Shown: positions 1 through 46,880 of the stretch, piece by piece
How positions within the stretch are numbered: position 1 is the stretch's first letter
Layout of the letters: each line of letters starts with the position of its first letter
From: Escherichia phage BEK2
DNA: 46,880 nucleotides
Reading direction: 5' to 3' (one strand)
Sequence record: MN158206.1
Notes under the pieces: generated by a model
Seen by the model: the letters and a program-made list of their open reading frames with translations, nothing else
What the model was told of the DNA's origin: nothing
The model's database searches: none
Program-made: the position numbers and the translations under genes

Positions 1-507
1 ATGAGCAAAGCAGCATTAAAGATGGGCGAAGGAAATTTCAAGGCGCTCTACAACAAGAAGTATGGCGATATTGCTATGGTGGCAATCAACCGCAAGTACA
101 CGCCTGAGGAAGTTTTCGATTTTGCGGTGAGATACTTCTCTTGGGCTGAAAGTGAGGTAATCAAAGCTATTGAGACGGCGGCTTTCCATGGCGTGGTTAG
201 TGAAAGCCTTGTACACAAACCGCGAGTGTTTACATTAACCGGGCTGGCGCTCTTTATGGGTGTTAACATCAATAGATTCGCTCGATGGCGCACTGAGGCT
301 GGATACTCTGATGTGATGGAATTTATTGATAACGTAATCTACGAGCAGAAGTACCAGCTTGGAGTTGCGGGTATCATCAACTCTACCATCGTTGGTAAAG
401 AGCTTGGTATTGATAAACCGCAGGAGATTAAGATTAGCAACAACTCCACAGCTAATGACGTTGATAGTATGAAGGAAGCACTGGAGTCCGTGATTAGTAA
501 GCTATAG
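1..507 (+). CDS. terminase small subunit (putative)
   Basis: 168-aa ORF directly upstream of the HNH/terL pair. ATG at nt 1 is served, across the window junction, by AAGGAGG (46868-46874) and a TGgTATAAT promoter (46847-46855). Assignment by size and position only. Confidence 0.55.
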   Translation: MSKAALKMGEGNFKALYNKKYGDIAMVAINRKYTPEEVFDFAVRYFSWAESEVIKAIETAAFHGVVSESLVHKPRVFTLTGLALFMGVNINRFARWRTEAGYSDVMEFIDNVIYEQKYQLGVAGIINSTIVGKELGIDKPQEIKISNNSTANDVDSMKEALESVISKL

Positions 508-547
508 CACTTATTGTTAAAAGAAGAGGCCCAATCAATGAGATAAT
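504..547 (+). promoter_or_regulatory. box promoter cassette P0
   Basis: ATAGCACTTATTGTTAAA (504-521), 21-nt spacer, GATAAT (542-547). The terS stop TAG (505-507) lies inside the box. A GGCCCA/TGGGCC hairpin spans the spacer. Drives the HNH gene. Confidence 0.55.
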
Positions 548-575
548 GGGCCCAACAAACTAGCGAGGTGGCGAT

Positions 576-1088
576 ATGAATTGGCATGATTATTTTGAAT
601 ACAAAGATGGGAAGATTTACTGGAAAGATTACGATAGCGAGAGGCTTGGAAGGAGAAGGATACAGCGAAGATTCATAGGGAAAGAGGTTGGCGGCATTGA
701 TAAAAGCCTAGGGTATGTTAGGGTAAACATGCCTGGTAAAAAATATTGGGTTCATAGAATAATCTGGGAGATGCATAACGGAGTAATACCAGAAGGTATG
801 CAAATTGACCGTATAAATCATGTTAGAAATGTTAATAGGATAGAAAACCTTAGGTTAGTTACAATTCAGGAAAATAGAAAGAATCAGTCAATAAATTCGA
901 GGAATAAGACCGGGGTTACCGGAGTCTGCATAGTATCTAGGACTGGCAAATATGCAGCTCAAATAAAAAAGGATGGAGAGAATATTCACTTGGGATTCTT
1001 TGATAATATTCACGACGCGTCGATTGTCAGGGCGAGGGCTGAATTTATTCTTGGGTATCATAAAAACCACGGGAGGAAAGATGAGTGA
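576..1088 (+). CDS. HNH-family homing endonuclease with AP2-like DNA-binding domain (HNH core degenerate)
   Basis: VHRIIWEMHNG...IDRINHVRNVNRIENLRLVT fits the phage HNH_3 pattern, but the usual D-H is D-R. TGVTGV...GKYAAQI...HLGFFD is AP2-like. Inserted between terS and terL; its stop overlaps the terL start (ATGAGTGA). Confidence 0.8.
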   Translation: MNWHDYFEYKDGKIYWKDYDSERLGRRRIQRRFIGKEVGGIDKSLGYVRVNMPGKKYWVHRIIWEMHNGVIPEGMQIDRINHVRNVNRIENLRLVTIQENRKNQSINSRNKTGVTGVCIVSRTGKYAAQIKKDGENIHLGFFDNIHDASIVRARAEFILGYHKNHGRKDE

Positions 1089-2652
1089 TTTAATCGTATG
1101 GGATGAGCTGACATACGCAGAAAAGATGGCTATCAAGGCCATCTCTGAGCATAGTTTCGAGGGGTTCTTGCGGTGTTTCTTCCAGATAACTCAGGGCGAG
1201 AGATTCAAAATGAATTGGCATGCGAAGTACCTATGCCGTGTTATAGATGAGATTCTCGAGGGAAAGAGAAAGGATACCATCATAAACGTAGCTCCCGGAT
1301 CAGCCAAAACCGAACTTTTTAGCATTCACTTCCCTGTGTATAGCATGATTAAGATTAAGAAGGTCAGGAATCTTAGTTTGTCGTTCTCTGATTCATTGGT
1401 TAAGCGCAACTCCAAACGCGTCCGTGACCTTATTAAGTCAAAGGAATTTCAGGAGCTCTGGCCTTGCACCTTTGGAACGTGCAGGGATGACGAGATTCAG
1501 GTTCTGGATGAGAATGGCAAAGTTAGGTTTGAGTCTATATCCAAGGCGATGGCAGGACAGGTGACGGGAAGCAGGGGAGGCTACATGACTGACGATTATA
1601 GTGGTTGCATAATGCTTGATGACCCACTAAAGCCTGATGACGCGTTAAGTAATGTAAGAAGAGAGGCTGTCAACATGCTTCTCAAGAACACAATTCGTTC
1701 ACGTCGAGCTAGCTCAGTAAAGGGAAAGGAAACGCCAATACTTTCCGTGCAGCAAAGACTTCATGTTCTGGACACTAGCCACTTCATGGAGTCAGGGCAA
1801 ATGGGCATAAAGTTCGACGTAGTGAAAGTTCCAGCCATAGTCACAGAGGATTACGCCGACACGCTTCCTGATTGGATCAAGCAACAATTTATTGATGATG
1901 TTCTTTCATCACCATTTGTAGAGCGGGATGGGGTTAAGTATTACAGCTACTTTCCGGCAAAGGAGTCAATAGAAGACCTGATGGCCATGTGGGATGCTGA
2001 CCAGTACACGTTCCTTAGTCAGTATCAACAAGAACCAGTAGCACTTGGCGGCAATCTGATTAACGTGGATTGGTTCCAGCGCCTTAGCGATACATTCAGA
2101 CCTCCCGCTAAGTATGATTATCGATTCATCACATGCGATACTGCGATGACTACAAAGAGTTATAGTGACTTCTCTGTACTTCAGTTGTGGGGCTATAAGG
2201 ACGCCAAGATTTACCTGATAGACCAGCGCAGAGGTAAGTGGGAGGCGCCAGAGTTGGAAGCTGAACTGCTGGACTTCGAGAAGAAATCAAGGGCAACCAG
2301 TCAGGCAGATGGCATCCTCCGAAAGATTATCATCGAGAAGAAAGCCTCTGGTATCGGTCTTATTCAATCGGCAGGTAGAGTTATGCGAACACCGATAGAG
2401 CCATACGTGCCGGATAACGACAAGCTAACTAGGGTAATGAGCGCATTGCCACAGATTAAAGCTGGTAACGTAGTTCTTCCCGAGTCAGCGTCGTGGTTAA
2501 ACGGATTGCTTACTGAGGTTGCGGCTTTTACGGCAGATGATTCGCATAAGCACGATGACCAAATTGATACCATGACAATGGCAATCAACCTGGTTCTGAA
2601 CATTGCGGACGATCCTAAGGCGCGACTAATGCGCATAGCGGGAATTAAATAG
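1081..2652 (+). CDS. terL: terminase large subunit
   Basis: Walker A-like VAPGSAKT and Walker B-like CIMLDDPLKPDD. C-terminal acidic nuclease-type motifs (ITCDTAMT, HKHDDQIDT). GGGAGG SD before ATG 1081. The 973 start in the ORF track lies inside the HNH gene. Confidence 0.85.
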   Translation: MSDLIVWDELTYAEKMAIKAISEHSFEGFLRCFFQITQGERFKMNWHAKYLCRVIDEILEGKRKDTIINVAPGSAKTELFSIHFPVYSMIKIKKVRNLSLSFSDSLVKRNSKRVRDLIKSKEFQELWPCTFGTCRDDEIQVLDENGKVRFESISKAMAGQVTGSRGGYMTDDYSGCIMLDDPLKPDDALSNVRREAVNMLLKNTIRSRRASSVKGKETPILSVQQRLHVLDTSHFMESGQMGIKFDVVKVPAIVTEDYADTLPDWIKQQFIDDVLSSPFVERDGVKYYSYFPAKESIEDLMAMWDADQYTFLSQYQQEPVALGGNLINVDWFQRLSDTFRPPAKYDYRFITCDTAMTTKSYSDFSVLQLWGYKDAKIYLIDQRRGKWEAPELEAELLDFEKKSRATSQADGILRKIIIEKKASGIGLIQSAGRVMRTPIEPYVPDNDKLTRVMSALPQIKAGNVVLPESASWLNGLLTEVAAFTADDSHKHDDQIDTMTMAINLVLNIADDPKARLMRIAGIK

Positions 2653-2692
2653 CACGAATTGCTAAACATAAAAGCCAGGGATGGCTTATAGT
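2649..2692 (+). promoter_or_regulatory. box promoter cassette P1
   Basis: ATAGCACGAATTGCTAAA (2649-2666), 22-nt spacer containing an AGCCA/TGGCT hairpin, TATAGT (2687-2692). The terL stop TAG is inside the box. Confidence 0.65.
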
Positions 2693-2727
2693 TACTTCAC
2701 ACAAACGAGATGAGAGGAGATAAACAA

Positions 2728-3111
2728 ATGGGACGCACTTCAAAGGTTGTATATCTTGGAAGCAACACTGGAGAGTGTGGTGGTTTTACAGTAGGAAAGG
2801 AATATAAGGCTTACAATTATAATACTGAATATAATTACATTTCAACTTATGATGATAAAGGTAGCTATCGTCAAATCAAGAACGGAGCATTCCACCACTT
2901 CAAACTCCATGATGAGGATGACCATTTTGTAACTGAGACTGAGTGCGCAGTCATGCAGCCCAGCGAAGATAAAAAACCATCTCTAATATATTGCATAAAC
3001 GGTCATGAAGTTGACATGATTGAGTTTGAAAATGTGCGCCATAAGGTTCTAGAGCTTGATGCTTATGGCGTAAAATGCGACACAATCAAGTTCGAAGTAA
3101 AATTCGAGTAA
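2728..3111 (+). CDS. hypothetical protein (insulated cassette between terL and portal)
   Basis: 127 aa; GAGAGGAG SD before ATG 2728. Bounded by P1 and terminator 3133-3155. N-terminus carries the FTVGKEY...YDDKG small-domain signature seen in other cassette-first genes. Confidence 0.6.
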   Translation: MGRTSKVVYLGSNTGECGGFTVGKEYKAYNYNTEYNYISTYDDKGSYRQIKNGAFHHFKLHDEDDHFVTETECAVMQPSEDKKPSLIYCINGHEVDMIEFENVRHKVLELDAYGVKCDTIKFEVKFE

Positions 3112-3132
3112 TCAAAAACTGTGTGATAAACT

Positions 3133-3155
3133 AGCCCCTAAATGGGGCTTTTTTT
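3133..3155 (+). terminator. rho-independent terminator
   Basis: AGCCCC-TAAAT-GGGGCT followed by T7. Confidence 0.8.
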
Positions 3156-3168
3156 ATTGGAGAAAAAC

Positions 3169-4437
3169 ATGGTTAAGACAGACAGCTACGCCAATATATT
3201 TCTCGGCGGCAGTGATGGTAGTGAGATTTACGGGAGCTTACAGAATCAGGAACCTACAATTCTGGGTTCGCTTTATGCAAATAATGCCATAGTGCGTAGA
3301 ATTATCGACACAATCCCTGAGACAGCATTAGCGGCAGGATTCCACATTGATGGCATTGATGATGAGCCTGCCTTCTGGTCACGCTGGGATGATCTAGAAA
3401 TGACGCAGAATATTAACGATGCTTGGTCTTGGGCTAGATTATTCGGTGGAGCCGCTATTGTCGCTATCGTTAAGGACAATAGGGCGCTAACAAGTCCTGT
3501 CAGAGAAGGTGCCGAACTTGAAACTGTTAGAGTTTACGACCGCACACAAGTAAAAGTACAAACTCGCGAGGAGAATCCCCGTAACGCACGTTTTGGTAAG
3601 CCACTAACCTATCGCATTACCACAAATGAGAGCGATATGTTCTATGATGTGCATTACAGCAGAATTCACATCATTGACGGAGAGCGAATTCCTAACGTAA
3701 TGCGTCGGCAAAATGACGGCTGGGGCCGCAGCGTTCTATCCAGTGACATTCTTGACTCAATCAAGGATTACACCAACTGCGAACGACTGGCTACGCAACT
3801 ACTGAGAAGAAAGCAGCAAGCAGTGTGGAAAGCCAAAGGTCTGGCTGAGTTGTGTGATGATAGCGAGGGATTTGGTGCCGCAAGGTTGCGCCTAGCACAG
3901 GTTGATAATAATAGCGGAGTTGGTCAGGCGATTGGGATTGATGCAGAATCTGAAGAGTATAGCGTTCTAAACTCTGACATTGGCGGGATTGATGCGTTTC
4001 TGGATAAGAAGTTTGACAGAATCGTTGCTCTGAGCGGTATTCATGAAATTATCCTCAAGAACAAAAACGTTGGCGGCGTGTCATCAAGTCAAAACACTGC
4101 ACTTGAGACATTCCACAAGCTAATTGACCGCAAGCGTAACTCTGAGCTGCTTCCTGTTCTTGAGTTCTTAATTCCGTTCATCGTTAACGTTGACGAATGG
4201 TCGGTTGAGTTTAACCCCTTAGCTCAGGAATCAAGCAAGGACAAAGCGGAGATTCTGGAGAGGAACGTAAACAGCATCGCGACGCTAATTGCATCTGGCG
4301 CTATGGATATTGATGAGGCGAGAGATACATTGCGTACAATCGCTCCAGAGGTTAAGATTAGTGACGGTTCAGTAGAGACAGAGGTGACAATTAGTGAAAC
4401 CAGTAACGACCCGCTGGAAGTATCCGCAGACAATTGA
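3169..4437 (+). CDS. portal protein
   Basis: 422 aa, located between terL and the Mu-F-like head protein. GGAG SD before ATG 3169 (the 3142 ATG lies inside the terminator hairpin). Acidic C-terminus. Confidence 0.75.
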   Translation: MVKTDSYANIFLGGSDGSEIYGSLQNQEPTILGSLYANNAIVRRIIDTIPETALAAGFHIDGIDDEPAFWSRWDDLEMTQNINDAWSWARLFGGAAIVAIVKDNRALTSPVREGAELETVRVYDRTQVKVQTREENPRNARFGKPLTYRITTNESDMFYDVHYSRIHIIDGERIPNVMRRQNDGWGRSVLSSDILDSIKDYTNCERLATQLLRRKQQAVWKAKGLAELCDDSEGFGAARLRLAQVDNNSGVGQAIGIDAESEEYSVLNSDIGGIDAFLDKKFDRIVALSGIHEIILKNKNVGGVSSSQNTALETFHKLIDRKRNSELLPVLEFLIPFIVNVDEWSVEFNPLAQESSKDKAEILERNVNSIATLIASGAMDIDEARDTLRTIAPEVKISDGSVETEVTISETSNDPLEVSADN

Positions 4438-5122
4438 GAGCCAGGTTAACCGCAATCTAAGTATTGCGGTAACTGAGTTAATTTCAGCAATGAAGGAGTC
4501 AGCAACAAGGCTTAAAATTGATACTGCGGAGGAACTGGAGGAGGAGGATGGATACCTTGATGGGGTAATTGCGGCATTGGTGGCTTCCTTTATATCAACA
4601 ATCCCAGCCATAGGGGCGGCGATATACAGATACAATAGCTCTCAATTTCTTGCGCTTGCAATCAAGACCGGAGGAAGATCCAACCCTAGCGTTCTAGACC
4701 TTGAAGTTAATGGCATTAATGGCGATGAGCCGTGGTATAATGATGACCTTAATCAGTGGGTTTACACCACAAACAAGTCAGCGATTAAATTACTGAATAA
4801 CATTAAAGATGACTTCATTCAAACGGCATCAACAGCACAGAATGGTGACTACGTTGAGTTATCAGATAGGTACAAAACATACAGAAAGCGAACGGCAAAC
4901 ATCGCATCTGGGATTGTGTCAAGCCTAAACTCTACACTTATGAGGCGGAGGATTGATGATGCTGGCGTTAGTCGTTACATCTGGCATGGTATGCTGGACG
5001 ATAGGGAGCGCCAGTCTCACATAGCAAGAGAAGGCCTTAGCTTTAAACTTGGTGGTAACGATATATTTCCAGGTCAAGAATACGGCTGTCGTTGTTGGTC
5101 TGTTCCAGATTGGGAATCATAA
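4394..5122 (+). CDS. head morphogenesis protein (Mu F / SPP1 gp7-like)
   Basis: C-terminal WHGMLDDRERQSHIAREG...PGQEYGCRCW matches the Mu F-type domain signature. GTG start with GAGGTG SD overlaps the portal 3' end; alternative ATG at 4492. Confidence 0.65.
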   Translation: MKPVTTRWKYPQTIESQVNRNLSIAVTELISAMKESATRLKIDTAEELEEEDGYLDGVIAALVASFISTIPAIGAAIYRYNSSQFLALAIKTGGRSNPSVLDLEVNGINGDEPWYNDDLNQWVYTTNKSAIKLLNNIKDDFIQTASTAQNGDYVELSDRYKTYRKRTANIASGIVSSLNSTLMRRRIDDAGVSRYIWHGMLDDRERQSHIAREGLSFKLGGNDIFPGQEYGCRCWSVPDWES

Positions 5123-5134
5123 TAGGAGAATTAA

Positions 5135-6223
5135 ATGAGTAAAATCCGCTATGATAGCGCGAAGGTGAAGGCTCGATTTGATGAAAACGGCTTTCTGGTT
5201 GATACCCCGATTGTTGCACGCGTCGGGGTGCAAACCTACTACCTTCCAGATGGCACAGAACGCAGAGAATTTAGACCAGCCTCGGAGGTCTTTAAGCCTG
5301 ATTCTCTGGATAGTTATCAGGGCAAACCAATTACATTAGGTCATGTATTTGTTAACTCAGATAATGCTAAAGAGGTCGTTGTAGGCGCGGTGTCTGGCTC
5401 AGCAATGCGTGAAGATTCAAATGTGATTGTTCCACTAACTGTTTACGACAAAGAATCAATCGAGAAGGCCAAAAATGGAATTGCTGGTGAGCTATCTGTA
5501 GGGTACTCAACTGTTGACGTTGAGTCCAAAGGCTGGGGTAGTAACGAAACTGGTGAGTATAAGCTAGATGGTGAGTATCAATCACAGGATGAAATTCCTC
5601 CTGACTGGGTTAGATTCGATGCGCTGCAAACTGAAATTAAAGTAAACCATGTCGCGCTGGTATACAAAGGAAGAGCGCAAGTAGCAAAGTTAAATTTTGA
5701 CGCTCAACAGGAAAACCCGTATACTACTGACGTTGATATCAATAAAGAGGATAAACAGGAAATGATTAAGATTAAACTCGACGGCGCGCAGGAATTCGAA
5801 GTTGCACCGGAAATCGCTTCTCACATCGAAGCACTGAACGCAAAGGCTGACACTGCAATCGCAGAGCGCGACGCACTGAAAGCCAAGGTTGATGCAATGC
5901 CTGCTGAAATCGAAGCTGCAGTTGCTAAAGCGAAAGCTGATGCTGATGCCCTGGCCGCTCTGGTTGCCGTTGCCGCTGAAGCTGGTGTCAAAGCTGATGG
6001 TCTGGATTCTAAAGGTATTAAAGTTGCCTACGTTAAAGAAATCTCCGGCCTTGATGTTAGTGAGAAGTCTGACGCATACATCGACGCGGCATTCGACATT
6101 GCCAAAGAATCTGATAAAATGGCTGAAGTACGTAAAGCGACTACCTCTTCCGATAAATCTGACAGCGCCGATGAGCCTAAGAAATTAGATCCGCGTGCTC
6201 GTTTAGCTAAAATTAAGAAATAA
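5135..6223 (+). CDS. head scaffolding protein (putative)
   Basis: 362 aa. Globular N-terminal part, then an Ala/Lys/Glu-rich helical tail (AERDALKAKVDAMPAEIEAAVAKAKADADALAAL). Position is between the Mu-F-like and capsid genes. AGGAG SD. Confidence 0.5.
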   Translation: MSKIRYDSAKVKARFDENGFLVDTPIVARVGVQTYYLPDGTERREFRPASEVFKPDSLDSYQGKPITLGHVFVNSDNAKEVVVGAVSGSAMREDSNVIVPLTVYDKESIEKAKNGIAGELSVGYSTVDVESKGWGSNETGEYKLDGEYQSQDEIPPDWVRFDALQTEIKVNHVALVYKGRAQVAKLNFDAQQENPYTTDVDINKEDKQEMIKIKLDGAQEFEVAPEIASHIEALNAKADTAIAERDALKAKVDAMPAEIEAAVAKAKADADALAALVAVAAEAGVKADGLDSKGIKVAYVKEISGLDVSEKSDAYIDAAFDIAKESDKMAEVRKATTSSDKSDSADEPKKLDPRARLAKIKK

Positions 6224-6235
6224 GGAGTTATAAAC

Positions 6236-6757
6236 ATGGCAATTCGTTCCGTAGCACTGGCTGGTATGATTTCTGATACTTCGCTCTATAACATCGACGG
6301 CGCTTGCGTGGTTGGCGGTGCAGCACCAATTCCGGTTGGCACTTTTGTTGGCGTAACTTCAGCTCAGCCTGTAGATGGTCACAAGGTTGTTGGCCTACCA
6401 GTCGTAACTGGCTCGGCAGTTAAACCTTATGGTGTTGTTGTTAAATCTCATTACGAGACTCCAGATGGCACAGCTCGCGTAAATGAAGCAGTTAACGTAA
6501 TGACTCATGGTCGAATCTGGGTTCGTACAACTCTAGCGGCTGCGCCAGTTTTTGGTAGTAAGGTTTACGTAAACGCGAGTGGCGTTGTTACTACTGAGGT
6601 TGCTACCACTACTTGGGAGACTGGCTTTACATTTGCTGGCGGTTATGTGTCGGCTTACGCTGGCGGCGCTGACCCAATTAAGCAAGGTGAAAGCGTTGAT
6701 GGCGCACTGGTTGAAGTTCAGTTGATTCAATCCGCAGACTCAACCGTCGCCGCTTAA
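6236..6757 (+). CDS. capsid accessory/decoration protein (putative)
   Basis: 173 aa, Gly/Val/Ala-rich, AAGGAG SD. Lies immediately upstream of the major capsid unit and is followed by a strong terminator. Function inferred from position only. Confidence 0.4.
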   Translation: MAIRSVALAGMISDTSLYNIDGACVVGGAAPIPVGTFVGVTSAQPVDGHKVVGLPVVTGSAVKPYGVVVKSHYETPDGTARVNEAVNVMTHGRIWVRTTLAAAPVFGSKVYVNASGVVTTEVATTTWETGFTFAGGYVSAYAGGADPIKQGESVDGALVEVQLIQSADSTVAA

Positions 6758-6775
6758 TAATTAAGATATATAAAG

Positions 6776-6796
6776 CCTCCTTCGGGAGGTTTTTTT
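6776..6796 (+). terminator. rho-independent terminator (UUCG loop)
   Basis: CCTCC-TTCG-GGAGG followed by T7. Confidence 0.85.
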
Positions 6797-6802
6797 ATAC
6801 CA

Positions 6803-6830
6803 TTGCGTGGGCTAAAAACTCGTGTATAAT
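6803..6830 (+). promoter_or_regulatory. sigma70-type promoter for the capsid gene
   Basis: TTGCGT (6803-6808), 16-nt spacer, TATAAT (6825-6830). No palindromic box. Confidence 0.6.
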
Positions 6831-6868
6831 GAATCCGTAGACACCTAACCGAAAAGGAACAATAAAGA

Positions 6869-7813
6869 ATGGCCATTAAATTTGATGCAGAACAAGCAAA
6901 AATCACCGCTCATCTCGAGCAAATGGGCGTAGATAAGGCCGATGCCGCAGGTATCTGGACCGTTAGTCAGCTAACCGCATCTCTGAAACGTGCTTACGAA
7001 AAAGAGTATGCAGACAACTCAGTTGTTAACATTTTCCCTGTAACCAATGAAATCCCTGGTCACGCGAAGTATTTCGAATATCCAGAGTTTGATGGTGTTG
7101 GTATTGCTCAGATTATCGCTGATTACTCTGACGACCTGCCGCTGGTTGATGCATTCATGACCGAGAAGCAAGGTAAAGTGTTCCGTTTCGGTAACGCATT
7201 CCTGATTTCTACTGATGAAATTAAAGCTGGCGCCGCAACTGGTCAATCACTGTCAACTCGCAAGCAGGCGCTGGCTTTCGAAGCGCACGACAACCTGCTT
7301 GATAAACTGGTTTGGTCTGGCTCCACTCCGCACGGTATCCCAAGCGTATTCGATCAGCCGAACATCAACAACGTTGTTGCAACTCCAAACTGGAATTTGC
7401 CGCAGAACGCAATTAATGACGTCACCGCTATGATTGATGCGGTTGAGAGTGCAACTCAAGGCCTCCATCATGTGACTGACATTCTGCTCCCGGCCTCTGC
7501 TCGCCGAGTAATGCAGCAGCTAGTTCCGAATGCCGCCCTGAGCTACGGTGAATTGTTCACTCGTAACAACCCAGGTCTGAATATTCGTTTCTTGCAGTTC
7601 CTGGATAACTACGATGGTGCGGGTGGAAAAGCCGCTCTGGCGTTTGAGAAGAATCCGCTTAACGCTAGCATCGAGATTCCAGAGGCTACTAACGTACTTC
7701 CTGGCCAAGTGAAGGATTTGCATATCAAATACCCCGTAACTTCCAAATCGACAGGCTTGGTAATTTACAGACCTTTAACATTTGCAGTTATCAAAGGCAT
7801 CACCTTTGCTTAA
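6869..7813 (+). CDS. major capsid protein
   Basis: 314 aa; a stand-alone expression unit with its own promoter and strong terminators on both sides. Position follows the scaffold gene. AAGGA SD. Confidence 0.7.
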   Translation: MAIKFDAEQAKITAHLEQMGVDKADAAGIWTVSQLTASLKRAYEKEYADNSVVNIFPVTNEIPGHAKYFEYPEFDGVGIAQIIADYSDDLPLVDAFMTEKQGKVFRFGNAFLISTDEIKAGAATGQSLSTRKQALAFEAHDNLLDKLVWSGSTPHGIPSVFDQPNINNVVATPNWNLPQNAINDVTAMIDAVESATQGLHHVTDILLPASARRVMQQLVPNAALSYGELFTRNNPGLNIRFLQFLDNYDGAGGKAALAFEKNPLNASIEIPEATNVLPGQVKDLHIKYPVTSKSTGLVIYRPLTFAVIKGITFA

Positions 7814-7819
7814 TAAATC

Positions 7820-7842
7820 GCCCTCTTCGGAGGGCTTTTTTT
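7820..7842 (+). terminator. rho-independent terminator (UUCG loop)
   Basis: GCCCTC-TTCG-GAGGGC followed by T7. Confidence 0.85.
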
Positions 7843-7847
7843 ACGTC

Positions 7848-7876
7848 TGTACCAAATGGAATTGTTGGGTTATAAT
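7848..7876 (+). promoter_or_regulatory. possible sigma70-type promoter
   Basis: TATAAT at 7871-7876 with only a weak -35 candidate (TGTACC) 17 nt upstream. Confidence 0.3.
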
Positions 7877-7906
7877 CACTCAATCAGATAAACAAAGGAG
7901 ACAAAA

Positions 7907-8152
7907 ATGATTCGCTTAGAACACACTGGCGCTTGCCTTATCGTTTACAAGGGTGAGAAATATTTGCCTGGTGACACTTTTGAGGTTGATGTAATTTGCG
8001 ACGGACTCAAGCGTTTAATCGCAGAGGGTAAACTCACCATTGAGGGTGACGCCAAAGCAACCAAACAGATCGCGCAAGAAGTTGTTAGCAAGAAAAAGCG
8101 CAAGGAACCGAAAACCATCTCCGAAGCTGAGAGTGGCAACGAGTACAAATAA
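7907..8152 (+). CDS. hypothetical protein
   Basis: 81 aa, AAGGAG SD, Lys-rich C-terminus, followed by a terminator. Confidence 0.55.
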   Translation: MIRLEHTGACLIVYKGEKYLPGDTFEVDVICDGLKRLIAEGKLTIEGDAKATKQIAQEVVSKKKRKEPKTISEAESGNEYK

Positions 8153-8158
8153 CAAACA

Positions 8159-8180
8159 GGGCGCTTCGGCGTCCTTTATT
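8159..8180 (+). terminator. rho-independent terminator (UUCG loop)
   Basis: GGGCGC-TTCG-GCGTCC (one G:U pair) followed by TTTATT. Confidence 0.6.
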
Positions 8181-8193
8181 GTATGGAGCTAAT

Positions 8194-8595
8194 ATGAATG
8201 ATGCAATTTTGGCGTTTATGCGCTCTCTTGTTCCTGCTCTCAAAGCGGTGGATGACGAATCAATTAATGTATGGATTGATTTGGCACGTCTATACGTATG
8301 CGAAAGCAAGTTTGGCGCAGACAAAGATAAGGCCGTAGGACTTTACGCACTACACCTAATGCTTGCTGATGGCGCGTTTAAGGGTGAGAGTGAAGGGCTG
8401 GAAACATACAGCCGTAGAATGGCAAGTTATGCACTGAGCGGTGAATTCTCTATCACCTATGATAGCCAATCAGCAATCCAAGGTGATTTATCATCTTCCT
8501 CCTGGGGGCGCATGTACAAAGCACTGCTCCGCAAGAAAGGTGGCGGCTTCGGTTTAATTACTTCCGCTGGTGGCGGTGGGTGCGGTTGCCGATGA
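8194..8595 (+). CDS. head-tail connector protein (putative)
   Basis: 133 aa. ATG 8194 preceded by GGAG. First of four short, translationally coupled genes between the capsid and tube genes. Confidence 0.45.
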   Translation: MNDAILAFMRSLVPALKAVDDESINVWIDLARLYVCESKFGADKDKAVGLYALHLMLADGAFKGESEGLETYSRRMASYALSGEFSITYDSQSAIQGDLSSSSWGRMYKALLRKKGGGFGLITSAGGGGCGCR

Positions 8596-8963
8596 ACTAC
8601 AACGAAATAGAATCAATTACTCGCGCTGGTATTAACTTCTTTAGTGATGCAAATGGTGTTTATGAAATGAGCACCGGAGCCGGTTATGTTGAAATCGTTA
8701 ACGGCGTTGAGGTAGAGGTTCCTTCGCAGACATCCCAGATAAAAGGATTGGTGCGAGAAATCAAGACGCGCGATATTGATGGCGAGTTTATCCAGTTTGG
8801 CGATAAGCGCGGAATCTTCACGGCACAGGTGGAAATTAAGCAGGGTTATCAGATTAAGGTTGATGGCGAGACTTTCGTTGTTATTGACCCACGGCCCGTT
8901 AAACCAACCGGAACAGTTGTTGGGTATAGACCGATTCTTCGTAGGGTGGCTACTTATGGCTAG
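8592..8963 (+). CDS. head-tail adaptor/closure protein (putative)
   Basis: 123 aa. ATGA start/stop overlap with the upstream gene. Function inferred from position. Confidence 0.4.
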   Translation: MNYNEIESITRAGINFFSDANGVYEMSTGAGYVEIVNGVEVEVPSQTSQIKGLVREIKTRDIDGEFIQFGDKRGIFTAQVEIKQGYQIKVDGETFVVIDPRPVKPTGTVVGYRPILRRVATYG

Positions 8964-9405
8964 TTTTATACCGAAGGCTAATGGCGGGGTTATTGAATTT
9001 AGTCGCTCCATTTCTGAATGGATAGATAAGGTTGAATCTGGAGTTGATGGGGTTGTTGCAGGAACCATTATCAAGACAGCTAATGGCCTGGTAGATCAGT
9101 CACCAGTTGACACTGGTAGATTTAAAGCCAACTGGCAAATAACAGCAAACTCCCCGGCTCAGCAGTCAGTAATTGACTATGATAAACTTGGAACAGAGAC
9201 CAAAAGAGCACTCGCAAGACAGGCAAGGGCGGTAGCCAGAGCAAAGGGAACAAAGGTCATTTACATAACAAGCAGGCTTGATTACTCAATTCACCTTGAA
9301 TATGGCGGCTCGGGTCAGGCGCCAAACGGCATTATTAGGATTGTTCAGATGCGGCTTGGTCGATACTTCCAGGAAGCAGTAGAGGAGGCTAAACGTGCAC
9401 TATGA
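8956..9405 (+). CDS. neck/tail-completion protein (HK97 gp10-like, putative)
   Basis: 149 aa from the in-frame ATG 8956 (overlaps the upstream stop). DTGRFKANW resembles the gp10-family motif. Confidence 0.45.
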   Translation: MASFIPKANGGVIEFSRSISEWIDKVESGVDGVVAGTIIKTANGLVDQSPVDTGRFKANWQITANSPAQQSVIDYDKLGTETKRALARQARAVARAKGTKVIYITSRLDYSIHLEYGGSGQAPNGIIRIVQMRLGRYFQEAVEEAKRAL

Positions 9406-9796
9406 ATTGTCTATAGCTGCTAGGAAATATGTTAATGATTTGCTGGTGAGCAGCTTCCCAGTCAGATATCCGGTATCTTGGGAAAACGTTGCTTTCACTC
9501 CTCCAGCAGATGGCTCTATCTGGCTAAAGTATGACTACATCGAGGTTGACACCGCAACATACGGGCTGAGCAGGAAGTGCAAATACTACGTAGGCATGGT
9601 GCAGATTTCTGTTTTCTTCAGTCCGGGAACTGGAATTGATAGGCCAAGACAAATCGCTAATCAATTGGCAGAATCTATCGTTGATGGTACAATGCTTGAC
9701 AGCGGGACCATTTATGAGTCTGGAGTTGTTAACCCGGTTATCAAATCCAAGTCTGGGTGGTTTATCCCGGTTCATTTTTATGTTCGTCTAGACTAA
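9395..9796 (+). CDS. tail terminator/completion protein (putative)
   Basis: 133 aa. GTG start with GAGGAGG SD. Last gene before the tube gene. Confidence 0.4.
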   Translation: MHYELSIAARKYVNDLLVSSFPVRYPVSWENVAFTPPADGSIWLKYDYIEVDTATYGLSRKCKYYVGMVQISVFFSPGTGIDRPRQIANQLAESIVDGTMLDSGTIYESGVVNPVIKSKSGWFIPVHFYVRLD

Positions 9797-9811
9797 CAAA
9801 AGGAAAAATAC

Positions 9812-10468
9812 ATGGCTCATTTATCAAACGGCACTCAGGTGTTCGTAGAGGGTTCTCGTGGCGAAGCTGTTGCGGTTACAGCAATCTCTAACGCAGCAAG
9901 CCCTGTTTTAACCGTAGCTGACAGCTCTGGTATTGAGGTTGGTAATCACCTCCTGTTTACCGCGTCTTCCTCTACACTGCTTGCTGACAAGCACGTTCGA
10001 GTTACCGCAGTTACTGGTACATCAATCACAGTTGAAGGTATCGATACTTCTAACACCACAAAATTCCCGGCGGGGTTGACTGGTGAGGTGGTTAAGATTA
10101 TTTCCTGGTTCGAGGTTCCGTGCGTTCAGGACGTTTCCACTGACGGCGGCGAGCAGCAATTCGTTAACTTCCAATGCTTGTCCGATGACCGTGAGCAGCA
10201 GATTCCGACTTATAAATCTGCCGTAACTAACACCTTTACCTTTGCTCATGAGTACACCAACCCGGTTTATCCGGTTCTGCGTAACTACGATGAGTCAGGA
10301 CAGGTTGTCGCAATTCATCTGTATGTTCCACGTGCACAGGAGATGCGTTTGCAGTCCGGCACTATCGCTTTCAACGACACGCCAACCATCGGTGTTAACG
10401 AAATCGAAACGGTGTCCATCTCGGTATCAATTCGTGGTCGACTGTCCTCTGTGGCAGCACCAGTTTAA
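9812..10468 (+). CDS. major tail tube protein (putative)
   Basis: 218 aa, AAGGA SD, followed by a strong terminator, upstream of the chaperone pair and tape measure. Confidence 0.65.
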   Translation: MAHLSNGTQVFVEGSRGEAVAVTAISNAASPVLTVADSSGIEVGNHLLFTASSSTLLADKHVRVTAVTGTSITVEGIDTSNTTKFPAGLTGEVVKIISWFEVPCVQDVSTDGGEQQFVNFQCLSDDREQQIPTYKSAVTNTFTFAHEYTNPVYPVLRNYDESGQVVAIHLYVPRAQEMRLQSGTIAFNDTPTIGVNEIETVSISVSIRGRLSSVAAPV

Positions 10469-10476
10469 AGCACAAA

Positions 10477-10496
10477 CCCTCTTCGGAGGGTTTTTT
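10477..10496 (+). terminator. rho-independent terminator (UUCG loop)
   Basis: CCCTC-TTCG-GAGGG followed by T6. Confidence 0.85.
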
Positions 10497-10501
10497 ATTG
10501 C

Positions 10502-10545
10502 ATAGCACTTTTTGCTAAAGCACTTATCCAATCTTCCTGTATAGT
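10502..10545 (+). promoter_or_regulatory. box promoter cassette P2
   Basis: ATAGCACTTTTTGCTAAA (10502-10519), 22-nt spacer, TATAGT (10540-10545), then leader CATCGAAACGAAA (10551-10563). Confidence 0.65.
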
Positions 10546-10578
10546 TAACTCATCGAAACGAAATGAAGGAATTAAGAA

Positions 10579-10827
10579 ATGAATAACGTTAAAAACATTA
10601 TCAAACTTACTGCGGTTCTGGTTGCTTTTTATGCGGTGGTTCAGATTGTTAACCCAACGGGTGAGGCTGATGCAAATAGCAAGGCAAACAAATATACCGT
10701 TGAGTTTGCCAAAGCCGAGCGAGCATGCCAGGAACTTGTAGGTGGTAAGGTTGATCAAATCATGAAGTATGGTAGTGAGATTTGCAAGGATACCGCCGCT
10801 AAGATTGCAAAAGAAAACACTAAGTAA
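10579..10827 (+). CDS. small secreted/membrane protein (moron inside the tail module)
   Basis: 82 aa. N-terminal hydrophobic signal (IIKLTAVLVAFYAVVQIV...ADA), two Cys in the mature part, AAGGA SD. Has its own terminator-promoter cassette upstream. Confidence 0.6.
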   Translation: MNNVKNIIKLTAVLVAFYAVVQIVNPTGEADANSKANKYTVEFAKAERACQELVGGKVDQIMKYGSEICKDTAAKIAKENTK

Positions 10828-10865
10828 TAGAATACATACTCACAAACAATAAGAGGATTAACAAA

Positions 10866-11180
10866 ATGGCAAAGTTCAAACTTTCACTGGCGGCACTCCC
10901 GGACTTTAAGCTACCAGTAAAATTTAAGCTGGCTAACGACCAGGATGTAGAGGTTATTTTTACAGTCAAACACAAGAAAACATCTGAGCTTCAGGAATTG
11001 CTCAGCAAGGAAGATTTGAGCACCAAAGAACTTATTATGGCAATTACCTCTGATTGGGATTTGGAAGAGGAATACAACGAGGATAACGTTAATGAGTTCT
11101 CAGACCTGTTCCCAGCCTCAACCGTAGCGCTAACTACCGCTTATATGCAAGCACTGGCTGGTCAGCGAGTAAAAAACTAA
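10866..11180 (+). CDS. tail assembly chaperone (G-like)
   Basis: 104 aa acidic protein immediately upstream of the tape measure. Ends just after the slippery heptamer. Confidence 0.7.
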   Translation: MAKFKLSLAALPDFKLPVKFKLANDQDVEVIFTVKHKKTSELQELLSKEDLSTKELIMAITSDWDLEEEYNEDNVNEFSDLFPASTVALTTAYMQALAGQRVKN

Positions 11181-11500
11181 AACGAGCGGTGTACCTCCAG
11201 TACCAGTCAGAGCCAACTGATGCCGAACTGGAAGCTATTGGGATGCGCCGCTCTGATTACGAAGATGAAGAGCCTGAGGTTTTACACTTTGACGATAACA
11301 TGATGAAGGCGTGGGACATTTATTGTTCAATGGCTACACAATGGAGAGTCGGAGCTAACGGAGCAACTGGCCTAGATTACAACGTGCTAAATTTCCTCTT
11401 TAGAGTGTATAATGTTTCTGAAGAAGAATTGGTGCTCAGCGATTTACGCATCCTTGAAGCTAAGGCTCTTGAGATGATGGATAACCTGAGAAAAAAATAA
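10866..11500 (+). CDS. tail assembly chaperone GT-like fusion (via -1 frameshift at 11171-11177)
   Basis: The frame of 11189-11500 equals the frame of 10866 minus 1, with no stop between the slip site and 11189. Arrangement is the same as lambda G/GT. Confidence 0.6.
11171..11177 (+). promoter_or_regulatory. -1 programmed frameshift slippery heptamer A_AAA_AAC
   Basis: The zero-frame codons are AAA AAC, followed by TAA. The -1 frame is open from here into ORF 11189-11500. Confidence 0.7.
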
Positions 11501-11518
11501 CCCGCTTCGGCGGGTTTT
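11501..11518 (+). terminator. terminator/attenuator hairpin (UUCG loop)
   Basis: CCCGC-TTCG-GCGGG followed by TTTT, between the chaperone and tape measure genes. Confidence 0.6.
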
Positions 11519-11535
11519 CTATTATGGAGGCTTAG

Positions 11536-14520
11536 ATGGCAACAAATGAATTAGCCGGAATCACGCTAGCCGTAGACGTCTCGCAGGTAGACAGGGGAAC
11601 GCAATCCCTACAGAAGTTCAGACAGGCCAACCAACAGGCTGCCTCTGGGATTAGTGAGTTCGTCAATGCTGAGCAGGTAGCAAAAACTCAGGCCAGAGAC
11701 ACGGCTCGCGCACTTGCTGAGCAGCAAGCATCACTTGCTAAGCTGCAAACGGCTATTGATCCAACTGCGGCAAAGTTCCGTAAACTCCAGGAGGCTGCTG
11801 TAGGTCTGGATAAGGCTTTCGCGGCTGGCGTAGTTCCTGATGAGGAGTTTTTCCGGTTAGGTGAGGCACTTGAAACGCAGAACGCAAAACTTGCCCGATC
11901 ACGTGCGGCGCTAACTGAGGAGGGAAGGGCGGCAGCACAGGCTGCAAAGGATAAGGCAAAAGCAAAGGCAGAGGCTGACAGATTTATCGCATCACTTGAG
12001 CGCCAGGCTCAAGCGGCAACATTGACGCGTGAGGAGTACTTAAAGTTACAGGCTGCTCAGCTTGGGGTAAGTTCTCAGGCAGCGCCTATTATTGACAGAA
12101 TCGCCGATGCATCACAGAAGGCAAACACCCAGTTAATTGCCCAGAGCAAGGCTTTTCAACGCTCTGGCTTAAGCGCAGGTCAATACAAGGCTGCAATCTC
12201 TCAATTGCCAGCGCAGATTACAGACATTGGCACATCACTTGCTGGCGGCATCCCGATCTGGCTTATTGCAATTCAGCAGGGTGGGCAAATTAAGGATGCA
12301 TTTGGTGGTATTGGCAACACCTTTAGATTCGCGCTCGCAGCCTTAAATCCATTCAATGTTGCTGTTGGTGTTTTGGGTGGGGCGCTTGTAGCTCTTGGTG
12401 TCGGTGCAGCTCAGGCTGAAAGTGAATTCAGGGCGTTAAACTCAGCTATTGCATTCTCCAACAACTCTACAATCGCATCAATCTCGCAGGTTAGAGAGTT
12501 GGTTAGCTCTGTTTCTGATGCAACAGGTGCCACCAGAGGGCTTGTGACTAGCATCGCAACAAGCCTTATTGAGCAAGGGAACCTTACGCTGACGCAGATT
12601 GACAAGATTACCAAATCAACCGCCAGATGGGCGCAGCTTACCGGAAAAGATGCAAAGGAAATTACTGGTTACTACAACCAGATTGCGAGCGACCCAATCC
12701 AGGGTTTGGTTGATTTGGATAAGCGCTTTAACTTCCTCACCAAGGGGCAGTTAACGACAATCGAAAACCTTAGGAAGACAAAGGGAGAGGTTGAGGCTGT
12801 TACCGCCGCAATTGACATTTTCAGTAAGTCCCAGGAAGCCAACCTTAACGACATAGCAGCGCAGTTAACTCCACTTGAGCTAGCCTGGAATGATTTCAAA
12901 AAGTACATCTCCGATATCTGGGATGCAATTAGTCGCAGAACAGTTGGGGCACTGAACCTGTTTGTTGACGTAATCGCCGGAACAATTGAGCAGATCAGGG
13001 TATTCATTAACCAGGGGGATGCCCTGATTGGTGAATTCGTAATTAGCGCAACTCAGGCATTGCAGAATATCCCCGGCCTTGATGGTGTCGGTGATGATGT
13101 AATCAAGAGTCAGCAGAAGATTATCGATGCCGCCAAGAAGCAAAACCTTGAGTTAGAAAAGTCTATCAAGGAGCGCGATGCCAGAATCAGGGAGGGAGAG
13201 CTTGGTTACGTTACTCGCAGAGAAAATCAGAATACCAATGAGCAGTCAGGCACGGATGAGGAGTTTGCAAAAAGGAAGAAGGCGCTTCAGGATGAACTTG
13301 ATGCGATCAAGAAAAACAGAGCCGAGGAGAAGGGTAGGGTTAAAGAGCAAAGGGATCTAACGATAGGTTATGAATCTGGCGTGCTGGCACTTCAGGCCCA
13401 ACTCAAGGCTCTTAAGGAAAACAGGGATGTCGGCGCAGTAATAAGCAATGAGAGCAATCAGTATCGTCAGGAGGTTGCTAAATTCCAGATTCTTGAGCAG
13501 AGGCAACTTGATGGCTCAATTACCAAAGAGCAAGCAAGGCTTCTCATTGAAAAGGATAAAGTTCTTGAGTTGGCTAGGCAGAAGGCTGAACTAGGTGACC
13601 AGATTGTTTTGCAGGAGCGAGCCAATAAGTTAGCTGAAGATAACCGCAAGAAGATTCTTCAGATTAACAATGAAGCAAATAACATTGATTTGGGTGCTGG
13701 CCTGTCTTCTCGTGAACAGCAGAGAGCTAAGGAGATTCAGGCTCTTCAGTCCAATCAGGTTAATGCTGGTGGTTCTGTTGATGATGTTGATTTTCAGCAA
13801 TTGCTGGAAGCAAGAAAGGAATACTACAAGCAGGAGGATAATCTTAGGTCAGACTGGCAAGCTGGCGTAACGTCAACCCTCGCTGACTTGACTGAGAAGT
13901 ACACTGATTACAACCAGATTGCTAAGGACTTGACAGTTGCGGCATTCGATGGAATTACAGACCAGATTACAAACCTTGTAACCACTGGTGAGACCAACTT
14001 CAGGGAGTTCACCGCAAACATCCTCAAAATGATTGCGAAGATTGCAACTCAGTTACTTTTGGTTAAGGCTATTGAATCTACAATCAAGAGCTTTGGTGGT
14101 GACACTGGTGCAGGTAGCGCTTTCGAGTCAATAAAGTCAGCAATTGGTTTCGCTGGCGGCGGCTACACTGGTGACGGCGGGAAGTATCAGCCAGCAGGTA
14201 CGGTGCATCGCGGGGAGTTTGTATTCACAAAAGAGGCAACTAGCCGAATTGGTGTGAAAAACCTTTACGCACTAATGAAGGGTTATGCAAACGGCGGAGC
14301 GGTTGGCGGTCCATCTGGTTATGCTAATGGCGGCTTGGTTTCTGGTGGTGCTGATGTTAATGTTAGTGGCATCACTGTTAACGTAAACTCGGGTGTAGGT
14401 AGCGATCCGGAGCAAGCTAAGGCACTGCAAAATGGCGTCAAGGCTATCGTAGCGGAAGAGATTTCTCAGTCCTTCCAGCAAGGCGGAAGAGCTTATCAGT
14501 ACCTTCGAGGATTCAACTAA
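11536..14520 (+). CDS. tape measure protein
   Basis: 994 aa. Long Ala/Gln/Glu-rich helical regions, a central hydrophobic segment (GGIPIWLIAIQQGG...VGVLGGALVALGVGAAQA), Gly-rich C-terminus. GGAGG SD. Confidence 0.9.
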   Translation: MATNELAGITLAVDVSQVDRGTQSLQKFRQANQQAASGISEFVNAEQVAKTQARDTARALAEQQASLAKLQTAIDPTAAKFRKLQEAAVGLDKAFAAGVVPDEEFFRLGEALETQNAKLARSRAALTEEGRAAAQAAKDKAKAKAEADRFIASLERQAQAATLTREEYLKLQAAQLGVSSQAAPIIDRIADASQKANTQLIAQSKAFQRSGLSAGQYKAAISQLPAQITDIGTSLAGGIPIWLIAIQQGGQIKDAFGGIGNTFRFALAALNPFNVAVGVLGGALVALGVGAAQAESEFRALNSAIAFSNNSTIASISQVRELVSSVSDATGATRGLVTSIATSLIEQGNLTLTQIDKITKSTARWAQLTGKDAKEITGYYNQIASDPIQGLVDLDKRFNFLTKGQLTTIENLRKTKGEVEAVTAAIDIFSKSQEANLNDIAAQLTPLELAWNDFKKYISDIWDAISRRTVGALNLFVDVIAGTIEQIRVFINQGDALIGEFVISATQALQNIPGLDGVGDDVIKSQQKIIDAAKKQNLELEKSIKERDARIREGELGYVTRRENQNTNEQSGTDEEFAKRKKALQDELDAIKKNRAEEKGRVKEQRDLTIGYESGVLALQAQLKALKENRDVGAVISNESNQYRQEVAKFQILEQRQLDGSITKEQARLLIEKDKVLELARQKAELGDQIVLQERANKLAEDNRKKILQINNEANNIDLGAGLSSREQQRAKEIQALQSNQVNAGGSVDDVDFQQLLEARKEYYKQEDNLRSDWQAGVTSTLADLTEKYTDYNQIAKDLTVAAFDGITDQITNLVTTGETNFREFTANILKMIAKIATQLLLVKAIESTIKSFGGDTGAGSAFESIKSAIGFAGGGYTGDGGKYQPAGTVHRGEFVFTKEATSRIGVKNLYALMKGYANGGAVGGPSGYANGGLVSGGADVNVSGITVNVNSGVGSDPEQAKALQNGVKAIVAEEISQSFQQGGRAYQYLRGFN

Positions 14521-14550
14521 TTAATGGGGCTTCTGCCCCTAGGGATTTTT

Positions 14551-14901
14551 ATGGCTATTGATACTTTTAACTGGTGCACGCAAGTCCAGGGTGGATCAGC
14601 ATCATTCAGCAATACGAACAACGTGCGAATTGTTAGCTTCGGGAATGGTTTTGAGCAAAGAGGGACTGGTGGTTATCGCAGCAACAAGCGAAGCTACCAG
14701 ATGACCTATACTAACAATGACTGGCGAGAGGTAATGGAATTTTGCTTCAACCACATCATTACCCCGTTCTTCTGGACTACGCCTCAAGGTGACACATCAA
14801 TGTTTGTTATTCAGCAGGATAGCATTAGCGTCACGCCGCTCAGAAAGGATGTTCAGACTGTAAATATGCAATTCGTGGAAGTATTTAGCTCAATGCGTTA
14901 A
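14551..14901 (+). CDS. minor tail protein (lambda M-like)
   Basis: 116 aa from ATG 14551 (the 14524 ATG lies in a GGGGC/GCCCC hairpin). First gene after the tape measure. Confidence 0.6.
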   Translation: MAIDTFNWCTQVQGGSASFSNTNNVRIVSFGNGFEQRGTGGYRSNKRSYQMTYTNNDWREVMEFCFNHIITPFFWTTPQGDTSMFVIQQDSISVTPLRKDVQTVNMQFVEVFSSMR

Positions 14902-14905
14902 ACTA

Positions 14906-14927
14906 AGCCCCTATGAGGGGCTTTTTT
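14906..14927 (+). terminator. rho-independent terminator
   Basis: AGCCCC-TATGA-GGGGCT followed by T6. Confidence 0.75.
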
Positions 14928-14940
14928 ATTGGAGAAATAT

Positions 14941-15696
14941 ATGCTAAGTCCAAAGTTTGAGAATCAGTTGCAAAGCCTTTTCCCTGGCGAGATTGTGACA
15001 CTAATCCAGGTTGACGGAACCTCCTTCGGAAGTCTCGTTTACAACTTCCACAATGAGAACATTTCATACACGCCAGAAGAGATTATGATGGCTCAAATGA
15101 ATGGGGAGCCACTACCAGAGAAGACTATTACATTTCGCGGTGAAGAGTATGGTCCTAGACCTTTCGGTATCTCTGGCATCAATATGACTTCTGACGGCAA
15201 AGCCAACAAAGTAACGCTAACAGTATCAAACGTAGACCAGCGTATTAGCGCACTTATCCGTACTTACAATGGATTGGTTAAAGCTAAGGTTACTATCTGG
15301 ATTACTACGCGTGATAACATCAACGAAGACGGGAGCATCGCTGATGGGGACTATCGCAGATTCGTTTACTTCATTGAGCGACCAAAGCAGGTTGACTACA
15401 AAACCGCATCATTTGAGCTAAGTAGCCCAATGGATATGGATGGAATTTATATCCCAGCGAGACTTGTTCAGTCTGTTTGCTATTTCGCCTCTAGGGGTTG
15501 GTATCGTAGCGGTAATGGCTGCGCTTATGCTGGCAATAGATACTTCAACAAGGATGACGAGCCAGTGTCAGACCCATCATTAGACTTCTGTGCAGGAACT
15601 GTTAACAGTTGCAAACTTAGATTTGGTGAGAATAATCAGTTAGATTTCGGTGGTTGTGCTTCAGCAAGCCTTCAGGCTAAAGCCAACCAGAGTTAA
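14941..15696 (+). CDS. minor tail protein (lambda L-like)
   Basis: 251 aa. ATG 14941 with GGAG SD. C-terminal Cys cluster (CYFASRGWYRSGNGCAYAG...CAGTVNSC) as in L-type tail-tip proteins. Confidence 0.75.
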   Translation: MLSPKFENQLQSLFPGEIVTLIQVDGTSFGSLVYNFHNENISYTPEEIMMAQMNGEPLPEKTITFRGEEYGPRPFGISGINMTSDGKANKVTLTVSNVDQRISALIRTYNGLVKAKVTIWITTRDNINEDGSIADGDYRRFVYFIERPKQVDYKTASFELSSPMDMDGIYIPARLVQSVCYFASRGWYRSGNGCAYAGNRYFNKDDEPVSDPSLDFCAGTVNSCKLRFGENNQLDFGGCASASLQAKANQS

Positions 15697-15706
15697 GGAG
15701 AAATAA

Positions 15707-16465
15707 ATGTTAACACCAAAAGTTAAGCTGGAAATCTTCCAGCACGCAAAGGAAGTGTACCCGCAAGAATGTTGCGGGGTTGTTACCCAGAAGGGTAGGG
15801 CACAGAAATACCACAGAATCAAGAACGCCAGCAAAGACCCCGAAAATGAGTTTGTGCTTGATTCAAATGAGTATTCTGATATCGCATTTGGCTTAGCTGA
15901 TAATGAGTCAATTGTTTACATAGTTCACTCACACACGGGAGATGGTGCGACAACAAGACCTAGCCCGGCTGACATTTGTAGCTGCAATGAATGCGAGATT
16001 CCTTATGTTATCGTCAGCATTCCGGAGGGAGATATGCGCATCCTTGATCCATCAGCTATGCCACTGATTGGTCGCCCGTGGGGTTTGGGTAGCTTTGACT
16101 GCTGGGAGCTGGTGATGGCATTCCACAAGAAATACGGCGTAAAACTGAATGACTACCGCGTTAATTACCCGTGGTGGGAGAAACGGTACAATGAAAATAT
16201 CTATGAAGACAACTGGATTAAGGAAGGATTTGAACTGGTAAAAACTTCAGATATTCCGATTGGCTCAATGATTATGATGCAGGTGCAAAGTGAGGTGGCA
16301 AACCACGCTGGAATCTACATTGGCAACAACAGATTCATTCATCACCTTTATGGTAAAATGAGTTCAGTTGATATCTACTCCGATTACTGGCGAGAGCGCA
16401 CTGTGCGAATCGTTCGCCATAAGGATTTACCAGAGGATGTAATTTATGACCCAGAAACTGATTGA
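15707..16465 (+). CDS. tail tip assembly protein (lambda K-like; JAB/MPN + NlpC/P60)
   Basis: JAMM-type HSHTGDGATTRPSPAD motif, then an NlpC/P60-like FDCWELV...NHAGIYIG...IHH. AAGGAG SD. Confidence 0.8.
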   Translation: MLTPKVKLEIFQHAKEVYPQECCGVVTQKGRAQKYHRIKNASKDPENEFVLDSNEYSDIAFGLADNESIVYIVHSHTGDGATTRPSPADICSCNECEIPYVIVSIPEGDMRILDPSAMPLIGRPWGLGSFDCWELVMAFHKKYGVKLNDYRVNYPWWEKRYNENIYEDNWIKEGFELVKTSDIPIGSMIMMQVQSEVANHAGIYIGNNRFIHHLYGKMSSVDIYSDYWRERTVRIVRHKDLPEDVIYDPETD

Positions 16466-17018
16466 TATTAAGTTAGGCCTATCTTTAGGGCGTAAGTTTG
16501 GCAAGATTCACAAAATGGCAGTGAGCAGCGTTCCTGAAGCAATGCGAGCGCTTTGCTCACAAATTCCTGCTTTCAAGGAGTTCATGAACAGTCATGTTGG
16601 TCAAAACACAAGGTACGCCGTGTTCGTTGATGGTAAAAATGTGAATGAGCATCGAATCTCTGATTTTGGCGCCGTTCAGGAGATACGAATCTTACCAATC
16701 CCGCAAGGTCGTAAGTCTGGCGGCTTGTTTCAGACTATTTTAGGCGCCGCTCTTATCACGGTTGGCATCTTTACCGGGCAGATTTATCTTGTTGGCGCTG
16801 GTGTTTCTCTGGCTGCTGGCGGTATTGCTCAATTACTCTCGCCGCAAGCGACTGGATTAAAGACCCAGAACAACCAAACAAGCAACCGCGCATCATACGC
16901 ATTCGGCTCCGCAGTAAACACGGTGGCAGCTGGCTATCCGGTTTGCCTTCCATATGGCTATCGAACGGTTGGCGGCTCTGTGTTTAGTGCAGGCAGTTAT
17001 TCCGAAGACATTGCTTAA
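16446..17018 (+). CDS. tail assembly protein (lambda I-like)
   Basis: 190 aa. Overlaps the K-like gene. Gly/Ala-rich hydrophobic C-terminal half, as in I-family proteins. Confidence 0.65.
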   Translation: MTQKLIDIKLGLSLGRKFGKIHKMAVSSVPEAMRALCSQIPAFKEFMNSHVGQNTRYAVFVDGKNVNEHRISDFGAVQEIRILPIPQGRKSGGLFQTILGAALITVGIFTGQIYLVGAGVSLAAGGIAQLLSPQATGLKTQNNQTSNRASYAFGSAVNTVAAGYPVCLPYGYRTVGGSVFSAGSYSEDIA

Positions 17019-17025
17019 ATATCAT

Positions 17026-17047
17026 ACCCGCCTAGTGCGGGTTTTTT
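17026..17047 (+). terminator. rho-independent terminator
   Basis: ACCCGC-CTAGT-GCGGGT followed by T6. Confidence 0.75.
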
Positions 17048-17059
17048 ATTTAGTGTAGA

Positions 17060-20000
17060 ATGGCACAAATGATCAAAACAAACATGAGGCTTTGTGATAT
17101 GGCTGAAGATATTAAGATTTATGGTGCTAAGGGTGGTAGTCAGAAGCCGCATCAACCGGTGGAGCAGGAAGATAACCTCATTTCACTAAACAAGGTTAAG
17201 GTGTTGCTTGCTGTCGCTGACGGAGAGGTTGATTCAAACTTCTCAATGAAGGATTTATACCTTGCTGACGTTCCGGTGCAAAACCAGGATGGTAGCTACA
17301 ACTACGAAGGTGTTCGCGCTGAGTTCCGTGCTGGAACGCAGTATCAGGACTATATCGCTGGCCTTGATGGTGCAAACTCAGAGATTCAGGCATCAAGGGA
17401 AATCAAAAACGATACCCCGTACATCATTGCGGTTAACAATACTCAGCTATCGGCGATTCGTGTAAAACTATATTGGCCTCGACTGGTTAAGCAAGAAAGC
17501 AATGGAGACCTGAACGGAACAACTTGTGAGTACGCAATTGACCTGTCTGTTAATGGTGGAGCGTATCAGGAATACACTCGAGGAGTTGCTAACGGGAAGA
17601 CAACTACAGGTTACGACCGCAGCATTCGTGTAAACCTTCCGGCTGAATTTGATAGCGCATTGGTTCGCATCAGAAAGATTACGACAGATTCGACGAGTAG
17701 CACATTGGTTAACGGGATGCAGATTACAACCTATCAGGAAGTAATTGACGCTAAATTCCGCTATCCGCTTACAGCTCTTGTTTACGTTGAGTTTGGCTCT
17801 GACCTTTTTCCTAACGGTATCCCGACAATCTCTATCAAGAAGCGATGGAAGTTGATTCAGGTTCCTACAAACTATGACCCTGAAAGCAGAACTTATAGTG
17901 GCACATGGAATGGTATATTTAAAATGGCATGGTCAAATAACCCTGCGTGGGTTCTTTATGACTTAGTGACAAACCGCCGATATGGTCTTGATCAGAGAGA
18001 GCTTGGTGTAGAGATTGATAAGTGGGGTCTGTACGAAGCTGCGCAATTCTGTGACCAAATGGTTCCAGATGGAAAAGGCGGCATGGAGCCGCGCTACCTG
18101 TGCGATATGGTTGTGCAGAATAAAGTTGAGGCTTACACGCTAATTCGTGATATCTGTTCGATCTTCCGTGGCCTGACTTTCTATGATGGCGAAAAGATTG
18201 GTATCGTAGTTGATAAGCCTCGTAATCCATCTTACATCTTCACGAATGATAACGTTGTAAACGGATTGTTCAGCCGCACCTTTGCCAGTGATAAAAGCCT
18301 TTACACCACGGCAAACGTTCAGTTTGATGATGTTGAGAACAACTATCAGCAGGATATTGAACCAGTATTCGAATTAGAGGCAACTCGTCGTTTTGGATTT
18401 AACCCTGTAGATTTAACTGCGATTGGATGTACTCGCAGAAGTGAAGCAAACAGACGTGGCAGATGGCTACTGAAAACCAACCTGAGAAGCGAAACCATCA
18501 GCTTCACTACCGGGTTGGAAGGTATGATTCCGATGATTGGTGAGGTTATTGCGGTCAATGACGCGGCATGGTCGAGCAACTATCAGTTAAACCTTTCCGG
18601 TCGCATTGAATCAGTCCAGGGATTGCAGGTTTTTACCCCGTTTAAAGTTGACGCAGCGCCTGGCGACAGGATTCTTCTGAACAAGCCTGACGGAAATCCA
18701 GAAGCAAGAACTATTGCAAGCATTTCGGAAGATGGTAGGACGATTAACCTAAACACGGCGTTCAGCTTTGTAGCTCAGCCTGATACTGTGTTCGCAATTG
18801 ATAAGGATAATCTGGCACTTCAGCAGTATGTTGTGACCGGTATTCAAAAAGCAGATACTGATGGTAAGGACTCATTCCAGTATACGATTACTGCGGTAGA
18901 GTACGACCCTAACAAGTATGACGAGATTGACTACGGCGTTAACATTGCTGACCGCCCGACTTCAATTGTGGAACCTGACAGATTGTCGCCACCAGAAAAC
19001 CTGACCGTTTCAAGCTATAGTAAGGTTGTTCAGGGATTATCAGTTGAGACGATGGTAATTGGTTGGGATAAGGCGCCATACGCTAAAACTTACAATGTTC
19101 AGTGGAGGAAAGAGAACGGCAACTGGATTAACGTACCCAGAACAGCTAGCACAGAGGTTGATATCGAAGGTATTTACGCAGGAATCTATGACGTCAGGGT
19201 TCGCAGCGTATCAGATACTGAAAACGTTTCTGCCTGGTCTGACATTGTAACTGTTTCGCTAACTGGCAAGATTGGTCGACCATCTGCGCCTACGGTTATC
19301 ACTGCGTCAACTGATGAAGTATTTGGTATCCGTGTTAAATGGGGATTCCCTGAAGGCTCTGGCGATACTGCTTACACTGAACTTCAGCAGGTTCCAGATA
19401 ATGGTGATGGTACTTACAATCCTGATAGCGCCAGTCTGTTAACTTTGGTCCCGTATCCTCAGTATGAATACTGGCACACACCGATTCAACCAGGCAAGGT
19501 GATTTGGTATCGCGCAAGATTGATTGACAGAATCGGCAATACCTCTGATTGGTCTTATTTCGCTAGAGGCATGAGTACTGACGACGCCAGCATCATCAAC
19601 GATTATATCAAGGTTGATATTGAGGGTTCGGAAGGATTCAAATACCTCGAGCAGAATGCGATTCAAAAGAATCAGGACATTCAGAATCAAGCTGAGGCAA
19701 TTATCGAGAACGCATTGGCTAATGATGGTGATGTTCGTCGCATGACAAAGGAGAACGGCAAACGTAAGGCTGAATATGTTCAGGCAGTTAATCTCATAGC
19801 CGATGAAACTCAGGCGCGTGTAGAGGCTCTCACGCAGCTTAAAGCGCAGATAGATGATGAAATTGTTGGTCAGATTACAACAATTGAAACAGCGCTAGCT
19901 ACAGAGACTGAAGCCAGGGCAACAGCTGACACGGCTTTAACCGCAAGGATTGGTGATAACGAGGCGGCAATAAACCAGAAGCTAGACGCGTTCTCTAATG

Positions 20001-20485
20001 CCACATCAACTGGCGTACAGTACGGAATTAGTTTGGGCCTTAAATACAATGGGCAGACTTATTCATCGGGTATGAGCATGGAACTTGTTGGCACTGGTGA
20101 CAATGTTCGCAGTCAATTCATTTTTGACGCAAACAGATTCGCGATCAGTAATGGCATTGGTTCTGGTTCCGGTCAGTGGCAACTCCCCTTCGTTGTCGAG
20201 AATGGAAACGTGATAATCCAGAGCGCAGTAATCGCCGATGGCTCAATCAGTAACGCTAAGATTGGTAACTTTATTCAGTCTAGTAATTACGTGGCTGGCT
20301 CAAATGGTTGGAGGATATCAAAGGATGGAGCAAGTGAATTCAATAATGTGGTTGTTAGGGGCGCCCTATACGCATCCGAAGGTAACTTTGCTTTTAACGG
20401 AACAAACAATACGGTACAGATTAACGGGAACGGAATCACTGTTAACTTACCTGGAGGAGGAAGAGTTGTGGTAGGTACGTTCTAA
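17060..20485 (+). CDS. tail tip / host-specificity protein (lambda J-like)
   Basis: About 1140 aa. The N-terminal GAKGGSQKPHQPVEQEDNLIS parallels the J N-terminus. FN3-like repeats lie around aa 640-800. Start is ambiguous (ATGs at 17060, 17069, 17085, 17099). Confidence 0.85.
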   Translation: MAQMIKTNMRLCDMAEDIKIYGAKGGSQKPHQPVEQEDNLISLNKVKVLLAVADGEVDSNFSMKDLYLADVPVQNQDGSYNYEGVRAEFRAGTQYQDYIAGLDGANSEIQASREIKNDTPYIIAVNNTQLSAIRVKLYWPRLVKQESNGDLNGTTCEYAIDLSVNGGAYQEYTRGVANGKTTTGYDRSIRVNLPAEFDSALVRIRKITTDSTSSTLVNGMQITTYQEVIDAKFRYPLTALVYVEFGSDLFPNGIPTISIKKRWKLIQVPTNYDPESRTYSGTWNGIFKMAWSNNPAWVLYDLVTNRRYGLDQRELGVEIDKWGLYEAAQFCDQMVPDGKGGMEPRYLCDMVVQNKVEAYTLIRDICSIFRGLTFYDGEKIGIVVDKPRNPSYIFTNDNVVNGLFSRTFASDKSLYTTANVQFDDVENNYQQDIEPVFELEATRRFGFNPVDLTAIGCTRRSEANRRGRWLLKTNLRSETISFTTGLEGMIPMIGEVIAVNDAAWSSNYQLNLSGRIESVQGLQVFTPFKVDAAPGDRILLNKPDGNPEARTIASISEDGRTINLNTAFSFVAQPDTVFAIDKDNLALQQYVVTGIQKADTDGKDSFQYTITAVEYDPNKYDEIDYGVNIADRPTSIVEPDRLSPPENLTVSSYSKVVQGLSVETMVIGWDKAPYAKTYNVQWRKENGNWINVPRTASTEVDIEGIYAGIYDVRVRSVSDTENVSAWSDIVTVSLTGKIGRPSAPTVITASTDEVFGIRVKWGFPEGSGDTAYTELQQVPDNGDGTYNPDSASLLTLVPYPQYEYWHTPIQPGKVIWYRARLIDRIGNTSDWSYFARGMSTDDASIINDYIKVDIEGSEGFKYLEQNAIQKNQDIQNQAEAIIENALANDGDVRRMTKENGKRKAEYVQAVNLIADETQARVEALTQLKAQIDDEIVGQITTIETALATETEARATADTALTARIGDNEAAINQKLDAFSNATSTGVQYGISLGLKYNGQTYSSGMSMELVGTGDNVRSQFIFDANRFAISNGIGSGSGQWQLPFVVENGNVIIQSAVIADGSISNAKIGNFIQSSNYVAGSNGWRISKDGASEFNNVVVRGALYASEGNFAFNGTNNTVQINGNGITVNLPGGGRVVVGTF

Positions 20486-20489
20486 AACA

Positions 20490-20509
20490 AAGGCCCCGAA
20501 AGGGGCCTT
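20490..20509. terminator. bidirectional terminator between convergent genes
   Basis: AAGGCCCC-GAAA-GGGGCCTT. Confidence 0.75.
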
Positions 20510-20513
20510 ATCT

Positions 20514-21449
20514 TTAATACATGTCAGGAAGGTAAGGAAGTGGTGTTGATATTGTTACGTCAGGCCTATTCCCTATCTCGTATCTGACAATCCTTGAACC
20601 GGTTCCTGAGCGAACATAACCATTGCTCATCACGATTCCTTTGTTTCTCAACTCCTTATATGCTGGTATTGCCCTTGTGTTAAATCCACATCTAAGTATT
20701 GGGAAGTAAGAGTCACCAATGTACTGGTTGCTACCTGATAGGTTTATGAATCCAGAAACAACCAATGGCCTTGTGACGGTTGATAAAGTGCAGGCACCAT
20801 TTGAGTTAAATATGTTAAGTCCCGGACCAGGGGTTGGTGCTACCATCTGAAAAATAATCAAGTCCATAGTGACACTTCCTGGGGTATCACCAGTATCTTC
20901 AGTATTTATGTTTGTACATATTAACTGATTGCTCCCATTGTACTCAACTGACACACCGGAGTTGCTCCACTTTCCAAATGGAATTCCATAAATTGGCAGC
21001 GTGTAAGTGTCGGTGAAAGATATACTCTGAGCAAACTTGCACACCAACAACCTGTCAGTGGTGGTTATCGAAGTAAAATCAGTACTATTCGCAACATAAA
21101 TACCCTGGCCAGCCGATGCTCTTAGTACCTCAACAACAGTGCCAGAAAATTGCGTTATACGGTCAGAGTATCCATTCTCGTAACCAATTGATATTGTTCC
21201 GCTTGATTCTGTTGATGAAAATCCATTTATGTAGTAAATCTCAACTCCCCTATCAAGTTCGAATGAGTAGGCGCCATTGTTAGGGATAAGGAACCTTGAC
21301 GCTCCTTCATTGCCCTGAATTGAAAATGTCTTACTAAACCCGCCGCTAGAAACGTTGAAATTGCCAGCGAAATTCAATGCCCGCATCCCTGCGGTAATTG
21401 TCATTGGCTTCCTTCCATCATTGAGGTCTATATAAATACCTTGAGCCAT
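20514..21449 (-). CDS. hypothetical protein; candidate receptor-binding protein
   Basis: 311 aa from ATG 21449 (AAGGAG SD; TAATG overlap with the lipoprotein gene). Gly/Ser/Thr/Asn-rich, beta-type composition. Convergent with the J-like gene. Confidence 0.45.
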   Translation of the reverse strand: MAQGIYIDLNDGRKPMTITAGMRALNFAGNFNVSSGGFSKTFSIQGNEGASRFLIPNNGAYSFELDRGVEIYYINGFSSTESSGTISIGYENGYSDRITQFSGTVVEVLRASAGQGIYVANSTDFTSITTTDRLLVCKFAQSISFTDTYTLPIYGIPFGKWSNSGVSVEYNGSNQLICTNINTEDTGDTPGSVTMDLIIFQMVAPTPGPGLNIFNSNGACTLSTVTRPLVVSGFINLSGSNQYIGDSYFPILRCGFNTRAIPAYKELRNKGIVMSNGYVRSGTGSRIVRYEIGNRPDVTISTPLPYLPDMY

Positions 21450-21679
21450 TAATTCCACTCCTTAGAGCCATAATCACTAACAGATCCACCGGAGCCTTTA
21501 ATACCAGCGTAGCGAATATCAACCTCACCAGCAGGAACAACTACACCACCTTTCCACTTAGACACGCACACGCCGTTTGCTTGCGTTGCACACCAACCAT
21601 CCGGGCGAGGACCAGAAGAACAACCAACTGCCATGATTACTGCTGCTGCGATGATTGCTGATTTGATGAAGTTATTCAT
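21449..21679 (-). CDS. small lipoprotein, Cor-like superinfection-exclusion candidate
   Basis: 76 aa from ATG 21679. Signal peptide plus lipobox ([12 protein letters not shown]). AAGGA SD. Location next to the tail-tip genes matches cor in T1/phi80-type phages. Confidence 0.55.
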
Positions 21680-21714
21680 TTTGTATTCCTTAGTAATTTC
21701 GTTTCGATGGAGTA

Positions 21715-21758
21715 ATAGTATCGCATCCTTGCGATCAGTGTTTAGCAATTAGTGCTAT
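21715..21758 (-). promoter_or_regulatory. box promoter cassette P3
   Basis: Minus strand: ATAGCACTAATTGCTAAA (21758-21741), 22-nt spacer, TACTAT (21720-21715), leader CCATCGAAACGAAA. The box encodes the last five residues (NSTNC) and the stop of the methyltransferase. Confidence 0.65.
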
Positions 21759-22431
21759 TCGCCAAAAATACAGCTCTTGCAAATCCACGAGGTGTAAGAC
21801 TGCGAATTACCTTTGTTTTCTTGCTCTTCCCGCCTAGCTTCTTGTGCTGGTCTGAGTATCCATCATTAACGTCAACTGGTGAGGCTTGAGGCCATTTAAA
21901 CCCATTGCCAGACCAAATGCACGTCTTCTTAGGATATGCGTCTCTTGGCTTTATTAGGTCGCTAAAAAACGGGTGTAAATCATCTTCCGGCAAATAGCCT
22001 CCGTATTCGTAAGGGTGAAACGTGTTATCAGGTTTACTCCAGAGCGATGACAGCACGCTGACTGGGTTCTCAATCATGTATGGAACTCCGTATTTTTCAG
22101 CCAGTTTAAAAGCAACCTTGCAAGTCTCTGCCGCCTCAATTTGGAAGTTTTGGTTGGCTAGGCGCTTACGCTCAAAGTGTGCTGCCCCGCTCACGGCTAA
22201 ATCCGTACAGGGCGGGAATGCCATGATAAAATCAGGCTTCACATCAAAATCAAAACTGGAATCTATCCAGGCATTAACGTATGTAATGTTCTCATGCTCA
22301 ACCTTTGCATTTAAGTCACTGTAGCTCCCGTGGTCGGAATCATCAAAGTTGAAGCAGCAGCATGTGTGGCCAGCTTCAGCCCAATCATTTACAGCCAAAC
22401 CAGAACCATCAAATAAAGACCAGATAACCAT
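21742..22431 (-). CDS. DNA (cytosine-5) methyltransferase, compact form
   Basis: Motif I SLFDGSG, motif [13 protein letters not shown], motif VI MIENPV, C-terminal [11 protein letters not shown]. Only 229 aa. Confidence 0.75.
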
Positions 22432-22460
22432 TTCAAAACCCTCTTCGTTAAAGTGCGGCG

Positions 22461-22504
22461 ATTATACTGCACAAAATTTATTGTTCTTTAGCAATTCGTG
22501 CTAT
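22461..22504 (-). promoter_or_regulatory. box promoter cassette P4
   Basis: Minus strand: ATAGCACGAATTGCTAAA (22504-22487), 22-nt spacer, TATAAT (22466-22461). The Rha stop TAG is inside the box. Confidence 0.65.
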
Positions 22505-23172
22505 TTCTTTTCCAGCAGCAGCTTGATGTCAATGCCGAGATTATTCTCAATCAATCCGGTCAGCGCATCATTCTTTTCTTTAAGAGCGAAGCATTGCGCT
22601 TCATACTTAAATCTTTCCTCCATCTCATTCGAGCGACTAGCCCAACACTGGCGAGCCTCACAAGCCAGCATATCGAGTTTTTCATCGGTATTCTTATCCA
22701 TGAGTAAGATCTCATTTATTCTTTGCTCTGCAACAATGCGCTGGCTCAGGTGTGCATTTTGCGCATTAGCCACACCAAGCATCATTCGAGCCTCTTTTAG
22801 CTCATCAATGCTTACCATCCGGCTGATTACTTCTGCTTGTTTTTTAACTAACGCCTCGAGCTCATGAAGTCGACGGATAACTCTGCGACGAAGAACTACG
22901 CTGTAGCCAGTGATTAGCGTTTCGGTGAGTTCCTTGTTGAGTAAAATCTCAGATGTATAGCCTCGATTATCCGTAAGTACTTGATAATCATCATGACCCA
23001 AATCTGGGGCATCGTTATAATGTAACAATTCATTGATCATTTCCTTTGTGTCGCGAACGACGTGATCATGACGCTTACCTGTCAATTCAGCAATTTCCTT
23101 CGTGCTCATCATGGTTTTTGGCTGTTCTTTGTACGCTTCAATTTTCATTTTAGTCTCTCTTATGCTTTTCAT
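22501..23172 (-). CDS. Rha-family phage regulatory protein
   Basis: STKEIAELTGKRHDHVVRDTKEM is the Rha-domain signature; coiled C-terminal half. ATG 23172 sits in the 3' arm of an 8-bp hairpin (ATGGCTCA/TGAGCCAT), so ATG 23148 or 23112 may be the real start. Confidence 0.7.
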   Translation of the reverse strand: MKSIRETKMKIEAYKEQPKTMMSTKEIAELTGKRHDHVVRDTKEMINELLHYNDAPDLGHDDYQVLTDNRGYTSEILLNKELTETLITGYSVVLRRRVIRRLHELEALVKKQAEVISRMVSIDELKEARMMLGVANAQNAHLSQRIVAEQRINEILLMDKNTDEKLDMLACEARQCWASRSNEMEERFKYEAQCFALKEKNDALTGLIENNLGIDIKLLLEKK

Positions 23173-23252
23173 GGCTCAGATTTGAGCCATCGCTTGGTTT
23201 TGCTCTACCGATTTTCGGTAGACCAAGCAGCACCATTGCCACCATGCGACTA

Positions 23253-23296
23253 AATATACCTAAAGATAGTCAGTTGTCTTTAGCAATTAGTGCTAT
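23253..23296 (-). promoter_or_regulatory. box promoter cassette P5
   Basis: Minus strand: ATAGCACTAATTGCTAAA (23296-23279), 22-nt spacer, TATATT (23258-23253). Confidence 0.6.
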
Positions 23297-23320
23297 TTAT
23301 CGCCAATTTCACCACAAATC

Positions 23321-23645
23321 ACAGTTACACGTAACCGATGTAACTCGATGTATACAATCTCATTCGCGGAAAATGATATACGCGCCGTTACGCAAATTTA
23401 CGCAATAGTTACATTAAAATATCTATATATATCAACCTTTTACTATTATTATTATTATATATATTACTGTGTATATCATGTAACTACTGTTCTGGAGTGT
23501 TCCGGTTATAATTTTAATATCATGTGGATTTATACAGTATTGTGTGGCAGCCATACCAATGCACCCCCCGCAAGAAACGGTATACACGATATACACGATG
23601 GTTACATTGAGCTATATCTGGGCTGAGATGCCATTTTACGTAACA
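23321..23645. repeat. non-coding iteron/AT-rich region A (homolog of 41906-42231)
   Basis: More than 8 copies of GTAAC/GTTAC (often CGTAAC). (TA)n and (TAT)n runs (23443-23466). TATACACGA x2 (23581-23598). A 42-nt block (23603-23644) is 36/42 identical to 42189-42230. Only junk ORFs (poly-Tyr). Confidence 0.8.
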
Positions 23646-23699
23646 AGTTGCAATGCCTACACGGAATTACAAGTATTCACGCGTAAGTTTAAATCAACG

Positions 23700-23743
23700 A
23701 TTGGCAAAACCAATTGGACTGGCTACGGTACCGAATATATAGT
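23700..23743 (+). promoter_or_regulatory. degenerate box promoter cassette P6
   Basis: ATTGGCAAAACCAAT inverted repeat (23700-23714) at the box position, TATAGT (23738-23743), leader CATCGAAAGCAAGC (23749-23762). Confidence 0.45.
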
Positions 23744-23780
23744 TACCTCATCGAAAGCAAGCAACCAGAGAGATACAGAA

Positions 23781-23975
23781 ATGACCTACTACATTATCAA
23801 AGAGAAAAACAACGCACTGTTCGGCGATTGCTACTTTGGAGGCGAGGCCGGTTACACCACCGATAAGAATGAGGCAGACCGATTCGATACCAAAGAAGAA
23901 GCCAGGGATGTGCTGACTGGTTACTTCACTGAAGAAGATTTGAAGTCTGTTAAAGTAGTTAAGGTCAAGGGGTGA
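23781..23975 (+). CDS. hypothetical protein
   Basis: 64 aa from ATG 23781. The upstream part of track ORF 23544-23975 is non-coding region A plus the promoter. Confidence 0.55.
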   Translation: MTYYIIKEKNNALFGDCYFGGEAGYTTDKNEADRFDTKEEARDVLTGYFTEEDLKSVKVVKVKG

Positions 23976-23978
23976 GTT

Positions 23979-24944
23979 ATGAGCTTTAAGGTTTTTACAA
24001 GGGAGGAACTATCAAACTCGGAGTACCACGCTGAAACTGAACACATCTCAGGTTCCTCACTTGTCGAGATTATTCAGGGTTCACCAGCCAAGTGGAGGTT
24101 TAAGCAACGCAATAGCGATAGCAAGGCTCTTAAGTTTGGAACGCTGAGTCACACGTATATCCTAGAGGGTGACATGTTTGATAAAGAATACCTTCGAGCT
24201 ACAGACCTTGATGCGATTGATGGATTAATTACAAGCCAAGCAGGATTATCAGCAGCACTTAAAAAAGTTGGTGTAGCTGGCACGTCCGGGAAGGGGTATA
24301 GCGAGCTCGTAGAAATGATGTATCGTTCTGGTGAGGATTGGCCTGTTAAATGGTTAATTGAGCAGCAGGAGGGCGCGCAGGCGCTCGTGGAGGGTAAGGA
24401 GTTGGTTAGCGCCGCAGACTATGACAAAGTGATAGCTATGCGTGAGGTTCTTTGCAACATTCCGGAATATGATGCAATTGTGAACAGCGAGACGGCGCAG
24501 AAAGAGTTATCAATATTCGGTGAGATTCTAGGTGTTGGAGTTAAGATTCGAATCGACCACGTAGATGTTATTGATGGTGTGGTTCGGATCACAGATTATA
24601 AAACGACAGCGGACGCAAGCCCAGAAGGATTTGGTAAATCAGCATTCAATCACGGATACCTTGCAAAAATGGCATTACAGCGTGATCTATTTGTTAAGGC
24701 ATTCAACGAGAAGCGCAAGGTTGTTGTAGGATTGCTGGCACAGGAGAAGGTGGAGCCATACTTACCAATGCTGTACACCTTAACTGACGAACAGCTTCGA
24801 ATCGGTAGGTTGCAGTATCTTGAGGCGCTGGCTACTTACAAGAAGTGTAAGGAGCTAGATAGCTGGCCAGGGTACTCTAATGGCATTACAGAGCAAGAGC
24901 TATTAGTTCCTGAGTGGGCATTAAAACAATATAAAGAAATCTAA
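23979..24944 (+). CDS. PD-(D/E)XK recombination exonuclease (RecE/YqaJ-like)
   Basis: IRIDHVDV...VRITDYKT has the D...(D/E)xK arrangement. Sits immediately upstream of ERF and SSB. AAGGGGTGA SD. Confidence 0.7.
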   Translation: MSFKVFTREELSNSEYHAETEHISGSSLVEIIQGSPAKWRFKQRNSDSKALKFGTLSHTYILEGDMFDKEYLRATDLDAIDGLITSQAGLSAALKKVGVAGTSGKGYSELVEMMYRSGEDWPVKWLIEQQEGAQALVEGKELVSAADYDKVIAMREVLCNIPEYDAIVNSETAQKELSIFGEILGVGVKIRIDHVDVIDGVVRITDYKTTADASPEGFGKSAFNHGYLAKMALQRDLFVKAFNEKRKVVVGLLAQEKVEPYLPMLYTLTDEQLRIGRLQYLEALATYKKCKELDSWPGYSNGITEQELLVPEWALKQYKEI

Positions 24945-24988
24945 ATAGCACGAATTGCTAAAACAAGGTGGGATAGCTGAGGTATAGT
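24945..24988 (+). promoter_or_regulatory. box promoter cassette P7
   Basis: ATAGCACGAATTGCTAAA (24945-24962) directly after the stop TAA, 22-nt spacer, TATAGT (24983-24988). Confidence 0.65.
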
Positions 24989-25020
24989 TATACCATCAAC
25001 AACGGACGAGGTTAAAGAAA

Positions 25021-25200
25021 GTGAGAATATTTGAAAGTAAAAGCTGTAGCGACATTGAGATATTCGTTAATGAAAATGATGGATTAATTCAAACAATAGA
25101 CATATACCAAGATGGAGATGTTGTCGTTATAAGTGAAAAATGTAAGGCGATAGAGATTGCAGAATATATTTTAAAAATTTCAGAATACCTTGAGGACTGA
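25021..25200 (+). CDS. hypothetical small protein
   Basis: 59 aa, below the ORF-track cutoff. GTG start with GAGG about 10 nt upstream. Stop is 1 nt before the erf ATG. Contains IDIYQDGDVVVI, resembling the small-domain family. Confidence 0.45.
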   Translation: MRIFESKSCSDIEIFVNENDGLIQTIDIYQDGDVVVISEKCKAIEIAEYILKISEYLED

Positions 25201-25201
25201 C

Positions 25202-25852
25202 ATGCAAATTTCAGAATCATGCAAATCAATTTTAAAGGCGCTTCACACTGCAAAGGCTATGTTTGCAAAAGCGGAAAAAACAAAGTGTAACAATCACCTA
25301 AATAATAGATATGCAACTTTAGAAGACGTACTAGCGGCTGTTGAGCCTGGTTTAGATGAGTGCGGGTTGGTGATGTTCCAGAGTGTTCTTGATGATGAAC
25401 AAACGAATCGTATGAAGGTTGAAACTAAGTTGTTTCATGCAGAATCTGGAGAGTGGGTCAGCTTCTTAATGATTGTCCCAATCAGTAAGAATGATGCACA
25501 AGGTTATGGCTCAGCTTTAACATACGCTAGACGTTACGGAATCACGGCTGCCCTTGGTCTTAGCCAGGCAGATGATGATGGAAATCTGGCGGCTAAGGGA
25601 GTTAAAGACTTTAAACGAGAACTCGAGAAATGCAACACTCTTGATGAGCTTCGTAGTGTATGGAAGGAGGCCAAACAATCACTTGATGCGGCAGGATGGA
25701 AGGTTTTTGAACCTCACATTATCGAGCGAAAAGCAGAGATAGAGGCTAATGCAGCAACTGGCTTCAACCCAGCCACACCTAAGAAAGTTGCAGAAAAAAG
25801 TAGTGATAAAGAAAAGAATGAAGTAGAATCACAACAAATCGACACATTCTAA
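25202..25852 (+). CDS. erf: ERF-family single-strand annealing protein
   Basis: 216 aa from ATG 25202 (GAGGA SD). N-terminal core NNRYATLEDVLAAVEPGL...YGSALTYARRYG resembles ERF. Lies between the exonuclease and SSB. Confidence 0.7.
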   Translation: MQISESCKSILKALHTAKAMFAKAEKTKCNNHLNNRYATLEDVLAAVEPGLDECGLVMFQSVLDDEQTNRMKVETKLFHAESGEWVSFLMIVPISKNDAQGYGSALTYARRYGITAALGLSQADDDGNLAAKGVKDFKRELEKCNTLDELRSVWKEAKQSLDAAGWKVFEPHIIERKAEIEANAATGFNPATPKKVAEKSSDKEKNEVESQQIDTF

Positions 25853-25893
25853 TTTAATAGGGGCCTCGGCCCCAACAAACAGAGAGATAAAAT

Positions 25894-26319
25894 ATGCACG
25901 TAATTACTGGTCAGATTCGCCGCGCTCCATTCACTAAAGAAGGTCAAAACGCCAATGGTAACTGGAAAATGTTCGCGGTTGATTTGAGTGAGCGATACAA
26001 AGATAAAGATGGTCAATCGCAATATACGAATTACAGAGCCGTCTTCTTCGCTAAAGAATCCATGTTAGACTGGTATAATGAAGCATTTCAAGAGGGTAAG
26101 ATTGTTAGTGTTAGCTCTGAAAGCCTGGCTGTTGATGTTCGTGATAAAGATAGCAAGACTTACGTAACTGTTAACATGAACAATCCTCGTCTTGAGTTTA
26201 GCCAGCGTGGCGATACAGCACCACAACAGCATGGGCAAAAGCAACAACAGAAAACTCAGCAACAGCAGCGTCAGCAACCTCAGCAACAACAACAGGTTGA
26301 AGACGATATTCCCTTCTGA
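25894..26319 (+). CDS. ssb: single-stranded DNA-binding protein
   Basis: OB-fold-sized N-terminus, Gln-rich linker, canonical acidic tip DDIPF at the C-terminus. Confidence 0.85.
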   Translation: MHVITGQIRRAPFTKEGQNANGNWKMFAVDLSERYKDKDGQSQYTNYRAVFFAKESMLDWYNEAFQEGKIVSVSSESLAVDVRDKDSKTYVTVNMNNPRLEFSQRGDTAPQQHGQKQQQKTQQQQRQQPQQQQQVEDDIPF

Positions 26320-26350
26320 TAAAAGATAAAGCCACTTTCTGATTTTGATA

Positions 26351-26374
26351 AAAAGGAGCCTTACGGCTCCTTTT
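26351..26374. terminator. bidirectional terminator
   Basis: AAAA-GGAGCC-TTAC-GGCTCC-TTTT between convergent genes. Confidence 0.8.
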
Positions 26375-26379
26375 ATTAC

Positions 26380-27588
26380 TTAAACACCAGTCAGTCTAGA
26401 TAACTCCCTACGTAGAAGCGCGCACTCTAGAGCGAGGCACTCCTCCATTCGAACCATCCATATTTCTCCAGCATCCTTACTTTCATCGGCATCCCATTTT
26501 TCGTGAATAAGTATTCCGTAATCACATGCGTCCAGACCTGCTTTAAGGAACTTGTCTCTGATGTCTTGAGCAATTACACCAATGTGTAGACGAGCTTCAT
26601 TGTCTCCCTTCTCAGAAACTGCCCTCTTCATTTTCCACTGCTTGTAATTTACTGTACTCCAGGCATCAAGAACTTCGTCAGGAATATCACCTATAAAAAC
26701 CTTGTGGTTTTCATCGGAAACAACTGTAGGTGCGTTCTGAAAATACGCATTGTTATATGTCAGTGATGCATATCCAATGTTATGCGTCGCGGTAACGTCA
26801 GGTGCAAGTGTTCTTGTTCTAAGTATTCCCGACACATTACCTCCTCCGAAGTTTACAGCAGCAGTAGTATTTAGCTCTGCACCACTTACGAACTCCTGAA
26901 TCCAGGGGCCTACCGAAGATGAGGATATTTGTCGACGCCACCCCGTCTGCGATGCGCCATTAGTTCGCAATGTTTGTATGGTGTCGTTATTACCTATAAG
27001 GTACTCAACATCCATAATTGATGCACCAGTGCCTCTAGTTGGTACATCTGTGAACACAGAGAATACGGAGCCTGGAATGTAATATCGACCTGGTGTTTTT
27101 ATGTTAGACAGAAGGTTTCCGTTTGATGATGCACTAGAAGCCGTCATGAACTCGATCAATCCAAACTGAAAAACTTTATGCCAACCAGAATCCACGTAAT
27201 TAGCAGCGGCAGATCTATTTATGTGACGTGACCAAAGACCGTTTTCGTTCTGGTAAAAAAAAGAAATCTTATTGTTAGCCTCAAGTGAAGCGTAAACAGT
27301 TAGACGACCAGAAAGTCGTGCGCCGTTGGTTAGAGAAGGCATATCAAATTCTGTGTTTACACTCTGTGCAATCTCCGTCATAAATATGGCGTTATTTGGC
27401 ATTCTGGTAGCAATCAGAGACACAGTCGCTTCATCTGCGGTAATACCTAGTTCAGCAAGTTTAGTCAGAGTCATTACACCGGACTGGTCGTTGAGTCTAC
27501 CTATCTGAGACTCTATCATCATTAAGGCTTCGTCGAGGGAGTCTTTATTGGCAGTAAGAATGTTGGCATCGAGGGTTAATTTTTCCAT
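26380..27588 (-). CDS. tail fibre protein with C-terminal intramolecular chaperone (S74-type) domain
   Basis: The C-terminal ~110 aa (DEVLDAWSTVNYKQWKMK...RLHIGVIAQDI...LEECLALECALLRRELSRL) match the self-cleaving chaperone-domain pattern of endosialidase/T5 pb1-type fibres. Confidence 0.75.
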   Translation of the reverse strand: MEKLTLDANILTANKDSLDEALMMIESQIGRLNDQSGVMTLTKLAELGITADEATVSLIATRMPNNAIFMTEIAQSVNTEFDMPSLTNGARLSGRLTVYASLEANNKISFFYQNENGLWSRHINRSAAANYVDSGWHKVFQFGLIEFMTASSASSNGNLLSNIKTPGRYYIPGSVFSVFTDVPTRGTGASIMDVEYLIGNNDTIQTLRTNGASQTGWRRQISSSSVGPWIQEFVSGAELNTTAAVNFGGGNVSGILRTRTLAPDVTATHNIGYASLTYNNAYFQNAPTVVSDENHKVFIGDIPDEVLDAWSTVNYKQWKMKRAVSEKGDNEARLHIGVIAQDIRDKFLKAGLDACDYGILIHEKWDADESKDAGEIWMVRMEECLALECALLRRELSRLTGV

Positions 27589-27598
27589 TTTAATATCC

Positions 27599-29116
27599 TT
27601 AAATTGTGAGGTCTACGTATAGTGGTTTGTGGTCACCTATAGCGAGAGGTGTATCTACAGAGCCATATTCACCTTGTTCTGAAAAACCTTTGTGGAATAT
27701 GCGATCAAGATACCATGTACCGCCGTTATTGCTGGTATTAATCTCCCCATTCCGGTTAACCATTGTGAAACCTGCGTCTATGAATGGTTGAAAATCAGAA
27801 TCGTTGTTGGTGTTCCAGTCACCCATCAATACGACATGGCTGTGTGTTTCTGCTGCAGCCATGCTTGCTAACTCGGTTATCATGGCACTAATGCGTTCCT
27901 GTGATAGCGCTAGATGAGTATTATAAACTACAACCGTTGTGCCGTTAACTTTCATCTCAGCTCTTACATAACTCCTGTATTCTGTGTCGCCTACTGTTGG
28001 TTGAGATAAGAAACGGGATCCGGTGACATTGGTTAGCGGTCGAGTTGAAGCTACCATGTTCCCGTAGTTTCTACCGAAGCTGAACCACTCTGAAGTTGAC
28101 TGGAAACCCGATCCGTAAGGGTAAAGCGCTAATTCGGATGCTCGCAAGTTGGGTACAGTATAGCTTTCCTGGCCGCCAACAAAATCCGCACCTATCCGTA
28201 GCCACCAAGTATTAATGTCAACGATTCGCTGCCTGTTAGCGTAGTCACCACCGAAATATCCACTTATACTGCCGGCTCCCCAGTTGTTCCAAGTGACGAA
28301 ACGAACCTTGTTAGAAGTAATTGCGTCTTCGCGCTCTCGAATCATCTGGCGTACGTTATCAGTTGAAGTTGCGACGATCTGTTCCCTAAGGGTAGCATCT
28401 GTTAGGCCAATCCATGCTGTCGGGCCTATTCCGCCAGTCGAATCCACGGTTGAGTTTGCTGGAACAACCTTAGGAAGTTCACCTCCCCACACGTAAGATG
28501 CTGCATTGCCATCTTTAATATCTATTATTTGCTGTGTTTTTGATTCAATTGTAACGCCATCCTGAAAGCTACCAATTAAGGCACCAGAAACAGAAGCGGC
28601 ACTTGCTGCGGCCTGTTGCGCAGATGTGGAAGCTGATGATGCGCTCAATTCGGATGATTGCTTATCCTGTGATACCTGATAAGCATCACTTGATACTTGA
28701 GCGCCAATGGTGACAATTTCTCCATATTGTGTGTTAATTTGGTTAACATCATTTGAAAATTTATCCTGATCAAAATCCTTAAAAACATCAACAGCTGTTG
28801 CAACTTCCGTTTCACGTGACTGGTAGTAACGAAGAGTTTCTGCAACATCCTGAGCCAAACCTTGAACGGTAATCCCATCGTGCGCAAGGATTGCGTAACC
28901 AGTTCCAGCAGGAACGGTTTCAGAGTTGGGGTTGTAAACATTAATCTGCGTATCGCTGATAATTTCTGAGATGGTGTAAATCTGTACCGGCTCTGTTTTA
29001 AATACAATGGTTGCACCAACTCTGATCAGTGTAAGTGGTGCCTTCCATGTTGTACCTACGCCAATAACCTCGCCATTTGCGGCCAGCGAAGCTGTTCCTA
29101 AGTCATAAATTGCCAT
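27599..29116 (-). CDS. tail fibre-like protein with C-terminal endonuclease/exonuclease/phosphatase (EEP) domain
   Basis: 505 aa from ATG 29116 (AAGGAG SD). Fibre-like N-terminus and a Ser/Ala-rich linker (SSELSASSASTSAQQAAASAASVS). EEP motifs: VTWNNWG, GGQE, VYNTHL, GDWN, LDRIF, GDHKP. Confidence 0.7.
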   Translation of the reverse strand: MAIYDLGTASLAANGEVIGVGTTWKAPLTLIRVGATIVFKTEPVQIYTISEIISDTQINVYNPNSETVPAGTGYAILAHDGITVQGLAQDVAETLRYYQSRETEVATAVDVFKDFDQDKFSNDVNQINTQYGEIVTIGAQVSSDAYQVSQDKQSSELSASSASTSAQQAAASAASVSGALIGSFQDGVTIESKTQQIIDIKDGNAASYVWGGELPKVVPANSTVDSTGGIGPTAWIGLTDATLREQIVATSTDNVRQMIREREDAITSNKVRFVTWNNWGAGSISGYFGGDYANRQRIVDINTWWLRIGADFVGGQESYTVPNLRASELALYPYGSGFQSTSEWFSFGRNYGNMVASTRPLTNVTGSRFLSQPTVGDTEYRSYVRAEMKVNGTTVVVYNTHLALSQERISAMITELASMAAAETHSHVVLMGDWNTNNDSDFQPFIDAGFTMVNRNGEINTSNNGGTWYLDRIFHKGFSEQGEYGSVDTPLAIGDHKPLYVDLTI

Positions 29117-29139
29117 CGTGTAAAGTCTCCTTTTGTAAA

Positions 29140-29157
29140 ATAGCACGAATTGCTAAG
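29140..29157 (+). promoter_or_regulatory. orphan box copy, antisense to the local operon
   Basis: ATAGCACGAATTGCTAAG on the + strand between two minus-strand genes. Nearest -10-like hexamer is TATAAA (29180-29185) at 24 nt, and it runs straight into the terminator hairpin. Confidence 0.5.
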
Positions 29158-29182
29158 TTGGATTGTAGCATCTTTCGGGTAT

Positions 29183-29204
29183 AAAAAACCTCCCGAAGGA
29201 GGTT
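29183..29204 (-). terminator. rho-independent terminator (UUCG loop on minus strand)
   Basis: Minus strand: AACCTCC-TTCG-GGAGGTT followed by T6. Overlaps the primase stop codon. Confidence 0.8.
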
Positions 29205-30126
29205 AGCTATTCAATAAGTCACTTGCCTTATATATCTTCTTCCTGATGCCGCTCTTGAATGAGTATTCATCATTTGGTATTACCACGTCAATACACCTGT
29301 CATCCGCAACGCAAAGCAACTCTCTGTCAAGTTTGCACGCCACTCTCAGCTTTTGGTTTCTAAGCGCGTAAGCAACCATTTCCATGTTGTAACTGGAGTA
29401 GCAAACAAGCACACAGCGGTTGCCAGTAGCAATGTGAACACGATAGCCGTCAATGAGATTATCGACCAGATAAGCGAACTCACCATCCTTAAGGGAACCA
29501 ATAACAGCCACAGACTGGCGAGTGTAATCTTTTGCGGCATAACTAACATCTCCTTCTTCATTGATAAACATTACATTGCACATTTCTTCTGATATACCAT
29601 CACCATAAGCCATGAAGCAAGGTATTGCATGGATTAATTCACCTGATTTTGCTCTACCAACATCAAAGCCAAACTCGCTATAGATTCCCTCGTATATACT
29701 GAGTGGGGTTGATTCTACTCTTTCCGTCCTTCCCATTATCTCTAAGCATCTTTCGTGGTCAATTTGAGCGCCCATTTTGTAGAGCTGGGTTCTTGATGCT
29801 TGCTTGTTTGCCTTGTTGACAACCTCAACCGGGATAAGGTTTAGCCACTCACCGAGAACGTCGATACACTCACTGAATGACTCGCCTCGCAGCTTCTGGA
29901 CCCAGAGAATTCCATCCCCTGAGCCGCACTGGTTGCAGATAATGCCACCATCACCATCTTCGCTAACCTTGTTTGTCCATCTCGCGCGATCGTTTCCACC
30001 GCAATAGATGCATGGCTTGTGCTTCTTGGTCTGGAAAAACTTAGGATCTGCGCCGCAGATGTTTATAAGCGCCTTATCCCACAGTCCGCGCATTCTTGGT
30101 AGAACCTCTTTCTTATCGTAGTGCAT
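29203..30126 (-). CDS. DNA primase (zinc-ribbon type)
   Basis: N-terminal CIYCGG...CNQCGSGDG zinc-binding pattern as in P4-alpha/T1-type primases. Lies in the replication gene neighbourhood. Confidence 0.6.
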   Translation of the reverse strand: MHYDKKEVLPRMRGLWDKALINICGADPKFFQTKKHKPCIYCGGNDRARWTNKVSEDGDGGIICNQCGSGDGILWVQKLRGESFSECIDVLGEWLNLIPVEVVNKANKQASRTQLYKMGAQIDHERCLEIMGRTERVESTPLSIYEGIYSEFGFDVGRAKSGELIHAIPCFMAYGDGISEEMCNVMFINEEGDVSYAAKDYTRQSVAVIGSLKDGEFAYLVDNLIDGYRVHIATGNRCVLVCYSSYNMEMVAYALRNQKLRVACKLDRELLCVADDRCIDVVIPNDEYSFKSGIRKKIYKASDLLNS

Positions 30127-30164
30127 ATTAATCTATCTCTTAACAAATAAAAAAGGATGTACCT

Positions 30165-30209
30165 ATTATGGCACATCCAATTCTTTACTCTTTAGCTTTT
30201 CGTGCCAAT
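30165..30209 (-). promoter_or_regulatory. box promoter cassette P9 (variant box)
   Basis: Minus strand: TTGGCACGAAAAGCTAAA (30208-30191) right after the stop TAA, 22-nt spacer, CATAAT (30170-30165). A GGATGT/ACATCC hairpin plus a T-run overlaps the -10. Confidence 0.5.
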
Positions 30210-30397
30210 TAAATAACAAAGTGATGAGTCATTCTTCGCGACAAAAAAGACTCAAGATATTTTTCAATTACGTCCTTTTTACCAGTTTTTTTGTTGTAGG
30301 CGTATGGAGTTCCGCTGGTGTTATCAACTTTACCAACAAATTTGTCGCCATCAACGTTAAAGATTGCTACGAATTTACATTTAGGTAATTTGTTCAT
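30209..30397 (-). CDS. hypothetical small protein
   Basis: 62 aa, AAGGA SD. Confidence 0.55.
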   Translation of the reverse strand: MNKLPKCKFVAIFNVDGDKFVGKVDNTSGTPYAYNKKTGKKDVIEKYLESFLSRRMTHHFVI

Positions 30398-30438
30398 TTT
30401 GTATATCCTTGTTTAGTTTATCGGCTTTCGATGTGTTA

Positions 30439-30482
30439 ACCATACCTCATCCATGAGAAATGTCTTTAGCTTTTCGTGCTGC
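30439..30482 (-). promoter_or_regulatory. box promoter cassette P10 (inside coding sequence)
   Basis: Minus strand: GCAGCACGAAAAGCTAAA (30482-30465), 22-nt spacer, TATGGT (30444-30439), leader ACATCGAAAGCCGA. The box is translated as AARKAK near the C-terminus of the HTH protein. Confidence 0.5.
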
Positions 30483-30932
30483 CTCGTTAGCGGCCTTAAT
30501 CTTGCGCCATGAGCGACACTCTGGCTTGGTGGCTAATTCTGCATCAGTGACCACGCGCAGCATGTGACGTTTTTTGCAGCGCAGGGTTAGAGGCTTGCCA
30601 TTGCCGTCGAATTGCAGATCTGGTCGGCAGAATGTGGCTCTAAAACCTTCCCCGGTTCGTTTGTAGTAGTTGTGCGATAACTGAGCACCACGTGCGGAAA
30701 TCATGCCGCGCTTAAACCATTCTTCTACAGCCTGTGGTGTTACCTTTAGCTGCTTTGCGATATTCGCTTTTGTGCCGAAGAAATCAAGAACTATATCTAG
30801 TCGCGCGCGTAGTCCGGCTCTTACTTCATCTTTTAAAACGTAGTAGCCTGAAGGTCGTTTGCGTTGTTTTTTGTCTTCAGTGCGGATAGTTCCGTTGTTC
30901 CCGTTGATTGTTCGCTTGTCGACTGTATTCAT
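30447..30932 (-). CDS. HTH DNA-binding protein (Cro/YdaS-like), candidate transcription regulator
   Basis: GTKANIAKQLKVTPQAVEEWFKRG is a helix-turn-helix segment. Basic N- and C-termini. GAGGT SD. Confidence 0.6.
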   Translation of the reverse strand: MNTVDKRTINGNNGTIRTEDKKQRKRPSGYYVLKDEVRAGLRARLDIVLDFFGTKANIAKQLKVTPQAVEEWFKRGMISARGAQLSHNYYKRTGEGFRATFCRPDLQFDGNGKPLTLRCKKRHMLRVVTDAELATKPECRSWRKIKAANEAARKAKDISHG

Positions 30933-30944
30933 TTCATTACCTCA

Positions 30945-30987
30945 GTAGCATTTTTTGTTAAAAGTCATTCTGATTTGATGGTAGTAT
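30945..30987 (+). promoter_or_regulatory. box promoter cassette P11 (variant box) for the helicase operon
   Basis: GTAGCATTTTTTGTTAAA (30945-30962), 21-nt spacer, TAGTAT (30982-30987) with TG two nt upstream. Confidence 0.5.
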
Positions 30988-31014
30988 TGTACTCAATTAA
31001 ACGCTACAAGACAA
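30986..31014 (-). promoter_or_regulatory. sigma70-type promoter for the HTH gene
   Basis: Minus strand: TTGTCT (31014-31009), 17-nt spacer, TACAAT (30991-30986). Its -10 overlaps the -10 of P11 by 2 bp. Confidence 0.5.
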
Positions 31015-31033
31015 TTTTTATAGGAATTTAGAT

Positions 31034-33028
31034 ATGTTGCCTATCGAGAAGCTGGTTGCCAACTTCGACAAAGAAAGAATCAAGCAGATTCAGAAAGACT
31101 ATCAGTTTGGTGAGATAACCCCTTACGAATTCCAGTGTGTAACATTTGATGCAATTGGCAAGGCTATTGGGAAGTACGAGGCCCCATTTATCGCTGACCT
31201 TTCAGTATCTGCGGGTAAGACAATCATTCTTGCCATGATTGGTAAGCGCATGGAGCAATTGGGGTTGCCTTATATGGTGCTCTCTCGCCAGTCAGAGATA
31301 ATCGGTCAGAACTCGGAAGAACTTCGCAATTTCGGCATCCGTAACAGCGTCTATTGCGCTGGCCTTAACGTTAAATCAGTTTACTACCCGACTATAGTGG
31401 CTAGTGAAGGCACTGCGGCTAACGGCTTGTTTAAGGGGCTTGGTGACTATGTTCCGGCAGTTATAGCTATAGATGAATGCCACATGGTAGATCACATGGA
31501 TATCGTGGAAGCAGAGGAGAACGAAGAAACATTTGAGCAAATGAGCACAAAGAAAGGCGAGATGGTTTTCAAGGATGGCGTTAATACCGGATTGCTTGGC
31601 ACTGGTCGCGCACAGTACACGCTAATAATTATTGAGATGAAGCGCCGATGCAAAGAAAAGTACGGTCGTGAGCTTCGTATCTTTGGCCTTACTGGCAGCC
31701 CGTATCGTAACAATGATCATATTGTCGTTAGCAATCCAAATGTTCGTGGATTCTGGCGCAAAACAGTGATTCAGGTTCCAACGAATTACCTTGTTGATTT
31801 GGGGTTTGTTGTACCAACCGTTTACGGAGAGGTTGGTGATTTGGGTTACGACCTTAGCGAATTTTCGCCAGACGGTAGTGATGGTGTGAAAGACTTTAGT
31901 AAGAAAGAAATGGATGCGATGACTGCGAAGATTCACGACAACCAATCCATGACTCAAAAGATAATGCAGTTTGTCGTCAAAATACTGGAGACTCGCAACG
32001 CCGCATTGGTCACCTGCGCTGGAAAACTCCATTGTGATGAGGCTGCTGCGGCATTGCCGGATGGATACCCTTACGCCATTATCACCGATTCTACCGGAGA
32101 GAGGAAGCGCAGAGAGATTCTTGCAGATTGCCAGACTGGAAAGTACAAGATTATCTTTCAGATTGGATGCCTAACTACGGGCGTAAACCAACCGCTGTGG
32201 GATACTAGCGTCATACTACGCAAGATTGGCAGTCTAACATTAATGATTCAGCTTCTTGGTCGTGGCATGCGAAAACTAAAAAAGGCGCACATAGATGCTG
32301 GGTTCAAGAAGGAAGACCACTTGGTATTAGACTTTGCCGGAGCGCTTGATGACATGGCAGAGCTTTACTTTGACCCAATAATTGAAGAGATTCAGGCTGA
32401 AAAGTTTAAATCCTCAAGAAAAGGTGGTGGTGAGGTTCGCCAGTGTCCGCAATGTGGATATGAGAACTCGCCATTTGCTAGACGCTGTAGCAATAAGATT
32501 GATGGTGTTAGATGCGATCACTTTTTCCAGTTCACAACATGTGATGATATTACCGACCAACAAACAAAGGCAGTAATCAAGAAAGGTTGTGGAACTAAAA
32601 ATGACATAGCAGCAAAAGTTTGTCGTGAATGCGGAGAAATGCTTAAAGACCCAAACGCTAACCTGACTGGAAAGATGTATCGTCGCGGAGACTATTTGCG
32701 TGTTTATGACTTCCAGGTTGGATTGAGCAAAAATCAAACTGGCATAGTAGTTAAGTATAATATCATGGCGCACAACGGAGAAAGATTTAACGCTTGGGAG
32801 TTCTTTAATCCAGAGTCTGACCATCGAGTTTGTAGTGTGCTGTGGAAAAACTTTTGCCTTTCTCATATTGAGAATCGCACAGAAGCAGCACGAATTGGCA
32901 GACTGAAGAATGCCAGAATGATTATGACTAACGCAGATAAGTTTCGTGCGCCAGTCCAGGTGACACACCGCAAGAATGGCAAAGGAAAGGACGTGATCGC
33001 TTTTAAGAATTTTGGAGAATTGTTATGA
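31034..33028 (+). CDS. SF2 DNA helicase with C-terminal zinc ribbons
   Basis: Walker A SVSAGKT, DEAH-type AIDECH, motif VI-like LLGRGMR. Two CxxC...CxxC ribbons (CPQCGYEN...RRCS; CGTKND...CRECG). Confidence 0.85.
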   Translation: MLPIEKLVANFDKERIKQIQKDYQFGEITPYEFQCVTFDAIGKAIGKYEAPFIADLSVSAGKTIILAMIGKRMEQLGLPYMVLSRQSEIIGQNSEELRNFGIRNSVYCAGLNVKSVYYPTIVASEGTAANGLFKGLGDYVPAVIAIDECHMVDHMDIVEAEENEETFEQMSTKKGEMVFKDGVNTGLLGTGRAQYTLIIIEMKRRCKEKYGRELRIFGLTGSPYRNNDHIVVSNPNVRGFWRKTVIQVPTNYLVDLGFVVPTVYGEVGDLGYDLSEFSPDGSDGVKDFSKKEMDAMTAKIHDNQSMTQKIMQFVVKILETRNAALVTCAGKLHCDEAAAALPDGYPYAIITDSTGERKRREILADCQTGKYKIIFQIGCLTTGVNQPLWDTSVILRKIGSLTLMIQLLGRGMRKLKKAHIDAGFKKEDHLVLDFAGALDDMAELYFDPIIEEIQAEKFKSSRKGGGEVRQCPQCGYENSPFARRCSNKIDGVRCDHFFQFTTCDDITDQQTKAVIKKGCGTKNDIAAKVCRECGEMLKDPNANLTGKMYRRGDYLRVYDFQVGLSKNQTGIVVKYNIMAHNGERFNAWEFFNPESDHRVCSVLWKNFCLSHIENRTEAARIGRLKNARMIMTNADKFRAPVQVTHRKNGKGKDVIAFKNFGELL

Positions 33029-33444
33029 AAATTACAGACAAAGTTGACTACATTGAGTTTTACCATGGCCCGGTTAAGTCTTGCCCGAAAGAGGATGACG
33101 AGCAAATCTTTTGCTCTGATTGGGTTAAGTATAACTATCCAGAGATGGTATTTTTCCACTGCGTGAATGAGGGTAAGAAAACCATTGGTCAGGCAAGAAA
33201 AGACCAGGCCAAGGGGCTTCTCAAAGGCGTATCAGACTGTATGTTTCTTATTCCCGAATCTATCCGAGGAAAGTACCCTTTCGGAGCCATAGAGCTAAAG
33301 AGGGCTGGGAAGACGCAGGCTAGTCCGGTCAGCGACGAGCAGAAGTCATTCCTTAAAAGCGTAAGAGAATCAGGAGGTTTTGCCGGGGTAGCCTACGGTC
33401 GCGAGGGTTTTCTAGCGGCGTTTAAAGAAATGATTTCAAAATAG
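33025..33444 (+). CDS. VRR-NUC domain nuclease
   Basis: GVSDCMF...GAIELKRAG has the D...ExK arrangement. ATGA overlap with the helicase gene. Confidence 0.7.
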   Translation: MKITDKVDYIEFYHGPVKSCPKEDDEQIFCSDWVKYNYPEMVFFHCVNEGKKTIGQARKDQAKGLLKGVSDCMFLIPESIRGKYPFGAIELKRAGKTQASPVSDEQKSFLKSVRESGGFAGVAYGREGFLAAFKEMISK

Positions 33445-33484
33445 CACGAATTGCTAAAGACGTTTCGTTGAGTTGGTGTATTAT
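33441..33484 (+). promoter_or_regulatory. box promoter cassette P12
   Basis: ATAGCACGAATTGCTAAA (33441-33458; stop TAG inside), 22-nt spacer, TGtATTAT/TATTAT (33479-33484), leader CATCGAAACGAAACG (33490-33504). Confidence 0.7.
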
Positions 33485-33522
33485 CTATTCATCGAAACGA
33501 AACGCACAAAGAGAGAAAGAAA

Positions 33523-33723
33523 ATGGCTACTATCTTTACTGGTAAAATCTACGAATCACGCAAAACTGGTTATGAATATGAGTTGGTTATCACAGAAGAT
33601 GGTTACATACTTACTGATACTGATGATATGTCTTACGCATTCGAAGTTAGCCCGACTTACAAAGATGACCTGGAAACTGTTAAAAACGCATTTGGCGAAA
33701 AATTTGATGAGGTATTCGAATAA
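33523..33723 (+). CDS. hypothetical small protein (FTGKIYE...ITEDG family)
   Basis: 66 aa. Preferred over overlapping ORF 33473-33742 because it follows the leader/SD and couples (TAATG) to the next gene. Confidence 0.6.
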   Translation: MATIFTGKIYESRKTGYEYELVITEDGYILTDTDDMSYAFEVSPTYKDDLETVKNAFGEKFDEVFE

Positions 33724-33944
33724 TGGCAATTTTTACATTTGAAAATCAATGGGAAGTTTTCCAGGCGATGGCGGCTAAGGAGTTGCATAAAGCTGGGTAT
33801 AAATATAATGGCTGGGATATGGTTTGGTGCCTGGACATGAGTTTTGAACATGATTACCTGAACACAGATATCGAAACATGGCGTGACCGTATGGTTGCAG
33901 ACATTACTGAAATGAAAAAAGATTGCCCAGAGGATTTTGAATAA
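33723..33944 (+). CDS. hypothetical protein
   Basis: 73 aa, TAATG coupling at both ends. Confidence 0.6.
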   Translation: MAIFTFENQWEVFQAMAAKELHKAGYKYNGWDMVWCLDMSFEHDYLNTDIETWRDRMVADITEMKKDCPEDFE

Positions 33945-34069
33945 TGAAAATTGCAGACAAAGAGATGTTCGAGATCGCACAGACTTATGCAAGTTACGCA
34001 GTTAAAACTGGTTCAGAATATTGCTGGATGTGCGCTAAAGAATACCTAAAAATGGCTTACGGACTATGA
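33944..34069 (+). CDS. hypothetical micro-protein
   Basis: 41 aa, not in the ORF track. It exactly fills the gap, with TAATG and ATGA overlaps to its neighbours. Confidence 0.45.
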   Translation: MKIADKEMFEIAQTYASYAVKTGSEYCWMCAKEYLKMAYGL

Positions 34070-34314
34070 TAGTTGAAACAGGACGAGCCGCAGTATGGGC
34101 GCACTGCGGAGAGGCGGGAATCCAGGATGACATTAAGCAGATCTCTCGCTTCTTTGACATAAAAGATATTAGCGTTGTGTTCAATGGTAAATTCTCTTAC
34201 ATGGATGATCGACCAAGAAAATACGTAAGAGTTAAGCCAGGTGTCGGGATTGATGTTAATGAGTTCCTCAAATCTGAGGGATACAAGTTTAAGATAAAGA
34301 AGCCTAAGGATTAA
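34066..34314 (+). CDS. hypothetical protein
   Basis: 82 aa, ATGA coupling. Confidence 0.6.
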   Translation: MIVETGRAAVWAHCGEAGIQDDIKQISRFFDIKDISVVFNGKFSYMDDRPRKYVRVKPGVGIDVNEFLKSEGYKFKIKKPKD

Positions 34315-34316
34315 GC

Positions 34317-34568
34317 ATGTTGGGTTTAGATTTTCAGCCAGAGCATTACGATTTAGTGCATGGGAAAAGTGGCACAAAGTTTAGAGCGATACCTATTACT
34401 GACTGGTTTCCTCCTGATTATGTGGATGTGAATGCAAAAACTAAAGAAGGTAAGTGGGTGCAGATTTATCATTCTCCAGCATGCGGAAACCTGTGCATGA
34501 CTGACCTTGACCAGAAGTTAACAATTAGTGCTGATTTAATTGACTACTGGTTAAAAGAAGTTGAATGA
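34317..34568 (+). CDS. hypothetical protein
   Basis: 83 aa, AAGGA SD. Confidence 0.6.
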   Translation: MLGLDFQPEHYDLVHGKSGTKFRAIPITDWFPPDYVDVNAKTKEGKWVQIYHSPACGNLCMTDLDQKLTISADLIDYWLKEVE

Positions 34569-34650
34569 AGATCATAATACTAGTAGCATTAGTCCCACTG
34601 TTTAGCTCTACTATCTTATACTTTATCGTAATGAATTAAGGAACTTATAA

Positions 34651-35781
34651 ATGGCAACTGCAAAGATTAGCAACGAACAACTACGCGAAGAACTGGCAAG
34701 TGGCATGACCAACAAGGCAATCGCAGAGAAGTACGGAATGAACATTCGCAATGTTGAATTGCGTCGTAGTAAATTGGCTAAGAGCGGGGAATTGCACGGG
34801 AACCCAGGCATCAAGAAACTAGTTCCTGACGGTTATATGGTTAAAGGCACATCAACAATGATTGACGCGGAAGGTAACGAGAAGATCAGATGGGTTAAAA
34901 CTTCAATAGATAATGAGCGACTTGAGGTTTTAATGGAGCAAGCGCGTGAGGCTTTTTGCTCTGATTTGCCAAAGGCAGATTCGGTCACCCACTCAGGTAA
35001 TGAGGTAAATTCTGAATTAATGACTCTTTACCCGATTTTTGATATCCATATCGGCATGATGGCTCATCGACATGAGTCTGGTGAAAATTATGACACCAAT
35101 ACCGCAGAGAAATTAATGGAATCATATTTCGATCATGCAATTTCTGTATCACCATCATCAGAGAAGGCTGTGATTTTGGTTGGCGGTGATTTCCTTCACT
35201 CTGACGGACTGGAGGCTGTAACTCCAGCAAGTGGGCACTGCCTTGATCAAGATAGTCGATATGCCAAGTTAGTTTATGTGGCAATTCGCTCAATTCGCGG
35301 TGCGGTAGAGAAGATGCTTAAGAAACACAAGGAAGTCGAGATTCAAATCATAGAGGGAAATCATGACCAAAGTGGTATGATTTGGCTTCGTGCGGCAATG
35401 GCTGCATTTTATGAAAGCGAGAGTCGCGTGTTTGTTGATACCAGCCCGGCAATCATGCACAAAACACGATTTGGCTCAACACTACTTGGTTACACGCACG
35501 GTCACACGATGAAGAAAGCAGAAGGCAGGCTTGCAGCTATGGCAACTGATTACAGGAAAGATTTTGGTGAGTGTGAATTTGTTTATTGCCACTCCGGGCA
35601 TTTTCACCACGCAACTGTTACAGAGTGCACTCTTGGGATTGATGAGGTTCACCCAGCTCTGGCTAGCAAGGATGCATATGCCGCTCGAGGAGGGTGGCGA
35701 TCATATCGCCAAGCGGCTGCAATTGTTTACCACAAGAATTTTGGCGAGGTTGGTAGACACATTTATCGCCCAGGTATGTAA
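34651..35781 (+). CDS. HTH-domain / calcineurin-like metallophosphoesterase fusion protein
   Basis: N-terminal GMTNKAIAEKYGMNIRNVELRRSKL (HTH). Phosphoesterase motifs DIHIG, GGDFLH, GNHD, THGH, GHFHH. Confidence 0.7.
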   Translation: MATAKISNEQLREELASGMTNKAIAEKYGMNIRNVELRRSKLAKSGELHGNPGIKKLVPDGYMVKGTSTMIDAEGNEKIRWVKTSIDNERLEVLMEQAREAFCSDLPKADSVTHSGNEVNSELMTLYPIFDIHIGMMAHRHESGENYDTNTAEKLMESYFDHAISVSPSSEKAVILVGGDFLHSDGLEAVTPASGHCLDQDSRYAKLVYVAIRSIRGAVEKMLKKHKEVEIQIIEGNHDQSGMIWLRAAMAAFYESESRVFVDTSPAIMHKTRFGSTLLGYTHGHTMKKAEGRLAAMATDYRKDFGECEFVYCHSGHFHHATVTECTLGIDEVHPALASKDAYAARGGWRSYRQAAAIVYHKNFGEVGRHIYRPGM

Positions 35782-35825
35782 ATAGCACTTTTTGCCTAAA
35801 GCATGCCGTAGAAATGCGGCATAAT
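35782..35825 (+). promoter_or_regulatory. box promoter cassette P13 (1-nt insertion variant)
   Basis: ATAGCACTTTTTGCCTAAA (35782-35800) directly after the stop TAA, an ATGCCG/CGGCAT hairpin in the spacer, CATAAT (35820-35825). Confidence 0.5.
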
Positions 35826-35866
35826 TACCACATCTAAACGAGATGAACTAAACGAGGAAACACAAA

Positions 35867-36043
35867 ATGACTAAAATGATTTATTGCACCAAAAACAATT
35901 CCAAGACCCTGCCATTTACAGTTAACCAGCCGTACAACGCAGAGTACCAGGGCGATGGATATTACAAGATTTATGGAGACGATATGAAGCACATCTTAGC
36001 GCCGATTGATGGTTCGTTGGTTGAATTTATTATCGCTGACTAG
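35867..36043 (+). CDS. hypothetical small protein (FTVNQPY...YGDD family)
   Basis: 58 aa, below the track cutoff. Follows P13 and is followed by a strong terminator. Confidence 0.5.
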   Translation: MTKMIYCTKNNSKTLPFTVNQPYNAEYQGDGYYKIYGDDMKHILAPIDGSLVEFIIAD

Positions 36044-36070
36044 CGCAGCAAAAACATAGTGTTACGAACG

Positions 36071-36095
36071 GGGAGCCTTTTGGCTCCCTTTTTTT
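36071..36095 (+). terminator. rho-independent terminator
   Basis: GGGAGCC-TTTT-GGCTCCC followed by T7. Confidence 0.85.
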
Positions 36096-36173
36096 ATGCT
36101 TCTTTTCCTAGCGGTGCTAATGTATCATTCTTTTATTAACTTAAACATTGACAAATACATAAAGGTGGATCAC

Positions 36174-36389
36174 ATGAGGGAGGTAATTAACGCCGCTACG
36201 GCATCAACTGGAGGCGCTGCGGTAACTGGCGCGGCAACTGGTCAAATGACTATAGCAATAATCAGCCTTATCGCTCTAATCATTTTTGGAGCCTGGGGTG
36301 CTTACTGGAAGTATAAGGATAGTCAAGCTATTCGTCGAGCCCTTGAGTCTGGCGACCTGAAAACGGCAATCAATATAAGGAGCAAGTAA
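36174..36389 (+). CDS. holin (pinholin-like)
   Basis: 71 aa from ATG 36174 (AAGGTGG SD). A weakly hydrophobic Gly/Ala-rich segment, a strong TM (MTIAIISLIALIIFGAWGAYW), and a charged C-terminus. Immediately upstream of the SAR endolysin. Confidence 0.65.
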   Translation: MREVINAATASTGGAAVTGAATGQMTIAIISLIALIIFGAWGAYWKYKDSQAIRRALESGDLKTAINIRSK

Positions 36390-36875
36390 ATGAAGCAGAA
36401 GCTGGCCATTAGTGCTGCGACAGCTGCGGCAATATACATAGCAGCGCCACTTATTGAGCTTGTGGAGGGTGTAGAGAATAAGCCGTATATTGACATTGCT
36501 GGGGTGAAAACAGTTTGTTCAGGGATCACTGGCAACGACGTAGTTTGGGGTAAAACTTACAGTAACAGGGAATGCAGAAACCTGCTGGAGAAACACATTC
36601 AGATTCATGGGAAGCATGTTCAGGATGCTGTAACCTACCAAATTGCACCGCAGACAAGGGCGGCTTTAATCAGCTTTAGCTACAATGTTGGCGGCTCTGC
36701 GATGAGGAAGTCTACGGCTGTTAAATTAATTAACCAGGGCAAGATTGAGCAAGGTTGCAAGGCTCTCGGGATGTGGGACAAGGCTCGAGTTAACGGGAAA
36801 CTGAAGGTAGTTAAAGGCCTGGTGAATCGCAGGAATGAGGAGATTAAGTTATGCTTAAGTGGATTGCAGCGTTAG
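36390..36875 (+). CDS. SAR endolysin (T4-lysozyme/GH24 type)
   Basis: N-terminal signal-anchor AISAATAAAIYIAAPLI. Catalytic E-x8-D-x5-T spacing in EGVENKPYIDIAGVKT. Overall pattern as in the P21 R family. Confidence 0.8.
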   Translation: MKQKLAISAATAAAIYIAAPLIELVEGVENKPYIDIAGVKTVCSGITGNDVVWGKTYSNRECRNLLEKHIQIHGKHVQDAVTYQIAPQTRAALISFSYNVGGSAMRKSTAVKLINQGKIEQGCKALGMWDKARVNGKLKVVKGLVNRRNEEIKLCLSGLQR

Positions 36876-37240
36876 TGATGTGCGTAGCTTTATCTGGATG
36901 CTCAGCAACATCTGCTCTGACCGGGTTAATTGGCAGCAAGCCAGAGATTAGCGCACAGGCTGGAGCAGAAAACAACAATGTTGGAGTTGGGTTAACGAAT
37001 AAGGTTGACCACAGTAACTCCAGCGATGCCACCGTCAAAGATTCTAAGGTTGGTTCACTAGATAGCTCGAGCGGGAAAAAGACTTCTGATAACTCTATTA
37101 AGGCATCAACAATCACGGCAGAAAAGATTGAGATTACAAACAACGAATCATCAGCGCTTCCGTGGGTTGGAACTGGGGCTATGGGGTTACTGGTTTTTGT
37201 TCTCCTGGCCGTAATCTTAAGACGTAAAAAAGCCTCCTAA
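36851..37240 (+). CDS. unimolecular spanin (u-spanin)
   Basis: Lipobox LSG-C at the N-terminus plus a C-terminal TM (WVGTGAMGLLVFVLLAVIL) in one 129-aa chain, as in T1 gp11. Overlaps the endolysin 3' end. Confidence 0.75.
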   Translation: MLKWIAALVMCVALSGCSATSALTGLIGSKPEISAQAGAENNNVGVGLTNKVDHSNSSDATVKDSKVGSLDSSSGKKTSDNSIKASTITAEKIEITNNESSALPWVGTGAMGLLVFVLLAVILRRKKAS

Positions 37241-37258
37241 TGGAGGCTATGCTTTTCT
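37226..37258. terminator. bidirectional terminator
   Basis: AGCCTCC-TAAT-GGAGGCT flanked by an A-run and T-runs, between convergent genes. Confidence 0.7.
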
Positions 37259-37265
37259 TTTCTAT

Positions 37266-37463
37266 TTAATCTCTTTCAACCGTGAAAGTTTTGCTAAATT
37301 GCTCATTTGTCATAGTTACAAATCCATTTCTGTGCTTAACCTTCATGTTTTCACTTCCGGCATACATATACTCATATACTCTACCGACAGTAAAGTAAAT
37401 GAAGCACATTTCCTCTCTCTCACTCAGGTTTGCAAAAGACATGCCTTTATATTTGGCCTTCAT
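37266..37463 (-). CDS. hypothetical small protein (FTVGRVYE family)
   Basis: 65 aa, AAGGA SD, first gene after P14. Confidence 0.55.
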   Translation of the reverse strand: MKAKYKGMSFANLSEREEMCFIYFTVGRVYEYMYAGSENMKVKHRNGFVTMTNEQFSKTFTVERD

Positions 37464-37499
37464 GATAATTTCCTTTCTCTTCTTAGTTTATATGGATTA

Positions 37500-37543
37500 A
37501 TAATAACAAAAGCCCACAAGGGGCTTTTAACAAAAGGTGCTAT
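37500..37543 (-). promoter_or_regulatory. box promoter cassette P14 with nested terminator
   Basis: Minus strand: ATAGCACCTTTTGTTAAA (37543-37526) right after the stop TAA, a 22-nt spacer holding a hairpin plus T-run, TATTAT (37505-37500). Confidence 0.55.
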
Positions 37544-37879
37544 TTAAGAGAATAACTCGTCGTCCGTCATTGTTCCTATATTCATCATCTCTTTTATGTA
37601 CTTGCTCTCATACCCGCTAAGTGCCTCGAAATTGAAATCAAACGGCCTCTTCAGGCTACCCTTGCTAACAAACTCACCACACTTACCATTAATGTAACCC
37701 GCACTCAACATCTTCGCGCAAAACTCCTTTGAAGCAGCGCTGCAAAATTCCCTATGCGACAACCCGGCGGCTTTGCTAAATCTCTGAGAGTCCTTGTGTT
37801 GGTAGATGAATCGCGCCAAATGCTGCCGTGTGAAATATGAATACGACTCGCAGAACTTAAATATATCTAGCAGGAACAT
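37544..37879 (-). CDS. hypothetical protein
   Basis: 111 aa. Start lies 4 nt after the stop of the P-loop gene (GGGGTG SD). Confidence 0.6.
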   Translation of the reverse strand: MFLLDIFKFCESYSYFTRQHLARFIYQHKDSQRFSKAAGLSHREFCSAASKEFCAKMLSAGYINGKCGEFVSKGSLKRPFDFNFEALSGYESKYIKEMMNIGTMTDDELFS

Positions 37880-37882
37880 TCA

Positions 37883-39466
37883 TCACCCCAGCAGTCGCGG
37901 ATTAATGTAAACCTTATCACCAATCAGGCACGTGTAGTTTTTCTCGTCAAGCATTGGCAGTAGGTGATCTTTAATCTTCGTCATTACCCCAGCCTGAGCC
38001 TCGAACGGCTTAACCTTTCGAGCAGCTTCATATAATGAGCGAATACCAACTACACCCTTGCCGTTCTTTCCTTGCTTGATCAGGATATCAATCAGCTTAT
38101 TCATCTCGGCATTATCGCCAGCGTGACCAGCGGCGTTAGCAGATGAAAGATAAGTCTTGCTAAGTTCATTGAACATAATTACAGCTTCTTGCATGGTATC
38201 AAGCTCAATCTCTCTTGACTTCTGTGGACTCCCGCCATTTGGGTTAAACCAGTTACGCACAGTGTGAAGAACCGCCGCAATCCTGATGGCCTGCTTATCG
38301 AACTTACCCAGGGCGCCGCGCAACATTGTGTGGGAATACTTCCCGCCGTCCGCAAGGTGAGGCTCCATCTCCTGACGTGCGCGGTTAAGATACTTCATTG
38401 CTGAGTTGCTCACTGTCAACTTAACATCTTGCTCATTCATTATTTCATGAACTAATCGGAAATAGTCGGCCTTGAGTCCACCATCAATTGGCTCATATGT
38501 TGAATCTCCATTCTCATCAACAAACACACGCTCGCCCAAAAATGACTTTTCACGCACAAGCAGAAATCGCTCCGACACACCGATACCACGTGCGCCAGCG
38601 TTCATGATTGCATTGATTGTTTCGTCTTGCGCAATTACTGAGATGCAACCCATAGCAACGAAGCTCATGTTGTTCTCTGCGTTCGCACGCGCAATGGACA
38701 CGTTACCAGCATCCCATGCCTTCAGTACAAGTTCGCTGTTCGTCTTCTTGGATCCGTCACCGTACGTCATACCTAGCAGTGAGTTGACGCTCGTCGCCTC
38801 ATCAGAGATAACCGCGAAGTTACCTTGTCGGTTGTTTATTCGTGCCAGACCTTCCGGCGTGGTGTCGGATACAGGGAAAACGATATCACAAAGTTTCTCG
38901 AGCTTTTCCTCAAGCTCCTCCTTCTCCTCAAAAAGAGAAGCCATCTCTGAAGGAGATTTCTCCTGCTTCATCTCTTTGGATAATGCAGATAGTTTGGCCA
39001 TGATCTTCTTGCGCTCACGCTTGCGAACTTCATTAAGACGCTCAGTCTCAGCAATCATTGGAGCAATCGATAGCGAGTTAATTGCTGATTTACCAGTTGA
39101 TGGCGGCTGGCTTGTCACGACGTAGAGCGCAGTTGGTTGTTGGGTTCCATGATACTCAACTGTAAATCGGCCCAGCATCGCAGCGGAAATACACCCCAGG
39201 AAGTGCATGTATGCGGACGACTCAGGAAACTGAACCGAACGAGCTATGTTAGATGACAGTTTGCCAACAACATCAATATCATTACCTAGTGAGATTACGG
39301 GATACTTGTCATTAGCTGCATCAATCTCGACCGGAGCCTTCCAAAATGATTGAGAATGACGATAGCCATTGGCATTGATAGCGACGCGCAGGGGTGGGAG
39401 GTTGTCCGCAGCAGCAATTGCCATAACCTGTTCAACAGACAGTTTATCTTCGTTGAAATCAAACAT
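37883..39466 (-). CDS. P-loop NTPase, DUF3987/YfjI-like (candidate replication initiator/helicase-type protein)
   Basis: 527 aa. Walker A SQPPSTGKSA, Walker B NFAVISDEAT. N-terminal 42 aa and C-terminal ~70 aa are paralogous to ORF 42798-43322. Family name is from recollection and needs an HMM search. Confidence 0.6.
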   Translation of the reverse strand: MFDFNEDKLSVEQVMAIAAADNLPPLRVAINANGYRHSQSFWKAPVEIDAANDKYPVISLGNDIDVVGKLSSNIARSVQFPESSAYMHFLGCISAAMLGRFTVEYHGTQQPTALYVVTSQPPSTGKSAINSLSIAPMIAETERLNEVRKRERKKIMAKLSALSKEMKQEKSPSEMASLFEEKEELEEKLEKLCDIVFPVSDTTPEGLARINNRQGNFAVISDEATSVNSLLGMTYGDGSKKTNSELVLKAWDAGNVSIARANAENNMSFVAMGCISVIAQDETINAIMNAGARGIGVSERFLLVREKSFLGERVFVDENGDSTYEPIDGGLKADYFRLVHEIMNEQDVKLTVSNSAMKYLNRARQEMEPHLADGGKYSHTMLRGALGKFDKQAIRIAAVLHTVRNWFNPNGGSPQKSREIELDTMQEAVIMFNELSKTYLSSANAAGHAGDNAEMNKLIDILIKQGKNGKGVVGIRSLYEAARKVKPFEAQAGVMTKIKDHLLPMLDEKNYTCLIGDKVYINPRLLG

Positions 39467-39496
39467 TACTTCTCTCCGTATTGTTTCTGAGCGGAC

Positions 39497-39539
39497 ATTA
39501 TATCAACGACCGCTTATAATTCATTATCAATTTTGCTAT
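39497..39539 (-). promoter_or_regulatory. box promoter cassette P15 (variant box)
   Basis: Minus strand: ATAGCAAAATTGATAAT (39539-39523) right after the stop TAA. TTGATA is followed by a 22-nt spacer and TATAAT (39502-39497). Confidence 0.55.
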
Positions 39540-39893
39540 TTACAGGTATTGCGCCTCAAAATGGTACGTCTGGCAAAGAGTGTAAAATCCAACATCCTCG
39601 CTGCGGTAAAGCTGCCAAGCATTACCATCCTCATCGTAAATGTAACCGGCATTTTGCCCTATCCCGGCATGCATAGATACCTGGTAGCGCTTTCCTTCTT
39701 TAAAGTCTTTTTTAACTCCTGACTTGTGGTTAACCTTTGTGCAGTAAAGCGTCTTAGTCTTGACGTACTTACCGCGCTCTTCGAGGTTAACCCATTTGCC
39801 ATCTTTCTTAATCTGCTCCACACCATCTTTAACGCGAGCTTTGTAGAGTACGTTTTCGTTGCTGATCCAGCTTTTAGTAATCGTAGTGGTCAT
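39540..39893 (-). CDS. hypothetical protein (FKEGKRY...YDEDG family)
   Basis: 117 aa, AAGGA SD, first gene after P16. Confidence 0.6.
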   Translation of the reverse strand: MTTTITKSWISNENVLYKARVKDGVEQIKKDGKWVNLEERGKYVKTKTLYCTKVNHKSGVKKDFKEGKRYQVSMHAGIGQNAGYIYDEDGNAWQLYRSEDVGFYTLCQTYHFEAQYL

Positions 39894-39929
39894 TTTGTTT
39901 TCCTTTTCGTGTTTCGTTTCGATGAGATT

Positions 39930-39973
39930 AATATACAGGAAAAGCCCCGAAGGGCTTTAGCAATTAGTGCTAT
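39930..39973 (-). promoter_or_regulatory. box promoter cassette P16 with nested terminator
   Basis: Minus strand: ATAGCACTAATTGCTAAA (39973-39956), a 22-nt spacer containing AGCCC-TTCG-GGGCT, TATATT (39935-39930), leader CATCGAAACGAAAC. The box encodes NSTNC plus the stop of the upstream gene. Confidence 0.65.
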
Positions 39974-40208
39974 TTATTTCCTTGAGTCCAAGTGGCGTTA
40001 TCACTACCTTATACCAAGTTCCAATCTCTGGCTTATTTACATTATATGCCAGCTCTACATAACCTAGCCGAAATAGTTTTGGTATACCTCTGGATGACTT
40101 GCCACAATCACGAATCCTGCCGCGATTAAGGTCATAGCTTATTTGATGAATCTCTCCATTATGAATACAGTGGAGGGTTTTTATTGCGGATTCAGAAATT
40201 TTAATCAC
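39957..40208 (-). CDS. hypothetical protein
   Basis: 83 aa. GTG start in a GTGA overlap with the upstream micro-ORF. C-terminus NSTNC is encoded by the box. Confidence 0.5.
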   Translation of the reverse strand: MIKISESAIKTLHCIHNGEIHQISYDLNRGRIRDCGKSSRGIPKLFRLGYVELAYNVNKPEIGTWYKVVITPLGLKEINSTNC

Positions 40209-40375
40209 TTATTTTCACCGTTAATATTCTTCGCATTCTCTATCGCCTTGAGCATAATTTCATGACTCTCAAGCAAGTCCTCGCGGAACCAGTCGCCGCA
40301 AGGCCAGCCCTTACCAGACATCTTTGACACAACTTCAAAATCCCAATAACTCAAATCTGAAGGTAATAGCATCAT
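40205..40375 (-). CDS. hypothetical micro-protein
   Basis: 56 aa (MMLLPSDLSYWDFEVV...), translated by hand. ATGA and GTGA overlaps with both neighbours. Confidence 0.45.
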   Translation of the reverse strand: MMLLPSDLSYWDFEVVSKMSGKGWPCGDWFREDLLESHEIMLKAIENAKNINGENK

Positions 40376-40611
40376 TTCACCTCATCAAAAGTTGCAATCC
40401 CAGGAATAAACATTCCAACCTTCCATCCTGCAATGGCAATCCAGCCAGAATCGTTCTTGTGCGGTCGCTCAGCGCCTTTAATTAACCATTCGTTCGGGAT
40501 TGTCTTGCCGTTAATGATTAGTGGCTCAGCGTCGTACATAGAGCCTTTAACGAACGGTGTCAAAACCTTCTTATCGGTACTGGTAATAACGTTAGTGCAG
40601 CGAATTTTCAT
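40372..40611 (-). CDS. hypothetical protein
   Basis: 79 aa, ATGA coupling at both ends. Confidence 0.55.
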   Translation of the reverse strand: MKIRCTNVITSTDKKVLTPFVKGSMYDAEPLIINGKTIPNEWLIKGAERPHKNDSGWIAIAGWKVGMFIPGIATFDEVK

Positions 40612-40781
40612 TGCACCACCTCAAACTCACCAGGGTGAATAACAAGCGGTTTAGATGTGCCATCCATTATTACCACCCTACCATCTCCGCAATCCATGAA
40701 TACATCGTAAACTTCGCCAATCTCAATGCCGTAATAATCTGTTGTGTAAATCGTGTCAAACTTAACAATCTTAATTTTCAT
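40608..40781 (-). CDS. hypothetical micro-protein
   Basis: 57 aa (MKIKIVKFDTIYTTDYYGIEIGEVYDVF...), translated by hand. ATGA overlap downstream. Confidence 0.45.
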   Translation of the reverse strand: MKIKIVKFDTIYTTDYYGIEIGEVYDVFMDCGDGRVVIMDGTSKPLVIHPGEFEVVQ

Positions 40782-40791
40782 ATCTCAATCC

Positions 40792-40968
40792 TCAAAATGG
40801 AATGCAGTCTTGGCAGCCAAGTCCATCGCAGCACAGGAATTCATCCTCTGACTGGAATTGCTTAGCCAGATCAATATCTATTCGTCCGCGGACAACCATT
40901 TCGGTGTAATCTTCGTTAAGACCAATCAGTGCGCATTCGTGACGTAACTTATCTTTATCAATCTTCAT
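40792..40968 (-). CDS. hypothetical micro-protein (Cys-rich C-terminus)
   Basis: 58 aa (MKIDKDKLRHECALIG...LCCDGLGCQDCIPF), translated by hand. Weak SD. Confidence 0.4.
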   Translation of the reverse strand: MKIDKDKLRHECALIGLNEDYTEMVVRGRIDIDLAKQFQSEDEFLCCDGLGCQDCIPF

Positions 40969-41022
40969 ATCTATACCATCGTTTGGTTTGTGCCGGATGT
41001 CGTCCGGCGGCGATATAATTTA

Positions 41023-41262
41023 TTAGTGCTGCTTTGCTGTGTAAAACTTCCAGTCATCCTGGACTTCAATCAATGTCCCGTTGGCTATCATTGCACTAAG
41101 GCTATCTTCAGTAAGGAGAGTTCTCAGCCAGGTATATTTGTTTCCTACGCGAACATTGCCACAGTTATTAAACACGCTACCGTTTACCAGCATCATCTCA
41201 ACGCCTTTTGAGCCAGGCTTAGTGAAGAGGCGTTTTTCTGTTTTAGTGGTCTGGATGCTCAT
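41023..41262 (-). CDS. hypothetical protein
   Basis: 79 aa, GGAG SD, first gene after P17. Confidence 0.55.
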   Translation of the reverse strand: MSIQTTKTEKRLFTKPGSKGVEMMLVNGSVFNNCGNVRVGNKYTWLRTLLTEDSLSAMIANGTLIEVQDDWKFYTAKQH

Positions 41263-41300
41263 TTTTATCTCCGGTGTGTTCGTTTCGTTTCGATGAAGTA

Positions 41301-41344
41301 ACTATACGCCATCCGTGGCGGTGAGTTTTAGCAATTCGTGCTAT
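41301..41344 (-). promoter_or_regulatory. box promoter cassette P17
   Basis: Minus strand: ATAGCACGAATTGCTAAA (41344-41327), a 22-nt spacer with a CGCCA/TGGCG hairpin, TATAGT (41306-41301), leader CATCGAAACGAAACG. The box encodes NSTNC plus a stop. Confidence 0.7.
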
Positions 41345-41633
41345 TGCGTTCGATGTATGCATTAATTTCTTCAGCAGTTTCCATTGCGGAGCGGAAAGCG
41401 CCTTTTGCGTGGCGAGAATCTCGGAATGACTGGAAAAATTTACGAGCAACGTTTGCGAACATCGCGCCAGTGATACGAGAATCACCGAAATTAGTTTCGA
41501 TTGAGTTACTGATGCCATCACGGAACTCATTCTCAGCCATGAACATCTCAGCCATTTCTGCGGTGGCGAAAAGGTCTGCCAGTGCTTGCATGTTTTCGTG
41601 GTCAGCTTTAGTGAAAAGGTTCATGTTAATCAT
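41328..41633 (-). CDS. hypothetical protein
   Basis: 101 aa, helical/acidic, GGAG SD. C-terminus NSTNC is encoded by the box. Confidence 0.6.
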   Translation of the reverse strand: MINMNLFTKADHENMQALADLFATAEMAEMFMAENEFRDGISNSIETNFGDSRITGAMFANVARKFFQSFRDSRHAKGAFRSAMETAEEINAYIERNSTNC

Positions 41634-41670
41634 TTTTGTGTCTCCGTGAGTTCTTCGTTTCGATGGAGTA

Positions 41671-41715
41671 ATAATAGCGAATCACACCCGATCGGTCATT
41701 AGCAAAAAGTGCTAT
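41671..41715 (-). promoter_or_regulatory. box promoter cassette P18
   Basis: Minus strand: ATAGCACTTTTTGCTAAT (41715-41698), 23-nt spacer, TATTAT (41676-41671), leader CCATCGAAACGAAG. Confidence 0.6.
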
Positions 41716-41728
41716 TCGTTAGATTTAT

Positions 41729-41816
41729 GGATTGTTGCAGATATTGCAATGATTCACATAATTATTGCACATACAGCAATATTGCTTCAGATGCAATGAT
41801 GTTTTTGATTGTTGCG
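41729..41816. repeat. cluster of ATTGCA/TGCAAT-type short repeats and palindromes
   Basis: GATTGTTGC x2 (41730, 41807), TGCAATGAT x2 (41745, 41792), palindromes ATTGCAAT (41744-41751) and GCAATATTGC (41776-41785). Non-coding. Confidence 0.7.
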
Positions 41817-41905
41817 AAAAGTGAAATGAAGTGGGGAGTGAGCGAATGAAAGATGGATGGACTACCATACAAGTTGATTTTGATTCTGGCTGGGCCATTT
41901 TCACG

Positions 41906-42231
41906 CCTACACGTAACGCCAGTAGCGCGATGTAAGCCAAGGCCAATCGTTACGTGAGTTACGCGCAGCTACGCCCGGACTTACACTATAAGTGCTTAAT
42001 ATATATATATATCTTCTTTCTATTATTATTATTAATATTAATATTATTGTATGTAAGTCGTGTAACGTGGGTCCTAGCGATATCTATATGTTTTTTCCTA
42101 TCAGAATACATTATTGCTATTTTATGTGGGATTTAGCCAGTATGGGGCCATTGCACTCATTTGCCTCGTTACACGCACGACACGAAACTACATTGAGCTA
42201 TAGCTGGGCTGGTGTGCCATTTCGCGTAACG
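41906..42231. repeat. non-coding iteron/AT-rich region B (homolog of 23321-23645)
   Basis: CGTAACG/CGTTACG copies at 41912, 41948, 41958, 42062, 42167, 42225. (TA)n at 41998-42012 and (TAT)n at 42021-42048. A 42-nt block (42189-42230) is 36/42 identical to 23603-23644. Confidence 0.8.
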
Positions 42232-42258
42232 ACCCCCAAAAGTTACCAAAAATTACAC

Positions 42259-42287
42259 TTGACTACATGTGTAAGTCGGGATATGAT
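42259..42287 (+). promoter_or_regulatory. sigma70-type promoter
   Basis: TTGACT (42259-42264), 17-nt spacer, TATGAT (42282-42287). No palindromic box. Confidence 0.65.
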
Positions 42288-42318
42288 GGACTCAACTTAA
42301 ACGAGAGGAGTGATAGAG

Positions 42319-42798
42319 ATGAACGAGAAGGTAACATTAGGCCAAGTGATTCGTGAGATGGTAAAGGCGGCGCTTAAGTCTGAGGATAAGCAGATCAGCG
42401 TGACACTCAACAAGATTGAGAGCCTTATTGGCGCAGAGGAGGGTGGTCTACATAAGCTTAAGAGCTCATACATCTATAATACAACGGCTCGCATGCCTGA
42501 GTTGAGAGATGCCGGACTGAAGGCGACCCACCATTATGATGAGGATGAGGGTGATAGTGAGTTTGGTGAAACCACTCTGGCTGGGGAAAAGAAGTTAGTT
42601 ATCAAGCTGATTCCTGGAGCTGCAAACATTGGAATCAGGAAGAAGACCAACGACGCGATCAAGGATGAGGCAATCAATGGGTTCAAGGCCAAGATTTCGA
42701 AGGTGATGCCAGACCTCTCTGAGTATGAGGGTGAAGCGCTTGCAGCCGCCATGAAGGCCATTAAGGATTACCGTTTAATTATTGAGGAGATTAAGTAA
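42319..42798 (+). CDS. hypothetical acidic protein
   Basis: 159 aa from ATG 42319 (GAGAGGAG SD). TAATG coupling to the truncated P-loop paralog. Confidence 0.6.
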   Translation: MNEKVTLGQVIREMVKAALKSEDKQISVTLNKIESLIGAEEGGLHKLKSSYIYNTTARMPELRDAGLKATHHYDEDEGDSEFGETTLAGEKKLVIKLIPGAANIGIRKKTNDAIKDEAINGFKAKISKVMPDLSEYEGEALAAAMKAIKDYRLIIEEIK

Positions 42799-43322
42799 TG
42801 TTTGACTTTAACGAGGATAAACTGACAGAAGAGCAGGTTATGCAAGTAGCCATGGCAGATAGCCTTCCACCACTACGTGTTGCAATCAGCGCTAACGGGT
42901 ATCGACAGTCAACGGCGTTTTGGGGTTCGATTGATACCTCAGAGGTGTATAGTGGTGATGAGCTTGGTGTACTGATTAAAATCATCAGGAAAATGGGAGT
43001 TAACGGCAAAGGAGTTGTCGGCATTAGGTCTCTATACGAAGGTGCTCGCAAGGTTAAGCCCTTTGAGGGTAGCAATGGAATCATGGCGCGTATTAAGGAT
43101 GAGCTCATCCCAGCTCTAGAGGAAATTAATATCGCTTGCCTAATTGGAGATAAGATTTATGTCCACCCAGCTATCATTGATGAGTACTGGCAACCCAACT
43201 TCAAAACTTACGAAGGTGAGCACCCCAGTAGACTACCACACCACTTGCGATACAGTGACGATGAGATAATAAAGGCGATTCGGTTCTACTGGGAAGCTAA
43301 ATCACTGCTTAGCGGCGGATAG
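42798..43322 (+). CDS. domain-deleted paralog of the 37883-39466 P-loop protein (N- and C-terminal modules only)
   Basis: First 42 aa are 32/42 identical to the full-length protein. NGKGVVGIRSLYEGARKVKPFE matches its C-terminal module. No Walker motifs. Unique 45-aa tail. Confidence 0.7.
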   Translation: MFDFNEDKLTEEQVMQVAMADSLPPLRVAISANGYRQSTAFWGSIDTSEVYSGDELGVLIKIIRKMGVNGKGVVGIRSLYEGARKVKPFEGSNGIMARIKDELIPALEEINIACLIGDKIYVHPAIIDEYWQPNFKTYEGEHPSRLPHHLRYSDDEIIKAIRFYWEAKSLLSGG

Positions 43323-43362
43323 CACGAATTGCTAAAAGGGGATTCATCCTGACTGGTATAAT
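43319..43362 (+). promoter_or_regulatory. box promoter cassette P19
   Basis: ATAGCACGAATTGCTAAA (43319-43336; stop TAG inside), 22-nt spacer, TGgTATAAT (-10 at 43357-43362). Confidence 0.7.
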
Positions 43363-43392
43363 CCCCACATCAACCACGCGAATGGAAGTTAA

Positions 43393-43524
43393 GTGACCAT
43401 ATACGAACATAGATTCAGCAGCAGGGGTATTGATATGCTTCTGCACTATATAGACGAAAAATACGCAAAGCTCATGCTTAAGACGCATGGCGGCACAATA
43501 ACGAGGATTAACAAAAATGGCTAA
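43393..43524 (+). CDS. possible micro-ORF
   Basis: 43 codons from GTG 43393, ending in a TAA that overlaps the next gene's start region. Weak SD; speculative. Confidence 0.25.
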   Translation: MTIYEHRFSSRGIDMLLHYIDEKYAKLMLKTHGGTITRINKNG

Positions 43525-44149
43525 AATTATCATTCTTAACGGACCCGCTTCTATTGGTAAGGACACTATTGGCAACGCGTTATGCTATGATTACCGATGC
43601 ATCAAAACCAGCCTTAAGCGTCCAATGTTTGAAATTGCCGAGTCAATCCTGGGGGTGGAGGCATTCAGTAAGTTCATCACGGCTTATGATGACCGAGATC
43701 AGAAAGAGATGCCTCAGAGCTTCCTTGGTGGCAAGACCTGCCGCGAGTTCATGATCTGGATTAGCGAAACGGTAGTCAAGCCTCTATTTGGCAACCAGCA
43801 ATTCGGTAAGCTGATGAGCGAACATATAAATCTGTGTGATGAAGGATTCACGTTCGTTTGCACTGATGGCGGGTTCACTGATGAAGTCATAAAGCTTGTT
43901 GAAGATGGTCACGATGTTACCGTTGTGCGTCTATTTATGGATGGCAAGACCTTCGCAGGCGATAGTCGTAATTACATCCACATTGAAGAATCTCAGTTCC
44001 ATTACTGCTCGTGGTATCAGGAGTGTGACGTGCATCTAATAAGTGGTGACATTGATGGCGGTGTCCTGGCGGTGGCTGAGGCTTGCGGTATTAGCTCATC
44101 AGTCCCAGAGGTTGATGTTTACGAGTGGGAAGATGGATTGCCCTGGTAA
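43517..44149 (+). CDS. P-loop kinase-like protein (possible dNMP kinase)
   Basis: N-terminal ILNGPASIGKDT Walker A, typical of small nucleotide/nucleoside kinases. GAGGA SD. Substrate not inferable. Confidence 0.5.
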   Translation: MAKIIILNGPASIGKDTIGNALCYDYRCIKTSLKRPMFEIAESILGVEAFSKFITAYDDRDQKEMPQSFLGGKTCREFMIWISETVVKPLFGNQQFGKLMSEHINLCDEGFTFVCTDGGFTDEVIKLVEDGHDVTVVRLFMDGKTFAGDSRNYIHIEESQFHYCSWYQECDVHLISGDIDGGVLAVAEACGISSSVPEVDVYEWEDGLPW

Positions 44150-44193
44150 ATAGCACTTTTTGCCTAACCCTCTTCGGAGGGTTTTGTTATAGT
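44150..44193 (+). promoter_or_regulatory. box promoter cassette P20 with nested terminator
   Basis: ATAGCACTTTTTGCCTAA (44150-44167), CCCTC-TTCG-GAGGG-TTTT (44168-44185), TATAGT (44188-44193), leader CATCGAAAGCAAAC. Confidence 0.6.
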
Positions 44194-44231
44194 TATCCCA
44201 TCGAAAGCAAACAACCAAACGGAGCTACAAA

Positions 44232-44324
44232 ATGATTTCTTTACTGATGATTATCCCTGCTGTTATCGCCCTGGGTCTGATGGTTAGTGCTGGTGAGTTC
44301 TACGTCCCAGTCAACAAGAAATAG
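44232..44324 (+). CDS. possible 30-aa membrane peptide
   Basis: MISLLMIIPAVIALGLMVSAGEFYVPVNKK. GGAG SD 8 nt upstream. Stop TAG lies inside the next box. Confidence 0.35.
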   Translation: MISLLMIIPAVIALGLMVSAGEFYVPVNKK

Positions 44325-44363
44325 CACGAAATGATAAGCCGCTCCGGCGGGTTTTGTTATAGT
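44321..44363 (+). promoter_or_regulatory. box promoter cassette P21 (degenerate right half) with nested terminator
   Basis: ATAGCACGAAATGATAAG (44321-44338), CCGC-TCCG-GCGG-GTTTT, TATAGT (44358-44363). Near-duplicate of P20. Confidence 0.5.
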
Positions 44364-44392
44364 TAGTTCACACCAAGCGAGAGGAAAGAGAA

Positions 44393-44485
44393 GTGAAGCA
44401 ATACCCATCAAGCAATCACCATAACGGTCACATCATGCAGTTCTATCGCCACAATCTGAAGACTAATGGAGTATTTGGAAAATGA
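44393..44485 (+). CDS. possible 30-aa peptide
   Basis: GTG start after GAGAGGAAAGAG. ATGA overlap with the next gene. Confidence 0.3.
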
Positions 44486-44721
44486 TTACAATTAACCTGT
44501 CAGATAAAGACGCAGAAATGCTAAAGAGTATTATTATGAAACCAATGTACTCCACGCTCTCATTCGAGCAGATGCGAGTAGTGAAAGAAGTTGGCACACA
44601 GATTAATAATCAGCAGTTCGACGTTAGCGACTTCGATTCATCTCGTCAATACGAGTCGCTTAGCGTCAATGCTGCGTACATTGATAAAGCAGTATGGGAA
44701 AAGGCGAGAAATAAAAAATGA
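44482..44721 (+). CDS. hypothetical protein
   Basis: 79 aa, translationally coupled at both ends. Confidence 0.55.
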
Positions 44722-44855
44722 TTTACATCCACACGTACTACACTGGTAAGTTTAATAGCGTTAAGCATGCTCGAGTTCACGATAGCTACGATAGTGCAAA
44801 GGCTCAATGGTTGGTTCTTGGTGGTGATATTAATTCATATAGAGTCGCTGAATAG
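44718..44855 (+). CDS. hypothetical micro-protein
   Basis: 45 aa. ATGA overlap upstream; stop TAG inside box P22. Confidence 0.45.
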   Translation: MIYIHTYYTGKFNSVKHARVHDSYDSAKAQWLVLGGDINSYRVAE

Positions 44856-44895
44856 CACTAATTGCTAAAACAGTATTGGGGTAATTTGTTATAGT
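44852..44895 (+). promoter_or_regulatory. box promoter cassette P22
   Basis: ATAGCACTAATTGCTAAA (44852-44869), 22-nt spacer, TATAGT (44890-44895), leader CATCGAAACGAACG (44901-44914). Confidence 0.7.
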
Positions 44896-44925
44896 TACCC
44901 CATCGAAACGAACGAGGAAGCAGAA

Positions 44926-45105
44926 ATGAAATTCCAACAAGGCGACCCCAAGCTCCAGGCCAACCACTTCGATGGCTACGCAACATTCATCATCGCCCAG
45001 GCATGCGGAATGTGTGAAGAGCCTCAGGTTCACACAATCCACTTAACCGAAGAGCAAGCCCGAGAGCTGGCTTACGAAATTCTAGAGCAATTGAACCGAA
45101 TTTAA
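44926..45105 (+). CDS. hypothetical small protein
   Basis: 59 aa, GAGGA SD, first gene after P22. Antisense ORF 44830-45042 rejected. Confidence 0.5.
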   Translation: MKFQQGDPKLQANHFDGYATFIIAQACGMCEEPQVHTIHLTEEQARELAYEILEQLNRI

Positions 45106-45156
45106 CGCGCCTAAAGCGCATTCTAACGAACGATAATTTAAGTAAGGTGATTCATC

Positions 45157-45288
45157 ATGGAAGTACAAGAAAGCCCAGTAGGGTGGTGTAAGAGAATGCA
45201 GGACGAAGCTAAGACTGGTGAAGAGGCAATGGCTTACTACGAACTGGCGCAAATGTGGATGGAACGGGAGAAGAAGAGAAATGACTAA
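45157..45288 (+). CDS. hypothetical micro-protein
   Basis: 43 aa, AAGGTGA SD. 8-nt overlap (ATGACTAA) with the next ORF. Confidence 0.4.
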   Translation: MEVQESPVGWCKRMQDEAKTGEEAMAYYELAQMWMEREKKRND

Positions 45289-45433
45289 CACTTGTGTATT
45301 TTTTTATGACGGTGAATTTATTGATGACTTAATCTACTTCAATGAAAAGTATGGCGACACATTCGAATGCGACGGCGACAATCTCGAGGTTCTGTCAACT
45401 TTCAATAGGGGTGGAAAAAATGAACTTCACTGA
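45281..45433 (+). CDS. hypothetical micro-protein
   Basis: 50 aa from the internal ATG of track ORF 45218-45433. Confidence 0.45.
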   Translation: MTNTCVFFYDGEFIDDLIYFNEKYGDTFECDGDNLEVLSTFNRGGKNELH

Positions 45434-45572
45434 ATATGTGATTGCATGTGAACGACTGGTTTTCGATATGAAGACTTTCCACTGGTTCATCATTAAGGAT
45501 CTAATTAAGCCTTATAAGCAATGCGTTACGCCAGAGGCATTTATAAAGAACTTCTATAGCACTAAAAGCTAA
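45420..45572 (+). CDS. hypothetical micro-protein
   Basis: 50 aa from ATG 45420 (GGGGTGG SD). The C-terminal YSTKS plus stop is encoded by box P23. Confidence 0.5.
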   Translation: MNFTEYVIACERLVFDMKTFHWFIIKDLIKPYKQCVTPEAFIKNFYSTKS

Positions 45573-45599
45573 ACGCAGTCGCCACGGATGGCATATAAT
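45556..45599 (+). promoter_or_regulatory. box promoter cassette P23 (variant right half)
   Basis: ATAGCACTAAAAGCTAAA (45556-45573), a 22-nt spacer with the same CGCCA/TGGC hairpin as P17, TATAAT (45594-45599). Confidence 0.6.
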
Positions 45600-45629
45600 T
45601 ACCATATCAAAACAAAGAGAGATTGAGAT

Positions 45630-45740
45630 ATGACAAGTTATGGTTCTTACACACTTGGTGAGCTATATGACGCTTATTACTCATGGGGTTCAGCATCAGA
45701 ATGCGATGCAGACACAAAGGCAGTAATAATTGAGGATTGA
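45630..45740 (+). CDS. possible micro-ORF
   Basis: 36 aa, weak SD, first ORF after P23. Confidence 0.35.
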   Translation: MTSYGSYTLGELYDAYYSWGSASECDADTKAVIIED

Positions 45741-45743
45741 GAT

Positions 45744-45983
45744 ATGTTCGGACTAAACGAGTCAATGTTCAATGCGGTAAAGCGCCAGGCTAAAAAGCTC
45801 AACGATAAGTATGAGTCATTAAGCAAACTGGAACGCAAGAATGATAAGTTTGTTGCGTGTGTAATCACTGAAGTTTGGGAGCCAGTTTCTACGGTAATCA
45901 GCAGAGATCGCTTTGTCTGGGTAGCTGGTTATTTGCGAGGCCGCGTTGGTCATGACGAGAATGGGGATAGTCTTTATGAGTGA
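45744..45983 (+). CDS. hypothetical protein
   Basis: 79 aa, GAGGA SD. Confidence 0.55.
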   Translation: MFGLNESMFNAVKRQAKKLNDKYESLSKLERKNDKFVACVITEVWEPVSTVISRDRFVWVAGYLRGRVGHDENGDSLYE

Positions 45984-46044
45984 ATTAACAATCTGGTTTA
46001 TCGCGGGGCTGATTGCTTGGGGTTACTTTATGGTGGTCGCATGA
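45976..46044 (+). CDS. possible 22-aa membrane peptide
   Basis: MSELTIWFIAGLIAWGYFMVVA bridges two genes with overlapping start/stop codons. Speculative. Confidence 0.25.
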   Translation: MSELTIWFIAGLIAWGYFMVVA

Positions 46045-46283
46045 GAACACTTAGGCAGATCTTGAACGGTTGCAAGAAGCATCATTATGTATTTAACAAG
46101 TCTAGAGTGCCCCAGGGTCGTATTGGTTGTGATGAGTACTTTTGCATAAAATGCTTGCACATAATTCACATAAACCATAGGCCATTAAGCTTAAGAAAGC
46201 CTAAGATAGAATCCCTATACGGATACCAGCCGAAAGATAGTGGACATATGTGGGTGATTGGAAAACCGCCAGTTAAACGGTAA
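46041..46283 (+). CDS. hypothetical protein (Cys-containing, possible zinc ribbon)
   Basis: 80 aa from ATG 46041. Contains GC...GCDEYFCIKC. Confidence 0.5.
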   Translation: MRTLRQILNGCKKHHYVFNKSRVPQGRIGCDEYFCIKCLHIIHINHRPLSLRKPKIESLYGYQPKDSGHMWVIGKPPVKR

Positions 46284-46297
46284 TTGTTAAAAAGAGC

Positions 46298-46326
46298 TTG
46301 CATCACTGACTGGAATTATCTAACAT
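46298..46326 (+). promoter_or_regulatory. sigma70-type promoter upstream of the tRNA
   Basis: TTGCAT (46298-46303), 17-nt spacer, TAACAT (46321-46326). Confidence 0.5.
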
Positions 46327-46492
46327 TAACCACGTAGACAAACGAGCCATCCAAGATGGAACGGCGCACGGAGCGCAACTACTAAGTCCGTTGCTCATTA
46401 TGTAGCTCATGCGGCATTAAGACCTAGCGCAAATAGGCATATTAACCGGCTGTATCAGGCAGCCCCGGAGCCGTAACCGGGACTCATTCAAA

Positions 46493-46569
46493 GCTCGAGT
46501 GGCGAAAGTGGATATCGCAAGAGACTTCTAATCTCTAGATTGCTGGTTCGAATCCAGCCTCGGGCGCCA
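46493..46569 (+). tRNA. tRNA-Arg (anticodon UCU), CCA encoded
   Basis: Hand-folded cloverleaf. Acceptor GCTCGAG/CTCGGGC (one G:U). D stem GCGA/TCGC. Anticodon stem AGAGA/TCTCT with loop CT-TCT-AA (anticodon at 46527-46529). 5-nt variable loop. T arm GCTGG-TTCGAAT-CCAGC. Discriminator G plus CCA. Confidence 0.9.
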
Positions 46570-46584
46570 ATAAAGGAGTTCATT

Positions 46585-46767
46585 ATGTGGGATGTGAAGT
46601 TGTCCATTCGCTTAATGGGCCGCTCGTGCAAGAATTGCACTCAAGATTATATCGCGTCAGTTGCCGCAATCAGCGCTGAGGATGCGGTAGCGAAAGTAAA
46701 AGAGATGTCAGGCGCTGACCCTGATACTCACAAATTCCTGGTTGCTTACGTTCGTGAGCGAAAGTAA
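46585..46767 (+). CDS. hypothetical protein
   Basis: 60 aa from ATG 46585 (AAGGAG SD). The upstream part of track ORF 46540-46767 is the tRNA 3' end. Confidence 0.55.
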   Translation: MWDVKLSIRLMGRSCKNCTQDYIASVAAISAEDAVAKVKEMSGADPDTHKFLVAYVRERK

Positions 46768-46811
46768 AAAGTGTTATACCCTCGTTAAGTTTCGTTTCTC
46801 TCGTTGTTTTT

Positions 46812-46835
46812 AGCCCTCGCTTGAGGGCTTTTTTT
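46812..46835 (+). terminator. rho-independent terminator
   Basis: AGCCCTC-GCTT-GAGGGCT followed by T7. Confidence 0.85.
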
Positions 46836-46846
46836 CGCCTGCAATA

Positions 46847-46855
46847 TGGTATAAT
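46847..46855 (+). promoter_or_regulatory. extended -10 promoter (TGgTATAAT) reading across the window junction into terS
   Basis: TG at 46847-46848, TATAAT at 46850-46855, followed by AAGGAGG (46868-46874) and then the ATG at nt 1. Confidence 0.55.
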
Positions 46856-46880
46856 CTGACCTCAACAAAGGAGGATTAAC

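Follow-up and report, generated by a model that had tools for sequence, protein, structure and literature searches.

A palindromic box in the gene-junction cassettes of Escherichia phage BEK2 and other T1-like phages

A palindromic box was described in phage TLS in 2024, where its function was left open, and was said to occur also in T1, Rtp and Rogue1 (PMC11447400). The T4-type PeSL cassettes, in which a stop codon, a promoter, a stem-loop and an SD sequence follow one another, have been shown by experiment to act both as promoters and as terminators (PMC2839356). Here we analyse a stretch of 46,880 nucleotides (the window) from Escherichia phage BEK2 (MN158206.1), a T1-like phage of the Drexlerviridae. 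The box itself, having been reported in related phages, is not new; what is new here is that it forms one part of a junction cassette of about 85 nt with a family-wide layout. This layout is like that of the PeSL cassettes, from which it differs by a fixed 22-nt spacing (N22) and by having no -35 element.

The box and its register with the -10 hexamer

All 24 copies of the box listed in the original prediction are present with the coordinates and strands claimed (Table 1), three of them (23700, 30191 and 39523) being degenerate, and the exact variants ATAGCACGAATTGCTAAA and ATAGCACTAATTGCTAAA occur six and four times, respectively. Comparison with shuffled controls, a check that had been proposed, places the box far above expectation: the window holds 13 exact matches to TAGCA-N5-TGCTA against 0.02 expected, and 17 matches to the 18-mer with up to three mismatches against 0.26. 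Box orientation agrees with that of the neighbouring genes in 23 of 24 copies, as predicted, the exception being 29140.

The predicted counts of the commonest -10 hexamers (TATAGT in eight copies, TATAAT in four and TATTAT in three) are correct. A 22-nt spacer between TTGCTA and the -10 hexamer does predominate, although in 18 of 24 copies rather than the 16 first counted; spacers of 21, 23 and 24 nt are found twice each. No -35 lies at the canonical distance, and with the -10 hexamer set as -12 to -7 the dyad centre falls at -42, which supports the class II-like geometry that had been proposed and is the geometry of lambda cI at OR2 of PRM. Among 78 boxes of the window phage, T1, MezzoGao and CS01, a -10-like hexamer is found at a spacer of 22 in 50, 21 in six and 23 in three, and at spacers of 15-20 in none, in agreement with a promoter-linked box in rigid register with the -10 hexamer. 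Spacer sequences are unrelated from copy to copy, which argues that the 22-nt spacing is under selection and not inherited by copying.

The association is also recovered from the core promoter. When 132 cassettes in 25 T1-like loci were defined by core promoter alone, with the box not used, 117 of them (89%) had the box, with the spacing exactly N22. When a core-promoter model was built from other genomes and run on the window, it gave 18 strong sites, the box being present at 16. Canonical -35/-10 sites are no commoner than in shuffled sequence and so offer no other supply of promoters.

Table 1. Boxes, box-less promoters and the Cro-fold protein gene in the window.
Positions	Strand	Feature	-10; spacer (nt)	Genes and context
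504-521	+	Box ATAGCACTTATTGTTAAA	GATAAT; 22	Heads HNH, then TerL; TAG in box is TerS stop codon; hairpin GGCCCA..TGGGCC across -10
2649-2666	+	Box, exact GAA type	TATAGT (2687-2692)	Heads ORF 2728-3111, then portal, head-morphogenesis and protease/scaffold genes (through 6757); TAG in box is TerL stop codon; homology break with phage FP at 2653
10502-10519	+	Box, TTT type	TATAGT; 22	Heads tail-chaperone/tape-measure genes; leader CATCGAAACGAAA; separate terminator just upstream; only cassette without spacer hairpin
21741-21758	-	Box, exact TAA type	TACTAT; 22	Heads ORFs 21449-21679 and 20514-21449; methylase stop codon is TAA of GCTAAA; homology break at 21759
22487-22504	-	Box, exact GAA type	TATAAT; 22	Heads DNA methyltransferase gene; TAG in box is Rha stop codon
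23279-23296	-	Box, exact TAA type	TATATT; 22	Upstream of Rha-like gene; box start to start codon 148 nt; no conserved leader
23700-23717	+	Box, degenerate ATTGGCAAAACCAATTGG, 11 mismatches	TATAGT	Within annotated CDS 23562-23978; core promoter intact (20.9 bits); leader CATCGAAAGC
24945-24962	+	Box, exact GAA type	TATAGT; 22	Heads small ORF, Erf, SSB; TAA stop codon immediately 5' of box; homology break at 24964
29140-29157	+	Orphan box (…GCTAAG)	No good -10 (TATAAA; 24)	Opposed to flanking primase and tail-fibre genes
30191-30209	-	Box, degenerate	CATAAT; 23	Heads primase; -10 in hairpin, then TTTTTT; hairpin flagged as terminator by scan
30465-30482	-	Box, partial GCAGCACGAAAAGCTAAA	TATGGT; 22	Within 3' end of regulator gene; heads 62-aa ORF 30209-30397; homology break at 30463
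30945-30962	+	Box GTAGCATTTTTTGTTAAA		Helicase promoter
33441-33458	+	Box, exact GAA type	TATTAT; 22	Heads small ORFs 33523-34568; TAG in box is VRR-NUC stop codon; leader present
35782-35799	+	Box ATAGCACTTTTTGCCTAA	CATAAT; 22	Heads small ORF upstream of lysis genes; homology break at 35792, with insertion in FP
37526-37543	-	Box ATAGCACCTTTTGTTAAA	TATTAT; 22	Terminator-grade hairpin before -10; homology break at 37551
39523-39539	-	Box, degenerate	TATAAT; 21	Heads second helicase gene (37883-39466)
39956-39973	-	Box, exact TAA type	TATATT; 22	Hairpin GCCCttcgGGGC, then TTTT, before -10; leader present; homology break at 39974
41327-41344	-	Box, exact GAA type	TATAGT; 22	Hairpin CGCCAcggaTGGCG; leader present
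41698-41715	-	Box ATAGCACTTTTTGCTAAT	TATTAT; 23	First promoter of leftward arm; leader present; homology break at 41706
43319-43336	+	Box, exact GAA type	TATAAT; 22	Hairpin GGGGATT..AATCCCC flanks -10
44150-44167	+	Box ATAGCACTTTTTGCCTAA	TATAGT; 22	Terminator-grade hairpin; heads unannotated 30-aa ORF 44232-44324
44321-44338	+	Box ATAGCACGAAATGATAAG	TATAGT; 21	Hairpin; heads unannotated ORF 44393-44485; homology break at 44319
44852-44869	+	Box, exact TAA type	TATAGT; 22	Hairpin TGGGGTAA..TTACCCCA flanks -10; top-scoring core promoter in window (27.4 bits)
45556-45573	+	Box ATAGCACTAAAAGCTAAA	TATAAT; 22	Heads unannotated 36-aa ORF 45630-45740
6803-6830	+	Box-less promoter-like site, TTGCGT-16-TATAAT		Core 15.0 bits; directly 3' of strong terminator, upstream of major capsid gene
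42259-42287	+	Canonical sigma70-type promoter, TTGACT-17-TATGAT		No box
30986-31014	-	Canonical promoter, TTGTCT, 17-nt spacer, TACAAT		Regulator gene
30447-30932	-	Core 161-aa protein (regulator)		Disordered basic N-terminal arm, all-alpha Cro-fold HTH, conserved C-terminal module

Anatomy and conservation of the junction cassette

Three features of the cassette escaped the original prediction, namely the upstream stop codon, a hairpin and conserved positions past the downstream edge of the box (G-14, C-1/A+1 and a leader). In order, the cassette comprises the upstream stop codon in or against the box, the box, the 22-nt spacer, G-14, the -10 hexamer, C-1, A+1, an A/C-rich leader beginning ATCGAAAC, a Shine-Dalgarno sequence and ATG. 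Across 58 cassettes the conserved positions are the box (-51 to -32), G-14 (46/58), the -10 hexamer, C-1 and A+1 (49/58 for the latter), where +1 is a prediction. In 15 of 24 copies the preceding gene ends with a stop codon that lies within the box or directly abuts it, and the distance from box start to start codon is 72-89 nt in 17 of 24. A GC-rich hairpin, which varies in sequence from copy to copy, usually occupies the spacer or spans the -10: mean folding energy from -32 to +3 is -10.2 kcal/mol, compared with -4.5 in shuffled sequences and -4.7 in 35-mers drawn at random from the genome, and an energy of -6 kcal/mol or lower is attained by 81% of cassettes, compared with 32% of genomic 35-mers. 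Terminator activity of the hairpin is predicted; transcript 5' or 3' ends for T1-like phages were not found in the searchable literature.

The cassette is kept in T1 and in Klebsiella, Cronobacter and Vibrio relatives, and the box is nearly invariant across five genera even though core proteins are 37-66% identical. G-47 and C-46 are invariant (119/119) and G-38 is nearly so (118/119). The half-sites are not equivalent, in that the left half is invariant whereas roughly one copy in three has T for C at -37 in the right half, an inequality that a simple symmetric dimer would not explain. Compensatory double changes are absent from all five dyad pairs, which argues that the box is read as sequence and not as a hairpin.

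We propose that, within the junction cassette, the box serves as upstream recognition element for the promoter that is standard in Drexlerviridae, and give this explanation as a whole about an even chance. The hairpin would stop or attenuate transcripts arriving from upstream, and the box and -10 hexamer would restart transcription for the following gene or genes, with the box standing in for the missing -35 hexamer. Its reader would be a protein that recognizes the sequence of the DNA duplex and sits, at a fixed register, on the helix face that RNA polymerase occupies, in a class II activation geometry analogous to that of lambda cI.

Candidate readers of the box

As reader of the box, our first guess is a factor that the phage itself encodes and expresses from one of its few canonical sigma70 promoters. 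The main alternative is that the host polymerase reads the box directly: G-14, together with the TG present in about a third of copies, could let it initiate without an activator, and the box is more conserved than every phage protein, a pattern for which a slowly evolving host reader is no poorer a fit than a phage reader. Counted for the phage factor, on the other hand, is the core protein encoded at 30447-30932, which has a Cro fold and its own canonical promoter beside the box promoter of the helicase gene. The two promoters are back-to-back in the window phage, FP, T1, MezzoGao and CS01, and more weakly so in Vc1; in the window they overlap, placing the box at about +17 to +34 of the predicted regulator transcript.

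This protein, one of three candidates put forward in the original prediction, belongs to phrog_2856 ("transcriptional regulator"), with a weak match to P22_Cro/YdaS, and is found in 824 phage records, every record listed being a T1-like genome of about 44-52 kb. Its structure model (pLDDT 88) matches Cro proteins, the central domain matching dimeric ones. Its fold and core status speak for it. The putative recognition helix, however, differs between genera (PQAVEEWFKRG in the window phage, NQTVQGWKERN in T1 and a quite different CVRLTNAYRLRG in Vibrio phage Vc1), yet these phages share an identical box. Such variation is not expected of a protein reading the box, and for this reason the protein is a weak candidate for the phage factor, albeit the sole visible one. 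The other two proteins are not supported: Rha (22501-23172) is encoded by a gene that is not core in the family, whereas the box is family-wide, and the supposed HTH-phosphoesterase (34651-35781) is an SbcD-like repair exonuclease and not an HTH regulator.

Genes preceded by the box

The original prediction assigned the box to an early/middle or accessory class of promoters, and stated that core head and tail genes are never preceded by a copy. The first claim is not supported, and the second fails for operons. The box stands in front of genes for packaging, head, tail, replication, recombination and lysis, and of accessory genes as well, and its presence in most core-promoter-defined cassettes of the family is at odds with a temporal class; at the operon level, the boxes at 504, 2649 and 10502 head the HNH-TerL, portal/head and tail genes, respectively. 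Of the promoters without a box, that at 42259-42287 probably drives immediate-early transcription of the rightward arm, and is the positional counterpart of TLS P01.

A few boxes lack a -10 (29140 in the window and 34902 in T1, where the same orphan variant recurs at the same junction) and in T1, TLS and Vc1 others lie close to the capsid gene in reverse orientation, so that a further role of the box, away from promoters, is possible. Across the gene classes that it precedes, the box would mark the gene-start signal that is standard in T1-like phages.

A compound cassette at gene junctions

The 18-nt box occurs in the window far above chance. Enrichment over shuffled controls, which the original prediction had proposed as a check, is clear: the exact core TAGCA-N5-TGCTA is found 13 times against 0.02 expected from dinucleotide shuffles, and the 18-mer consensus with up to three mismatches 17 times against 0.26. 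All 24 predicted copies were recovered at their coordinates and on their strands (those at 23700, 30191 and 39523 being degenerate), with six exact copies of the GAA type and four of the TAA type, named after the central triplet, and with the -10 hexamers TATAGT (eight copies), TATAAT (four) and TATTAT (three), as had been counted. The box points the same way as its neighbouring genes in 23 of the 24 copies, again as predicted, and its right half TTGCTA lies 22 nt from a -10-like hexamer in 18/24. Annotation was taken from MN158207.1 (Escherichia phage BEK3; Drexlerviridae, Braunvirinae; 46,884 bp), a virulent T1-like siphovirus whose record matches window bases 1-20000 at 100%; the window is 4 nt shorter, and record coordinates equal those of the window plus 4 from about 23.5 kb on.

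The box is one part of a compound cassette, predicted to combine a terminator and a promoter, that occupies gene junctions. In an alignment of 58 cassettes from BEK3, T1, Klebsiella phage MezzoGao and Cronobacter phage CS01, anchored on the -10 hexamer, positions -52 to -32 are conserved as A-A-A-T-A-G-C-A-C / K-W-W / T-T-G-Y-T-A-A-A-A (also written AAATAGCAC-KWW-TTGYTAAAA); the TAGCA half-site falls at -49 to -45, the TGCTA half-site at -39 to -35, and AAAACN at -35 to -30. Further downstream are G-14 (46/58 cassettes), a -10 element at -12 to -7 (T-A-T-a-A/g-T), a conserved C at -1, A+1 (49/58) and a conserved A/C-rich initial transcribed sequence (ATCGAAAC). A second type of leader and SD sequence (AACCAATCAGGAGG) recurs in some cassettes, and Vibrio phage Vc1 has 18 occurrences of ACCAATCAG. 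In 15 of the 24 window copies the upstream gene ends within or directly against the box, its stop codon being the box's own TAG in six, a TAA just before the box in six and the TAA of GCTAAA in three, and the start codon of the next gene follows the start of the box by 72-89 nt in 17/24. The class-II-like geometry of the original prediction is supported, in that a dyad-symmetric site is centred at -42 with a poor or absent -35 and rigid spacing to the -10. A promoter of this type, with the box as its upstream element, is our leading explanation of the cassette, with a probability of roughly one half.

The 22-nt spacing is a real constraint. Among 78 boxes of four genomes, 50 have a -10-like hexamer at spacer 22, six at 21 and three at 23, and none has one at spacers 15-20, which rules out a true -35 with a hidden -10 at 17 nt; the spacer sequences of different copies are unrelated. 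A core-promoter model covering -14 to +12 and built from genomes other than BEK3 gives 18 strong BEK3 sites, 16 of them with a box at the expected offset. When 132 distinct cassettes from 25 T1-like loci were defined by the core promoter alone, 117 (89%) carried a box with at most three mismatches at exactly N22, the distance from TTGCTA to the -10. Canonical TTGACA-N16-18-TATAAT promoters are not above shuffled background in the window (12 vs 7-17), and a second promoter scan found 35 canonical sites vs 38.3 +/- 5.5 in shuffles.

A hairpin is nested in the predicted promoter. The segment from -32 to +3 has a mean folding energy of -10.2 kcal/mol, vs -4.5 for shuffles and -4.7 for random genomic 35-mers, and reaches -6 kcal/mol or lower in 81% of cassettes vs 32% of genomic 35-mers. 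Two classes can be recognised: class A hairpins are terminator-like and confined to the spacer, the 3' arm reaching to -13 and the U-rich -10 region coming next (for example cccggcgaaagccggg-TATTATT), and in class B the arms lie on either side of the -10 or overlap it (as in GGGGTAA...TATAGT-TACCCC). The hairpin sequence varies from copy to copy, and thus it is the structure that is selected. Strict terminator criteria are satisfied by only some of the hairpins in a consensus scan.

The pattern of substitution indicates that the box itself is read as sequence rather than as structure. Across 119 core-defined cassettes, G-47 and C-46 are invariant, G-38 is present in 118 and the left half-site is essentially fixed; in the right half-site T replaces C at -37 in about one third of copies. 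These cassettes contain no compensatory double change at any of the five dyad pairs, which speaks against the box as an RNA or DNA hairpin, and the variants other than C to T at -37, the commonest, which retains a G-U pair, simply break pairs. We consider it highly improbable that the box acts at the RNA level. On that reading the upstream transcript would carry, at its 3' end and just ahead of the terminator hairpin, a stem of 5 bp closed by a loop of 5 nt, and this structure would be a signal for antitermination, processing or stability like lambda boxB. The stop codon inside the box does mean that the box is transcribed as the last stretch of the upstream mRNA, and the hairpin usually comes next, as such a signal would have it. 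However, both hairpin positions, within the spacer and around the -10, go with the same 22 nt to the -10, and this is a constraint at the DNA level; the boxes at 41698 (the first of a divergent arm), 30945 (before the helicase gene) and 23279 have no close co-oriented gene upstream and so are not at the 3' end of a transcript.

Conservation in T1-like phages and the closest known systems

The original prediction had suggested looking for the box in related T1-like genomes, and the cassette is indeed present in T1 (19 boxes with at most two mismatches), MezzoGao (14), CS01 (10) and Vc1 (17 boxes with at most three mismatches). In the one outgroup scanned, the unrelated Klebsiella phage Geezett, there are two box matches at chance level, with neither -10 nor leader. 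The 39 core proteins of the five genomes are only 37-66% identical, and the box is therefore the most conserved sequence that these phages share. In a pattern scan of IMG/VR, loci with multiple copies were all on contigs of 28-53 kb, mostly about 50 kb, and single matches looked like chance; an Rfam scan matched only a tRNA. The proposal of a temporal or accessory promoter class is not borne out, as the box element appears to be the general promoter of the family.

The element is not new, having already been described in related phages. Phage TLS, re-annotated in 2024, has 21 copies of a direct repeat of 21 nt (aaATAGCACnnnTTGnTAAAA), co-oriented with transcription and about 76 nt before start codons; the re-annotation states similar repeats for T1, Rtp and Rogue1, gives only three canonical sigma70 promoters and leaves the function of the repeat open between a stoperator, an enhancer-binding site and an UP-like element (PMC11447400). 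The TLS repeat (DR1-18) is the same element as the box: its consensus is matched in the window, the copy number (21 vs 24), the orientation to transcription and the distance to the start codon (about 76 vs 72-89 nt) are alike, and GAA/TTT/AAA-type central variants are common to both. The portion of the TLS paper available to us does not contain the 22-nt rule, G-14, C-1/A+1, the leader, the hairpin, the overlap with stop codons or the conservation in other genera (PMC11447400). Transcript-end mapping of T1-like phages was not found in the literature searched.

The closest system in layout is the promoter-early stem-loop (PeSL) cassette of the T4-type phages RB49, phi1, PST and nt-1, which runs from the upstream stop codon through an AT-rich region, a -35, a stem-loop, a -10 and an SD sequence to the start codon (PMC2839356, PMC4122927). 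The stem-loop usually lies between the promoter elements or overlaps the -10, and PeSLs have experimentally established promoter and terminator activity as well as a role in the shuffling of small ORFs (PMC2839356, PMC4122927). The T1-like cassette shares the order of parts, with the stop codon at the 5' edge and the SD sequence and start codon at the 3' edge; its two hairpin classes match both positions of the PeSL hairpin, and both kinds of cassette are many-copy elements at the borders of small variable ORFs. Unlike PeSLs, which have a near-consensus sigma70 -35 at N17 and an AT-rich upstream region, the T1-like cassette has no -35 and carries an 18-nt, G/C-containing box at N22. PeSLs are also early-only and concentrated in hyperplastic regions, whereas the T1-like cassette heads core operons too, and they belong to phages of another family; the promoter and terminator activity of the T1-like cassette is predicted from sequence.

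With class II promoters (CRP and FNR at -41.5; lambda cI at OR2, -42 of PRM) the cassette shares a dyad with half-sites one helical turn apart, a weak or absent -35 and strict phasing to the -10, and the sole candidate reader has a helix-turn-helix of the Cro/cI type. It differs from them in that the half-sites are unequally conserved and in that the box is predicted to control almost every gene rather than one regulon. Multi-copy promoters in which a phage upstream box replaces the -35 next to a host-type -10 are also known from T4 middle (MotA box), P1 late (Lpa box) and Mu Mor/C promoters; the boxes are centred differently, the MotA box at about -30, the P1 box at about -22 and the T1-like box at -42. 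A sigma54 promoter, whose pattern TGGCAC-N5-TTGCW places an invariant GG and GC at a distance of 10 nt, was considered and rejected: the box, TAGCAC-N3-TTGCT, is 2 nt short in this spacing, the first G of GG is A in 117/119 boxes, and the conserved -10 and +1 lie elsewhere.

Candidate readers of the box

We tentatively propose that a single promoter class (18-bp box at -42, N22, -10) serves nearly the whole genome and is driven by one small phage factor. This factor might be the Cro-fold core protein encoded at 30447-30932 (-), which would then be a class II activator for the genome at large; it might also be an unrecognised protein that directs the host's sigma70 polymerase to new targets. 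The terminator built into the spacer of each promoter would then leave every gene unit insulated while all are switched on together. Three phage candidates had been put forward as readers. Two can be dropped, namely the Rha-like protein (22501-23172), which is not a core gene of the family, and the supposed HTH regulator at 34651-35781, which is an SbcD-like exonuclease. Homologues of MotA/AsiA, Lpa or Mor were not found among ten BEK3 proteins scanned with Pfam and PHROGs, and we know of no host regulator with a TAGCA-N5-TGCTA site.

The third candidate, the Cro-fold protein, is a core gene product with its own promoter, and these points stand in its favour together with its fold; its putative recognition helix varies while the box is constant, and this counts against it. 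The protein was found by tblastn in 824 phage records, and among the matches listed all are T1-like genomes of about 44-52 kb. It matches phrog_2856 ('transcriptional regulator') and, weakly, P22_Cro; its structural model (pLDDT 88) has an all-alpha Cro-fold central domain between a basic N-terminal arm, which is disordered, and a C-terminal module, which is conserved, with Cro repressors as its nearest structural matches. Among genera the putative recognition helix changes (CVRLTNAYRLRG in Vc1 vs PQAVEEWFKRG) and the box does not, and it is the N-terminal arm and the C-terminal module, rather than this helix, that hold the invariant residues. Taken as a test of co-variation, the Vc1 sequence counts against the helix-turn-helix as the part that reads the box. 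Phylogenetic profiles of protein and box do not discriminate, both being family-wide and the sole scanned outgroup lacking the cassette.

The canonical promoter of the regulator gene is back-to-back and overlapping with the helicase box promoter in BEK3, FP, T1, MezzoGao and CS01, and more weakly so in Vc1, and the box comes to lie at about +17 to +34 of the regulator transcript. This arrangement suits early, box-independent expression of the regulator and feedback on it. The -10 hexamers of the two promoters overlap (window 30933-31033, with equivalents in FP, T1, MezzoGao, CS01 and Vc1; gtgTATTATAgcg in T1), RNA polymerase can probably engage one orientation at a time, and the pair looks like a conserved switch.

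It is also possible, if rather doubtful, that host RNA polymerase reads the box alone and that the cassettes are strong constitutive promoters, in which G-14 or an extended -10 is combined with a contact further upstream, in the manner of an UP element or of a displaced -35. The TLS authors raise an UP-like role (PMC11447400), and the similarly laid-out PeSL promoters function with host polymerase alone. Phages of Escherichia, Klebsiella, Cronobacter and Vibrio share an invariant box while their proteins are down to 37-66% identity, and a slowly evolving host reader such as sigma70 or the alpha subunit would explain such extreme conservation; G-14 is frequent, and the right half TTGYTA contains the TTG of the -35 consensus. 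However, the spacers of sigma70 promoters range from 15 to 21 nt, so that 22 nt is beyond the known range, and not one of the 78 boxes has a -10 at 15-20 nt from TTGCTA. The A at position 4 of the -35 consensus hexamer is present in only 0/58 and 3/119 copies. UP elements are A/T tracts (-40 to -60) read through the minor groove, with no base-specific G or C, and the invariant G-47, C-46 and G-38 of the box do not fit this class.

The same phage protein could instead act negatively, the box being an operator or 'stoperator' at which a repressor such as the Cro-fold protein blocks or dampens transcription at most junctions; we think this unlikely. The copies are many, co-oriented and intergenic like the stoperators of mycobacteriophage L5, a likeness drawn in the TLS paper (PMC11447400); stoperators of the L5 type are asymmetric sites bound by a temperate phage's immunity repressor, and the box matches them in copy number and orientation. 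Orphan boxes that lack a -10 are conserved (29140; T1 34902), a box in the leader of the regulator transcript, seen in six genomes, fits autorepression, the promoter-like site ahead of the T1 capsid gene has a reversed box in its spacer, and Cro repressors are the closest structural matches of the candidate. Against this reading, occlusion or road-blocking needs no nucleotide-exact spacing, and the box is upstream of the -10 and +1 rather than over them. The phages are virulent, with no integrase or immunity repressor in the annotation tables of BEK3, T1, MezzoGao, CS01 and Vc1, and the genome would have almost no promoters left if the box were not part of one.

The orphan box at 29140-29157, a GCTAAG variant with no usable -10, lies between the genes for primase and tail fibre and opposes both; the start codon of the tail-fibre gene, on the opposite strand, comes about 20 nt downstream of it. 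The same GCTAAG orphan is found in T1 at 34902-34919, and its retention in both phages suggests that a box can act outside a promoter. A reversed box also stands just upstream of the major capsid gene in T1 (15052-15069, in the spacer of TTGACG-16-TATTAT), TLS (DR7) and Vc1 (5713-5730). BEK3 has no box there and carries a box-less promoter after a terminator (6803-6830).

Module borders, small ORFs and other features of the genome

Box variants are discrete alleles rather than independent substitutions in the window, T1, MezzoGao, CS01 and Vc1. The central triplets are GAA, TAA and TTT; TTGTTA is confined to T-rich centres (TTT, plus single TTA and CTT cases), and boxes with a GAA centre carry TTGCTA, save for occasional one-off variants. 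Such alleles suggest copying or gene conversion, and they speak for a reading in which cassettes, like PeSLs, would provide short patches of homology for the gain, loss and swap of gene modules. Comparison of BEK3 with vB_EcoS_FP, a single pair about 88% identical (block identities 69-94%), gives 36 homology block ends, of which 9 are no more than 10 nt from a box vs 0.69 expected for random positions, and cassettes therefore appear to delimit exchangeable modules. Several cassette-flanked small ORFs are present in one of the two phages and absent or replaced in the other, and the box provides stop codons in two reading frames. As the main role of the cassette, module exchange nevertheless seems improbable to us: measured against junctions in general the excess is weak and at most suggestive, with breaks at 10/21 junctions with a box vs 13/50 without (P = 0.07, one genome pair), and the rigid spacing to the -10 is left unexplained. 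A part in module exchange is compatible with promoter function rather than an alternative to it. ORF 2728-3111 and its cassette (2654-3122) are an insertion in BEK3 relative to FP, which starts inside box 2649 (homology break at 2653), and an HNH homing endonuclease between TerS and TerL (576-1088) is common to both phages.

The cassette also works as a small-gene finder, three small ORFs being placed at the expected distance 3' of their cassettes. The ORF at 44232-44324 has a strongly hydrophobic predicted product (MISLLMIIPAVIALGLMVSAG...) and ends at the TAG of the box that follows.

Features of the window outside current annotation or without a box
Feature	Position	Context	Annotation
Small ORF, 30 aa	44232-44324	downstream of cassette 44150	unannotated in MN158207.1
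Small ORF, 30 aa	44393-44485	downstream of cassette 44321	unannotated in MN158207.1
Small ORF, 36 aa	45630-45740	downstream of cassette 45556	unannotated in MN158207.1
tRNA-Arg(TCT)	46493-46569	downstream of sigma70-like TTGCAT-17-TAACAT (46298-46326)	unannotated in GenBank record
Strong terminator, then extended -10 TGgTATAAT before TerS	46812-46880 and position 1	without box, without -35	

One arginyl-tRNA has been described in each of four T1-like phages of O157:H7, and a tRNA-Arg is thus ordinary in this group. The extended -10 before TerS is perfect, and the phage is therefore predicted to use classical extended -10 promoters as well. A non-coding region of about 540 nt (41716-42258) separates the two divergent gene arms. 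Within it, short inverted repeats (TTGCA/TGCAA) cluster at 41730-41815, and a tract rich in (TA)n/ATT at 41998-42050 resembles a TATA-rich tract close to the left end of the T1 record (~215); the non-coding region may be a replication origin or a genome-end region.

T1 is one of the seven classical T phages, and to our knowledge its transcription control was never worked out. Papers on T1-like genomes give only 3-10 sigma70 promoters for 70-86 genes. If the cassette is a real promoter, it would account for the expression of T1-like genomes, supply an annotation rule, by which the three unannotated small ORFs of the window are predicted, and offer a defined 60-bp substrate for finding the reader of the box. 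The design, with a terminator nested in a promoter, may interest builders of compact, insulated expression units, and its likeness to the PeSLs of T4-type phages suggests that unrelated virulent phages converged on one junction module.

Follow-up and report, generated by a model that had tools for sequence, protein, structure and literature searches.

Genomic Setting and Organization of the Candidate Genes

The window considered here is a 46,880-nucleotide stretch of DNA from Escherichia phage BEK2 (MN158206.1), a T1-like, Rtp-like phage of E. coli within the Drexlerviridae that differs at nine nucleotides from the genome of phage BEK3 (MN158207.1). A preliminary description of this sequence had assigned nine small open reading frames to a single dispersed family, and these are designated here by coordinate as A (2728), B (33523), C (35867), D (37463, minus strand), E (39893, minus strand), F (40611, minus strand), G (40781, minus strand), H (25021), and I (41262, minus strand). 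Each of the nine peptide strings quoted in that description is present in the open reading frame at the corresponding coordinate.

Nearly every transcription unit in the window is preceded by a genuine box, found in approximately 19 copies, which is the same as the 21-nt intergenic repeat of T1-like phages, aaATAGCACnnnTTGnTAAAA, already published in the re-annotation of TLS (PMC11447400). Units headed by the box include those of an HNH endonuclease, a Dcm-like methylase homolog, and a Rha/Roi-like regulator, and for 14 of the 17 boxes with an annotated downstream gene, whatever that gene may be, the ATG lies 72-85 nt away; the box is not specific to the family described below.

Gene A (2728..3111, plus strand) lies between the terminase and portal genes and encodes a two-domain protein of 127 amino acids, in which an SH3-like N-terminal domain, A_N (residues 4-61, nt 2737-2910, plus strand), is followed by a disordered linker (residues 64-78) and a second, beta-beta-alpha-beta domain (residues 86-126). 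It is preceded by a box matching ATAGCACNNNTTGCTAA perfectly (2649..2665, plus strand; 79 nt to the ATG) and followed by a terminator hairpin with a T-run (3134-3155; terminator-like repeat D18). Gene B (33523..33723, plus strand; 66 amino acids) likewise follows a perfect box (33441..33457, plus strand; 82 nt to the ATG), and its domain match covers residues 1-40, from the G-K-x-Y motif onward and without strand 1. Gene C (35867..36043, plus strand), of the T1 gp14/Rtp62 family, encodes a minimal standalone domain of 58 amino acids behind a box with two mismatches (35782..35798, plus strand; 85 nt to the ATG), and a strong terminator (36070-36089) lies between it and the holin gene (36120); C is the only member located next to the holin-endolysin-spanin lysis cassette. 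Gene D (37266..37463, minus strand; 65 amino acids), a lineage-specific member, has a box with one mismatch (37527..37543, minus strand; 80 nt to the ATG) and is followed by a bidirectional terminator (37231-37248).

Gene E (39540..39893, minus strand), of the T1 gp07/Rtp69 family, encodes a basic protein of 117 amino acids behind a perfect box (39957..39973, minus strand; 80 nt to the ATG), and in BEK3, Rtp, and Bas11 it adjoins the gene for a DUF3987 protein, before which it lies and which related phages have annotated as a putative helicase. Its C-terminal domain, E_C (residues 46-113, nt 39555-39758, minus strand), has one extra strand, and residues 7-43 (nt 39765-39875, minus strand) probably represent a degenerate second copy; this N-terminal half scores just 5.0 bits in the window, and four E homologs (L039_-3027, P0179, P0186, and P0193) each contain two clear tandem copies. 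Since E goes back to an ancestor with two domains in tandem, the window probably holds eight domain copies within seven proteins, in keeping with the earlier proposal of a single small beta domain in multiple copies. Genes F (40372..40611, minus strand; 79 amino acids) and G (40608..40781, minus strand; 57 amino acids) lie within a small-gene cluster as internal genes of the operon that starts with I. The match of F is limited to residues 1-37, comprising strand 1 and the motif, and G is a standalone domain. Surface properties have diverged across members, whose isoelectric points range from 4.1 to 9.2.

Evidence for Common Descent

Pairwise BLASTP between members yielded no significant match, the best being a 13-amino-acid alignment of C with E (E=0.08). 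The strict pattern [FILVMY]x[FILVM]G[KRE]xY occurs four times in the window proteins, compared to 0.6 times in shuffled and zero times in reversed proteins, and the looser G[KRE]xY occurs 17 times (7.2 +/- 2.6 expected); the motif is thus more common in real translations, yet the test is to some extent circular, as it uses patterns derived from these very proteins. Profile comparisons resolved the matter. By hhalign, A_N matches C with a probability of 93% (P=3e-7, score 35; top decoy 19), and E_C matches A_N (P=2e-4) and C (P=3e-4) in a consistent register, all three matches exceeding those of reversed decoys; these P-values run loose, since two short non-member pairs also reach approximately 1e-4.

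To a profile made solely from homologs of A_N, against which 72 window proteins were ranked, the best matches are C (27.4 bits), D (11.1), G (10.6), and E (6.8), with the remaining 65 proteins all at or below 2.2 bits; C, D, and G exceed the top reversed decoy (6.8 bits, n=8,907). When the family of each candidate was kept out of the profile, A (30.4 bits), C (34.5), E (24.2), D (14.8), and G (10.2) surpassed all 8,907 reversed decoys, and B (5.4 bits) and F (5.3 bits) had three and two decoys as high, respectively; a diverged homolog of F scored 19.9 bits. The same test led to the rejection of H (0.8 bits, 180 of 8,907 decoys as high) and I (0.5 bits, 243 of 8,907), such that the proposed nine-member family holds for A to G and fails for these two.

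Blacklisting each family from the first iteration left the ranking unchanged. Under this regime E scored 13-19 bits against decoys of 8-10; B scored 9.4-9.7 bits with no decoy as high in iterations 1-2, and 5-6.5 bits with two to four decoys as high in later ones; and G dropped to 4.8-7.5 bits in later iterations. The diverged F homolog, L017_+3338, which phmmer links to F at E=7e-10, scored 19-20 bits with the family of F blacklisted. As for D, tblastn located it in BEK3 alone within the phage collection, and the protein collection contains it from BEK2 and one other contig as well (cluster n=2); D amounts to a single sequence. A six-frame rescan additionally recovered an unannotated 36-amino-acid open reading frame (45630..45740, plus strand; MTSYGSYTLGELYDAYY...) that contains the motif hairpin alone, scores 8.6 bits (best decoy 2.9), and starts 74 nt past a degenerate box at 45556, the canonical first-gene position; it is possibly a remnant or mini-member of the family.

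Independently curated models give the same links. Protein C is a full member of Pfam DUF7244 of the SH3 clan (100.7 bits; gathering threshold 27 bits), which nine of 43 A homologs also match below threshold (best E=0.0065), whereas none of 68 E homologs match it and A, B, D, E, F, and G themselves have no match to it at E<=1. The PHROG family of A, phrog_14592, is matched by B (E=0.045) and likewise by C, and that of G, phrog_14327, is matched by four of the 43 A homologs. Moreover, MAFFT alignment without profile guidance lines up the motif across all seven proteins, with the tyrosine invariant, and the member alignments span 40-55 columns in one register that agrees with both structure models described below.

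It could nevertheless be argued that the motif is convergent beta-hairpin grammar and that the proteins lack common ancestry, having been picked for looking alike. The non-significant BLASTP results and the hhalign values of the two short non-member pairs are compatible with such a view, as is the bias that selection by a reader imparts to any similarity score. In addition, the superfamily profile also responds to fn3 and WSC repeat proteins, in which weak hairpin matches add up, and part of the signature is therefore generic hairpin grammar. Convergence does not readily account for a profile built from A homologs alone that finds C at 27 bits, places D, G, and E above every non-member, and lets D and G beat all 8,907 reversed decoys, nor for the agreement of Pfam and PHROG models, the single register shared with two structure models, or the bridging sequences and tandem arrays that were found (P0205, P0177, and P0184). 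We consider independent origin very improbable. Taken together, these data indicate that A to G very probably carry remote copies of one SH3-like five-strand beta-barrel of approximately 55 amino acids. The case for homology is strong for A_N, C, and E_C, moderate for D, and weaker for G, B, and F, which lie above or at the edge of the decoys with p of approximately 1e-4 to 3e-3 or are joined by transitivity. B is a probable member, and F is the weakest of those accepted.

Predicted Fold and Signature Residues

AlphaFold models were made of A and E, and the folds of the other five proteins are predicted from sequence. The model of E (pLDDT 84) contains strands at residues 48-54, 69-74, 81-86, 92-97, 103-105, and 110-113, and both models place G-K-x-Y where strand 2 begins and D-[DE]-x-G in the turn that joins strands 3 and 4, much as had been guessed when a hairpin with G-K-x-Y followed by a D-[DE]-G turn was proposed. 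The five-strand SH3-like beta-barrel that characterizes DUF7244 is found here, and the domain consensus reads MKTLYCTKNDSKTLTFTVGKRYEVEKTGDGAYKIIDDDGKALQLINGEGYEF. Within it, strand 1 corresponds to K-x-h-x-C/h; F-T-x-G-K-x-Y ends the long loop connecting strands 1 and 2 and opens strand 2; the hairpin turn from strand 3 to strand 4 is made by D-[DE]-x-G and the turn from strand 4 to strand 5 by N-G; and strand 5 corresponds to h-x-F-E. The shared signature residues are fold-determining positions: those conserved are turns and core aromatic residues, and catalytic-looking polar residues are absent from among them.

Relationship to DUF7244 and the Lysis Module

A study of April 2026 assigned DUF7244, represented by T1 gp14, to the Drexlerviridae lysis module as a "standalone SH3 domain" (Eremina et al. 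2026, PMC13164509). That study presents one SH3 gene, associated with lysis, leaves paralogs unmentioned, and proposes that the domain acts like the SH3b of Gram-positive endolysins, aiding endolysin binding to peptidoglycan. C alone had thus been recognized, and A, B, D, E, F, and G are previously unrecognized distant paralogs; these six share the fold signature at the level of remote homology, fall below the Pfam threshold, and are not located beside lysis genes, and A and E further differ in being two-domain proteins. A related arrangement is seen in DUF6501 arrays, in which P0184 (270 amino acids), with the signature repeated in four tandem copies, matches both DUF6501 and DUF7244. Two A homologs match DUF6501 weakly, but no window protein does so at E<=1, and the window copies are standalone or two-domain rather than long arrays.

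Extension of the SH3b proposal to the family would make its members cell-wall-binding auxiliaries of lysis. In its favor, C sits directly upstream of holin-endolysin-spanin in the window, as in 188 of 522 Drexlerviridae (PMC13164509), and SH3b domains have the same general fold. Against it, six paralogs lie outside the lysis module, in the terminase-portal, putative-helicase, and small-gene regions, a terminator separates C from the holin gene, the 58 residues of C include no hydrophobic signal-like segment, and no window member matches any SH3b Pfam model at E<=1. Fusion to a lysin is likewise not seen, all members being standalone or fused to non-lysin domains. T1-type lysis employs a pinholin and a SAR endolysin. 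Pinholin lesions are not known to let folded cytoplasmic proteins through, and a cytoplasmic 58-amino-acid C should therefore not reach the wall before lysis. A general role in lysis is accordingly improbable, and a lysis-specific role for C itself is less likely because C is one of seven copies of the same domain. Its position beside the lysis genes may be incidental, given that the domain also occurs in packaging, putative-helicase, and small-gene regions.

Promoter Context and Age of the Copies

It had been suggested that members are mostly the first gene behind a box and that promoter and gene multiplied as a unit. The former is true of A, B, C, D, and E (as well as H and I) but not of F and G, and amounts to a weak enrichment (5 of 14 first genes are members, compared to 2 of 26 others; Fisher p=0.04). 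The latter is not borne out, because the box heads almost every transcription unit, of the most diverse kinds, and the box-to-start regions of members are not significantly more alike than those of others (Mann-Whitney p=0.11). A, C, and D each possess their own box, a single gene, and their own terminator, a layout shared with morons, which are cassettes of this type inserted between phage genes, and both D and a second A-like gene of phage AugustePiccard resemble morons in their patchy occurrence among relatives. Unlike morons, B and E stand at the start of multi-gene operons, F and G lie inside one, and the window cassettes use the generic box promoter of the phage rather than a foreign one.

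A recent duplication of box-gene cassettes within this lineage, followed by very fast divergence, could draw upon the five of seven members that are first genes and their enrichment, the three box-gene-terminator cassettes, and the second A-like cassette of AugustePiccard, which carries its own box inside the tail module. It is highly improbable, however, in light of the roughly 19 units of every kind that share the box, the spacer and leader regions of the members, which are not significantly more alike than those of others, the finding that E of Rtp is not the first gene behind a box, and the age of the copies. The low pairwise identity between members (15-29%), the occurrence of both the C family and the E family in Rtp, Bas11, and a T1-like contig, and the presence of DUF7244 in 188 of 522 Drexlerviridae (PMC13164509) together indicate that the copies are old. 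As judged by sequence, the domain copies are ancient, with C and E forming ortholog groups in several Drexlerviridae lineages, and no recent amplification is evident. Family membership does vary between related phages, with copy number differing among Rtp, AugustePiccard, Bas11, and the T1-like contig.

Potential Functions and Significance

The conserved turns and core aromatic residues, the lack of catalytic-looking residues, the diverged surfaces, and the differing modules in which the genes reside suggest that members may act as standalone binding adaptors that share a stable scaffold but differ in the host or phage protein or other partner they engage. A to E each come first behind the generic T1-type box and leader, which stands ahead of almost every unit of this genome, and most members would probably be dispensable accessory factors. 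This mechanism, the likeliest of those considered, is by itself put forward tentatively, at somewhat less than an even chance; homology, fold, and mechanism taken together we judge slightly favored. A search of the PADLOC defense and anti-defense library returned no significant match, the weak ones having E of at least 0.015.

Alternatively, a barrel resembling KOW, Tudor, or the retroviral integrase C-terminal domain could contact DNA or RNA, with the copies aiding replication, packaging, or transcription according to module and E serving as an accessory of the DUF3987 putative helicase. E, being basic and adjoining the gene for that protein, could indeed bind nucleic acid rather than protein; for the family as a whole we regard this reading as unlikely.

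With regard to binding adaptors, the nearest structural analog is Gp54 of phage Bas11 (PDB 9axb), a non-essential SH3-like barrel of 66 amino acids that binds and triggers the defense protein CapRel-SJ46 (Zhang et al. 2024, PMC11578894). Direct sensing by a bacterial immunity protein is known for only a handful of small phage proteins, Gp54 among them. Gp54 is encoded behind the same box as the box-headed members, but has six strands rather than five. When the Gp54 family was compared with all 40 window families by hhalign, no P fell below 0.012, a value that belongs to a non-member; Gp54 fell below the reporting cut-off in a superfamily HMM scan of Bas11, and neither the concatenated members nor the family profile retrieved 9axb from the PDB. 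The link is therefore one of fold and gene context only, and the behavior of Gp54 serves as an analogy, by which family members might also be sensed by host immunity.

The findings convert seven "hypothetical proteins" from a familiar group of phages into one family with a predicted fold, and provide a common handle for experiments. Should the members be diversified binders, they would be good candidates for host-takeover factors, anti-defense factors, or defense triggers in T1-like phages, in which host shut-off is listed as an open question (PMC11447400). A more far-reaching and rather speculative proposition, to which we give little weight, is that Drexlerviridae keep five to eight diverged standalone SH3-like binders per genome, mostly box-driven, each tuned to a different host target or defense and gained or lost between close relatives. 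If true, each binder could also set off host sensors of the CapRel kind, and the family would represent a counter-defense and takeover repertoire diversifying in the manner of the immune-evasion families of large eukaryotic viruses.

A small domain shared by seven dispersed proteins

The window differs at 9 nucleotides from record MN158207.1 (phage BEK3; Drexlerviridae, Braunvirinae, Rtp-like), in which all nine of the small proteins that the preliminary description assigned to one dispersed family are labelled "hypothetical protein." These proteins are designated A (2728-3111, plus strand, 127 aa), B (33523-33723, plus, 66 aa), C (35867-36043, plus, 58 aa), D (37266-37463, minus, 65 aa), E (39540-39893, minus, 117 aa), F (40372-40611, minus, 79 aa), G (40608-40781, minus, 57 aa), H (25021-25200, plus, 59 aa), and I (41023-41262, minus, 79 aa), and every peptide string quoted for them was found where it had been placed.

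Direct sequence comparison did not connect the nine: an all-against-all BLASTP of 72 proteins returned no significant match between members (best C-E, 13 aa, E=0.08), and a single query of the nine concatenated proteins found no match among 5.8 billion proteins. Among the window proteins, the strict motif ([FILVMY]x[FILVM]G[KRE]xY) occurs 4 times vs. 0.6 expected, and G[KRE]xY 17 times vs. 7.2 +/- 2.6. Both counts exceed shuffled and reversed controls; the test is partly circular, since the patterns were derived from the same data, and was not relied on.

Profile comparisons, which the preliminary description had named beside pairwise ones as a means of refuting a family, do separate most of the members from decoys. 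More than 100 related Drexlerviridae loci were gathered, and family alignments were made for every one of the 40 window proteins no longer than 140 aa, with deep homologue sets for A (n=43 proteins) and E (n=146 proteins). An initial hhalign run on shallow alignments had P-values that were too loose, two short pairs of non-members coming near 1e-4; deeper alignments and reversed-alignment decoys took its place. Specifically, the N-terminal domain of A (A_N) aligned with C at 93% probability (P=3e-7, score 35.4, 48 columns; top decoy 18.8) and with the C-terminal domain of E (E_C) at P=2e-4, while C aligned with E_C at P=3e-4, all three pairs sharing a single common register. A HMMER profile built only from A_N homologues scored C at 27.4, D at 11.1, G at 10.6, and E at 6.8 bits, the remaining window proteins reaching at most 2.2 bits and the best of 8,907 reversed decoys 6.8 bits. 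When each family was left out of the converged profile in turn, A (30.4 bits), C (34.5), E (24.2), D (14.8), and G (10.2) were matched by none of the 8,907 decoys, B (5.4 bits) by three, and F (5.3 bits) by two. Blacklisting each family from iteration 1, which removes proxy circularity, left C at 25-32, E at 13-19, and D at about 10-11 bits; B and G stood above the decoys at iteration 1 and were later equalled by 0-6 of 8,907 (p <= ~7e-4), and the F of this window was marginal while a diverged genuine F homologue, L017_+3338, scored 19-20 bits.

Independent curated models point the same way. The PHROG family of A, phrog_14592, is the next-best family for B and C; Pfam DUF7244 is matched by 9 of the 43 A homologues, far above any other Pfam family; and phrog_14327, the family of G, is matched by 4 of the 43. 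Additionally, MAFFT without profile guidance aligned the signature in all seven proteins A-G, with an invariant tyrosine. That the signature arose purely by convergence is unlikely, given the profile tests, the curated models, and the unguided alignment. Membership of A, C, and E is solid, that of D is supported, and that of G, B, and F is probable, and the seven are rated as SH3-clan small phage proteins. The idea of one small domain shared by the listed proteins, a core observation that came from raw sequence alone, thus holds for A-G but not for H and I, which the A_N-only profile and the leave-one-family-out scores exclude (H 0.8 bits, 180/8,907 decoys as high; I 0.5 bits, 243/8,907). A six-frame profile rescan of the window recovered the seven, adding a weak second match in the N-terminal half of E and an unannotated 36-aa ORF at 45630-45740 (top decoy 2.9 bits).

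The only clear paralogue pair that BLASTP revealed in the proteome is unrelated to the SH3-like family: a 527-aa DUF3987 protein (37883-39466, minus) and a 174-aa protein (42798-43322, plus) share 55-59% identity (E=4e-28), the former matching the latter with its N-terminus (residues 1-73) and its C-terminus (residues 448-526). From these alignments, the 174-aa protein looks like the 527-aa protein without its DUF3987 core.

Predicted fold of the domain

Searches of solved structures with the family profile found no sequence relative (best E=0.43). The AlphaFold2 model of A (pLDDT 75) consists of a five-strand N-terminal domain (strands 4-12, 25-30, 37-41, 47-52, and 56-61), a disordered linker, and a small beta-beta-alpha-beta domain; that of E is all-beta (pLDDT 84), and the C-terminal half comprises strands 48-54, 69-74, 81-86, 92-97, and 110-113 plus an extra strand at 103-105. 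In both models, F-x-x-G-K-x-Y closes the long strand 1-2 loop and opens strand 2, while D-[DE]-x-G forms the turn joining strands 3 and 4. Foldseek against BFVD retrieved many phage proteins of 56-68 aa at TM 0.65-0.75, one being a DUF7244 protein, and with the E model it returned its own family and similar small barrels. The positions conserved across the superfamily are turn glycines and core aromatic or hydrophobic residues, with no catalytic-looking polar residue among them.

The C-terminal domain of A (residues 86-126), which ends in a nearly invariant IKFEVKFE, is more conserved among the 43 homologues than the SH3-like domain and has no family assignment. No experimental support was found for the label "virion structural protein" carried by the family of A; the seven proteins listed by virion proteomics of Jk06-like phages do not include the ORF preceding the portal gene.

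The box and its downstream genes

The box preceding most transcription units corresponds to the 21-nt repeat aaATAGCACnnnTTGnTAAAA of phage TLS, which has 18 intergenic copies and was listed as an open question (PMC11447400). The window holds 26 copies of ATAGCACNNNTTGCTAA at three or fewer mismatches vs. 5.9 expected, 13 of them perfect and about 19 apparently genuine, at sites from 504 to 45572 (e.g., 2649-2665, 24945-24961, and 41328-41344). Seventeen boxes have an annotated gene downstream, and in 14 of these cases the start codon lies 72-85 nt away. After the box come 22 nt, in which the previous unit's terminator hairpin is often found, and then in turn a TATAGT-like hexamer, the leader CCATCGAAACGAA, and a ribosome-binding site. 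With the form TAGCA-N5-TGCTA, the box (ATAGCACnnnTTGCTAA) is nearly palindromic. A canonical sigma-70 scan misses the box-associated sites because TTGCTA stands 22 nt from the TATAGT-like hexamer; counted from this spacing, the box centre falls near -42, a position that suits an activator-dependent promoter better than a -35 hexamer. The same box lies upstream of gene 54 of phage Bas11, where escape mutations "immediately upstream" reduced expression (PMC11578894), indirect evidence that this region acts as a promoter.

Of the proposed first genes after a box, A-E, H, and I are indeed so placed, whereas F and G are internal operon genes. Members are weakly enriched among first genes (5/14 vs. 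2/26, p=0.04), and A, C, and D form box-gene-terminator cassettes. The further proposal that promoter and gene multiplied as a unit was not borne out: boxes also head genes of other kinds (HNH endonuclease, Dcm-like methylase homologue, Rha/Roi-like regulator) and many small genes unrelated to the family, and the box-to-start regions of members show no significant extra likeness relative to those of other genes (p=0.11).

Several further sites were observed. A perfect box at 29140-29156 (plus), opposed to its minus-strand neighbours, the tail fibre (27599-29146) and primase (29203-30126) genes, has no annotated plus-strand gene downstream; it might be an orphan site, or it might start an antisense transcript that runs into the primase gene. 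Behind the boxes at 44150 and 44321, with the usual spacing, are two unannotated tiny ORFs at about 44232-44325 and 44393-44485 (both plus); the product of one is a hydrophobic peptide of ~30 aa (MISLLMIIPAVIALGLMVSAGEFYVPVNKK), and the other, of ~29 aa with a GTG start, stops where gene 44482 begins. AT-rich stretches at 23418-23475 and 41998-42055, about 18.6 kb apart, are duplicates at 79% identity, as are adjacent segments of ~69 nt (23603-23671 and 42189-42257, 72%); each copy lies where minus-strand and plus-strand gene blocks diverge, and they may be regulatory or origin-like regions.

Extent and age of the family

Related phages carry different sets of members. E, C, A, B, Rtp57, and F are present in Rtp; E, C, and bas11_0061 in the 16 kb examined from Bas11; two A-like genes, one within the tail module, in AugustePiccard; and C in a T1-like contig, together with an E homologue in which two tandem copies are clear. 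Occurring in BEK2, BEK3, and one further contig each, D, G, and B are rare. F and C, whose clusters number 619 and 249 members, are common. An exhaustive HMMER search of 1.84 billion representatives gave 49 significant matches, including new standalone members, two-domain E homologues, and P0184, in which four copies stand in tandem and which matches DUF6501 and DUF7244. Proteins with fn3 and WSC repeats, also among the 49, were set aside, their significance deriving only from summed weak hairpin matches, which shows that generic hairpin grammar makes up some of the signature.

A recent amplification of cassettes is unlikely, given that window members share only 15-29% pairwise identity and that orthologue groups of C and E are present in Rtp, Bas11, and the T1-like contig; judged from these sequences, the copies are ancient paralogues with continuing gain and loss.

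The second two-domain A-like gene of AugustePiccard (17915-18232, plus) is flanked by two genes for minor tail proteins, and a box of its own precedes it by 74 nt; the equivalent spot in Rtp, between rtp39 and rtp41, both for minor tail proteins, is occupied by the HNH endonuclease rtp40. In AugustePiccard, the A homologue at 2788 is also immediately preceded by a putative homing endonuclease gene.

Potential roles of the members

C belongs to DUF7244, recently described as a "standalone SH3 domain" located between exonuclease and pinholin in 188 of 522 Drexlerviridae and proposed to assist lysis, in a study that says nothing of paralogues or promoters (Eremina et al., April 2026, PMC13164509). 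No description of a multi-copy SH3-like family was found in the literature; C and the box are already published, while the family link among the seven appears not to be. A role for C as a lysis auxiliary is rated lower: its six paralogues are located away from the lysis module, C lacks an export signal, there is a terminator between C and the holin gene, and folded proteins would not be expected to get through pinholin lesions. Nucleic-acid binding is plausible for the basic members, E above all, which adjoins the gene for the DUF3987 putative helicase in BEK3, Rtp, and Bas11.

Among proteins studied by experiment, the nearest analogue is Gp54 of Bas11. This SH3-like barrel of 66 aa is not essential and binds the antitoxin domain of the defence protein CapRel-SJ46 via partial unfolding and strand addition (PMC11578894). 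Gp54 resembles the members in gene context and N-terminal layout, and its escape mutation G24D falls on a motif-like glycine, but neither hhalign nor profile/PDB searches found a sequence relationship. PADLOC models gave no significant match to the members. The excluded protein I occupies the position of Bas11 gp54, as the first gene after a box, downstream of a ~100-aa gene at the head of a minus-strand cluster of small genes.

Members range in pI from 4.1 to 9.2, their surface charge has diverged, and their copies are located in different modules. The most economical reading is that one stable SH3-like scaffold would have been put to use repeatedly, in standalone binding modules that differ in their partners, and most of the copies are probably dispensable accessory factors; by analogy with Gp54, and by analogy only, some link to defence sensing may be suggested.

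Follow-up and report, generated by a model that had tools for sequence, protein, structure and literature searches.

Small siphoviruses carry an LptD-type "bona fide RBP locus" encoding their receptor-binding protein (RBP), whose target is the essential outer-membrane protein LptD (Maffei et al. 2021; Black et al. 2025). Infection by JeanPiccard (Bas02) is abolished by lptD mutations and that by AugustePiccard (Bas01) is likewise LptD dependent (Maffei 2021), a dependence that was reconfirmed for both phages in a 2026 receptor screen (preprint). The lptD deletions Δ(Y658-Y678) and Δ(L394-V396) block Bas01 as well as Bas02. The RBP of Oekolampad has been solved on LptDE in the open state (PDB 9RPT, 9RQI and 9RPW; Dunbar et al. 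PNAS 2025). Its tail-proximal part is disordered in the LptDE structure, and the complex forms slowly and only partially in vitro, reaching 15 to 35% after 48 h. LptD point mutations that give phage resistance abolish RBP binding. The structure of the small lipoprotein Rtp45, in turn, shows it attached to LptDE(M) from the periplasm, in a position that prevents the RBP from binding (PDB 9RPS; Dunbar 2025). The exclusion consists in a steric displacement of the EL4 loop, exerted from within the LptD lumen; within Rtp45, Cys30 and Cys38 form a disulfide and strand 30-35 pairs with LptD (Dunbar 2025). Exclusion by Rtp45 is thereby supported by structure (Dunbar 2025), and a plating assay was not found in this literature.

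The locus described here lies in a window of 46,880 nucleotides from Escherichia phage BEK2 (sequence record MN158206.1), a T1-like siphovirus of the Drexlerviridae (Braunvirinae). We consider it very probable that this is the LptD-type RBP locus of the phage, comprising genes for an LptD-binding RBP and for an exclusion lipoprotein. Such a pair has been described before (Maffei 2021, Black 2025, Dunbar 2025), and the locus makes no conceptual addition to it. Its value lies in an upgrade of the annotation from two "hypothetical proteins", as the BEK3 records label both genes, to an LptD RBP and an exclusion lipoprotein.

Layout of the locus and its candidate promoter

The RBP gene lies directly beyond the 3' end of the gpJ homologue, the two genes being convergent, and it adjoins the small lipoprotein gene. 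The elements on which the preceding sequence-only reading had been built (box, lipoprotein ORF, 311-aa ORF, TAATG junction and terminator) were all recovered in place, on the minus strand. In window positions, the features are as follows.

17060..20485, plus strand: J-like central tail fibre / tail-tip gene (GenBank start 17099)
20490..20509, called on both strands by the terminator scan: bidirectional intrinsic terminator, AAGGCCCC-GAAA-GGGGCCTT
20514..21449, minus strand: gene for the 311-aa RBP, DUF6453 / Rtp44 / RBPOeko family
21449..21679, minus strand: gene for the 76-aa lipoprotein, Rtp45 type, PF24052
21698..21720, minus strand: core promoter-like segment, with the -10-like hexamer TACTAT (21720-21715) followed by CATCGAAACGAA (21709-21698)
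21742..21758, minus strand: box element ATAGCACTAATTGCTAA, motif ATAGCAC-N3-TTGCTAA with the inverted repeat TAGCA-N5-TGCTA

The translational coupling that had been proposed for the two minus-strand genes is borne out by their junction, TAATG, in which the lipoprotein stop codon TAA (21451-21449) and the RBP start codon ATG (21449-21447) have one base in common, at 21449. A Shine-Dalgarno sequence, AAGGAG, is located within the lipoprotein gene, and the junction is kept in JeanPiccard, AugustePiccard, Rtp and HK578. At the other end of the pair, the terminator hairpin (8-bp stem with 6 GC, 4-nt loop) lies 4 nt past the J-like stop codon and likewise 4 nt past that of the 311-aa gene. Its detection on both strands agrees with the earlier description of a bidirectional terminator common to the convergent J-like and RBP genes, and it is kept in JeanPiccard, AugustePiccard and Rtp.

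The arrangement of J, lipoprotein and RBP genes recurs in JeanPiccard, AugustePiccard, Rtp, Oekolampad, HK578 and an E. coli prophage; a triad of J, lipoprotein and DUF6453 genes, with the genes overlapping, is found in Dhillonvirus phages and an E. coli prophage. The pairs Rtp44/Rtp45, bas02_0024/0025 and bas01_0028/0029 belong to the same two families and share the gene order, the TAATG overlap, the convergence with gpJ and the terminator. With identities of 79 to 97% for the RBP and 83 to 87% for the lipoprotein, the loci of Rtp, JeanPiccard and AugustePiccard show no substantial difference from the one described here.

Upstream of the lipoprotein gene, the earlier reading had placed a box-driven promoter, P3. 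The box copy at 21758-21742 (minus strand) is indeed one of a 20-copy family: at two mismatches or fewer the motif was counted 20 times in the window, against 0.5 expected from shuffles, and 0 of 100 shuffles reached 20 copies. The element is represented in the repeat families D4, D7 and D8. When aligned, the copies show one common layout, ahead of start codons. On the 3' side of the P3 box, as for most other copies, follow TACTAT, CATCGAAACGAA, a Shine-Dalgarno sequence and ATG, and the core segment of P3 aligns with the TATAGT/TATTAT…CATCGAAACGAA segment at other box elements. A generic sigma-70 scan did not call P3, because the spacing of 22 nt between TTGCTA and the -10 hexamer is non-canonical. 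We retain P3 as a putative promoter because its element is one of 20 that share a fixed layout before start codons. The segment CATCGAAACGAA would then be the putative transcript start, and the centre of the inverted repeat (21750) would lie about 42 nt upstream of +1, which the -10 hexamer places at about 21708. P3 may also be of the early/middle type, as had been suggested; boxes stand ahead of genes of the structural half as well (504, 2649 and 10502). A class-II-like activator of the Rtp52 type would fit a stereotyped box promoter with an inverted repeat at about -42, and such promoters would open the transcription programme of T1-like phages to testing. A homologue of Rtp52 is encoded at 30447-30932. 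The genome paper of Rtp reportedly describes Rtp52 together with its inverted repeats.

A perfect palindrome, ATCGCAAGGATGCGAT (21735-21720), was also considered as the "box" and rejected. It occurs as a single copy in the window, which equals the chance expectation, and is just the spacer hairpin of the P3 box copy.

The P3 box overlaps the final codons and the stop codon of an upstream Dcm-like methyltransferase gene (…N-S-T-N-C-stop). JeanPiccard and AugustePiccard, both Braunvirinae, likewise have this methyltransferase gene upstream and this box promoter, the box 5' of the lipoprotein gene being kept. Rtp differs in that the upstream methyltransferase is absent and the box is degenerate. 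The -10-like hexamer together with the CATCGAAACGAA segment is kept in all three phages.

Megablast matches to many phages start at about 20381 and end at 21759 (window positions). The extreme C-terminus of J (encoded at about 20381-20485) travels with the RBP cassette and presumably serves as the docking site of the RBP, a role that the 2026 receptor preprint supports. The J protein of HK578 has 38.8% identity to the J-like protein as a whole, rising to 82% in the final 40 aa. Within the Drexlerviridae, the limits of the cassette appear to be the J-tip codons and the box promoter, both of which may be recombination joints. In Pfam, the J-like protein itself contains the domains FNIII-A_GpJ, Phage-tail_3 and Phage_Tail_Tip.

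Identity of the two proteins and predicted receptor

Of the profile and structure searches that the earlier reading had proposed as a check, profile searches were run for both proteins and a structure search for the 311-aa protein. The 311-aa protein matches PF20051 (DUF6453; Pfam) with 401.7 bits at a cut-off of 25, its residues 4-291 aligning with positions 1-290 of the 291 in the profile, and it matches PHROG 1265 with an E value of 9.1e-98. A phmmer search across the PDB returned, at E ≤ 1, chain C of 9RPT alone (Oekolampad RBP; E 1.9e-40, residues 1-311). An AF2 model of the protein is all-beta (pLDDT 84.3, pTM 0.85) and Gly, Ser, Thr and Asn together make up 38.6% of its residues, so that its initial description as beta-rich and rich in these four amino acids holds. 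In Foldseek, the model again found 9rpt_C as its sole PDB match at E ≤ 0.001 (E 9.3e-17; target-normalised TM 0.85). NCBIfam gave no match for the 311-aa protein or the 76-aa lipoprotein. Going by its sequence and modeled structure, the 311-aa protein is a DUF6453-family RBP with the fold of the Oekolampad RBP, and LptD(E) is its predicted target, to be bound on the extracellular face. The protein shares 97.1% identity with its counterpart in Bas02 (302/311), 80.1% with that in Bas01, 79.4% with Rtp44 and about 33% with the Oekolampad RBP. The last is a full-length homologue of the same fold, but at 33% identity the loop contacts are not transferable. The N-terminus of the 311-aa protein is conserved, M1, G4, D11, G12, M16, I18, T19 and G21 being invariant among the sequences compared.

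The 76-aa lipoprotein matches PF24052 (Pfam) with 120.2 bits at a cut-off of 27. The corresponding PDB search with phmmer at E ≤ 1 returned chain D of 9RPS (Rtp45; E 6.3e-40, residues 1-76) together with chance matches, and no Llp chain. At 82.9% identity overall and 50 of 57 residues in the mature part, it is nearly identical to Rtp45. The lipobox AVG-C noted earlier was found by regular expression as AVGC with Cys20, behind a signal whose hydrophobic core reaches a KD15 of 2.36; the residue at +2 is Ser rather than Asp. Lipoproteins without Asp at +2 are sorted by the Lol pathway to the outer membrane. The cysteines are at positions 20, 30 and 38, and the Cys30-Cys38 pair is kept relative to Rtp45. 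Residues 30-35 read CATQAN, compared with CATQAS in Rtp45, so that five of six are the same in the LptD-pairing strand. By homology, the 76-aa protein would be an Rtp45-type superinfection-exclusion lipoprotein that binds LptDE from the periplasm.

The 311-aa protein had been put forward as the terminal RBP and the lipoprotein as its cognate exclusion factor. This assignment matches both the genetics and the cryo-EM of direct homologues (97.1% identity to Bas02, 83% to Rtp45), and we infer by homology that the phage's own proteins bind LptD and mediate exclusion. The idea that FhuA or another TonB-dependent transporter is the receptor did not survive the comparison, the homologues using LptD instead.

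If the pair acts as its homologues do, the RBP would be a monomer of two beta-sandwiches, attached without a covalent bond to the C-terminal end of the J-like fibre. Its distal loops would enter the extracellular lumen of the LptD barrel, leading to irreversible adsorption and DNA ejection. After export and lipidation at Cys20, the 76-aa protein, co-transcribed and translationally coupled with the RBP, would reach the outer membrane and reside in its inner leaflet. At this site it would bind LptDE periplasmically and push a beta-hairpin up the LptD lumen, displacing extracellular loop 4; LptD with a displaced loop 4 could not accept the RBP. Such a block would spare the infected cell superinfection and keep progeny phage from being lost on cell debris. 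The two genes would thus form a self-contained cassette with its own box-type promoter, converging on the tail operon and stopping at the common terminator.

It is improbable that the same pair is used with another or an extra receptor, the RBP having shifted to a different outer-membrane protein or J contributing a second receptor. The RBP does depart from the Bas02 RBP by nine substitutions, but the Oekolampad RBP still binds LptD at about 33% identity, which makes a receptor switch unlikely at 97%. A second receptor has a precedent in Bas01/AugustePiccard, whose dual need for NupG and LptD was attributed to a domain of the J protein (2026 receptor preprint). Over residues 700-1000, however, the J protein of the present phage is nearer to that of Bas02 (93-97% identity) than to that of Bas01 (72-88%). 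It is of the Bas02/Rtp type, without the divergent region that marks the NupG-dependent Bas01, so that LptD is expected as the only protein receptor. The terminal receptor can accordingly be predicted from the locus as LptD, probably alone and without NupG. Such a prediction would be of use for the choice of phages in cocktails, for predicting cross-resistance and for obtaining resistant production strains through deletion of LptD loop 11.

We regard as highly unlikely a reading in which the 311-aa protein, as a "membrane protein" or moron, is no part of the virion and the lipoprotein works alone. PHROG 1265 is labelled "membrane protein", in the category "moron, auxiliary metabolic gene and host takeover", the same label stands on several phage RefSeq records, and transcription of the gene is separate from that of the tail operon. 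We nevertheless rejected the label: the protein has neither a signal peptide nor a transmembrane-like hydrophobic segment (Kyte-Doolittle 19-residue maximum 1.15), and its homologue is soluble and structurally solved. Both the loss of RBP binding in the resistance-conferring LptD point mutants and the way in which alleles of the 311-aa gene track receptor specificity across families speak against it as well. No proteomic evidence of a DUF6453 protein in virions was found; the virion mass-spectrometry study consulted, on the related AHP24-type phages, covered only seven major bands and argues neither way. We give an equally small chance to the lipoprotein blocking FhuA, a TonB-dependent transporter, in the manner of Cor or Llp. 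Its gene does adjoin a tail-tip gene, and a 78%-identical homologue is labelled "Cor superinfection exclusion protein" in one database record. T1 Cor also gives a weak match to PF24052 over residues 3-51, signal peptide included, but at 17.7 bits this is below the cut-off of 27, and BLASTP at E ≤ 100 produced no alignment between the lipoprotein and T1 Cor. Moreover, Rtp45, 83% identical to the lipoprotein, was found bound to LptDE rather than FhuA, and the PDB search had returned no Llp chain. Rtp is reportedly independent of FhuA and TonB. The LptD-type RBP with its exclusion lipoprotein remains our preferred reading.

Relation to the FhuA-type systems of T5 and T1

The sequence-only reading had likened the pair to pb5 and Llp of T5 and to Cor of T1 and phi80. 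As to T5, the functional logic of the comparison stands: there, too, the tip of the central fibre bears an RBP that is monomeric and a protein of its own, and a small periplasm-facing outer-membrane lipoprotein alters the extracellular loops of the receptor such that RBP binding is blocked. Membership in the same family does not appear to, as no sequence or fold match was obtained and pb5 was absent from the top 50 Foldseek matches of the 311-aa model. The systems also differ in that T5 uses FhuA, a TonB-dependent transporter, with long-range allostery by Llp, whereas here the target would be LptDE, with direct steric displacement of EL4. In contrast to T5, the two genes here are co-transcribed and translationally coupled.

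The likeness to Cor is likewise divided. The FhuA-type loci of T1, N15 and HK022 resemble the present locus in the slot downstream of the J homologue and in the presence of a small exclusion lipoprotein. The accessory proteins differ: in T1, gp32 and gp31 are without a Pfam match, and their genes point in the same direction as J. The resemblance to both pb5/Llp and Cor appears to be one of functional analogy rather than family membership, with some room left by the sub-threshold profile match for a very distant link between the lipoprotein and Cor.

Homologues in Kuravirus podoviruses

Homologues of both the RBP and the lipoprotein were also observed in Kuravirus podoviruses, which as a side observation may be new. 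In Kuravirus/Gordonclarkvirinae (phiEco32, SU10, MN03 and about 90 further records), the gene for the DUF6453 homologue directly follows the tail-needle gene, and the gene for the Rtp45-like lipoprotein lies in the early gene region. The C-terminus of the needle protein is a J-like tail-tip domain. We considered this C-terminus as an LptD-type J tip and rejected it, since the FhuA-type J tip of T1 scores higher (70 versus 31-36); the needle tip, being closer to the T1 tip, therefore shows a generic J-like likeness and is no evidence for LptD. It is conceivable, though rather doubtful, that the DUF6453 RBP and the PF24052 lipoprotein constitute a portable LptD-targeting kit that extends beyond small siphoviruses. 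If this were true, LptD would be an unrecognised terminal receptor of the abundant Kuravirus podovirus group, for which the current literature assumes O-antigen plus LPS core.

Gene structure and protein families of the pair

A nucleotide search with positions 20300-22000 of the window gave 100% identity with Escherichia phage BEK3 (MN158207.1; Drexlerviridae, Braunvirinae; host E. coli K514), with JeanPiccard/Bas02 (87%) and AugustePiccard/Bas01 (80%) as the next best matches. The window corresponds to essentially the entire BEK3 genome with differences of a few bases, and the BEK3 record labels both genes of the pair "hypothetical protein." Relative to MN158207.1, the window shows a G/A difference at 3252 and is shorter by 4 nt (46880 versus 46884) somewhere between ~23170 and 23560, with downstream coordinates shifted by 3-4 nt.

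Beside the J-like tail-tip gene, we confirmed a two-gene unit on the minus strand, together with a terminator common to both transcription directions:

20514..21449 (-), ORF of 311 aa
21449..21679 (-), ORF of 76 aa
20490-20509 (both strands, terminator scan), hairpin AAGGCCCC-GAAA-GGGGCCTT

With the J-like gene ending at 20485 and the 311-aa gene at 20514, the terminator occupies the gap between their stop codons, and its call on both strands agrees with a bidirectional function. The overlap behind the proposed translational coupling was verified: in the TAATG junction, one base belongs both to the TAA that closes the small gene and to the ATG that opens the large one, an AAGGAG Shine-Dalgarno sequence precedes this ATG, and the junction is kept in JeanPiccard, AugustePiccard, Rtp, and HK578.

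The 311-aa protein had been described as rich in Gly, Ser, Thr, and Asn and in beta-structure, and this description holds: the four residues make up 38.6% of the sequence, and an AlphaFold2 model calculated with 23 homologues consists of beta-strands only (pLDDT 84.3, pTM 0.85). Its suggested role as the terminal receptor-binding protein (RBP) is supported by homology to DUF6453-type RBPs that use the outer-membrane receptor LptD. Over its full length, the window RBP falls into Pfam DUF6453 (401.7 bits, cut-off 25), and the sole entry set matched among all PDB sequences was 9RPT/9RPW/9RQI chain C (E 1.9e-40, residues 1-311). Foldseek comparison of the model with the PDB gave 9rpt_C as the only significant match (E 9.3e-17, probability 1.00, target-normalized TM 0.85), and nine substitutions separate the window protein from the Bas02 RBP. 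PHROG 1265 and many RefSeq records tag the DUF6453 protein as a "membrane protein" of the category "moron / host takeover," a label that is misleading, since the window RBP has zero hydrophobic segments and its homologue is a soluble RBP of solved structure. No proteomic data on DUF6453 proteins in virions turned up in our literature search; one virion study covered seven major bands.

The 76-aa protein begins with a basic n-region, a hydrophobic core, and the lipobox AVGC, as expected of the lipoprotein it had been taken for, and the lipobox is followed by Ser at +2, which under the Lol rule of E. coli means sorting to the outer membrane. It belongs to PF24052, the "Phage lipoprotein family" (120.2 bits, cut-off 27), and matched 9RPS chain D among PDB sequences (E 6.3e-40, residues 1-76). 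Its mature form shares 50/57 residues with Rtp45, the lipoprotein of phage Rtp, keeping Cys30 and Cys38 and differing at one position in strand 30-35. As a check of the method, the identity that we obtained between Rtp44, the RBP of Rtp, and the Bas01 protein (96.5%) agrees with the 96% of Dunbar et al. (PMC12685063).

Identity of the window RBP, lipoprotein, and J protein to their counterparts in related phages
Phage; RBP; lipoprotein; J
JeanPiccard/Bas02; 97.1% (302/311); 82.9%; 95.8%
AugustePiccard/Bas01; 80.1%; 86.8%; 92.3%
Rtp (Rtp44/Rtp45/Rtp43); 79.4%; 82.9%; 95.6%
HK578 (Dhillonvirus); 90.0%; 84.2%; 38.8%
Oekolampad; 33.4%; 40.6%; 37.9%

Predicted receptor and exclusion mechanism

The system to which these homologues belong is already known and structurally characterized, and potentially new material lies only outside the reading of the pair itself. 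In small siphoviruses, the "bona fide RBP locus" that immediately follows gpJ exists as alleles that track the terminal receptor; small lptD deletions block AugustePiccard, JeanPiccard, and five other phages of one allele, and LptD use was predicted for Rtp (Maffei et al. 2021, PMC8594841). Black et al. 2025 (PMC13035648) assigned the putative LptD RBP to a 930-960-bp ORF, modeled it as two lectin-like beta-sandwiches, obtained resistant E. coli by deletion of LptD loop 11, and located RBP conservation at the tail-proximal base, not at the LptD-binding tip. The invariant residues of the window RBP family, an N-terminal cluster (M1, G4, D11, G12, M16, I18, T19, G21) and a C-terminal Tyr, follow the same pattern. 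In a 2026 preprint, a large screen again tied the DUF6453-type family to LptD, and the same preprint reported that the extreme C terminus of GpJ covaries with RBP type and that Bas01 additionally needs NupG, via a J-protein domain.

Structures from Dunbar et al. 2025 (PMC12685063) show the Oekolampad RBP on open-state LptDE and Rtp45 on the periplasmic side of LptDE(M). Formation of the Oekolampad RBP complex in vitro was slow and partial, and phage-resistance point mutations in LptD abolished RBP binding in vitro (PMC12685063). In the Rtp45 complex, Cys30 and Cys38 form a disulfide, residues 30-35 pair with LptD, and a hairpin goes up the LptD lumen and displaces extracellular loop 4 (EL4) by ≤20 Å, making RBP binding incompatible; the evidence for exclusion by Rtp45 in that study is structural (PMC12685063). 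Homology to this solved protein supports the earlier proposal that the window lipoprotein is the cognate superinfection-exclusion factor.

The arrangement of the genes, their families, the fold, the near-identity to characterized proteins, and the conservation of the cassette were directly established, and we regard it as very probable that the pair comprises an LptD RBP at the J tip and an LptDE-binding exclusion lipoprotein; binding, exclusion, virion location, and promoter function we infer by homology. The RBP would sit at the tip of J and insert its distal loops into the LptD barrel, leading to irreversible adsorption. The lipoprotein, made from the transcript of the RBP, would be lipidated, sorted to the outer membrane, and bind LptDE from the periplasm, holding EL4 in a position where the RBP is excluded. 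Superinfection would thereby be blocked, and progeny would not be lost on debris. Within residues ~700-1000 of J (gene 17060-20485), the window protein is 93-97% identical to that of Bas02 and 72-88% identical to that of Bas01 per 100-aa bin, and is thus of the Bas02/Rtp type and not of the divergent Bas01 type. From this resemblance, the window phage is predicted to need LptD only, without NupG.

The pair had been likened to pb5/Llp of T5 and to the Cor lipoprotein of T1-type phages, both acting on FhuA. The functional logic of an RBP with an exclusion lipoprotein is indeed shared with T5, but PDB sequence searches with both window proteins at E≤1 gave no pb5 or Llp homology, no T5 pb5 entry was among the top 50 Foldseek matches listed for the RBP model, and exclusion is steric in the Rtp45-type system whereas it is allosteric for T5 Llp (PMC12685063). 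T1 carries other accessory genes and the Cor lipoprotein in the corresponding slot; here too the likeness is functional, but T1 Cor has no BLASTP similarity to the window lipoprotein and matches PF24052 only below threshold. We therefore classify the pair as an LptD-type RBP locus that works like pb5/Llp and Cor but appears not to be a member of those families.

Exchange of the cassette and homologues in Kuravirus

In megablast comparisons with ~45 vB_EcoS phages, BEK1-1, and BEK6, the match runs from ~20381, taking in the last ~35 J codons, to 21759, exactly at the box element; the gene upstream of the cassette differs from that of the window in all these phages. In HK578, which belongs to a different family-level group, J is 38.8% identical to the window protein overall but 82% identical in the last 40 residues, and the RBP and lipoprotein reach 90% and 84%. 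An E. coli prophage (GCA_015730745.1, contig JADIHZ010000006.1, 6783-11669) adjoining the abg operon contains the convergent triad of J-like, PF24052, and DUF6453 genes, the genes overlapping, with an RBP 64% identical to that of the window, and the LptD module thus serves temperate phages as well. These match limits, the HK578 tip identity, and the prophage triad define a mobile unit of J tip, terminator, RBP gene, lipoprotein gene, and promoter. This mosaic unit at 20381-21759 agrees with published horizontal exchange and with the proposed docking of the RBP to the J tip.

Both protein families, DUF6453 and PF24052, are also present in Kuravirus/Gordonclarkvirinae podoviruses, at the following loci:

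2674-4678, Kuravirus MN03
2926-3207, phiEco32
20058-21086, SU10 (KM044272.1)

In MN03, a gene for a 322-aa protein that combines a coiled coil with a C-terminal J-type Phage_Tail_Tip domain, the positional counterpart of the SU10 tail needle gp18, is directly followed by a 344-aa DUF6453 gene (Pfam E 1.2e-24; BLASTP E 9e-15 against the window RBP; hhalign probability 98.7% over 278 columns against the RBP alignment) and then by a transglycosylase gene. The DUF6453 gene occurs in ~90 Kuravirus-like records, SU10 among them; gp19 goes unmentioned in the paper on the SU10 structure. In phiEco32, the early small-gene region encodes gp106, an Rtp45-like PF24052 lipoprotein (E 2.4e-36) with 43% identity to the window lipoprotein that keeps the RPDGWCA…GVCVS motif including both disulfide cysteines. 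The C terminus of the Kuravirus needle is closer to the T1 J tip than to LptD-type tips, so the J-tip similarity is not LptD-specific. The literature searched contained no link between Kuravirus and LptD, and it is a reasonable hypothesis, drawn from these homologies, that LptD may be an unrecognized terminal receptor of Kuravirus.

Box elements and other repeats

The box element noted ahead of the lipoprotein gene was confirmed. Allowing ≤2 mismatches, the window has 20 copies of its motif, ATAGCAC-N3-TTGCTAA, against 0.5 expected, and 0/100 shuffles reached 20:

504, 2649, 3892, 10502, 24945, 29140, 33441, 35782, 43319, 44150, 44321, 44852, 45556 (+), box copies
21758, 22504, 23296, 37543, 39973, 41344, 41715 (-), box copies
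21758-21742 (-), perfect box copy of the lipoprotein locus
21720-21715 (-), TACTAT, -10 of the lipoprotein locus
30447-30932 (-), gene for a homologue of Rtp52, 96% identical

Alignment of all copies revealed a fixed layout of box, 22-nt spacer, TATAGT-like -10, CATCGAAACGAA, Shine-Dalgarno sequence, and start codon, and from this repeated architecture the element ahead of the lipoprotein gene is a putative promoter. Two further minus-strand copies lie ahead of the upstream Dcm-like methyltransferase gene and Roi-like gene, so that its earlier name, P3, makes sense. A generic sigma-70 scan made no call at P3, because the spacing from TTGCTA to the -10 is 22 nt. Most boxes are found in the non-structural half of the genome, with copies at 504, 2649, and 10502 in the structural half. 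The box motif contains the inverted repeat TAGCA-N5-TGCTA, which would be centered near -42, a class II activator position, if the -10 is at 21720-21715. In 2006, Wietzorrek and colleagues reportedly put forward Rtp52 as a regulator, with ten conserved inverted repeats ahead of Rtp genes as its binding sites. If its homologue in the window is an activator, the box genes would be "middle" genes, which is a lead rather than a result.

The 22-nt spacer is often a GC-rich hairpin (e.g., 21735-21720, 39950-39935, 44168-44185, 44338-44355, and 41322-41309). Some of these hairpins have a T-run and resemble the terminator of the upstream gene nested in the next promoter; others, including that of P3 (ATCGCA-AGGA-TGCGAT), have none. 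The Dcm-like C5-cytosine methyltransferase gene upstream of the cassette (21742-22431, minus strand; PHROG 757, weak Pfam DNA_methylase match) ends in the box, its last codons and stop being the box sequence (AAT AGC ACT AAT TGC TAA); at the corresponding position, Rtp has no such gene. Between the minus-strand genes for the lateral tail fiber and the primase, the perfect copy at 29140-29156 (+) has a strong hairpin but no plus-strand ORF behind it and could be an orphan or antisense promoter.

Two direct repeat pairs, 23418-23475/41998-42055 (58 nt, 79%) and 23603-23671/42189-42257 (69 nt, 72%), ~18.58 kb apart, include an AT-rich TATTATTATTA tract, lie in large divergent intergenic regions, and could be a regulatory or origin-like region. 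The longest inverted repeat of the window (39341-39471 and 42793-42923; 131 nt, 71% complementary, arms 3.3 kb apart) overlaps coding regions of opposite strands.

Follow-up and report, generated by a model that had tools for sequence, protein, structure and literature searches.

Repeated boxes fused to stop codons in a T1-like phage as the probable upstream element of a promoter cassette

The PeSLs of T4-like phages are composite cassettes of an early promoter and a stem-loop or terminator that start where the upstream gene has its stop codon. In variable regions they lie beside small genes of unassigned function, and act as crossover points for the insertion, deletion and replacement of gene units (PMC2839356, PMC4122927). 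Another described system is that of the stoperators of phages L5 and Bxb1, 13-bp asymmetric sites for the monomeric immunity repressor of temperate phages, which act on elongation (PMC9283540). For Drexlerviridae, a 21-nt direct repeat with the consensus aaATAGCACnnnTTGnTAAAA has been published, with its function left open in the paper on phage TLS (2024; PMC11447400).

Here, we analysed a window of 46,880 nucleotides, the whole stretch of DNA under study, from Escherichia phage BEK2 (MN158206.1), a siphovirus of 47 kb that the taxonomy of its record assigns to Drexlerviridae. Phages of this T1 family are virulent, and no integrase or repressor is annotated in the record of the window. T1-like phages are common, present in therapy collections and notorious as laboratory contaminants; our search of the literature for a T1-family transcriptome or for the box motif described below returned the TLS paper as its sole match, and found no transcription start data for any member of the Drexlerviridae.

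When the whole window was searched with the pattern ATAGCACNAATTGC, allowing up to two mismatches, we obtained 19 matches versus 1.9 expected, and 23 boxes once degenerate copies were counted. ATAGCAC, TTG and TAAA are strongly conserved, and A is found at -1 in 86% and at -2 in 58% of copies. The box has partial dyad symmetry (TAGCA-N5-TGCTA), but the dyad is imperfect, with C at position 13 in only 71% of copies and asymmetric conserved flanking bases; a dimer site is not established. All but one of the boxes (22/23) are co-directed with the downstream gene, and for 19 of the 23 copies the next start codon follows 72-89 nt after the box's first base. The TLS repeat has the same sequence, copy number (about 20) and orientation with transcription, and lies about 76 nt from the start codon (PMC11447400). 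The box of the window is the same element. The TLS paper terms the repeats intergenic and does not mention a stop-codon overlap; in its available part, it describes neither a -10 hexamer at constant distance nor any involvement of the repeats in recombination. An IMG/VR scan with a 14-base pattern gave mostly single chance matches in unrelated contigs, and multi-hit loci alone were used.

The initial annotation had claimed that most boxes abut or contain the upstream stop codon in three registers. Tabulation of the box-to-stop register for all copies bore this out: 17 of the 19 boxes that follow a same-strand gene in the window carry the stop of that gene, as TAA at -3, TAG at +1 or TAA at +14, and every stop coordinate that had been given was verified, with the TAA at 30209-30211 as an addition. 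The boxes and the genes that they end are as follows.

504..521, plus strand: box; TAG 505-507 is the terS stop; the cassette is predicted to drive an inserted HNH endonuclease gene
2649..2666, plus strand: box; TAG 2650-2652 is the terL stop
10502..10519, plus strand: unwelded box; the major tail gene ends at 10468, with a terminator between
21741..21758, minus strand: box of the finding, ATAGCACTAATTGCTAAA, read AAT AGC ACT AAT TGC TAA
21742-22431, minus strand: Dcm-like methyltransferase gene, product ending ...ANSTNC, stop 21742-21744
22487..22504, minus strand: box; TAG 22501-22503 is the stop of a Rha-family gene; left flank of the methyltransferase unit, which runs box to box
23279..23296, minus strand: intact operon-initial box without an upstream gene
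24945..24962, plus strand: box adjoining TAA 24942-24944 of the exonuclease gene
29140..29157, plus strand: inverted box within a minus-strand gene region, conserved in relatives and in T1
30191..30208, minus strand: degenerate box TTGGCACGAAAAGCTAAA adjoining TAA 30209-30211 of a 62-aa gene; flanks a unit indel
30465..30482, minus strand: degenerate box GCAGCACGAAAAGCTAAA, internal to the regulator gene and translated there as AARKAK (frame 0)
30945..30962, plus strand: box-like GTAGCATTTTTTGTTAAA in a divergent region, upstream of the helicase gene
33441..33458, plus strand: box; TAG 33442-33444 is the VRR-NUC stop
35782..35799, plus strand: box adjoining TAA 35779-35781 of a 376-aa phosphoesterase-like gene
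37526..37543, minus strand: box adjoining TAA 37544-37546; the spacer is a terminator hairpin
39523..39539, minus strand: degenerate box with a 1-nt deletion, ATAGCAAAATTGATAAT, adjoining TAA 39540-39542
39956..39973, minus strand: box read through by an 83-aa ORF (...INSTNC, stop 39957-39959); the spacer is a terminator hairpin
41327..41344, minus strand: box read through by the gene of a 101-aa protein (...RNSTNC, stop 41328-41330)
41698..41715, minus strand: operon-initial box without an upstream gene
43319..43336, plus strand: box; TAG 43320-43322 ends a 174-aa protein
44150..44167, plus strand: box adjoining TAA 44147-44149 of a 210-aa P-loop protein; left flank of a unit made of a cassette and the 30-aa ORF
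44232-44324, plus strand: 30-aa hydrophobic ORF, unannotated
44321..44338, plus strand: box; TAG 44322-44324 ends the 30-aa ORF
44852..44869, plus strand: box; TAG 44853-44855 ends a 45-aa protein
45556..45573, plus strand: variant box ATAGCACTAAAAGCTAAA, read through (...YSTKS, stop 45570-45572)

Two boxes are not welded: 10502 has a terminator in front of it, and 30482 lies within a gene. Four boxes fall outside the 19, namely 23296 and 41715 (operon-initial), 30945 (divergent region) and 29140 (inverted). Boxes end 16 of the 73 CDS in the window, and six of its nine TAG stops are the TAG of a box, which explains the clustering of TAG stops at these sites; annotators can also use the overlap to find true gene ends, including those of unannotated small ORFs. 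Welding of stops to boxes is far from chance: the six frame-0 genes of the window all stop exactly at -3, none of them a few codons earlier. Chance or annotation artefact was excluded by a motif count ten times the expectation and by stop positions that are independent of annotation.

The same holds in relatives, with 14 of 16 boxes welded in JeanPiccard, 13 of 17 in T1 and 13 of 15 in the Klebsiella phage KP36, so that the four genomes together have 57 welded boxes out of 67. These register counts were taken from annotated CDS ends; automatic ORF-based counts were set aside, since they skipped genes of less than 50 aa and picked the preceding gene instead. Three extra registers were found in relatives: -2 (TAA or TGA with the first A of the box), 0 and +7. 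In KP36, box, spacing, leader and weld are all identical. The 376-aa gene ends as PEMF*TAA(-3) in T1, PGM*TAA(-3) in the window and PEMFS*TAA(-2) in JeanPiccard, and these sequence comparisons indicate that junctions are remade between relatives yet still welded. The C-termini of terS and terL are unchanged with or without a box, homology stopping directly after AAATAGC; the cassette at 2649, together with a 133-aa gene, is missing from four relatives, with the junction at this same point.

At +14 the box is read through, giving an NSTNC tail. As had been noted from the sequence, three proteins (stops at 21742, 39957 and 41328) end in this pentapeptide, the variant box gives YSTKS at 45572 and AARKAK is internal at 30482. 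The three NSTNC proteins of the window have no detectable similarity to each other, and five further unrelated proteins in relatives carry the same ending, which brings the total to eight. Among the best 120 of 4,437 methyltransferase homologues found, the conserved core ends in ...AN and is followed by HV, K, Q or other short tails; STNC is confined to the three closest of these, with 91-96% identity, in which the box is presumably present as well. The gp23 family of regulators reads the box variously, in frame 2 (xSTNC, STNS, STKS), in frame 0 (AARKAKE) or with the +1 stop, and the operon-initial boxes 23296 and 41715 are intact though no gene reads into them. This pattern indicates that the constraint acts on the DNA of the box and not on the encoded protein. 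A functional peptide is ruled out by the unrelated carriers, the tailless methyltransferase homologues and the mixed frames of the gp23 family. Orthologs without the box keep unrelated C-termini, so NSTNC is an incidental tail, and shared C-terminal peptides of this kind are a warning against calling a protein motif.

What follows the box is regular, too. TAnnnT occurs exactly 38 nt after its first base in 109 of 152 distinct boxes (72%) from nine genomes, versus a background of 2.4 per offset. In the window this spacing is found in 17 of 22 boxes, and the -10 shifts along with indels within the box. The cassette of the 21741..21758 box illustrates the arrangement.

21680..21740, minus strand: remainder of the cassette, including a 21-nt spacer with a small hairpin
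21715-21720, minus strand: -10 hexamer TACTAT
21698-21709, minus strand: conserved leader CATCGAAACGAA, followed by the ribosome-binding site
21677-21679, minus strand: start codon of the downstream gene

The TTGCTA of the box lies 22 bp from the -10 and is therefore too far away for a -35. No -35 was found at 16-18 bp from the -10 of the cassettes, where the best -35-like hexamer agrees at only 2-4 of six positions. A sigma-70 consensus scan of the window, which gave 28 sites versus 35 in shuffles, missed the cassettes, in agreement with the count of only three sigma-70 promoters in phage TLS (PMC11447400). Spacers fold significantly better than shuffles in 8 of 22 cases, and four spacers are terminator-like; the rest are weakly structured or unstructured. 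With a presumed start at the A of CATCG, 7 nt past the -10, the centre of the box would lie at -42. Class II activators occupy sites with centres at about -41.5 to -43.5, in place of a missing -35. Activator-dependent promoters such as PRM under lambda cI, those of class II CRP/FNR and those of Mu Mor/C have a good -10 and no -35, as here, and a conserved protein site whose centre is some 41-44 bp before the start, an arrangement that the box would fit; in contrast to these, activation, activator and start site are deduced for the cassettes, and the box is a partial dyad only.

From this geometry, we propose that the box forms the upstream part of a composite promoter, and consider the explanation as a whole rather probable. 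The cassette of about 75 bp begins with the box (aaATAGCAC-NNN-TTGcTAAA), after which come a variable spacer of 21 nt, in many copies a hairpin or even a true terminator, the TATAGT-like -10 hexamer, the leader (CATCGAAACGAAA), which is conserved, and a ribosome-binding site ahead of the start codon. A protein on the box would replace the -35 contact. Expression would then depend on ATAGCAC and TTGCTAAA, and the cassettes would yield a map, open to test, of about 20 transcription units in each genome, together with a candidate regulator. Other sigma factors did not fit. In a sigma-54 promoter (TGGCAC-N5-TTGCW), GG and GC are 10 bp apart, whereas the AG (GG in copy 30208) and GC of the box are 8 bp apart, and the box is followed by a sigma-70-type -10; inspection by eye for sigma-32 (the leader CCCCAT resembling its -10) and sigma-28 (CTAAA resembling its -35) found no conserved partner at the right distance.

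The host RNA polymerase could instead read the box directly, as an odd -35 or a UP-type element, with no phage activator, and the accounts of the weld and of recombination would then stay unchanged. TTGCTA matches TTGACA at four of six positions, the box does not vary between phages that infect different hosts, as would be expected for a conserved host target, and transcription of early genes has to begin when no phage protein has yet been made; UP-like elements were also suggested by the TLS authors (PMC11447400). Against this, the box is not A/T-rich as UP elements are, and an extended -10 TG is present in only 7 of 22 cassettes. In addition, a spacing of 22 bp is beyond the working range of sigma-70 promoter spacers. 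We consider a direct reading by the host enzyme unlikely.

Under the composite promoter, the weld would follow from genome compaction, as the presumed driver, and from the sequence of the box itself. AAATAG...TAAA supplies stops in two frames, TAG at +1 and TAA at +14, and the third frame needs only a T before the leading AA to give TAA at -3. Any gene that a deletion or a recombination event brings up against the cassette would therefore end within it, frame-2 genes gaining a meaningless S-T-N-C tail. Because the stop is within the shared sequence, gene and stop would travel together in cassette recombination, and cassette-to-cassette exchange would add, remove or swap gene units between phages. 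Compaction alone does not obviously explain spacers of exactly zero length rather than merely short ones, and there may be some selection for overlap. Frame 1 is over-represented among welded junctions (68/114), an excess not expected from neutral run-in alone.

A stronger version holds that the overlap itself is selected, as a three-frame stop or insulator that frees ribosomes before the terminator hairpin and promoter, so that translation neither crosses the regulatory region nor blocks the hairpin. In its favour, zero spacing was kept through three remakings of the 376-aa gene junction and across genera, all six frame-0 genes of the window have the T at -3, and hairpins form in about half the spacers, four of which look like terminators. 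However, T at -3 occurs at about 30% outside the stop-making cases versus a background of about 27%; the TAA at -3 was accordingly rejected as part of the repeat, that is, of a full three-frame stop module, and by this measure the leading AA alone belongs to it. The TAG and TAA of the box are also equally conserved where no gene reads in, and thus independently of their use as stops. Moreover, terminator-type spacers occur with every register, even +14, in which the ribosome would cover the 5' arm of the hairpin, and the late-region box 10502 works with a 33-nt gap and an upstream terminator. Selection of the overlap for its own sake appears quite improbable.

Resemblance to stoperators had been pointed out for the window, and the TLS authors drew the same analogy (PMC11447400). 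Here, a phage repressor on the boxes would act as a roadblock to RNA polymerase elongating from the upstream gene, and the stop overlap would reflect that role. The likeness is real in that many copies of a short motif stand in one orientation to transcription, at gene ends with very short intergenic spaces (PMC9283540). Two boxes are placed as a roadblock or an operator would be: on the gene strand, the inverted 29140 box lies just downstream of TGCTACAAT, which resembles an extended -10 for the gene of the lateral tail fibre, and upstream of the ribosome-binding site of this gene, and the 30945 box comes after a putative regulator-gene promoter. A free-standing roadblock, however, has no need of a -10 at one exact distance (+38), as found for 72% of boxes, and boxes 23296 and 41715 head operons with nothing reading in. 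The motif measures 18-21 nt and is partly symmetric, as opposed to an asymmetric 13-mer, and none of the eight proteins scanned against Pfam was an L5-type repressor. The T1-like family is, in addition, virulent. The analogy holds on the surface only, in repetition, orientation bias and position, and a stoperator-type function of the box is very doubtful. We give hardly any weight to an RNA element, in which a UAGCA...UGCUA hairpin around the stop codon would act in mRNA processing, stability or translation termination: the arms can pair (5 bp and a 5-nt loop, with the stop codon in the stem) and the inverted 29140 copy lies in a 5' untranslated region, but there is no compensatory change, with the left arm invariant and position 13 breaking the pair in 14 of 109 copies, the fixed -10 distance has no rationale at the RNA level, and boxes 23296 and 41715 stand where no upstream transcript is expected.

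Not the stoperator but the PeSL cassette is the closest known analogue. The box cassette, too, starts at the upstream stop, in the proportions given above for the window and the four genomes, and it flanks unit indels and is enriched in breakpoints. The phage family differs from that of PeSL carriers; PeSLs also have a consensus sigma-70 -35 and -10, whereas the box cassette has a distinct box 22 bp from its -10, and PeSL mini-circles were shown experimentally (PMC2839356, PMC4122927).

Comparisons with six relatives gave 249 homology ends, of which 84 are located between -30 and +110 relative to a box versus 16.5 expected, an enrichment of about five times. These breakpoints concentrate on the edges of the cassette and are most frequent at -10 to +20, on the box, and at +60 to +80, where the cassette has its 3' end. 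Breaks in one or more of the six relatives affect 16 of 18 box junctions versus 27 of the 49 remaining junctions (Fisher p = 0.011; Mann-Whitney p = 0.0005), and 56% versus 26% of junction-by-relative pairs are broken. The difference is modest within the non-structural half (14/15 versus 20/29 junctions; Fisher p = 0.13, Mann-Whitney p = 0.012), and box junction zones are longer than other junction zones. There are at least five insertions or deletions of gene units with the box or cassette as duplicated flank.

21760-22486: methyltransferase unit, flank of 19 nt
30206-30462: unit indel, flank of 17 nt
44196-44318: unit indel, flank of 48 nt
43319-43336: exact 18-nt box, the flank of a 527-bp two-gene unit present in JeanPiccard
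33436-33503: whole cassette, the flank of extra genes in BEK6 and OzMSK

The suggestion that the box is a shared homology patch for cassette exchange is supported by the breakpoint enrichment and these box-flanked indels. Since breakpoints also occur at many gene boundaries without a box, it is a preferred crossover site and not the sole one. The boxes mark natural cut points for engineering or swapping gene modules in T1-like phages. Two genes annotated in the window encode the phage's own proteins for recombination at short homologies, which could use the cassettes as crossover sites, and a third encodes a candidate regulator.

23979..25852, plus strand: genes of a RecE-like exonuclease and an ERF annealing protein (annotation)
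30447..30932, minus strand: gene of a 161-aa regulator similar to T1 gp23; Cro-type helix-turn-helix domain

Homologues of gp23 were found in 824 phage records, and among the matches listed all are family-sized genomes infecting enterobacteria; on this sequence evidence, a gp23-like regulator is a hallmark of the T1-like family. The predicted structure of gp23 (pLDDT 88) contains a Cro-type helix-turn-helix domain, and the best matches of the model are the Cro proteins of Xfaso-1, N15 and P22. Co-occurrence and predicted fold make the gp23 homologue the best candidate for the box-binding protein. In its fullest and more tentative form, which we regard as possible but doubtful, the gp23 homologue would control nearly all transcription in T1-like phages through this one box. 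It would activate about 20 -35-less promoters from -42 and, at the two copies located after a start site, repress the lateral tail fibre gene and the gene that encodes it, and the box would serve in addition as a universal stop codon and a crossover site for a RecE/Erf-driven exchange of gene cassettes. The box is invariant across the family, and is unchanged in a genus with a gp23 of just 65% identity.

A search of the window for the 14-mer ATAGCACNAATTGC, allowing at most two mismatches, returned 19 copies against 1.9 expected; once all copies had been aligned together with their flanking sequence and degenerate versions included, the total came to 23 boxes, as we call this short repeated element. 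For each box, the stop of the upstream open frame was located in each frame, its register being the offset from the first base of the box. This tabulation confirmed all the stop coordinates of the initial annotation, according to which most copies abut or contain the stop codon of the upstream gene. Such welded boxes make up 17 of the 19 that lie behind a same-strand gene; 16 of the 73 coding sequences in the window end in a box, whose own TAG provides six of the nine TAG stops. The registers were as follows.

TAG at +1: stop of terS, terL, the Rha-family protein, the VRR-NUC protein, a 174-aa protein, a 45-aa protein, and an unannotated 30-aa hydrophobic ORF
TAA at −3: stop of six genes in the window
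TAA at +14: stop of four genes in the window, three ending in NSTNC and one in YSTKS
One degenerate box: translated internally as AARKAK

The GenBank record omits two small ORFs, namely the 30-aa hydrophobic ORF (MISLLMIIPAVIALGLMVSAGEFYVPVNKK, 44232–44324), which has a good ribosome-binding site, and an 83-aa ORF (39957–40208) with the C-terminus INSTNC. A possible third lies at about 44393–44485, after the box at 44321, and has an ATG start in BEK6.

The box is an already published element. Phage TLS was re-annotated in 2024, and that paper reports a direct repeat of 21 nt, aaATAGCACnnnTTGnTAAAA, at 21 sites, running with transcription about 76 nt 5′ of start codons and shared with T1, Rtp, and Rogue1; the paper left the function of the repeat as an open question, with stoperators, enhancers, and UP elements as guesses, and its account does not mention stop codons (PMC11447400). 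In the literature searched, the motif was found in no other paper. What we add is the reading as a promoter half-site, the overlap with stop codons and its proposed cause, and a role in recombination.

The stop-codon weld is a family-wide pattern. By annotated gene ends, 14 of 16 boxes are welded in JeanPiccard, 13 of 17 in T1, and 13 of 15 in Klebsiella phage KP36, and relatives show extra registers at −2 (TAA or TGA with the first A of the box), 0, and +7. Among 184 distinct junctions at all loci, the register was +1 in 61, −3 in 23, +14 in 23 (16 of them ending in NSTNC), and −2 in seven; an automatic count from long ORFs proved unreliable, because many welded genes fall below 50 aa. Junctions get remade yet remain welded: a 376-aa gene ends in PEMF-TAA in T1, in PGM-TAA in the window, and in PEMFS-TAA, one base later, in JeanPiccard. 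The last residues of TerS and TerL are unchanged with or without a box, and in the case of terL, relatives with and without a box are homologous up to AAATAGC. Between terS and terL, an HNH homing-endonuclease gene (576–1088) has its own degenerate box cassette (a unit of about 75 bp comprising box, spacer, −10 hexamer, leader, and ribosome-binding site). With this insertion, terS stops at CTA TAG; relatives without the HNH gene join terS to the next gene via CTG TAA or TTA TAA, and the protein end is the same. Several T1 boxes, including those at 120, 15086, and 18850 (minus strand), face opposite to late structural genes, most of them without a −10 partner.

Genes may end in the box because of its reading frames: it carries TAG in one frame, TAA in a second, and in the third the leading AA of the repeat forms TAA when preceded by T. 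This T at −3 is enriched only where it creates a stop and therefore belongs to the gene rather than to the repeat. The box stops are equally conserved in the operon-initial boxes at 23296 and 41715, into which no gene reads, and are therefore conserved as DNA. The initial annotation had singled out NSTNC as the common end of three unrelated proteins. The sharing holds, and in the genomes compared now covers eight mutually unrelated proteins; any meaning beyond an incidental tail does not, since homologue tails differ. Among the best 120 of 4,437 methyltransferase matches, the core ends in …AN followed by HV, K, Q, QH, and the like, STNC being confined to the three closest (91–96% identical); two of the other homologues are hosted by unrelated phage types. 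Proteins of the gp23 family, predicted regulators, end at the core MLRVVR, in xSTNC, STNS, or STKS (frame 2), or in AARKAKE (frame 0), so one DNA box is read in several frames within one orthologous family. The pentapeptide is a by-product of incidental read-through of a DNA element.

We read the box as the upstream element of a predicted composite promoter. Each window box leads a conserved series of four features: a variable spacer of 21 nt, a TATAGT-like hexamer, the conserved leader CATCGAAACGAAA, and a ribosome-binding site with a start codon. Counted without a pre-filter over 152 distinct boxes from nine genomes, the first base of the box is followed by TAnnnT at a distance of exactly 38 nt in 109; the background is 2.4 per offset. 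The TTGCTA of the box lies 22 bp from the −10 hexamer, too far for a −35, and the window cassettes contain no better −35 at 16–18 bp; a sigma-70 consensus scan of the window yielded fewer sites than shuffled sequence did and missed the cassettes. The box would be centred at −42 for a transcription start at the A of CATCG. Its arms, TAGCA-N5-TGCTA, are partly symmetric, with C at position 13 in only 71% of copies. Clear hairpins occur in about a third of spacers, and four spacers contain true terminators running into the −10. Together, the fixed −10, the absence of a usable −35, and the terminator spacers argue for a composite promoter, often plus a terminator.

The leader CATCGAAACGAAA is found at exactly offset 49 in 45 of the 152 boxes, occurs in KP36 too, and may have a function either in the initial transcribed region or at the level of translation. 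Window examples (21698–21709, 33490–33501, and 41284–41295) lie about 49 nt past the box, at the inferred transcript start. A near-identical spacer hairpin, GCCACGGATGGC with variants, recurs in four cassettes (2667–2686, 21721–21740, 41307–41326, and 45574–45593), which points to cassette sub-families copied within or between genomes. The degenerate box TTGGCACGAAAAGCTAAA (30191–30208, minus strand) resembles a sigma-54 −24/−12 promoter (TGGCAC…GC); this candidate was rejected, as the spacing is two bases short.

The proposal that the box is a homology patch for exchanging genes is supported by breakpoint enrichment and by unit indels flanked by box or cassette. Set against six Braunvirinae genomes, the window showed 249 internal homology ends, of which 84 lay from −30 to +110 relative to a box (16.5 expected), with one peak on the box and one directly before the next start codon. 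Junctions broken in at least one of the six relatives comprised 16 of 18 with a box versus 27 of 49 others (P = 0.011), and broken junction-by-relative pairs 56% versus 26% (P = 0.0005); restriction to the genome's variable half weakened the contrast (58% versus 34%, P = 0.012). Box-less gene boundaries also break, flanked by short start/stop junction overlaps. The clearest evidence of recombination comes from the unit indels.

21760–22486: methyltransferase unit, absent in BEK6; the 19-nt overlap is the box
30206–30462: 62-aa gene unit, with a box on each side
44196–44318: 30-aa ORF unit, flanked by two cassettes that both align to one BEK6 cassette
43319–43336: 18-nt box, exactly the overlap between the window and a 527-bp two-gene unit of JeanPiccard
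33441: cassette, copies of which flank an extra gene in BEK6 and OzMSK

Depending on the phage, the gene joined to the downstream cassette at 21758 is Rha, a Dcm-like methyltransferase, a PF01555 methylase, or none; the PF01555 methylase is unrelated to the Dcm-like enzyme and also ends in NSTNC. The annotated genes of the phage include those for a RecE-like exonuclease and an Erf annealing protein; these two proteins could exploit short box homologies in the manner of lambda Red.

The closest known system is the PeSLs of T4-like phages, which flank genes of unknown function and mediate modular shuffling via recombination (PMC2839356, PMC4122927). PeSLs carry consensus −35 and −10 elements, whereas the cassette has a distinct box in place of the −35. 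The resemblance to stoperators seen in the initial annotation extends to copy number, orientation bias, and short intergenic setting; stoperators are 13-bp asymmetric sites for the monomeric repressor of temperate phages and act on elongation (PMC9283540), a mechanism that the rigidly spaced −10 and the copies at the head of operons argue against here. Two boxes could nevertheless be operators or roadblocks, judging from their layout, one of them downstream of a putative promoter of the regulator gene.

29140–29157 (plus strand), with 29165–29204: inverted box, the sole window copy opposing local genes
30945–30962: box-like GTAGCATTTTTTGTTAAA, facing the helicase gene, in the divergent regulator/helicase region (30933–31034)

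The inverted box is kept in five relatives, including T1. Along the gene strand, the primase terminator and TGCTACAAT, an extended −10-like sequence, precede it, and the lateral tail fibre gene, with its ribosome-binding site and then its start, follows; this layout puts the box at a position expected of an operator or roadblock.

By co-occurrence and fold only, the regulator, a 161-aa homologue of T1 gp23 encoded at 30447–30932, is the best candidate reader of the box. Homologues were found in 824 phage records, those listed all being enterobacterial phages with family-size genomes. The protein matches a PHROG 'transcriptional regulator' family and, weakly, Pfam P22_Cro; a Cro-type helix-turn-helix domain is present in its structure model (pLDDT 88), for which the Xfaso-1, N15, and P22 Cro proteins are the best matches. 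The box is identical in KP36, whose gp23 homologue is only 65% identical. GTAGCATTTTTTGTTAAA lies between the regulator start codon and a putative minus-strand promoter, TTGTCT-17-TACAAT (31014–30986), a layout that suggests autoregulation of the regulator gene.

The first 20 kb of the window match Escherichia phage BEK3 (MN158207.1; Drexlerviridae, Braunvirinae; 72 annotated genes) at 100%, and across the whole window there are seven substitutions and two small deletions relative to that record. At 23459, a TAT repeat is short by one TAT unit, and at 29189 one A is gone from the A-run adjoining the primase terminator.

Follow-up and report, generated by a model that had tools for sequence, protein, structure and literature searches.

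A conserved pair of AT-rich repeat modules as candidate replication origins in T1-like phages of the Drexlerviridae

Two related non-coding regions in a T1-like phage genome

The window, i.e., the whole stretch of 46,880 nt from Escherichia phage BEK2 (MN158206.1) analysed here, matches Escherichia phage BEK3 (MN158207.1; 46,884 bp; Drexlerviridae, Braunvirinae; T1/Rtp-like) with 99.9% identity over essentially the whole genome. In all comparisons across phages, the window genome is referred to as BEK3. Its genes are organised in arms of opposite direction:

~42.3 kb via the record end to 20.5 kb, rightward: small early genes, terminase and virion genes
23.2-20.5 kb, leftward
23.8-26.3 kb, rightward: exonuclease VIII, Erf and SSB
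30.9-26.4 kb, leftward: primase and fibres
31.0-37.2 kb, rightward
41.6-37.3 kb, leftward: small genes and the DUF3987 helicase

A previous reading of this DNA from its letters only (the sequence-only reading) had placed two homologous non-coding regions of ~325 bp, A and B, at the two points where transcription diverges. There are in fact three such points. Regions A and B occupy two of these, and the third (30933-31033) is short and featureless, with neither the module described below nor its repeats. The extents given for the regions were also too small, since the non-coding gaps run from approximately 23173 to 23780 (A) and from approximately 41634 to 42318 (B). A GenBank CDS overlaps the right half of region A. 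In 3 of 8 relatives, however, an in-frame stop is present 30-36 nt upstream of the ATG at 23781, and the 64-aa product that starts at this ATG spans an entire 67-aa PHROG family, indicating that the start of the GenBank CDS is over-extended and that ATG 23781 is probably the true start. The following features lie next to the two modules:

23279-23298, minus strand: leftward copy of a family-wide 21-nt repeat (ATAGCACnnnTTGCTAAA; repeat families D4 and D7), upstream of the promoter of the Rha-like gene and forming the left bound of module A
23715-23789, plus strand: rightward promoter-like site TGGACT-17-TATAGT (23715-23743), leader TATAGTTACCTCATCGAAAG and probable start codon (ATG 23781) of the 64-aa gene in front of the exonuclease VIII-Erf-SSB operon
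41721-41816, no strand assigned: probable pac region with an array of AGATTTAT and TTGCA/TGCAA repeats, a widely conserved stretch found in the B gap only, left of the module
42259-42327, plus strand: rightward promoter-like site TTGACT-17-TATGAT (42259-42287) and ATG 42319 of the DUF7174 gene

The 21-nt repeat has already been described for TLS (PMC11447400). In every genome examined, both modules are located 100-350 nt upstream of a rightward early operon, which encodes exonuclease VIII, Erf and SSB in the case of A, and DUF7174 together with small genes in the case of B. The GC skew of the genome tracks gene and transcription orientation only, and provides no independent origin signal.

A repeat-rich core is shared by regions A and B

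Pairwise alignment of the two regions extends over approximately 380 columns with 62% identity in the same orientation. The score of 91-97 bits compares with a mean of 21 (sd 5, maximum 40) for 200 block shuffles that preserve local composition, so that A and B are indeed co-oriented homologues as had been proposed. A repeat search independently recovered the two best A/B blocks, termed D11 (69 nt, 72%) and D15 (58 nt, 79%). Much of the detail in the sequence-only reading holds as well: its eight GTAAC/GTTAC positions in A are all exact, the AT runs are present in both regions, and the 42-nt block (23603-23644 versus 42189-42230) is identical at 36 of 42 positions. The seven GTAAC/GTTAC motifs reported for B are present, but four of their coordinates are off by 1 nt. 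Likewise, the ACACGA repeats were correctly placed in A (TATACACGA twice, 23581-23598), but those in B (GTTACACGCACGACACGA) are at 42168-42185 and not at 42170-42186. A further proposed element (ATGTGGATTTA / ATGTGGGATTTA) is not conserved among other B copies, and the weak DnaA-box match noted earlier is due to chance; neither A nor B contains a DnaA box with one mismatch or fewer.

The short repeats are strongly concentrated in these regions. GTAAC/GTTAC occurs 15 times within the two gaps, against 1.8 copies expected (8-fold; P ~1e-9). TTACRY is a better description of the repeat motif, with 21 copies in the 773 nt of A plus B where 1.9 are expected (P ~2e-15), and the same 773 nt contain 11 of the 31 genome copies of TACRCG. 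For GTAAC/GTTAC and likewise for TTACRY, the top two windows of the genome are regions A and B, and in each of the 10 genomes scanned, the A locus ranks first for TTACRY.

Multiple alignments, first of 8 A and 4 B copies and later of 18 copies (9 phages) together with T1, resolved the shared core as a module of approximately 165 nt. Within it, a TACRCGTAAC arm is followed by four direct repeats of the TACGC type, an AT-rich centre and an inverted copy of the repeat. In the window, the modules and the sequences to their right are made up as follows:

23323-23355, no strand assigned: left arm of module A, AGTTACACGTAACCGATGTAACTCGATGTATAC, with three TTACRY motifs (23325, plus strand; 23329 and 23338, minus strand)
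23379-23414, plus strand: four direct repeats of module A (TACGC at 23379, 23389 and 23399; TACAT at 23410) with spacings of 10, 10 and 11 bp, directly abutting the AT centre
23415-23470, no strand assigned: AT-rich centre of module A, with (TA)4 (23424-23431), the IHF-core-like TATCAACCTTTTA (23430-23442) and (TAT)4(TA)4 (23444-23463); candidate DNA-unwinding element
23478-23486, no strand assigned: inverted repeat copy of module A, ATGTAACTA, the reverse complement of TAGTTACAT (23406-23414), with which it brackets the AT centre
23487-23700, plus strand: right half of region A, with the doubled TATACACGA and the 42-nt block TACATTGAGCTATATCTGGGCTGAGATGCCATTTTACGTAAC; family D11
41907-41937, no strand assigned: left arm of module B, CTACACGTAACGCCAGTAGCGCGATGTAAGC
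41951-41986, plus strand: four direct repeats of module B (TACGT at 41951; TACGC at 41960 and 41970; TACAC at 41982) with spacings of 9, 10 and 12 bp, ending 9 nt left of the AT centre
41996-42055, no strand assigned: AT-rich centre of module B, with (TA)6 (42000-42011) and (TAT)4 (42021-42032); family D15; candidate DNA-unwinding element
42060-42065, no strand assigned: inverted repeat copy of module B, GTGTAA, the reverse complement of TTACAC (41981-41986), with which it brackets the AT centre
42066-42258, plus strand: right half of region B, with GTTACACGCACGACACGA and the 42-nt block containing the palindrome AGCTATAGCT; family D11

With these spacings, the direct repeats of both modules fall roughly on one face of the helix. 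The left arm is kept as TACrCGTAAC..GT..TGT in 18 copies from 9 phages, and the repeat pattern TACG..TTACGC..TTACGC..TTACA in the A and B copies of 9 phages. The AT centre follows the pattern AATATCTATATATATCAACCTTTTAC and then (TTA)3-6(TA)n, and TGTATATC.TGTAAC, around the inverted copy, is conserved among module copies. The right-hand ~200 nt, including the 42-nt block and its palindrome, are common to the B copies of BEK3, CEB_EC3a, TR2 and Rtp; this part with the 42-nt block is absent from the B copies of 2004V and Rogue1. Scanning IMG/VR with the 42-nt block returned 3 loci only.

The AT centres are the least stable DNA of the genome

We calculated nearest-neighbour duplex energies for 60-bp windows across the genome. 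The least stable window is the B centre, at -53.9 kcal/mol, and the second lowest is the A centre (23406-23465), at -55.9 kcal/mol. The next lowest value after these two is -63.4 kcal/mol, with a genome mean of -81.1 kcal/mol (sd 4.7). The same calculation was carried out for 11 relatives (Rtp, CEB_EC3a, T1, 2004V, T145P1, A110b, TH27, Rogue1, TR2, TLS and Klebsiella Webervirus cp39), and in all 12 Drexlerviridae genomes the two lowest stabilities are those of the AT centres, at the same two positions in the gene order. Runs of (TTA)n with at least 3 units are found at both loci in each of the 9 non-T1 genomes; elsewhere, such runs are missing from 7 of these 9, and BEK3 and 2004V have one extra run each. 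The number of units differs between close relatives, and even between the window and the GenBank record of BEK3, in which the A tract differs by one TAT unit.

The module pair is family-wide, with repeats that are specific to each lineage

Exactly one A plus B module pair is present in each of the 12 Drexlerviridae genomes tested, including T1, Rtp, Rogue1, TLS and the Klebsiella Webervirus. The flanking repeats vary between lineages, yet match at both loci within a genome:

BEK3, Rogue1 and TH27: TTACGC / ATACGC (for the BEK3 type also given as TTACGC / TACRCG)
T1: TGTAAC(A), 7 and 2 copies at the two loci (P ~9e-11)
TLS: GAACA / GTTCAC, 6 and 7 copies at the two loci
cp39: GTAAGAT, with 13 of 16 genome copies within the two gaps

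Such a pattern, in which the repeats differ between lineages but are equal at both loci, would be expected if the sites co-evolve with a single binder encoded by the phage. In TLS, module A is flanked by two co-directional genes, so that a divergent promoter pair is not a requirement of the module. We looked for the module in plasmids and E. coli genomes, where it might have occurred in a replicon or satellite context, and found no match, so that these elements offer no natural replicon test.

Candidate binding proteins

The phage encodes several proteins that may act at the modules:

37883-39466, minus strand: MCM-like DUF3987 helicase of 527 aa, candidate binder, with a C-terminal winged-helix domain at approximately residues 448-527
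42798-43322, plus strand: 174-aa paralog of the helicase, candidate binder, encoded by the second gene to the right of module B
29203-30126: primase, a separate protein from the helicase, with a P4-alpha-type zinc ribbon
30447-30932: Cro-like HTH regulator, an equally universal candidate binder

The 527-aa protein matches Pfam DUF3987 with E = 5.7e-41. Searching the PDB by sequence with the helicase and its paralog found nothing, and fold comparison was used instead: the AF2 model of the helicase has a pLDDT of 89.5, and its top Foldseek matches are all MCM2-7 subunits. Proteins of the DUF3987 family are SF6 helicases with a C-terminal wHTH that are predicted to be replicative (Kazlauskas et al. 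2016, PMC4889955), and 5'-3' helicase activity has been demonstrated for one member of the family (PMC11724360). The paralog corresponds to residues 1-45 (the N-terminal tip) and 448-526 (the winged helix) of the helicase. Listed in the sequence-only reading as the short paralog of the P-loop protein, it is not itself a P-loop protein and lacks the ATPase core. The paralog is found in the same position in CEB_EC3a, 2004V, TH27 and TR2 and as a remnant in Rtp, and is absent from T1, TLS, Rogue1, T145P1 and A110b; it is therefore accessory. The winged-helix fold of both proteins is generic. The small terminase is another universal DNA binder.

Replication origin or regulatory hub

Judged by its sequence, the module has the architecture of a replication origin, with phased repeats, an inverted copy and a meltable tract, all of it duplicated in the genome and present throughout the family. 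We estimate a probability of roughly 0.5 that the modules are dual replication origins, or an origin together with an auxiliary cis element. From the origin-like pair of the sequence-only reading, this retains the architecture, i.e., the phased repeats, the two least stable segments of the genome and the family-wide pairing; homology to P4 and the DnaA match fall away.

The main rival, which we consider possible but rather unlikely, is that the modules are regulatory or architectural hubs for early transcription. The repeats would be bound by the Cro-like HTH protein or, where present, by a Rha-like protein, and the AT tract, perhaps bent by IHF, would serve as an UP-like or looping element that determines how strongly or when the adjacent early operons are expressed. 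Most of the facts that favour an origin can be accommodated by such a regulatory role. The invariable location upstream of a rightward early operon suits it just as well, and the position between divergent promoters in most genomes is consistent with it. At B, the homology extends into the -35 element of the good promoter TTGACT-17-TATGAT, and the annotators of CEB_EC3a predicted divergent promoters within the AT centre. However, between the core and the rightward -35 there are 225-250 nt in A and 185 nt in B, and the promoter-like matches inside the AT centre are weak (9/12) and at chance level, the good promoters (23715-23743 and 42259-42287) being outside the core. Repeats are lacking in the third divergent promoter region, which surrounds the gene of the regulator itself. 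A Rha-family gene adjoins A in BEK3 (22501-23172) and Rogue1, but this gene is not universal, and in Rogue1 it is on the opposite side of the module.

The sequence of the A centre bears on both explanations. Across 8 orthologs it varies only at one base before the (TTA)n tract and in how many TTA units that tract has, while its flanks differ by 8-17% among the same 8 phages. Such near-invariance exceeds the constraint that meltability needs, and suggests a specific protein site or a promoter, in favour of the hub reading. The centre includes a perfect IHF core (TATCAACCTTTTA), the only one in A; the 3 such cores in the genome are not above chance (3.2 expected). On the other hand, the variable number of TTA units would be better tolerated by an unwinding element than by a promoter spacer, and no operator is known to require the extremely low stability seen in 12 of 12 genomes. 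The origin and hub readings are not mutually exclusive.

Far less probable is that the modules are cis sites for packaging or recombination, acting either as accessory terminase sites in the manner of P1 pac or lambda cosB, or as entry sites for RecE/Erf. P1 pac has hexamer repeats flanking an IHF site. In BEK3, T1 and TLS, module B is just 100-200 bp away from the pac region, and module A is directly upstream of the exonuclease VIII-Erf-SSB genes, which would suit a role in recombination. Position 1 of the T1 record, where its annotated repeat_region (1..2800) begins, falls inside the equivalent TTGCA-type array, and in published TLS work restriction analysis placed pac in the gap that holds B and assigned it to AGATTT. 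However, the module does not include the pac-specific AGATTTAT/TTGCA array, which lies to its left in B, is missing from A and has repeats that differ from those of the module. Moreover, the module occurs twice, while T1 and TLS have only one known packaging start. We thus rejected a pac site as the identity of the shared module. The terminal duplication of the 2004V record was also rejected as a physical end, as it is a 127-nt overlap of the record ends and probably an assembly artefact.

With regard to RNA, Rfam at gathering thresholds returned nothing but tRNA-Arg, and the sole sub-threshold match (ES003, E = 0.065) is inside the pac-like array left of B. It is barely plausible that a structured non-coding RNA or a small protein is encoded here and that the DNA repeats are incidental: ORFs of 92, 143 and 102 aa do cross the regions and a GenBank CDS covers the right half of A, but there is no Rfam match at E <= 1 inside the shared regions, neither RNA nor DNA folding is better than for shuffled sequence (folding z-scores +0.07 to +0.9), and indels of 1-4 nt break the frame in addition to the in-frame stops in 3 of 8 relatives.

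A possible mechanism of initiation

If the modules are indeed replication origins, a phage-specific DNA-binding protein would occupy the four phased repeats, the inverted copy and the outlying copies. Its binding would load onto, or stabilise the melting of, the (TA)n/(TTA)n tract, which is predicted to be by far the easiest DNA of the genome to open. Negative supercoiling generated by the flanking divergent early promoters may help melting; transcription next to an origin is a well-known means of activating it (lambda, oriC). The MCM-like DUF3987 helicase and the P4-alpha-like primase would then be recruited, with synthesis carried out by host Pol III. The most economical candidate for the repeat binder would be the C-terminal winged helix of the helicase itself, in which case the ATPase-less paralog encoded beside B might contend with it for these sites or occupy them beforehand. 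The two modules could each be an origin in their own right, or one could be the origin and the other an auxiliary cis element, and both copies may be needed.

A more elaborate version, to which we give little credence, is that in T1-family phages the MCM-like (SF6) helicase recognises a dual origin directly by means of its C-terminal winged helix. Here, the short lineage-specific repeats would bracket the unwinding tract such that two helicase rings load head to head, and the paralog would be a competitor or a licensing factor for origin occupancy. If true, direct reading by the helicase would give bacterial viruses an equivalent of ORC/MCM origin recognition, condensed into a single protein and a truncated regulator.

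T1 belongs to the original T phages of Delbrück, and the Drexlerviridae are ubiquitous contaminants of laboratories and fermentations as well as candidates for therapy. According to papers of 2020 and 2024 on T1-like phages, the family has no identified replication origin, and the 2024 TLS paper reported no iteron-like repeats anywhere in the TLS genome. Within the accessible literature, to which the 2004 T1 and 2006 Rtp genome papers did not belong, we found no transcriptome or origin-mapping study of a T1-like phage. The paired modules now provide two precise, family-conserved loci of ~165 bp with named candidate binders, making the origin question directly testable for a classical phage family, with a possible link to an MCM-like helicase. 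They also lead to a comparative prediction, namely that the type of repeat should track the binder. If confirmed, the modules would reveal the way in which a bacterial virus directs an MCM-like helicase to DNA, and would provide handles to engineer or block the replication of T1-like phages.

Comparison with known systems

The packaging sites P1 pac and lambda cosB resemble the modules in having a central segment that contains an IHF-like site and is flanked on either side by short repeats, and module B adjoins pac. Those sites lack an extreme AT tract, however, and module A is 18.6 kb away from pac, without the pac-specific array.

The ori/crr pair of P4, invoked in the sequence-only reading, likewise consists of two distant cis regions with the same short repeats, and the phage has a primase with a P4-alpha-type zinc ribbon and a helicase with a C-terminal winged helix. 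The parallel does not extend to homology. P4 type-I iterons (TGTTCACC) are absent from A and B at one mismatch or fewer, and the phage helicase is MCM-like (SF6) and not SF3 like P4 alpha, with primase and helicase being separate proteins. In addition, the modules are 18.6 kb apart compared to ~4.5 kb in P4, and both phage copies have an AT centre.

The modules also resemble the iteron-containing theta origins, such as phage lambda ori and those of the plasmids pSC101, R6K and RK2, in which phased direct repeats abut an AT-rich meltable segment; further similarities are the location near replication genes and the IHF-like site in the AT region. The module repeats are only 5-7 bp long, however, versus 17-22 bp in those origins, and the phage has neither an O or Rep-type initiator gene nor DnaA boxes. 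Moreover, the module occurs twice per genome and has no sequence similarity to any plasmid.

For archaeal origins (ORB/mini-ORB, with Orc1/Cdc6 and MCM), the likeness is one of architecture and fold only, as no Orc1/Cdc6 homolog is evident in the phage and there is no sequence similarity to ORB elements. Within those bounds, inverted short elements bracket an AT-rich DUE in both cases, the phage helicase is MCM-like, and its winged helix resembles those of ORC and Cdc6.

A 21-nt repeat family upstream of genes

Approximately 17 copies of a 21-nt repeat, aaATAGCACnnnTTGCTAAA, are spread over the whole window, in every case oriented with transcription.

Copies of the 21-nt repeat
504-529, 2647-2674, 10501-10558, 24943-25001, 29138-29165, 33439-33497, plus strand
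35781-35838, 43317-43344, 44149-44206, 44319-44338, 44850-44908, plus strand (further copies)
21741-21764, 22487-22510, 23279-23302, 39956-39979, 41327-41350, 41699-41716, minus strand

Some 20 nt past most copies lies TATAGTTAnCnCATCGAAA(cgaa), followed by a gene start. The repeat contains an inverted repeat, TAGCA-N5-TGCTA, and this dyad symmetry suggests that a dimeric protein might bind at the -35 position. The same repeat has been described in phage TLS, where its function was posed as an open question (PMC11447400).

Sequences around the two origin-like modules

To the left of module B, one of the two paired origin-like elements, the non-coding gap holds a further repeat array that is found in this gap alone and is missing from that of module A.

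41721-41816, AGATTTAT and, directly after it, an array of repeated TTGCA/TGCAA

The array lies about 100-200 bp from module B, and many Drexlerviridae have kept the whole arrangement. In T1, the GenBank record (whose annotated repeat_region is 1..2800) has its position 1 inside the equivalent array, and the pac site of TLS has been assigned to AGATTT in the same gap. The 41721-41816 segment is a probable pac, or small-terminase recognition, region.

In module A, the AT tract comprises 4 TAT/TTA units in the window (23444-23455) versus 5 in the nearly identical phage BEK3 (MN158207.1; 23444-23458). The tracts of other relatives also differ by whole TAT/TTA units, indicating a length polymorphism prone to slippage.

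One annotated gene overlaps the right half of region A.

23544-23975 (record coordinates 23562-23978), GenBank CDS for a 138-aa "hypothetical protein"

The annotated start of this CDS is probably too far upstream, over-extending the gene into region A. We favour the ATG at 23781 (64 aa) because its promoter, leader and RBS are conserved. In 3 of 8 relatives, in-frame stops occur 30-36 nt upstream of this ATG, and the counterpart in Rogue1 is annotated in the short form.

A helicase paralog beside module B, and the orientation of arms

The MCM-like helicase (37883-39466, minus strand) has a 174-aa paralog (42798-43322, plus strand) with an internal deletion: this protein retains the N-terminal 45 aa and the C-terminal winged helix but is missing the ATPase core. 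It forms a conserved family of its own (PHROG 7327, more than 300 homologs); some relatives have the gene at this position, while others lack it.

In the Klebsiella Webervirus cp39, a single strand carries both the helicase arm and the operon of the exonuclease (3570-5129 and 15422-16435), unlike in BEK3, which implies that one arm of cp39 is inverted relative to the Braunvirinae layout.

Terminase region and tRNA

An inserted homing (HNH) endonuclease gene (576-1088) separates the gene for the small terminase from that for the large one. The longest ORF of the large terminase (973-2652) is overlapped at its upstream end by the HNH ORF. In relatives, HNH genes sit elsewhere, e.g., within the primase arm of CEB_EC3a and TR2. 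A tRNA-Arg(TCT) gene (46493-46569), the sole match in the genome by Rfam or ARAGORN, is located upstream of terminase in the group of small early genes.

Comparison with P4 iterons

The modules of TLS (28759-29006 and 143-433) carry lineage-specific repeats, GTTCAC, GTGAACA and GGAACA. These look similar to the P4 type-I iteron, TGTTCACC, whereas the BEK3-type repeats are unlike it; the likeness of the TLS repeats to the P4 iteron may be a coincidence.
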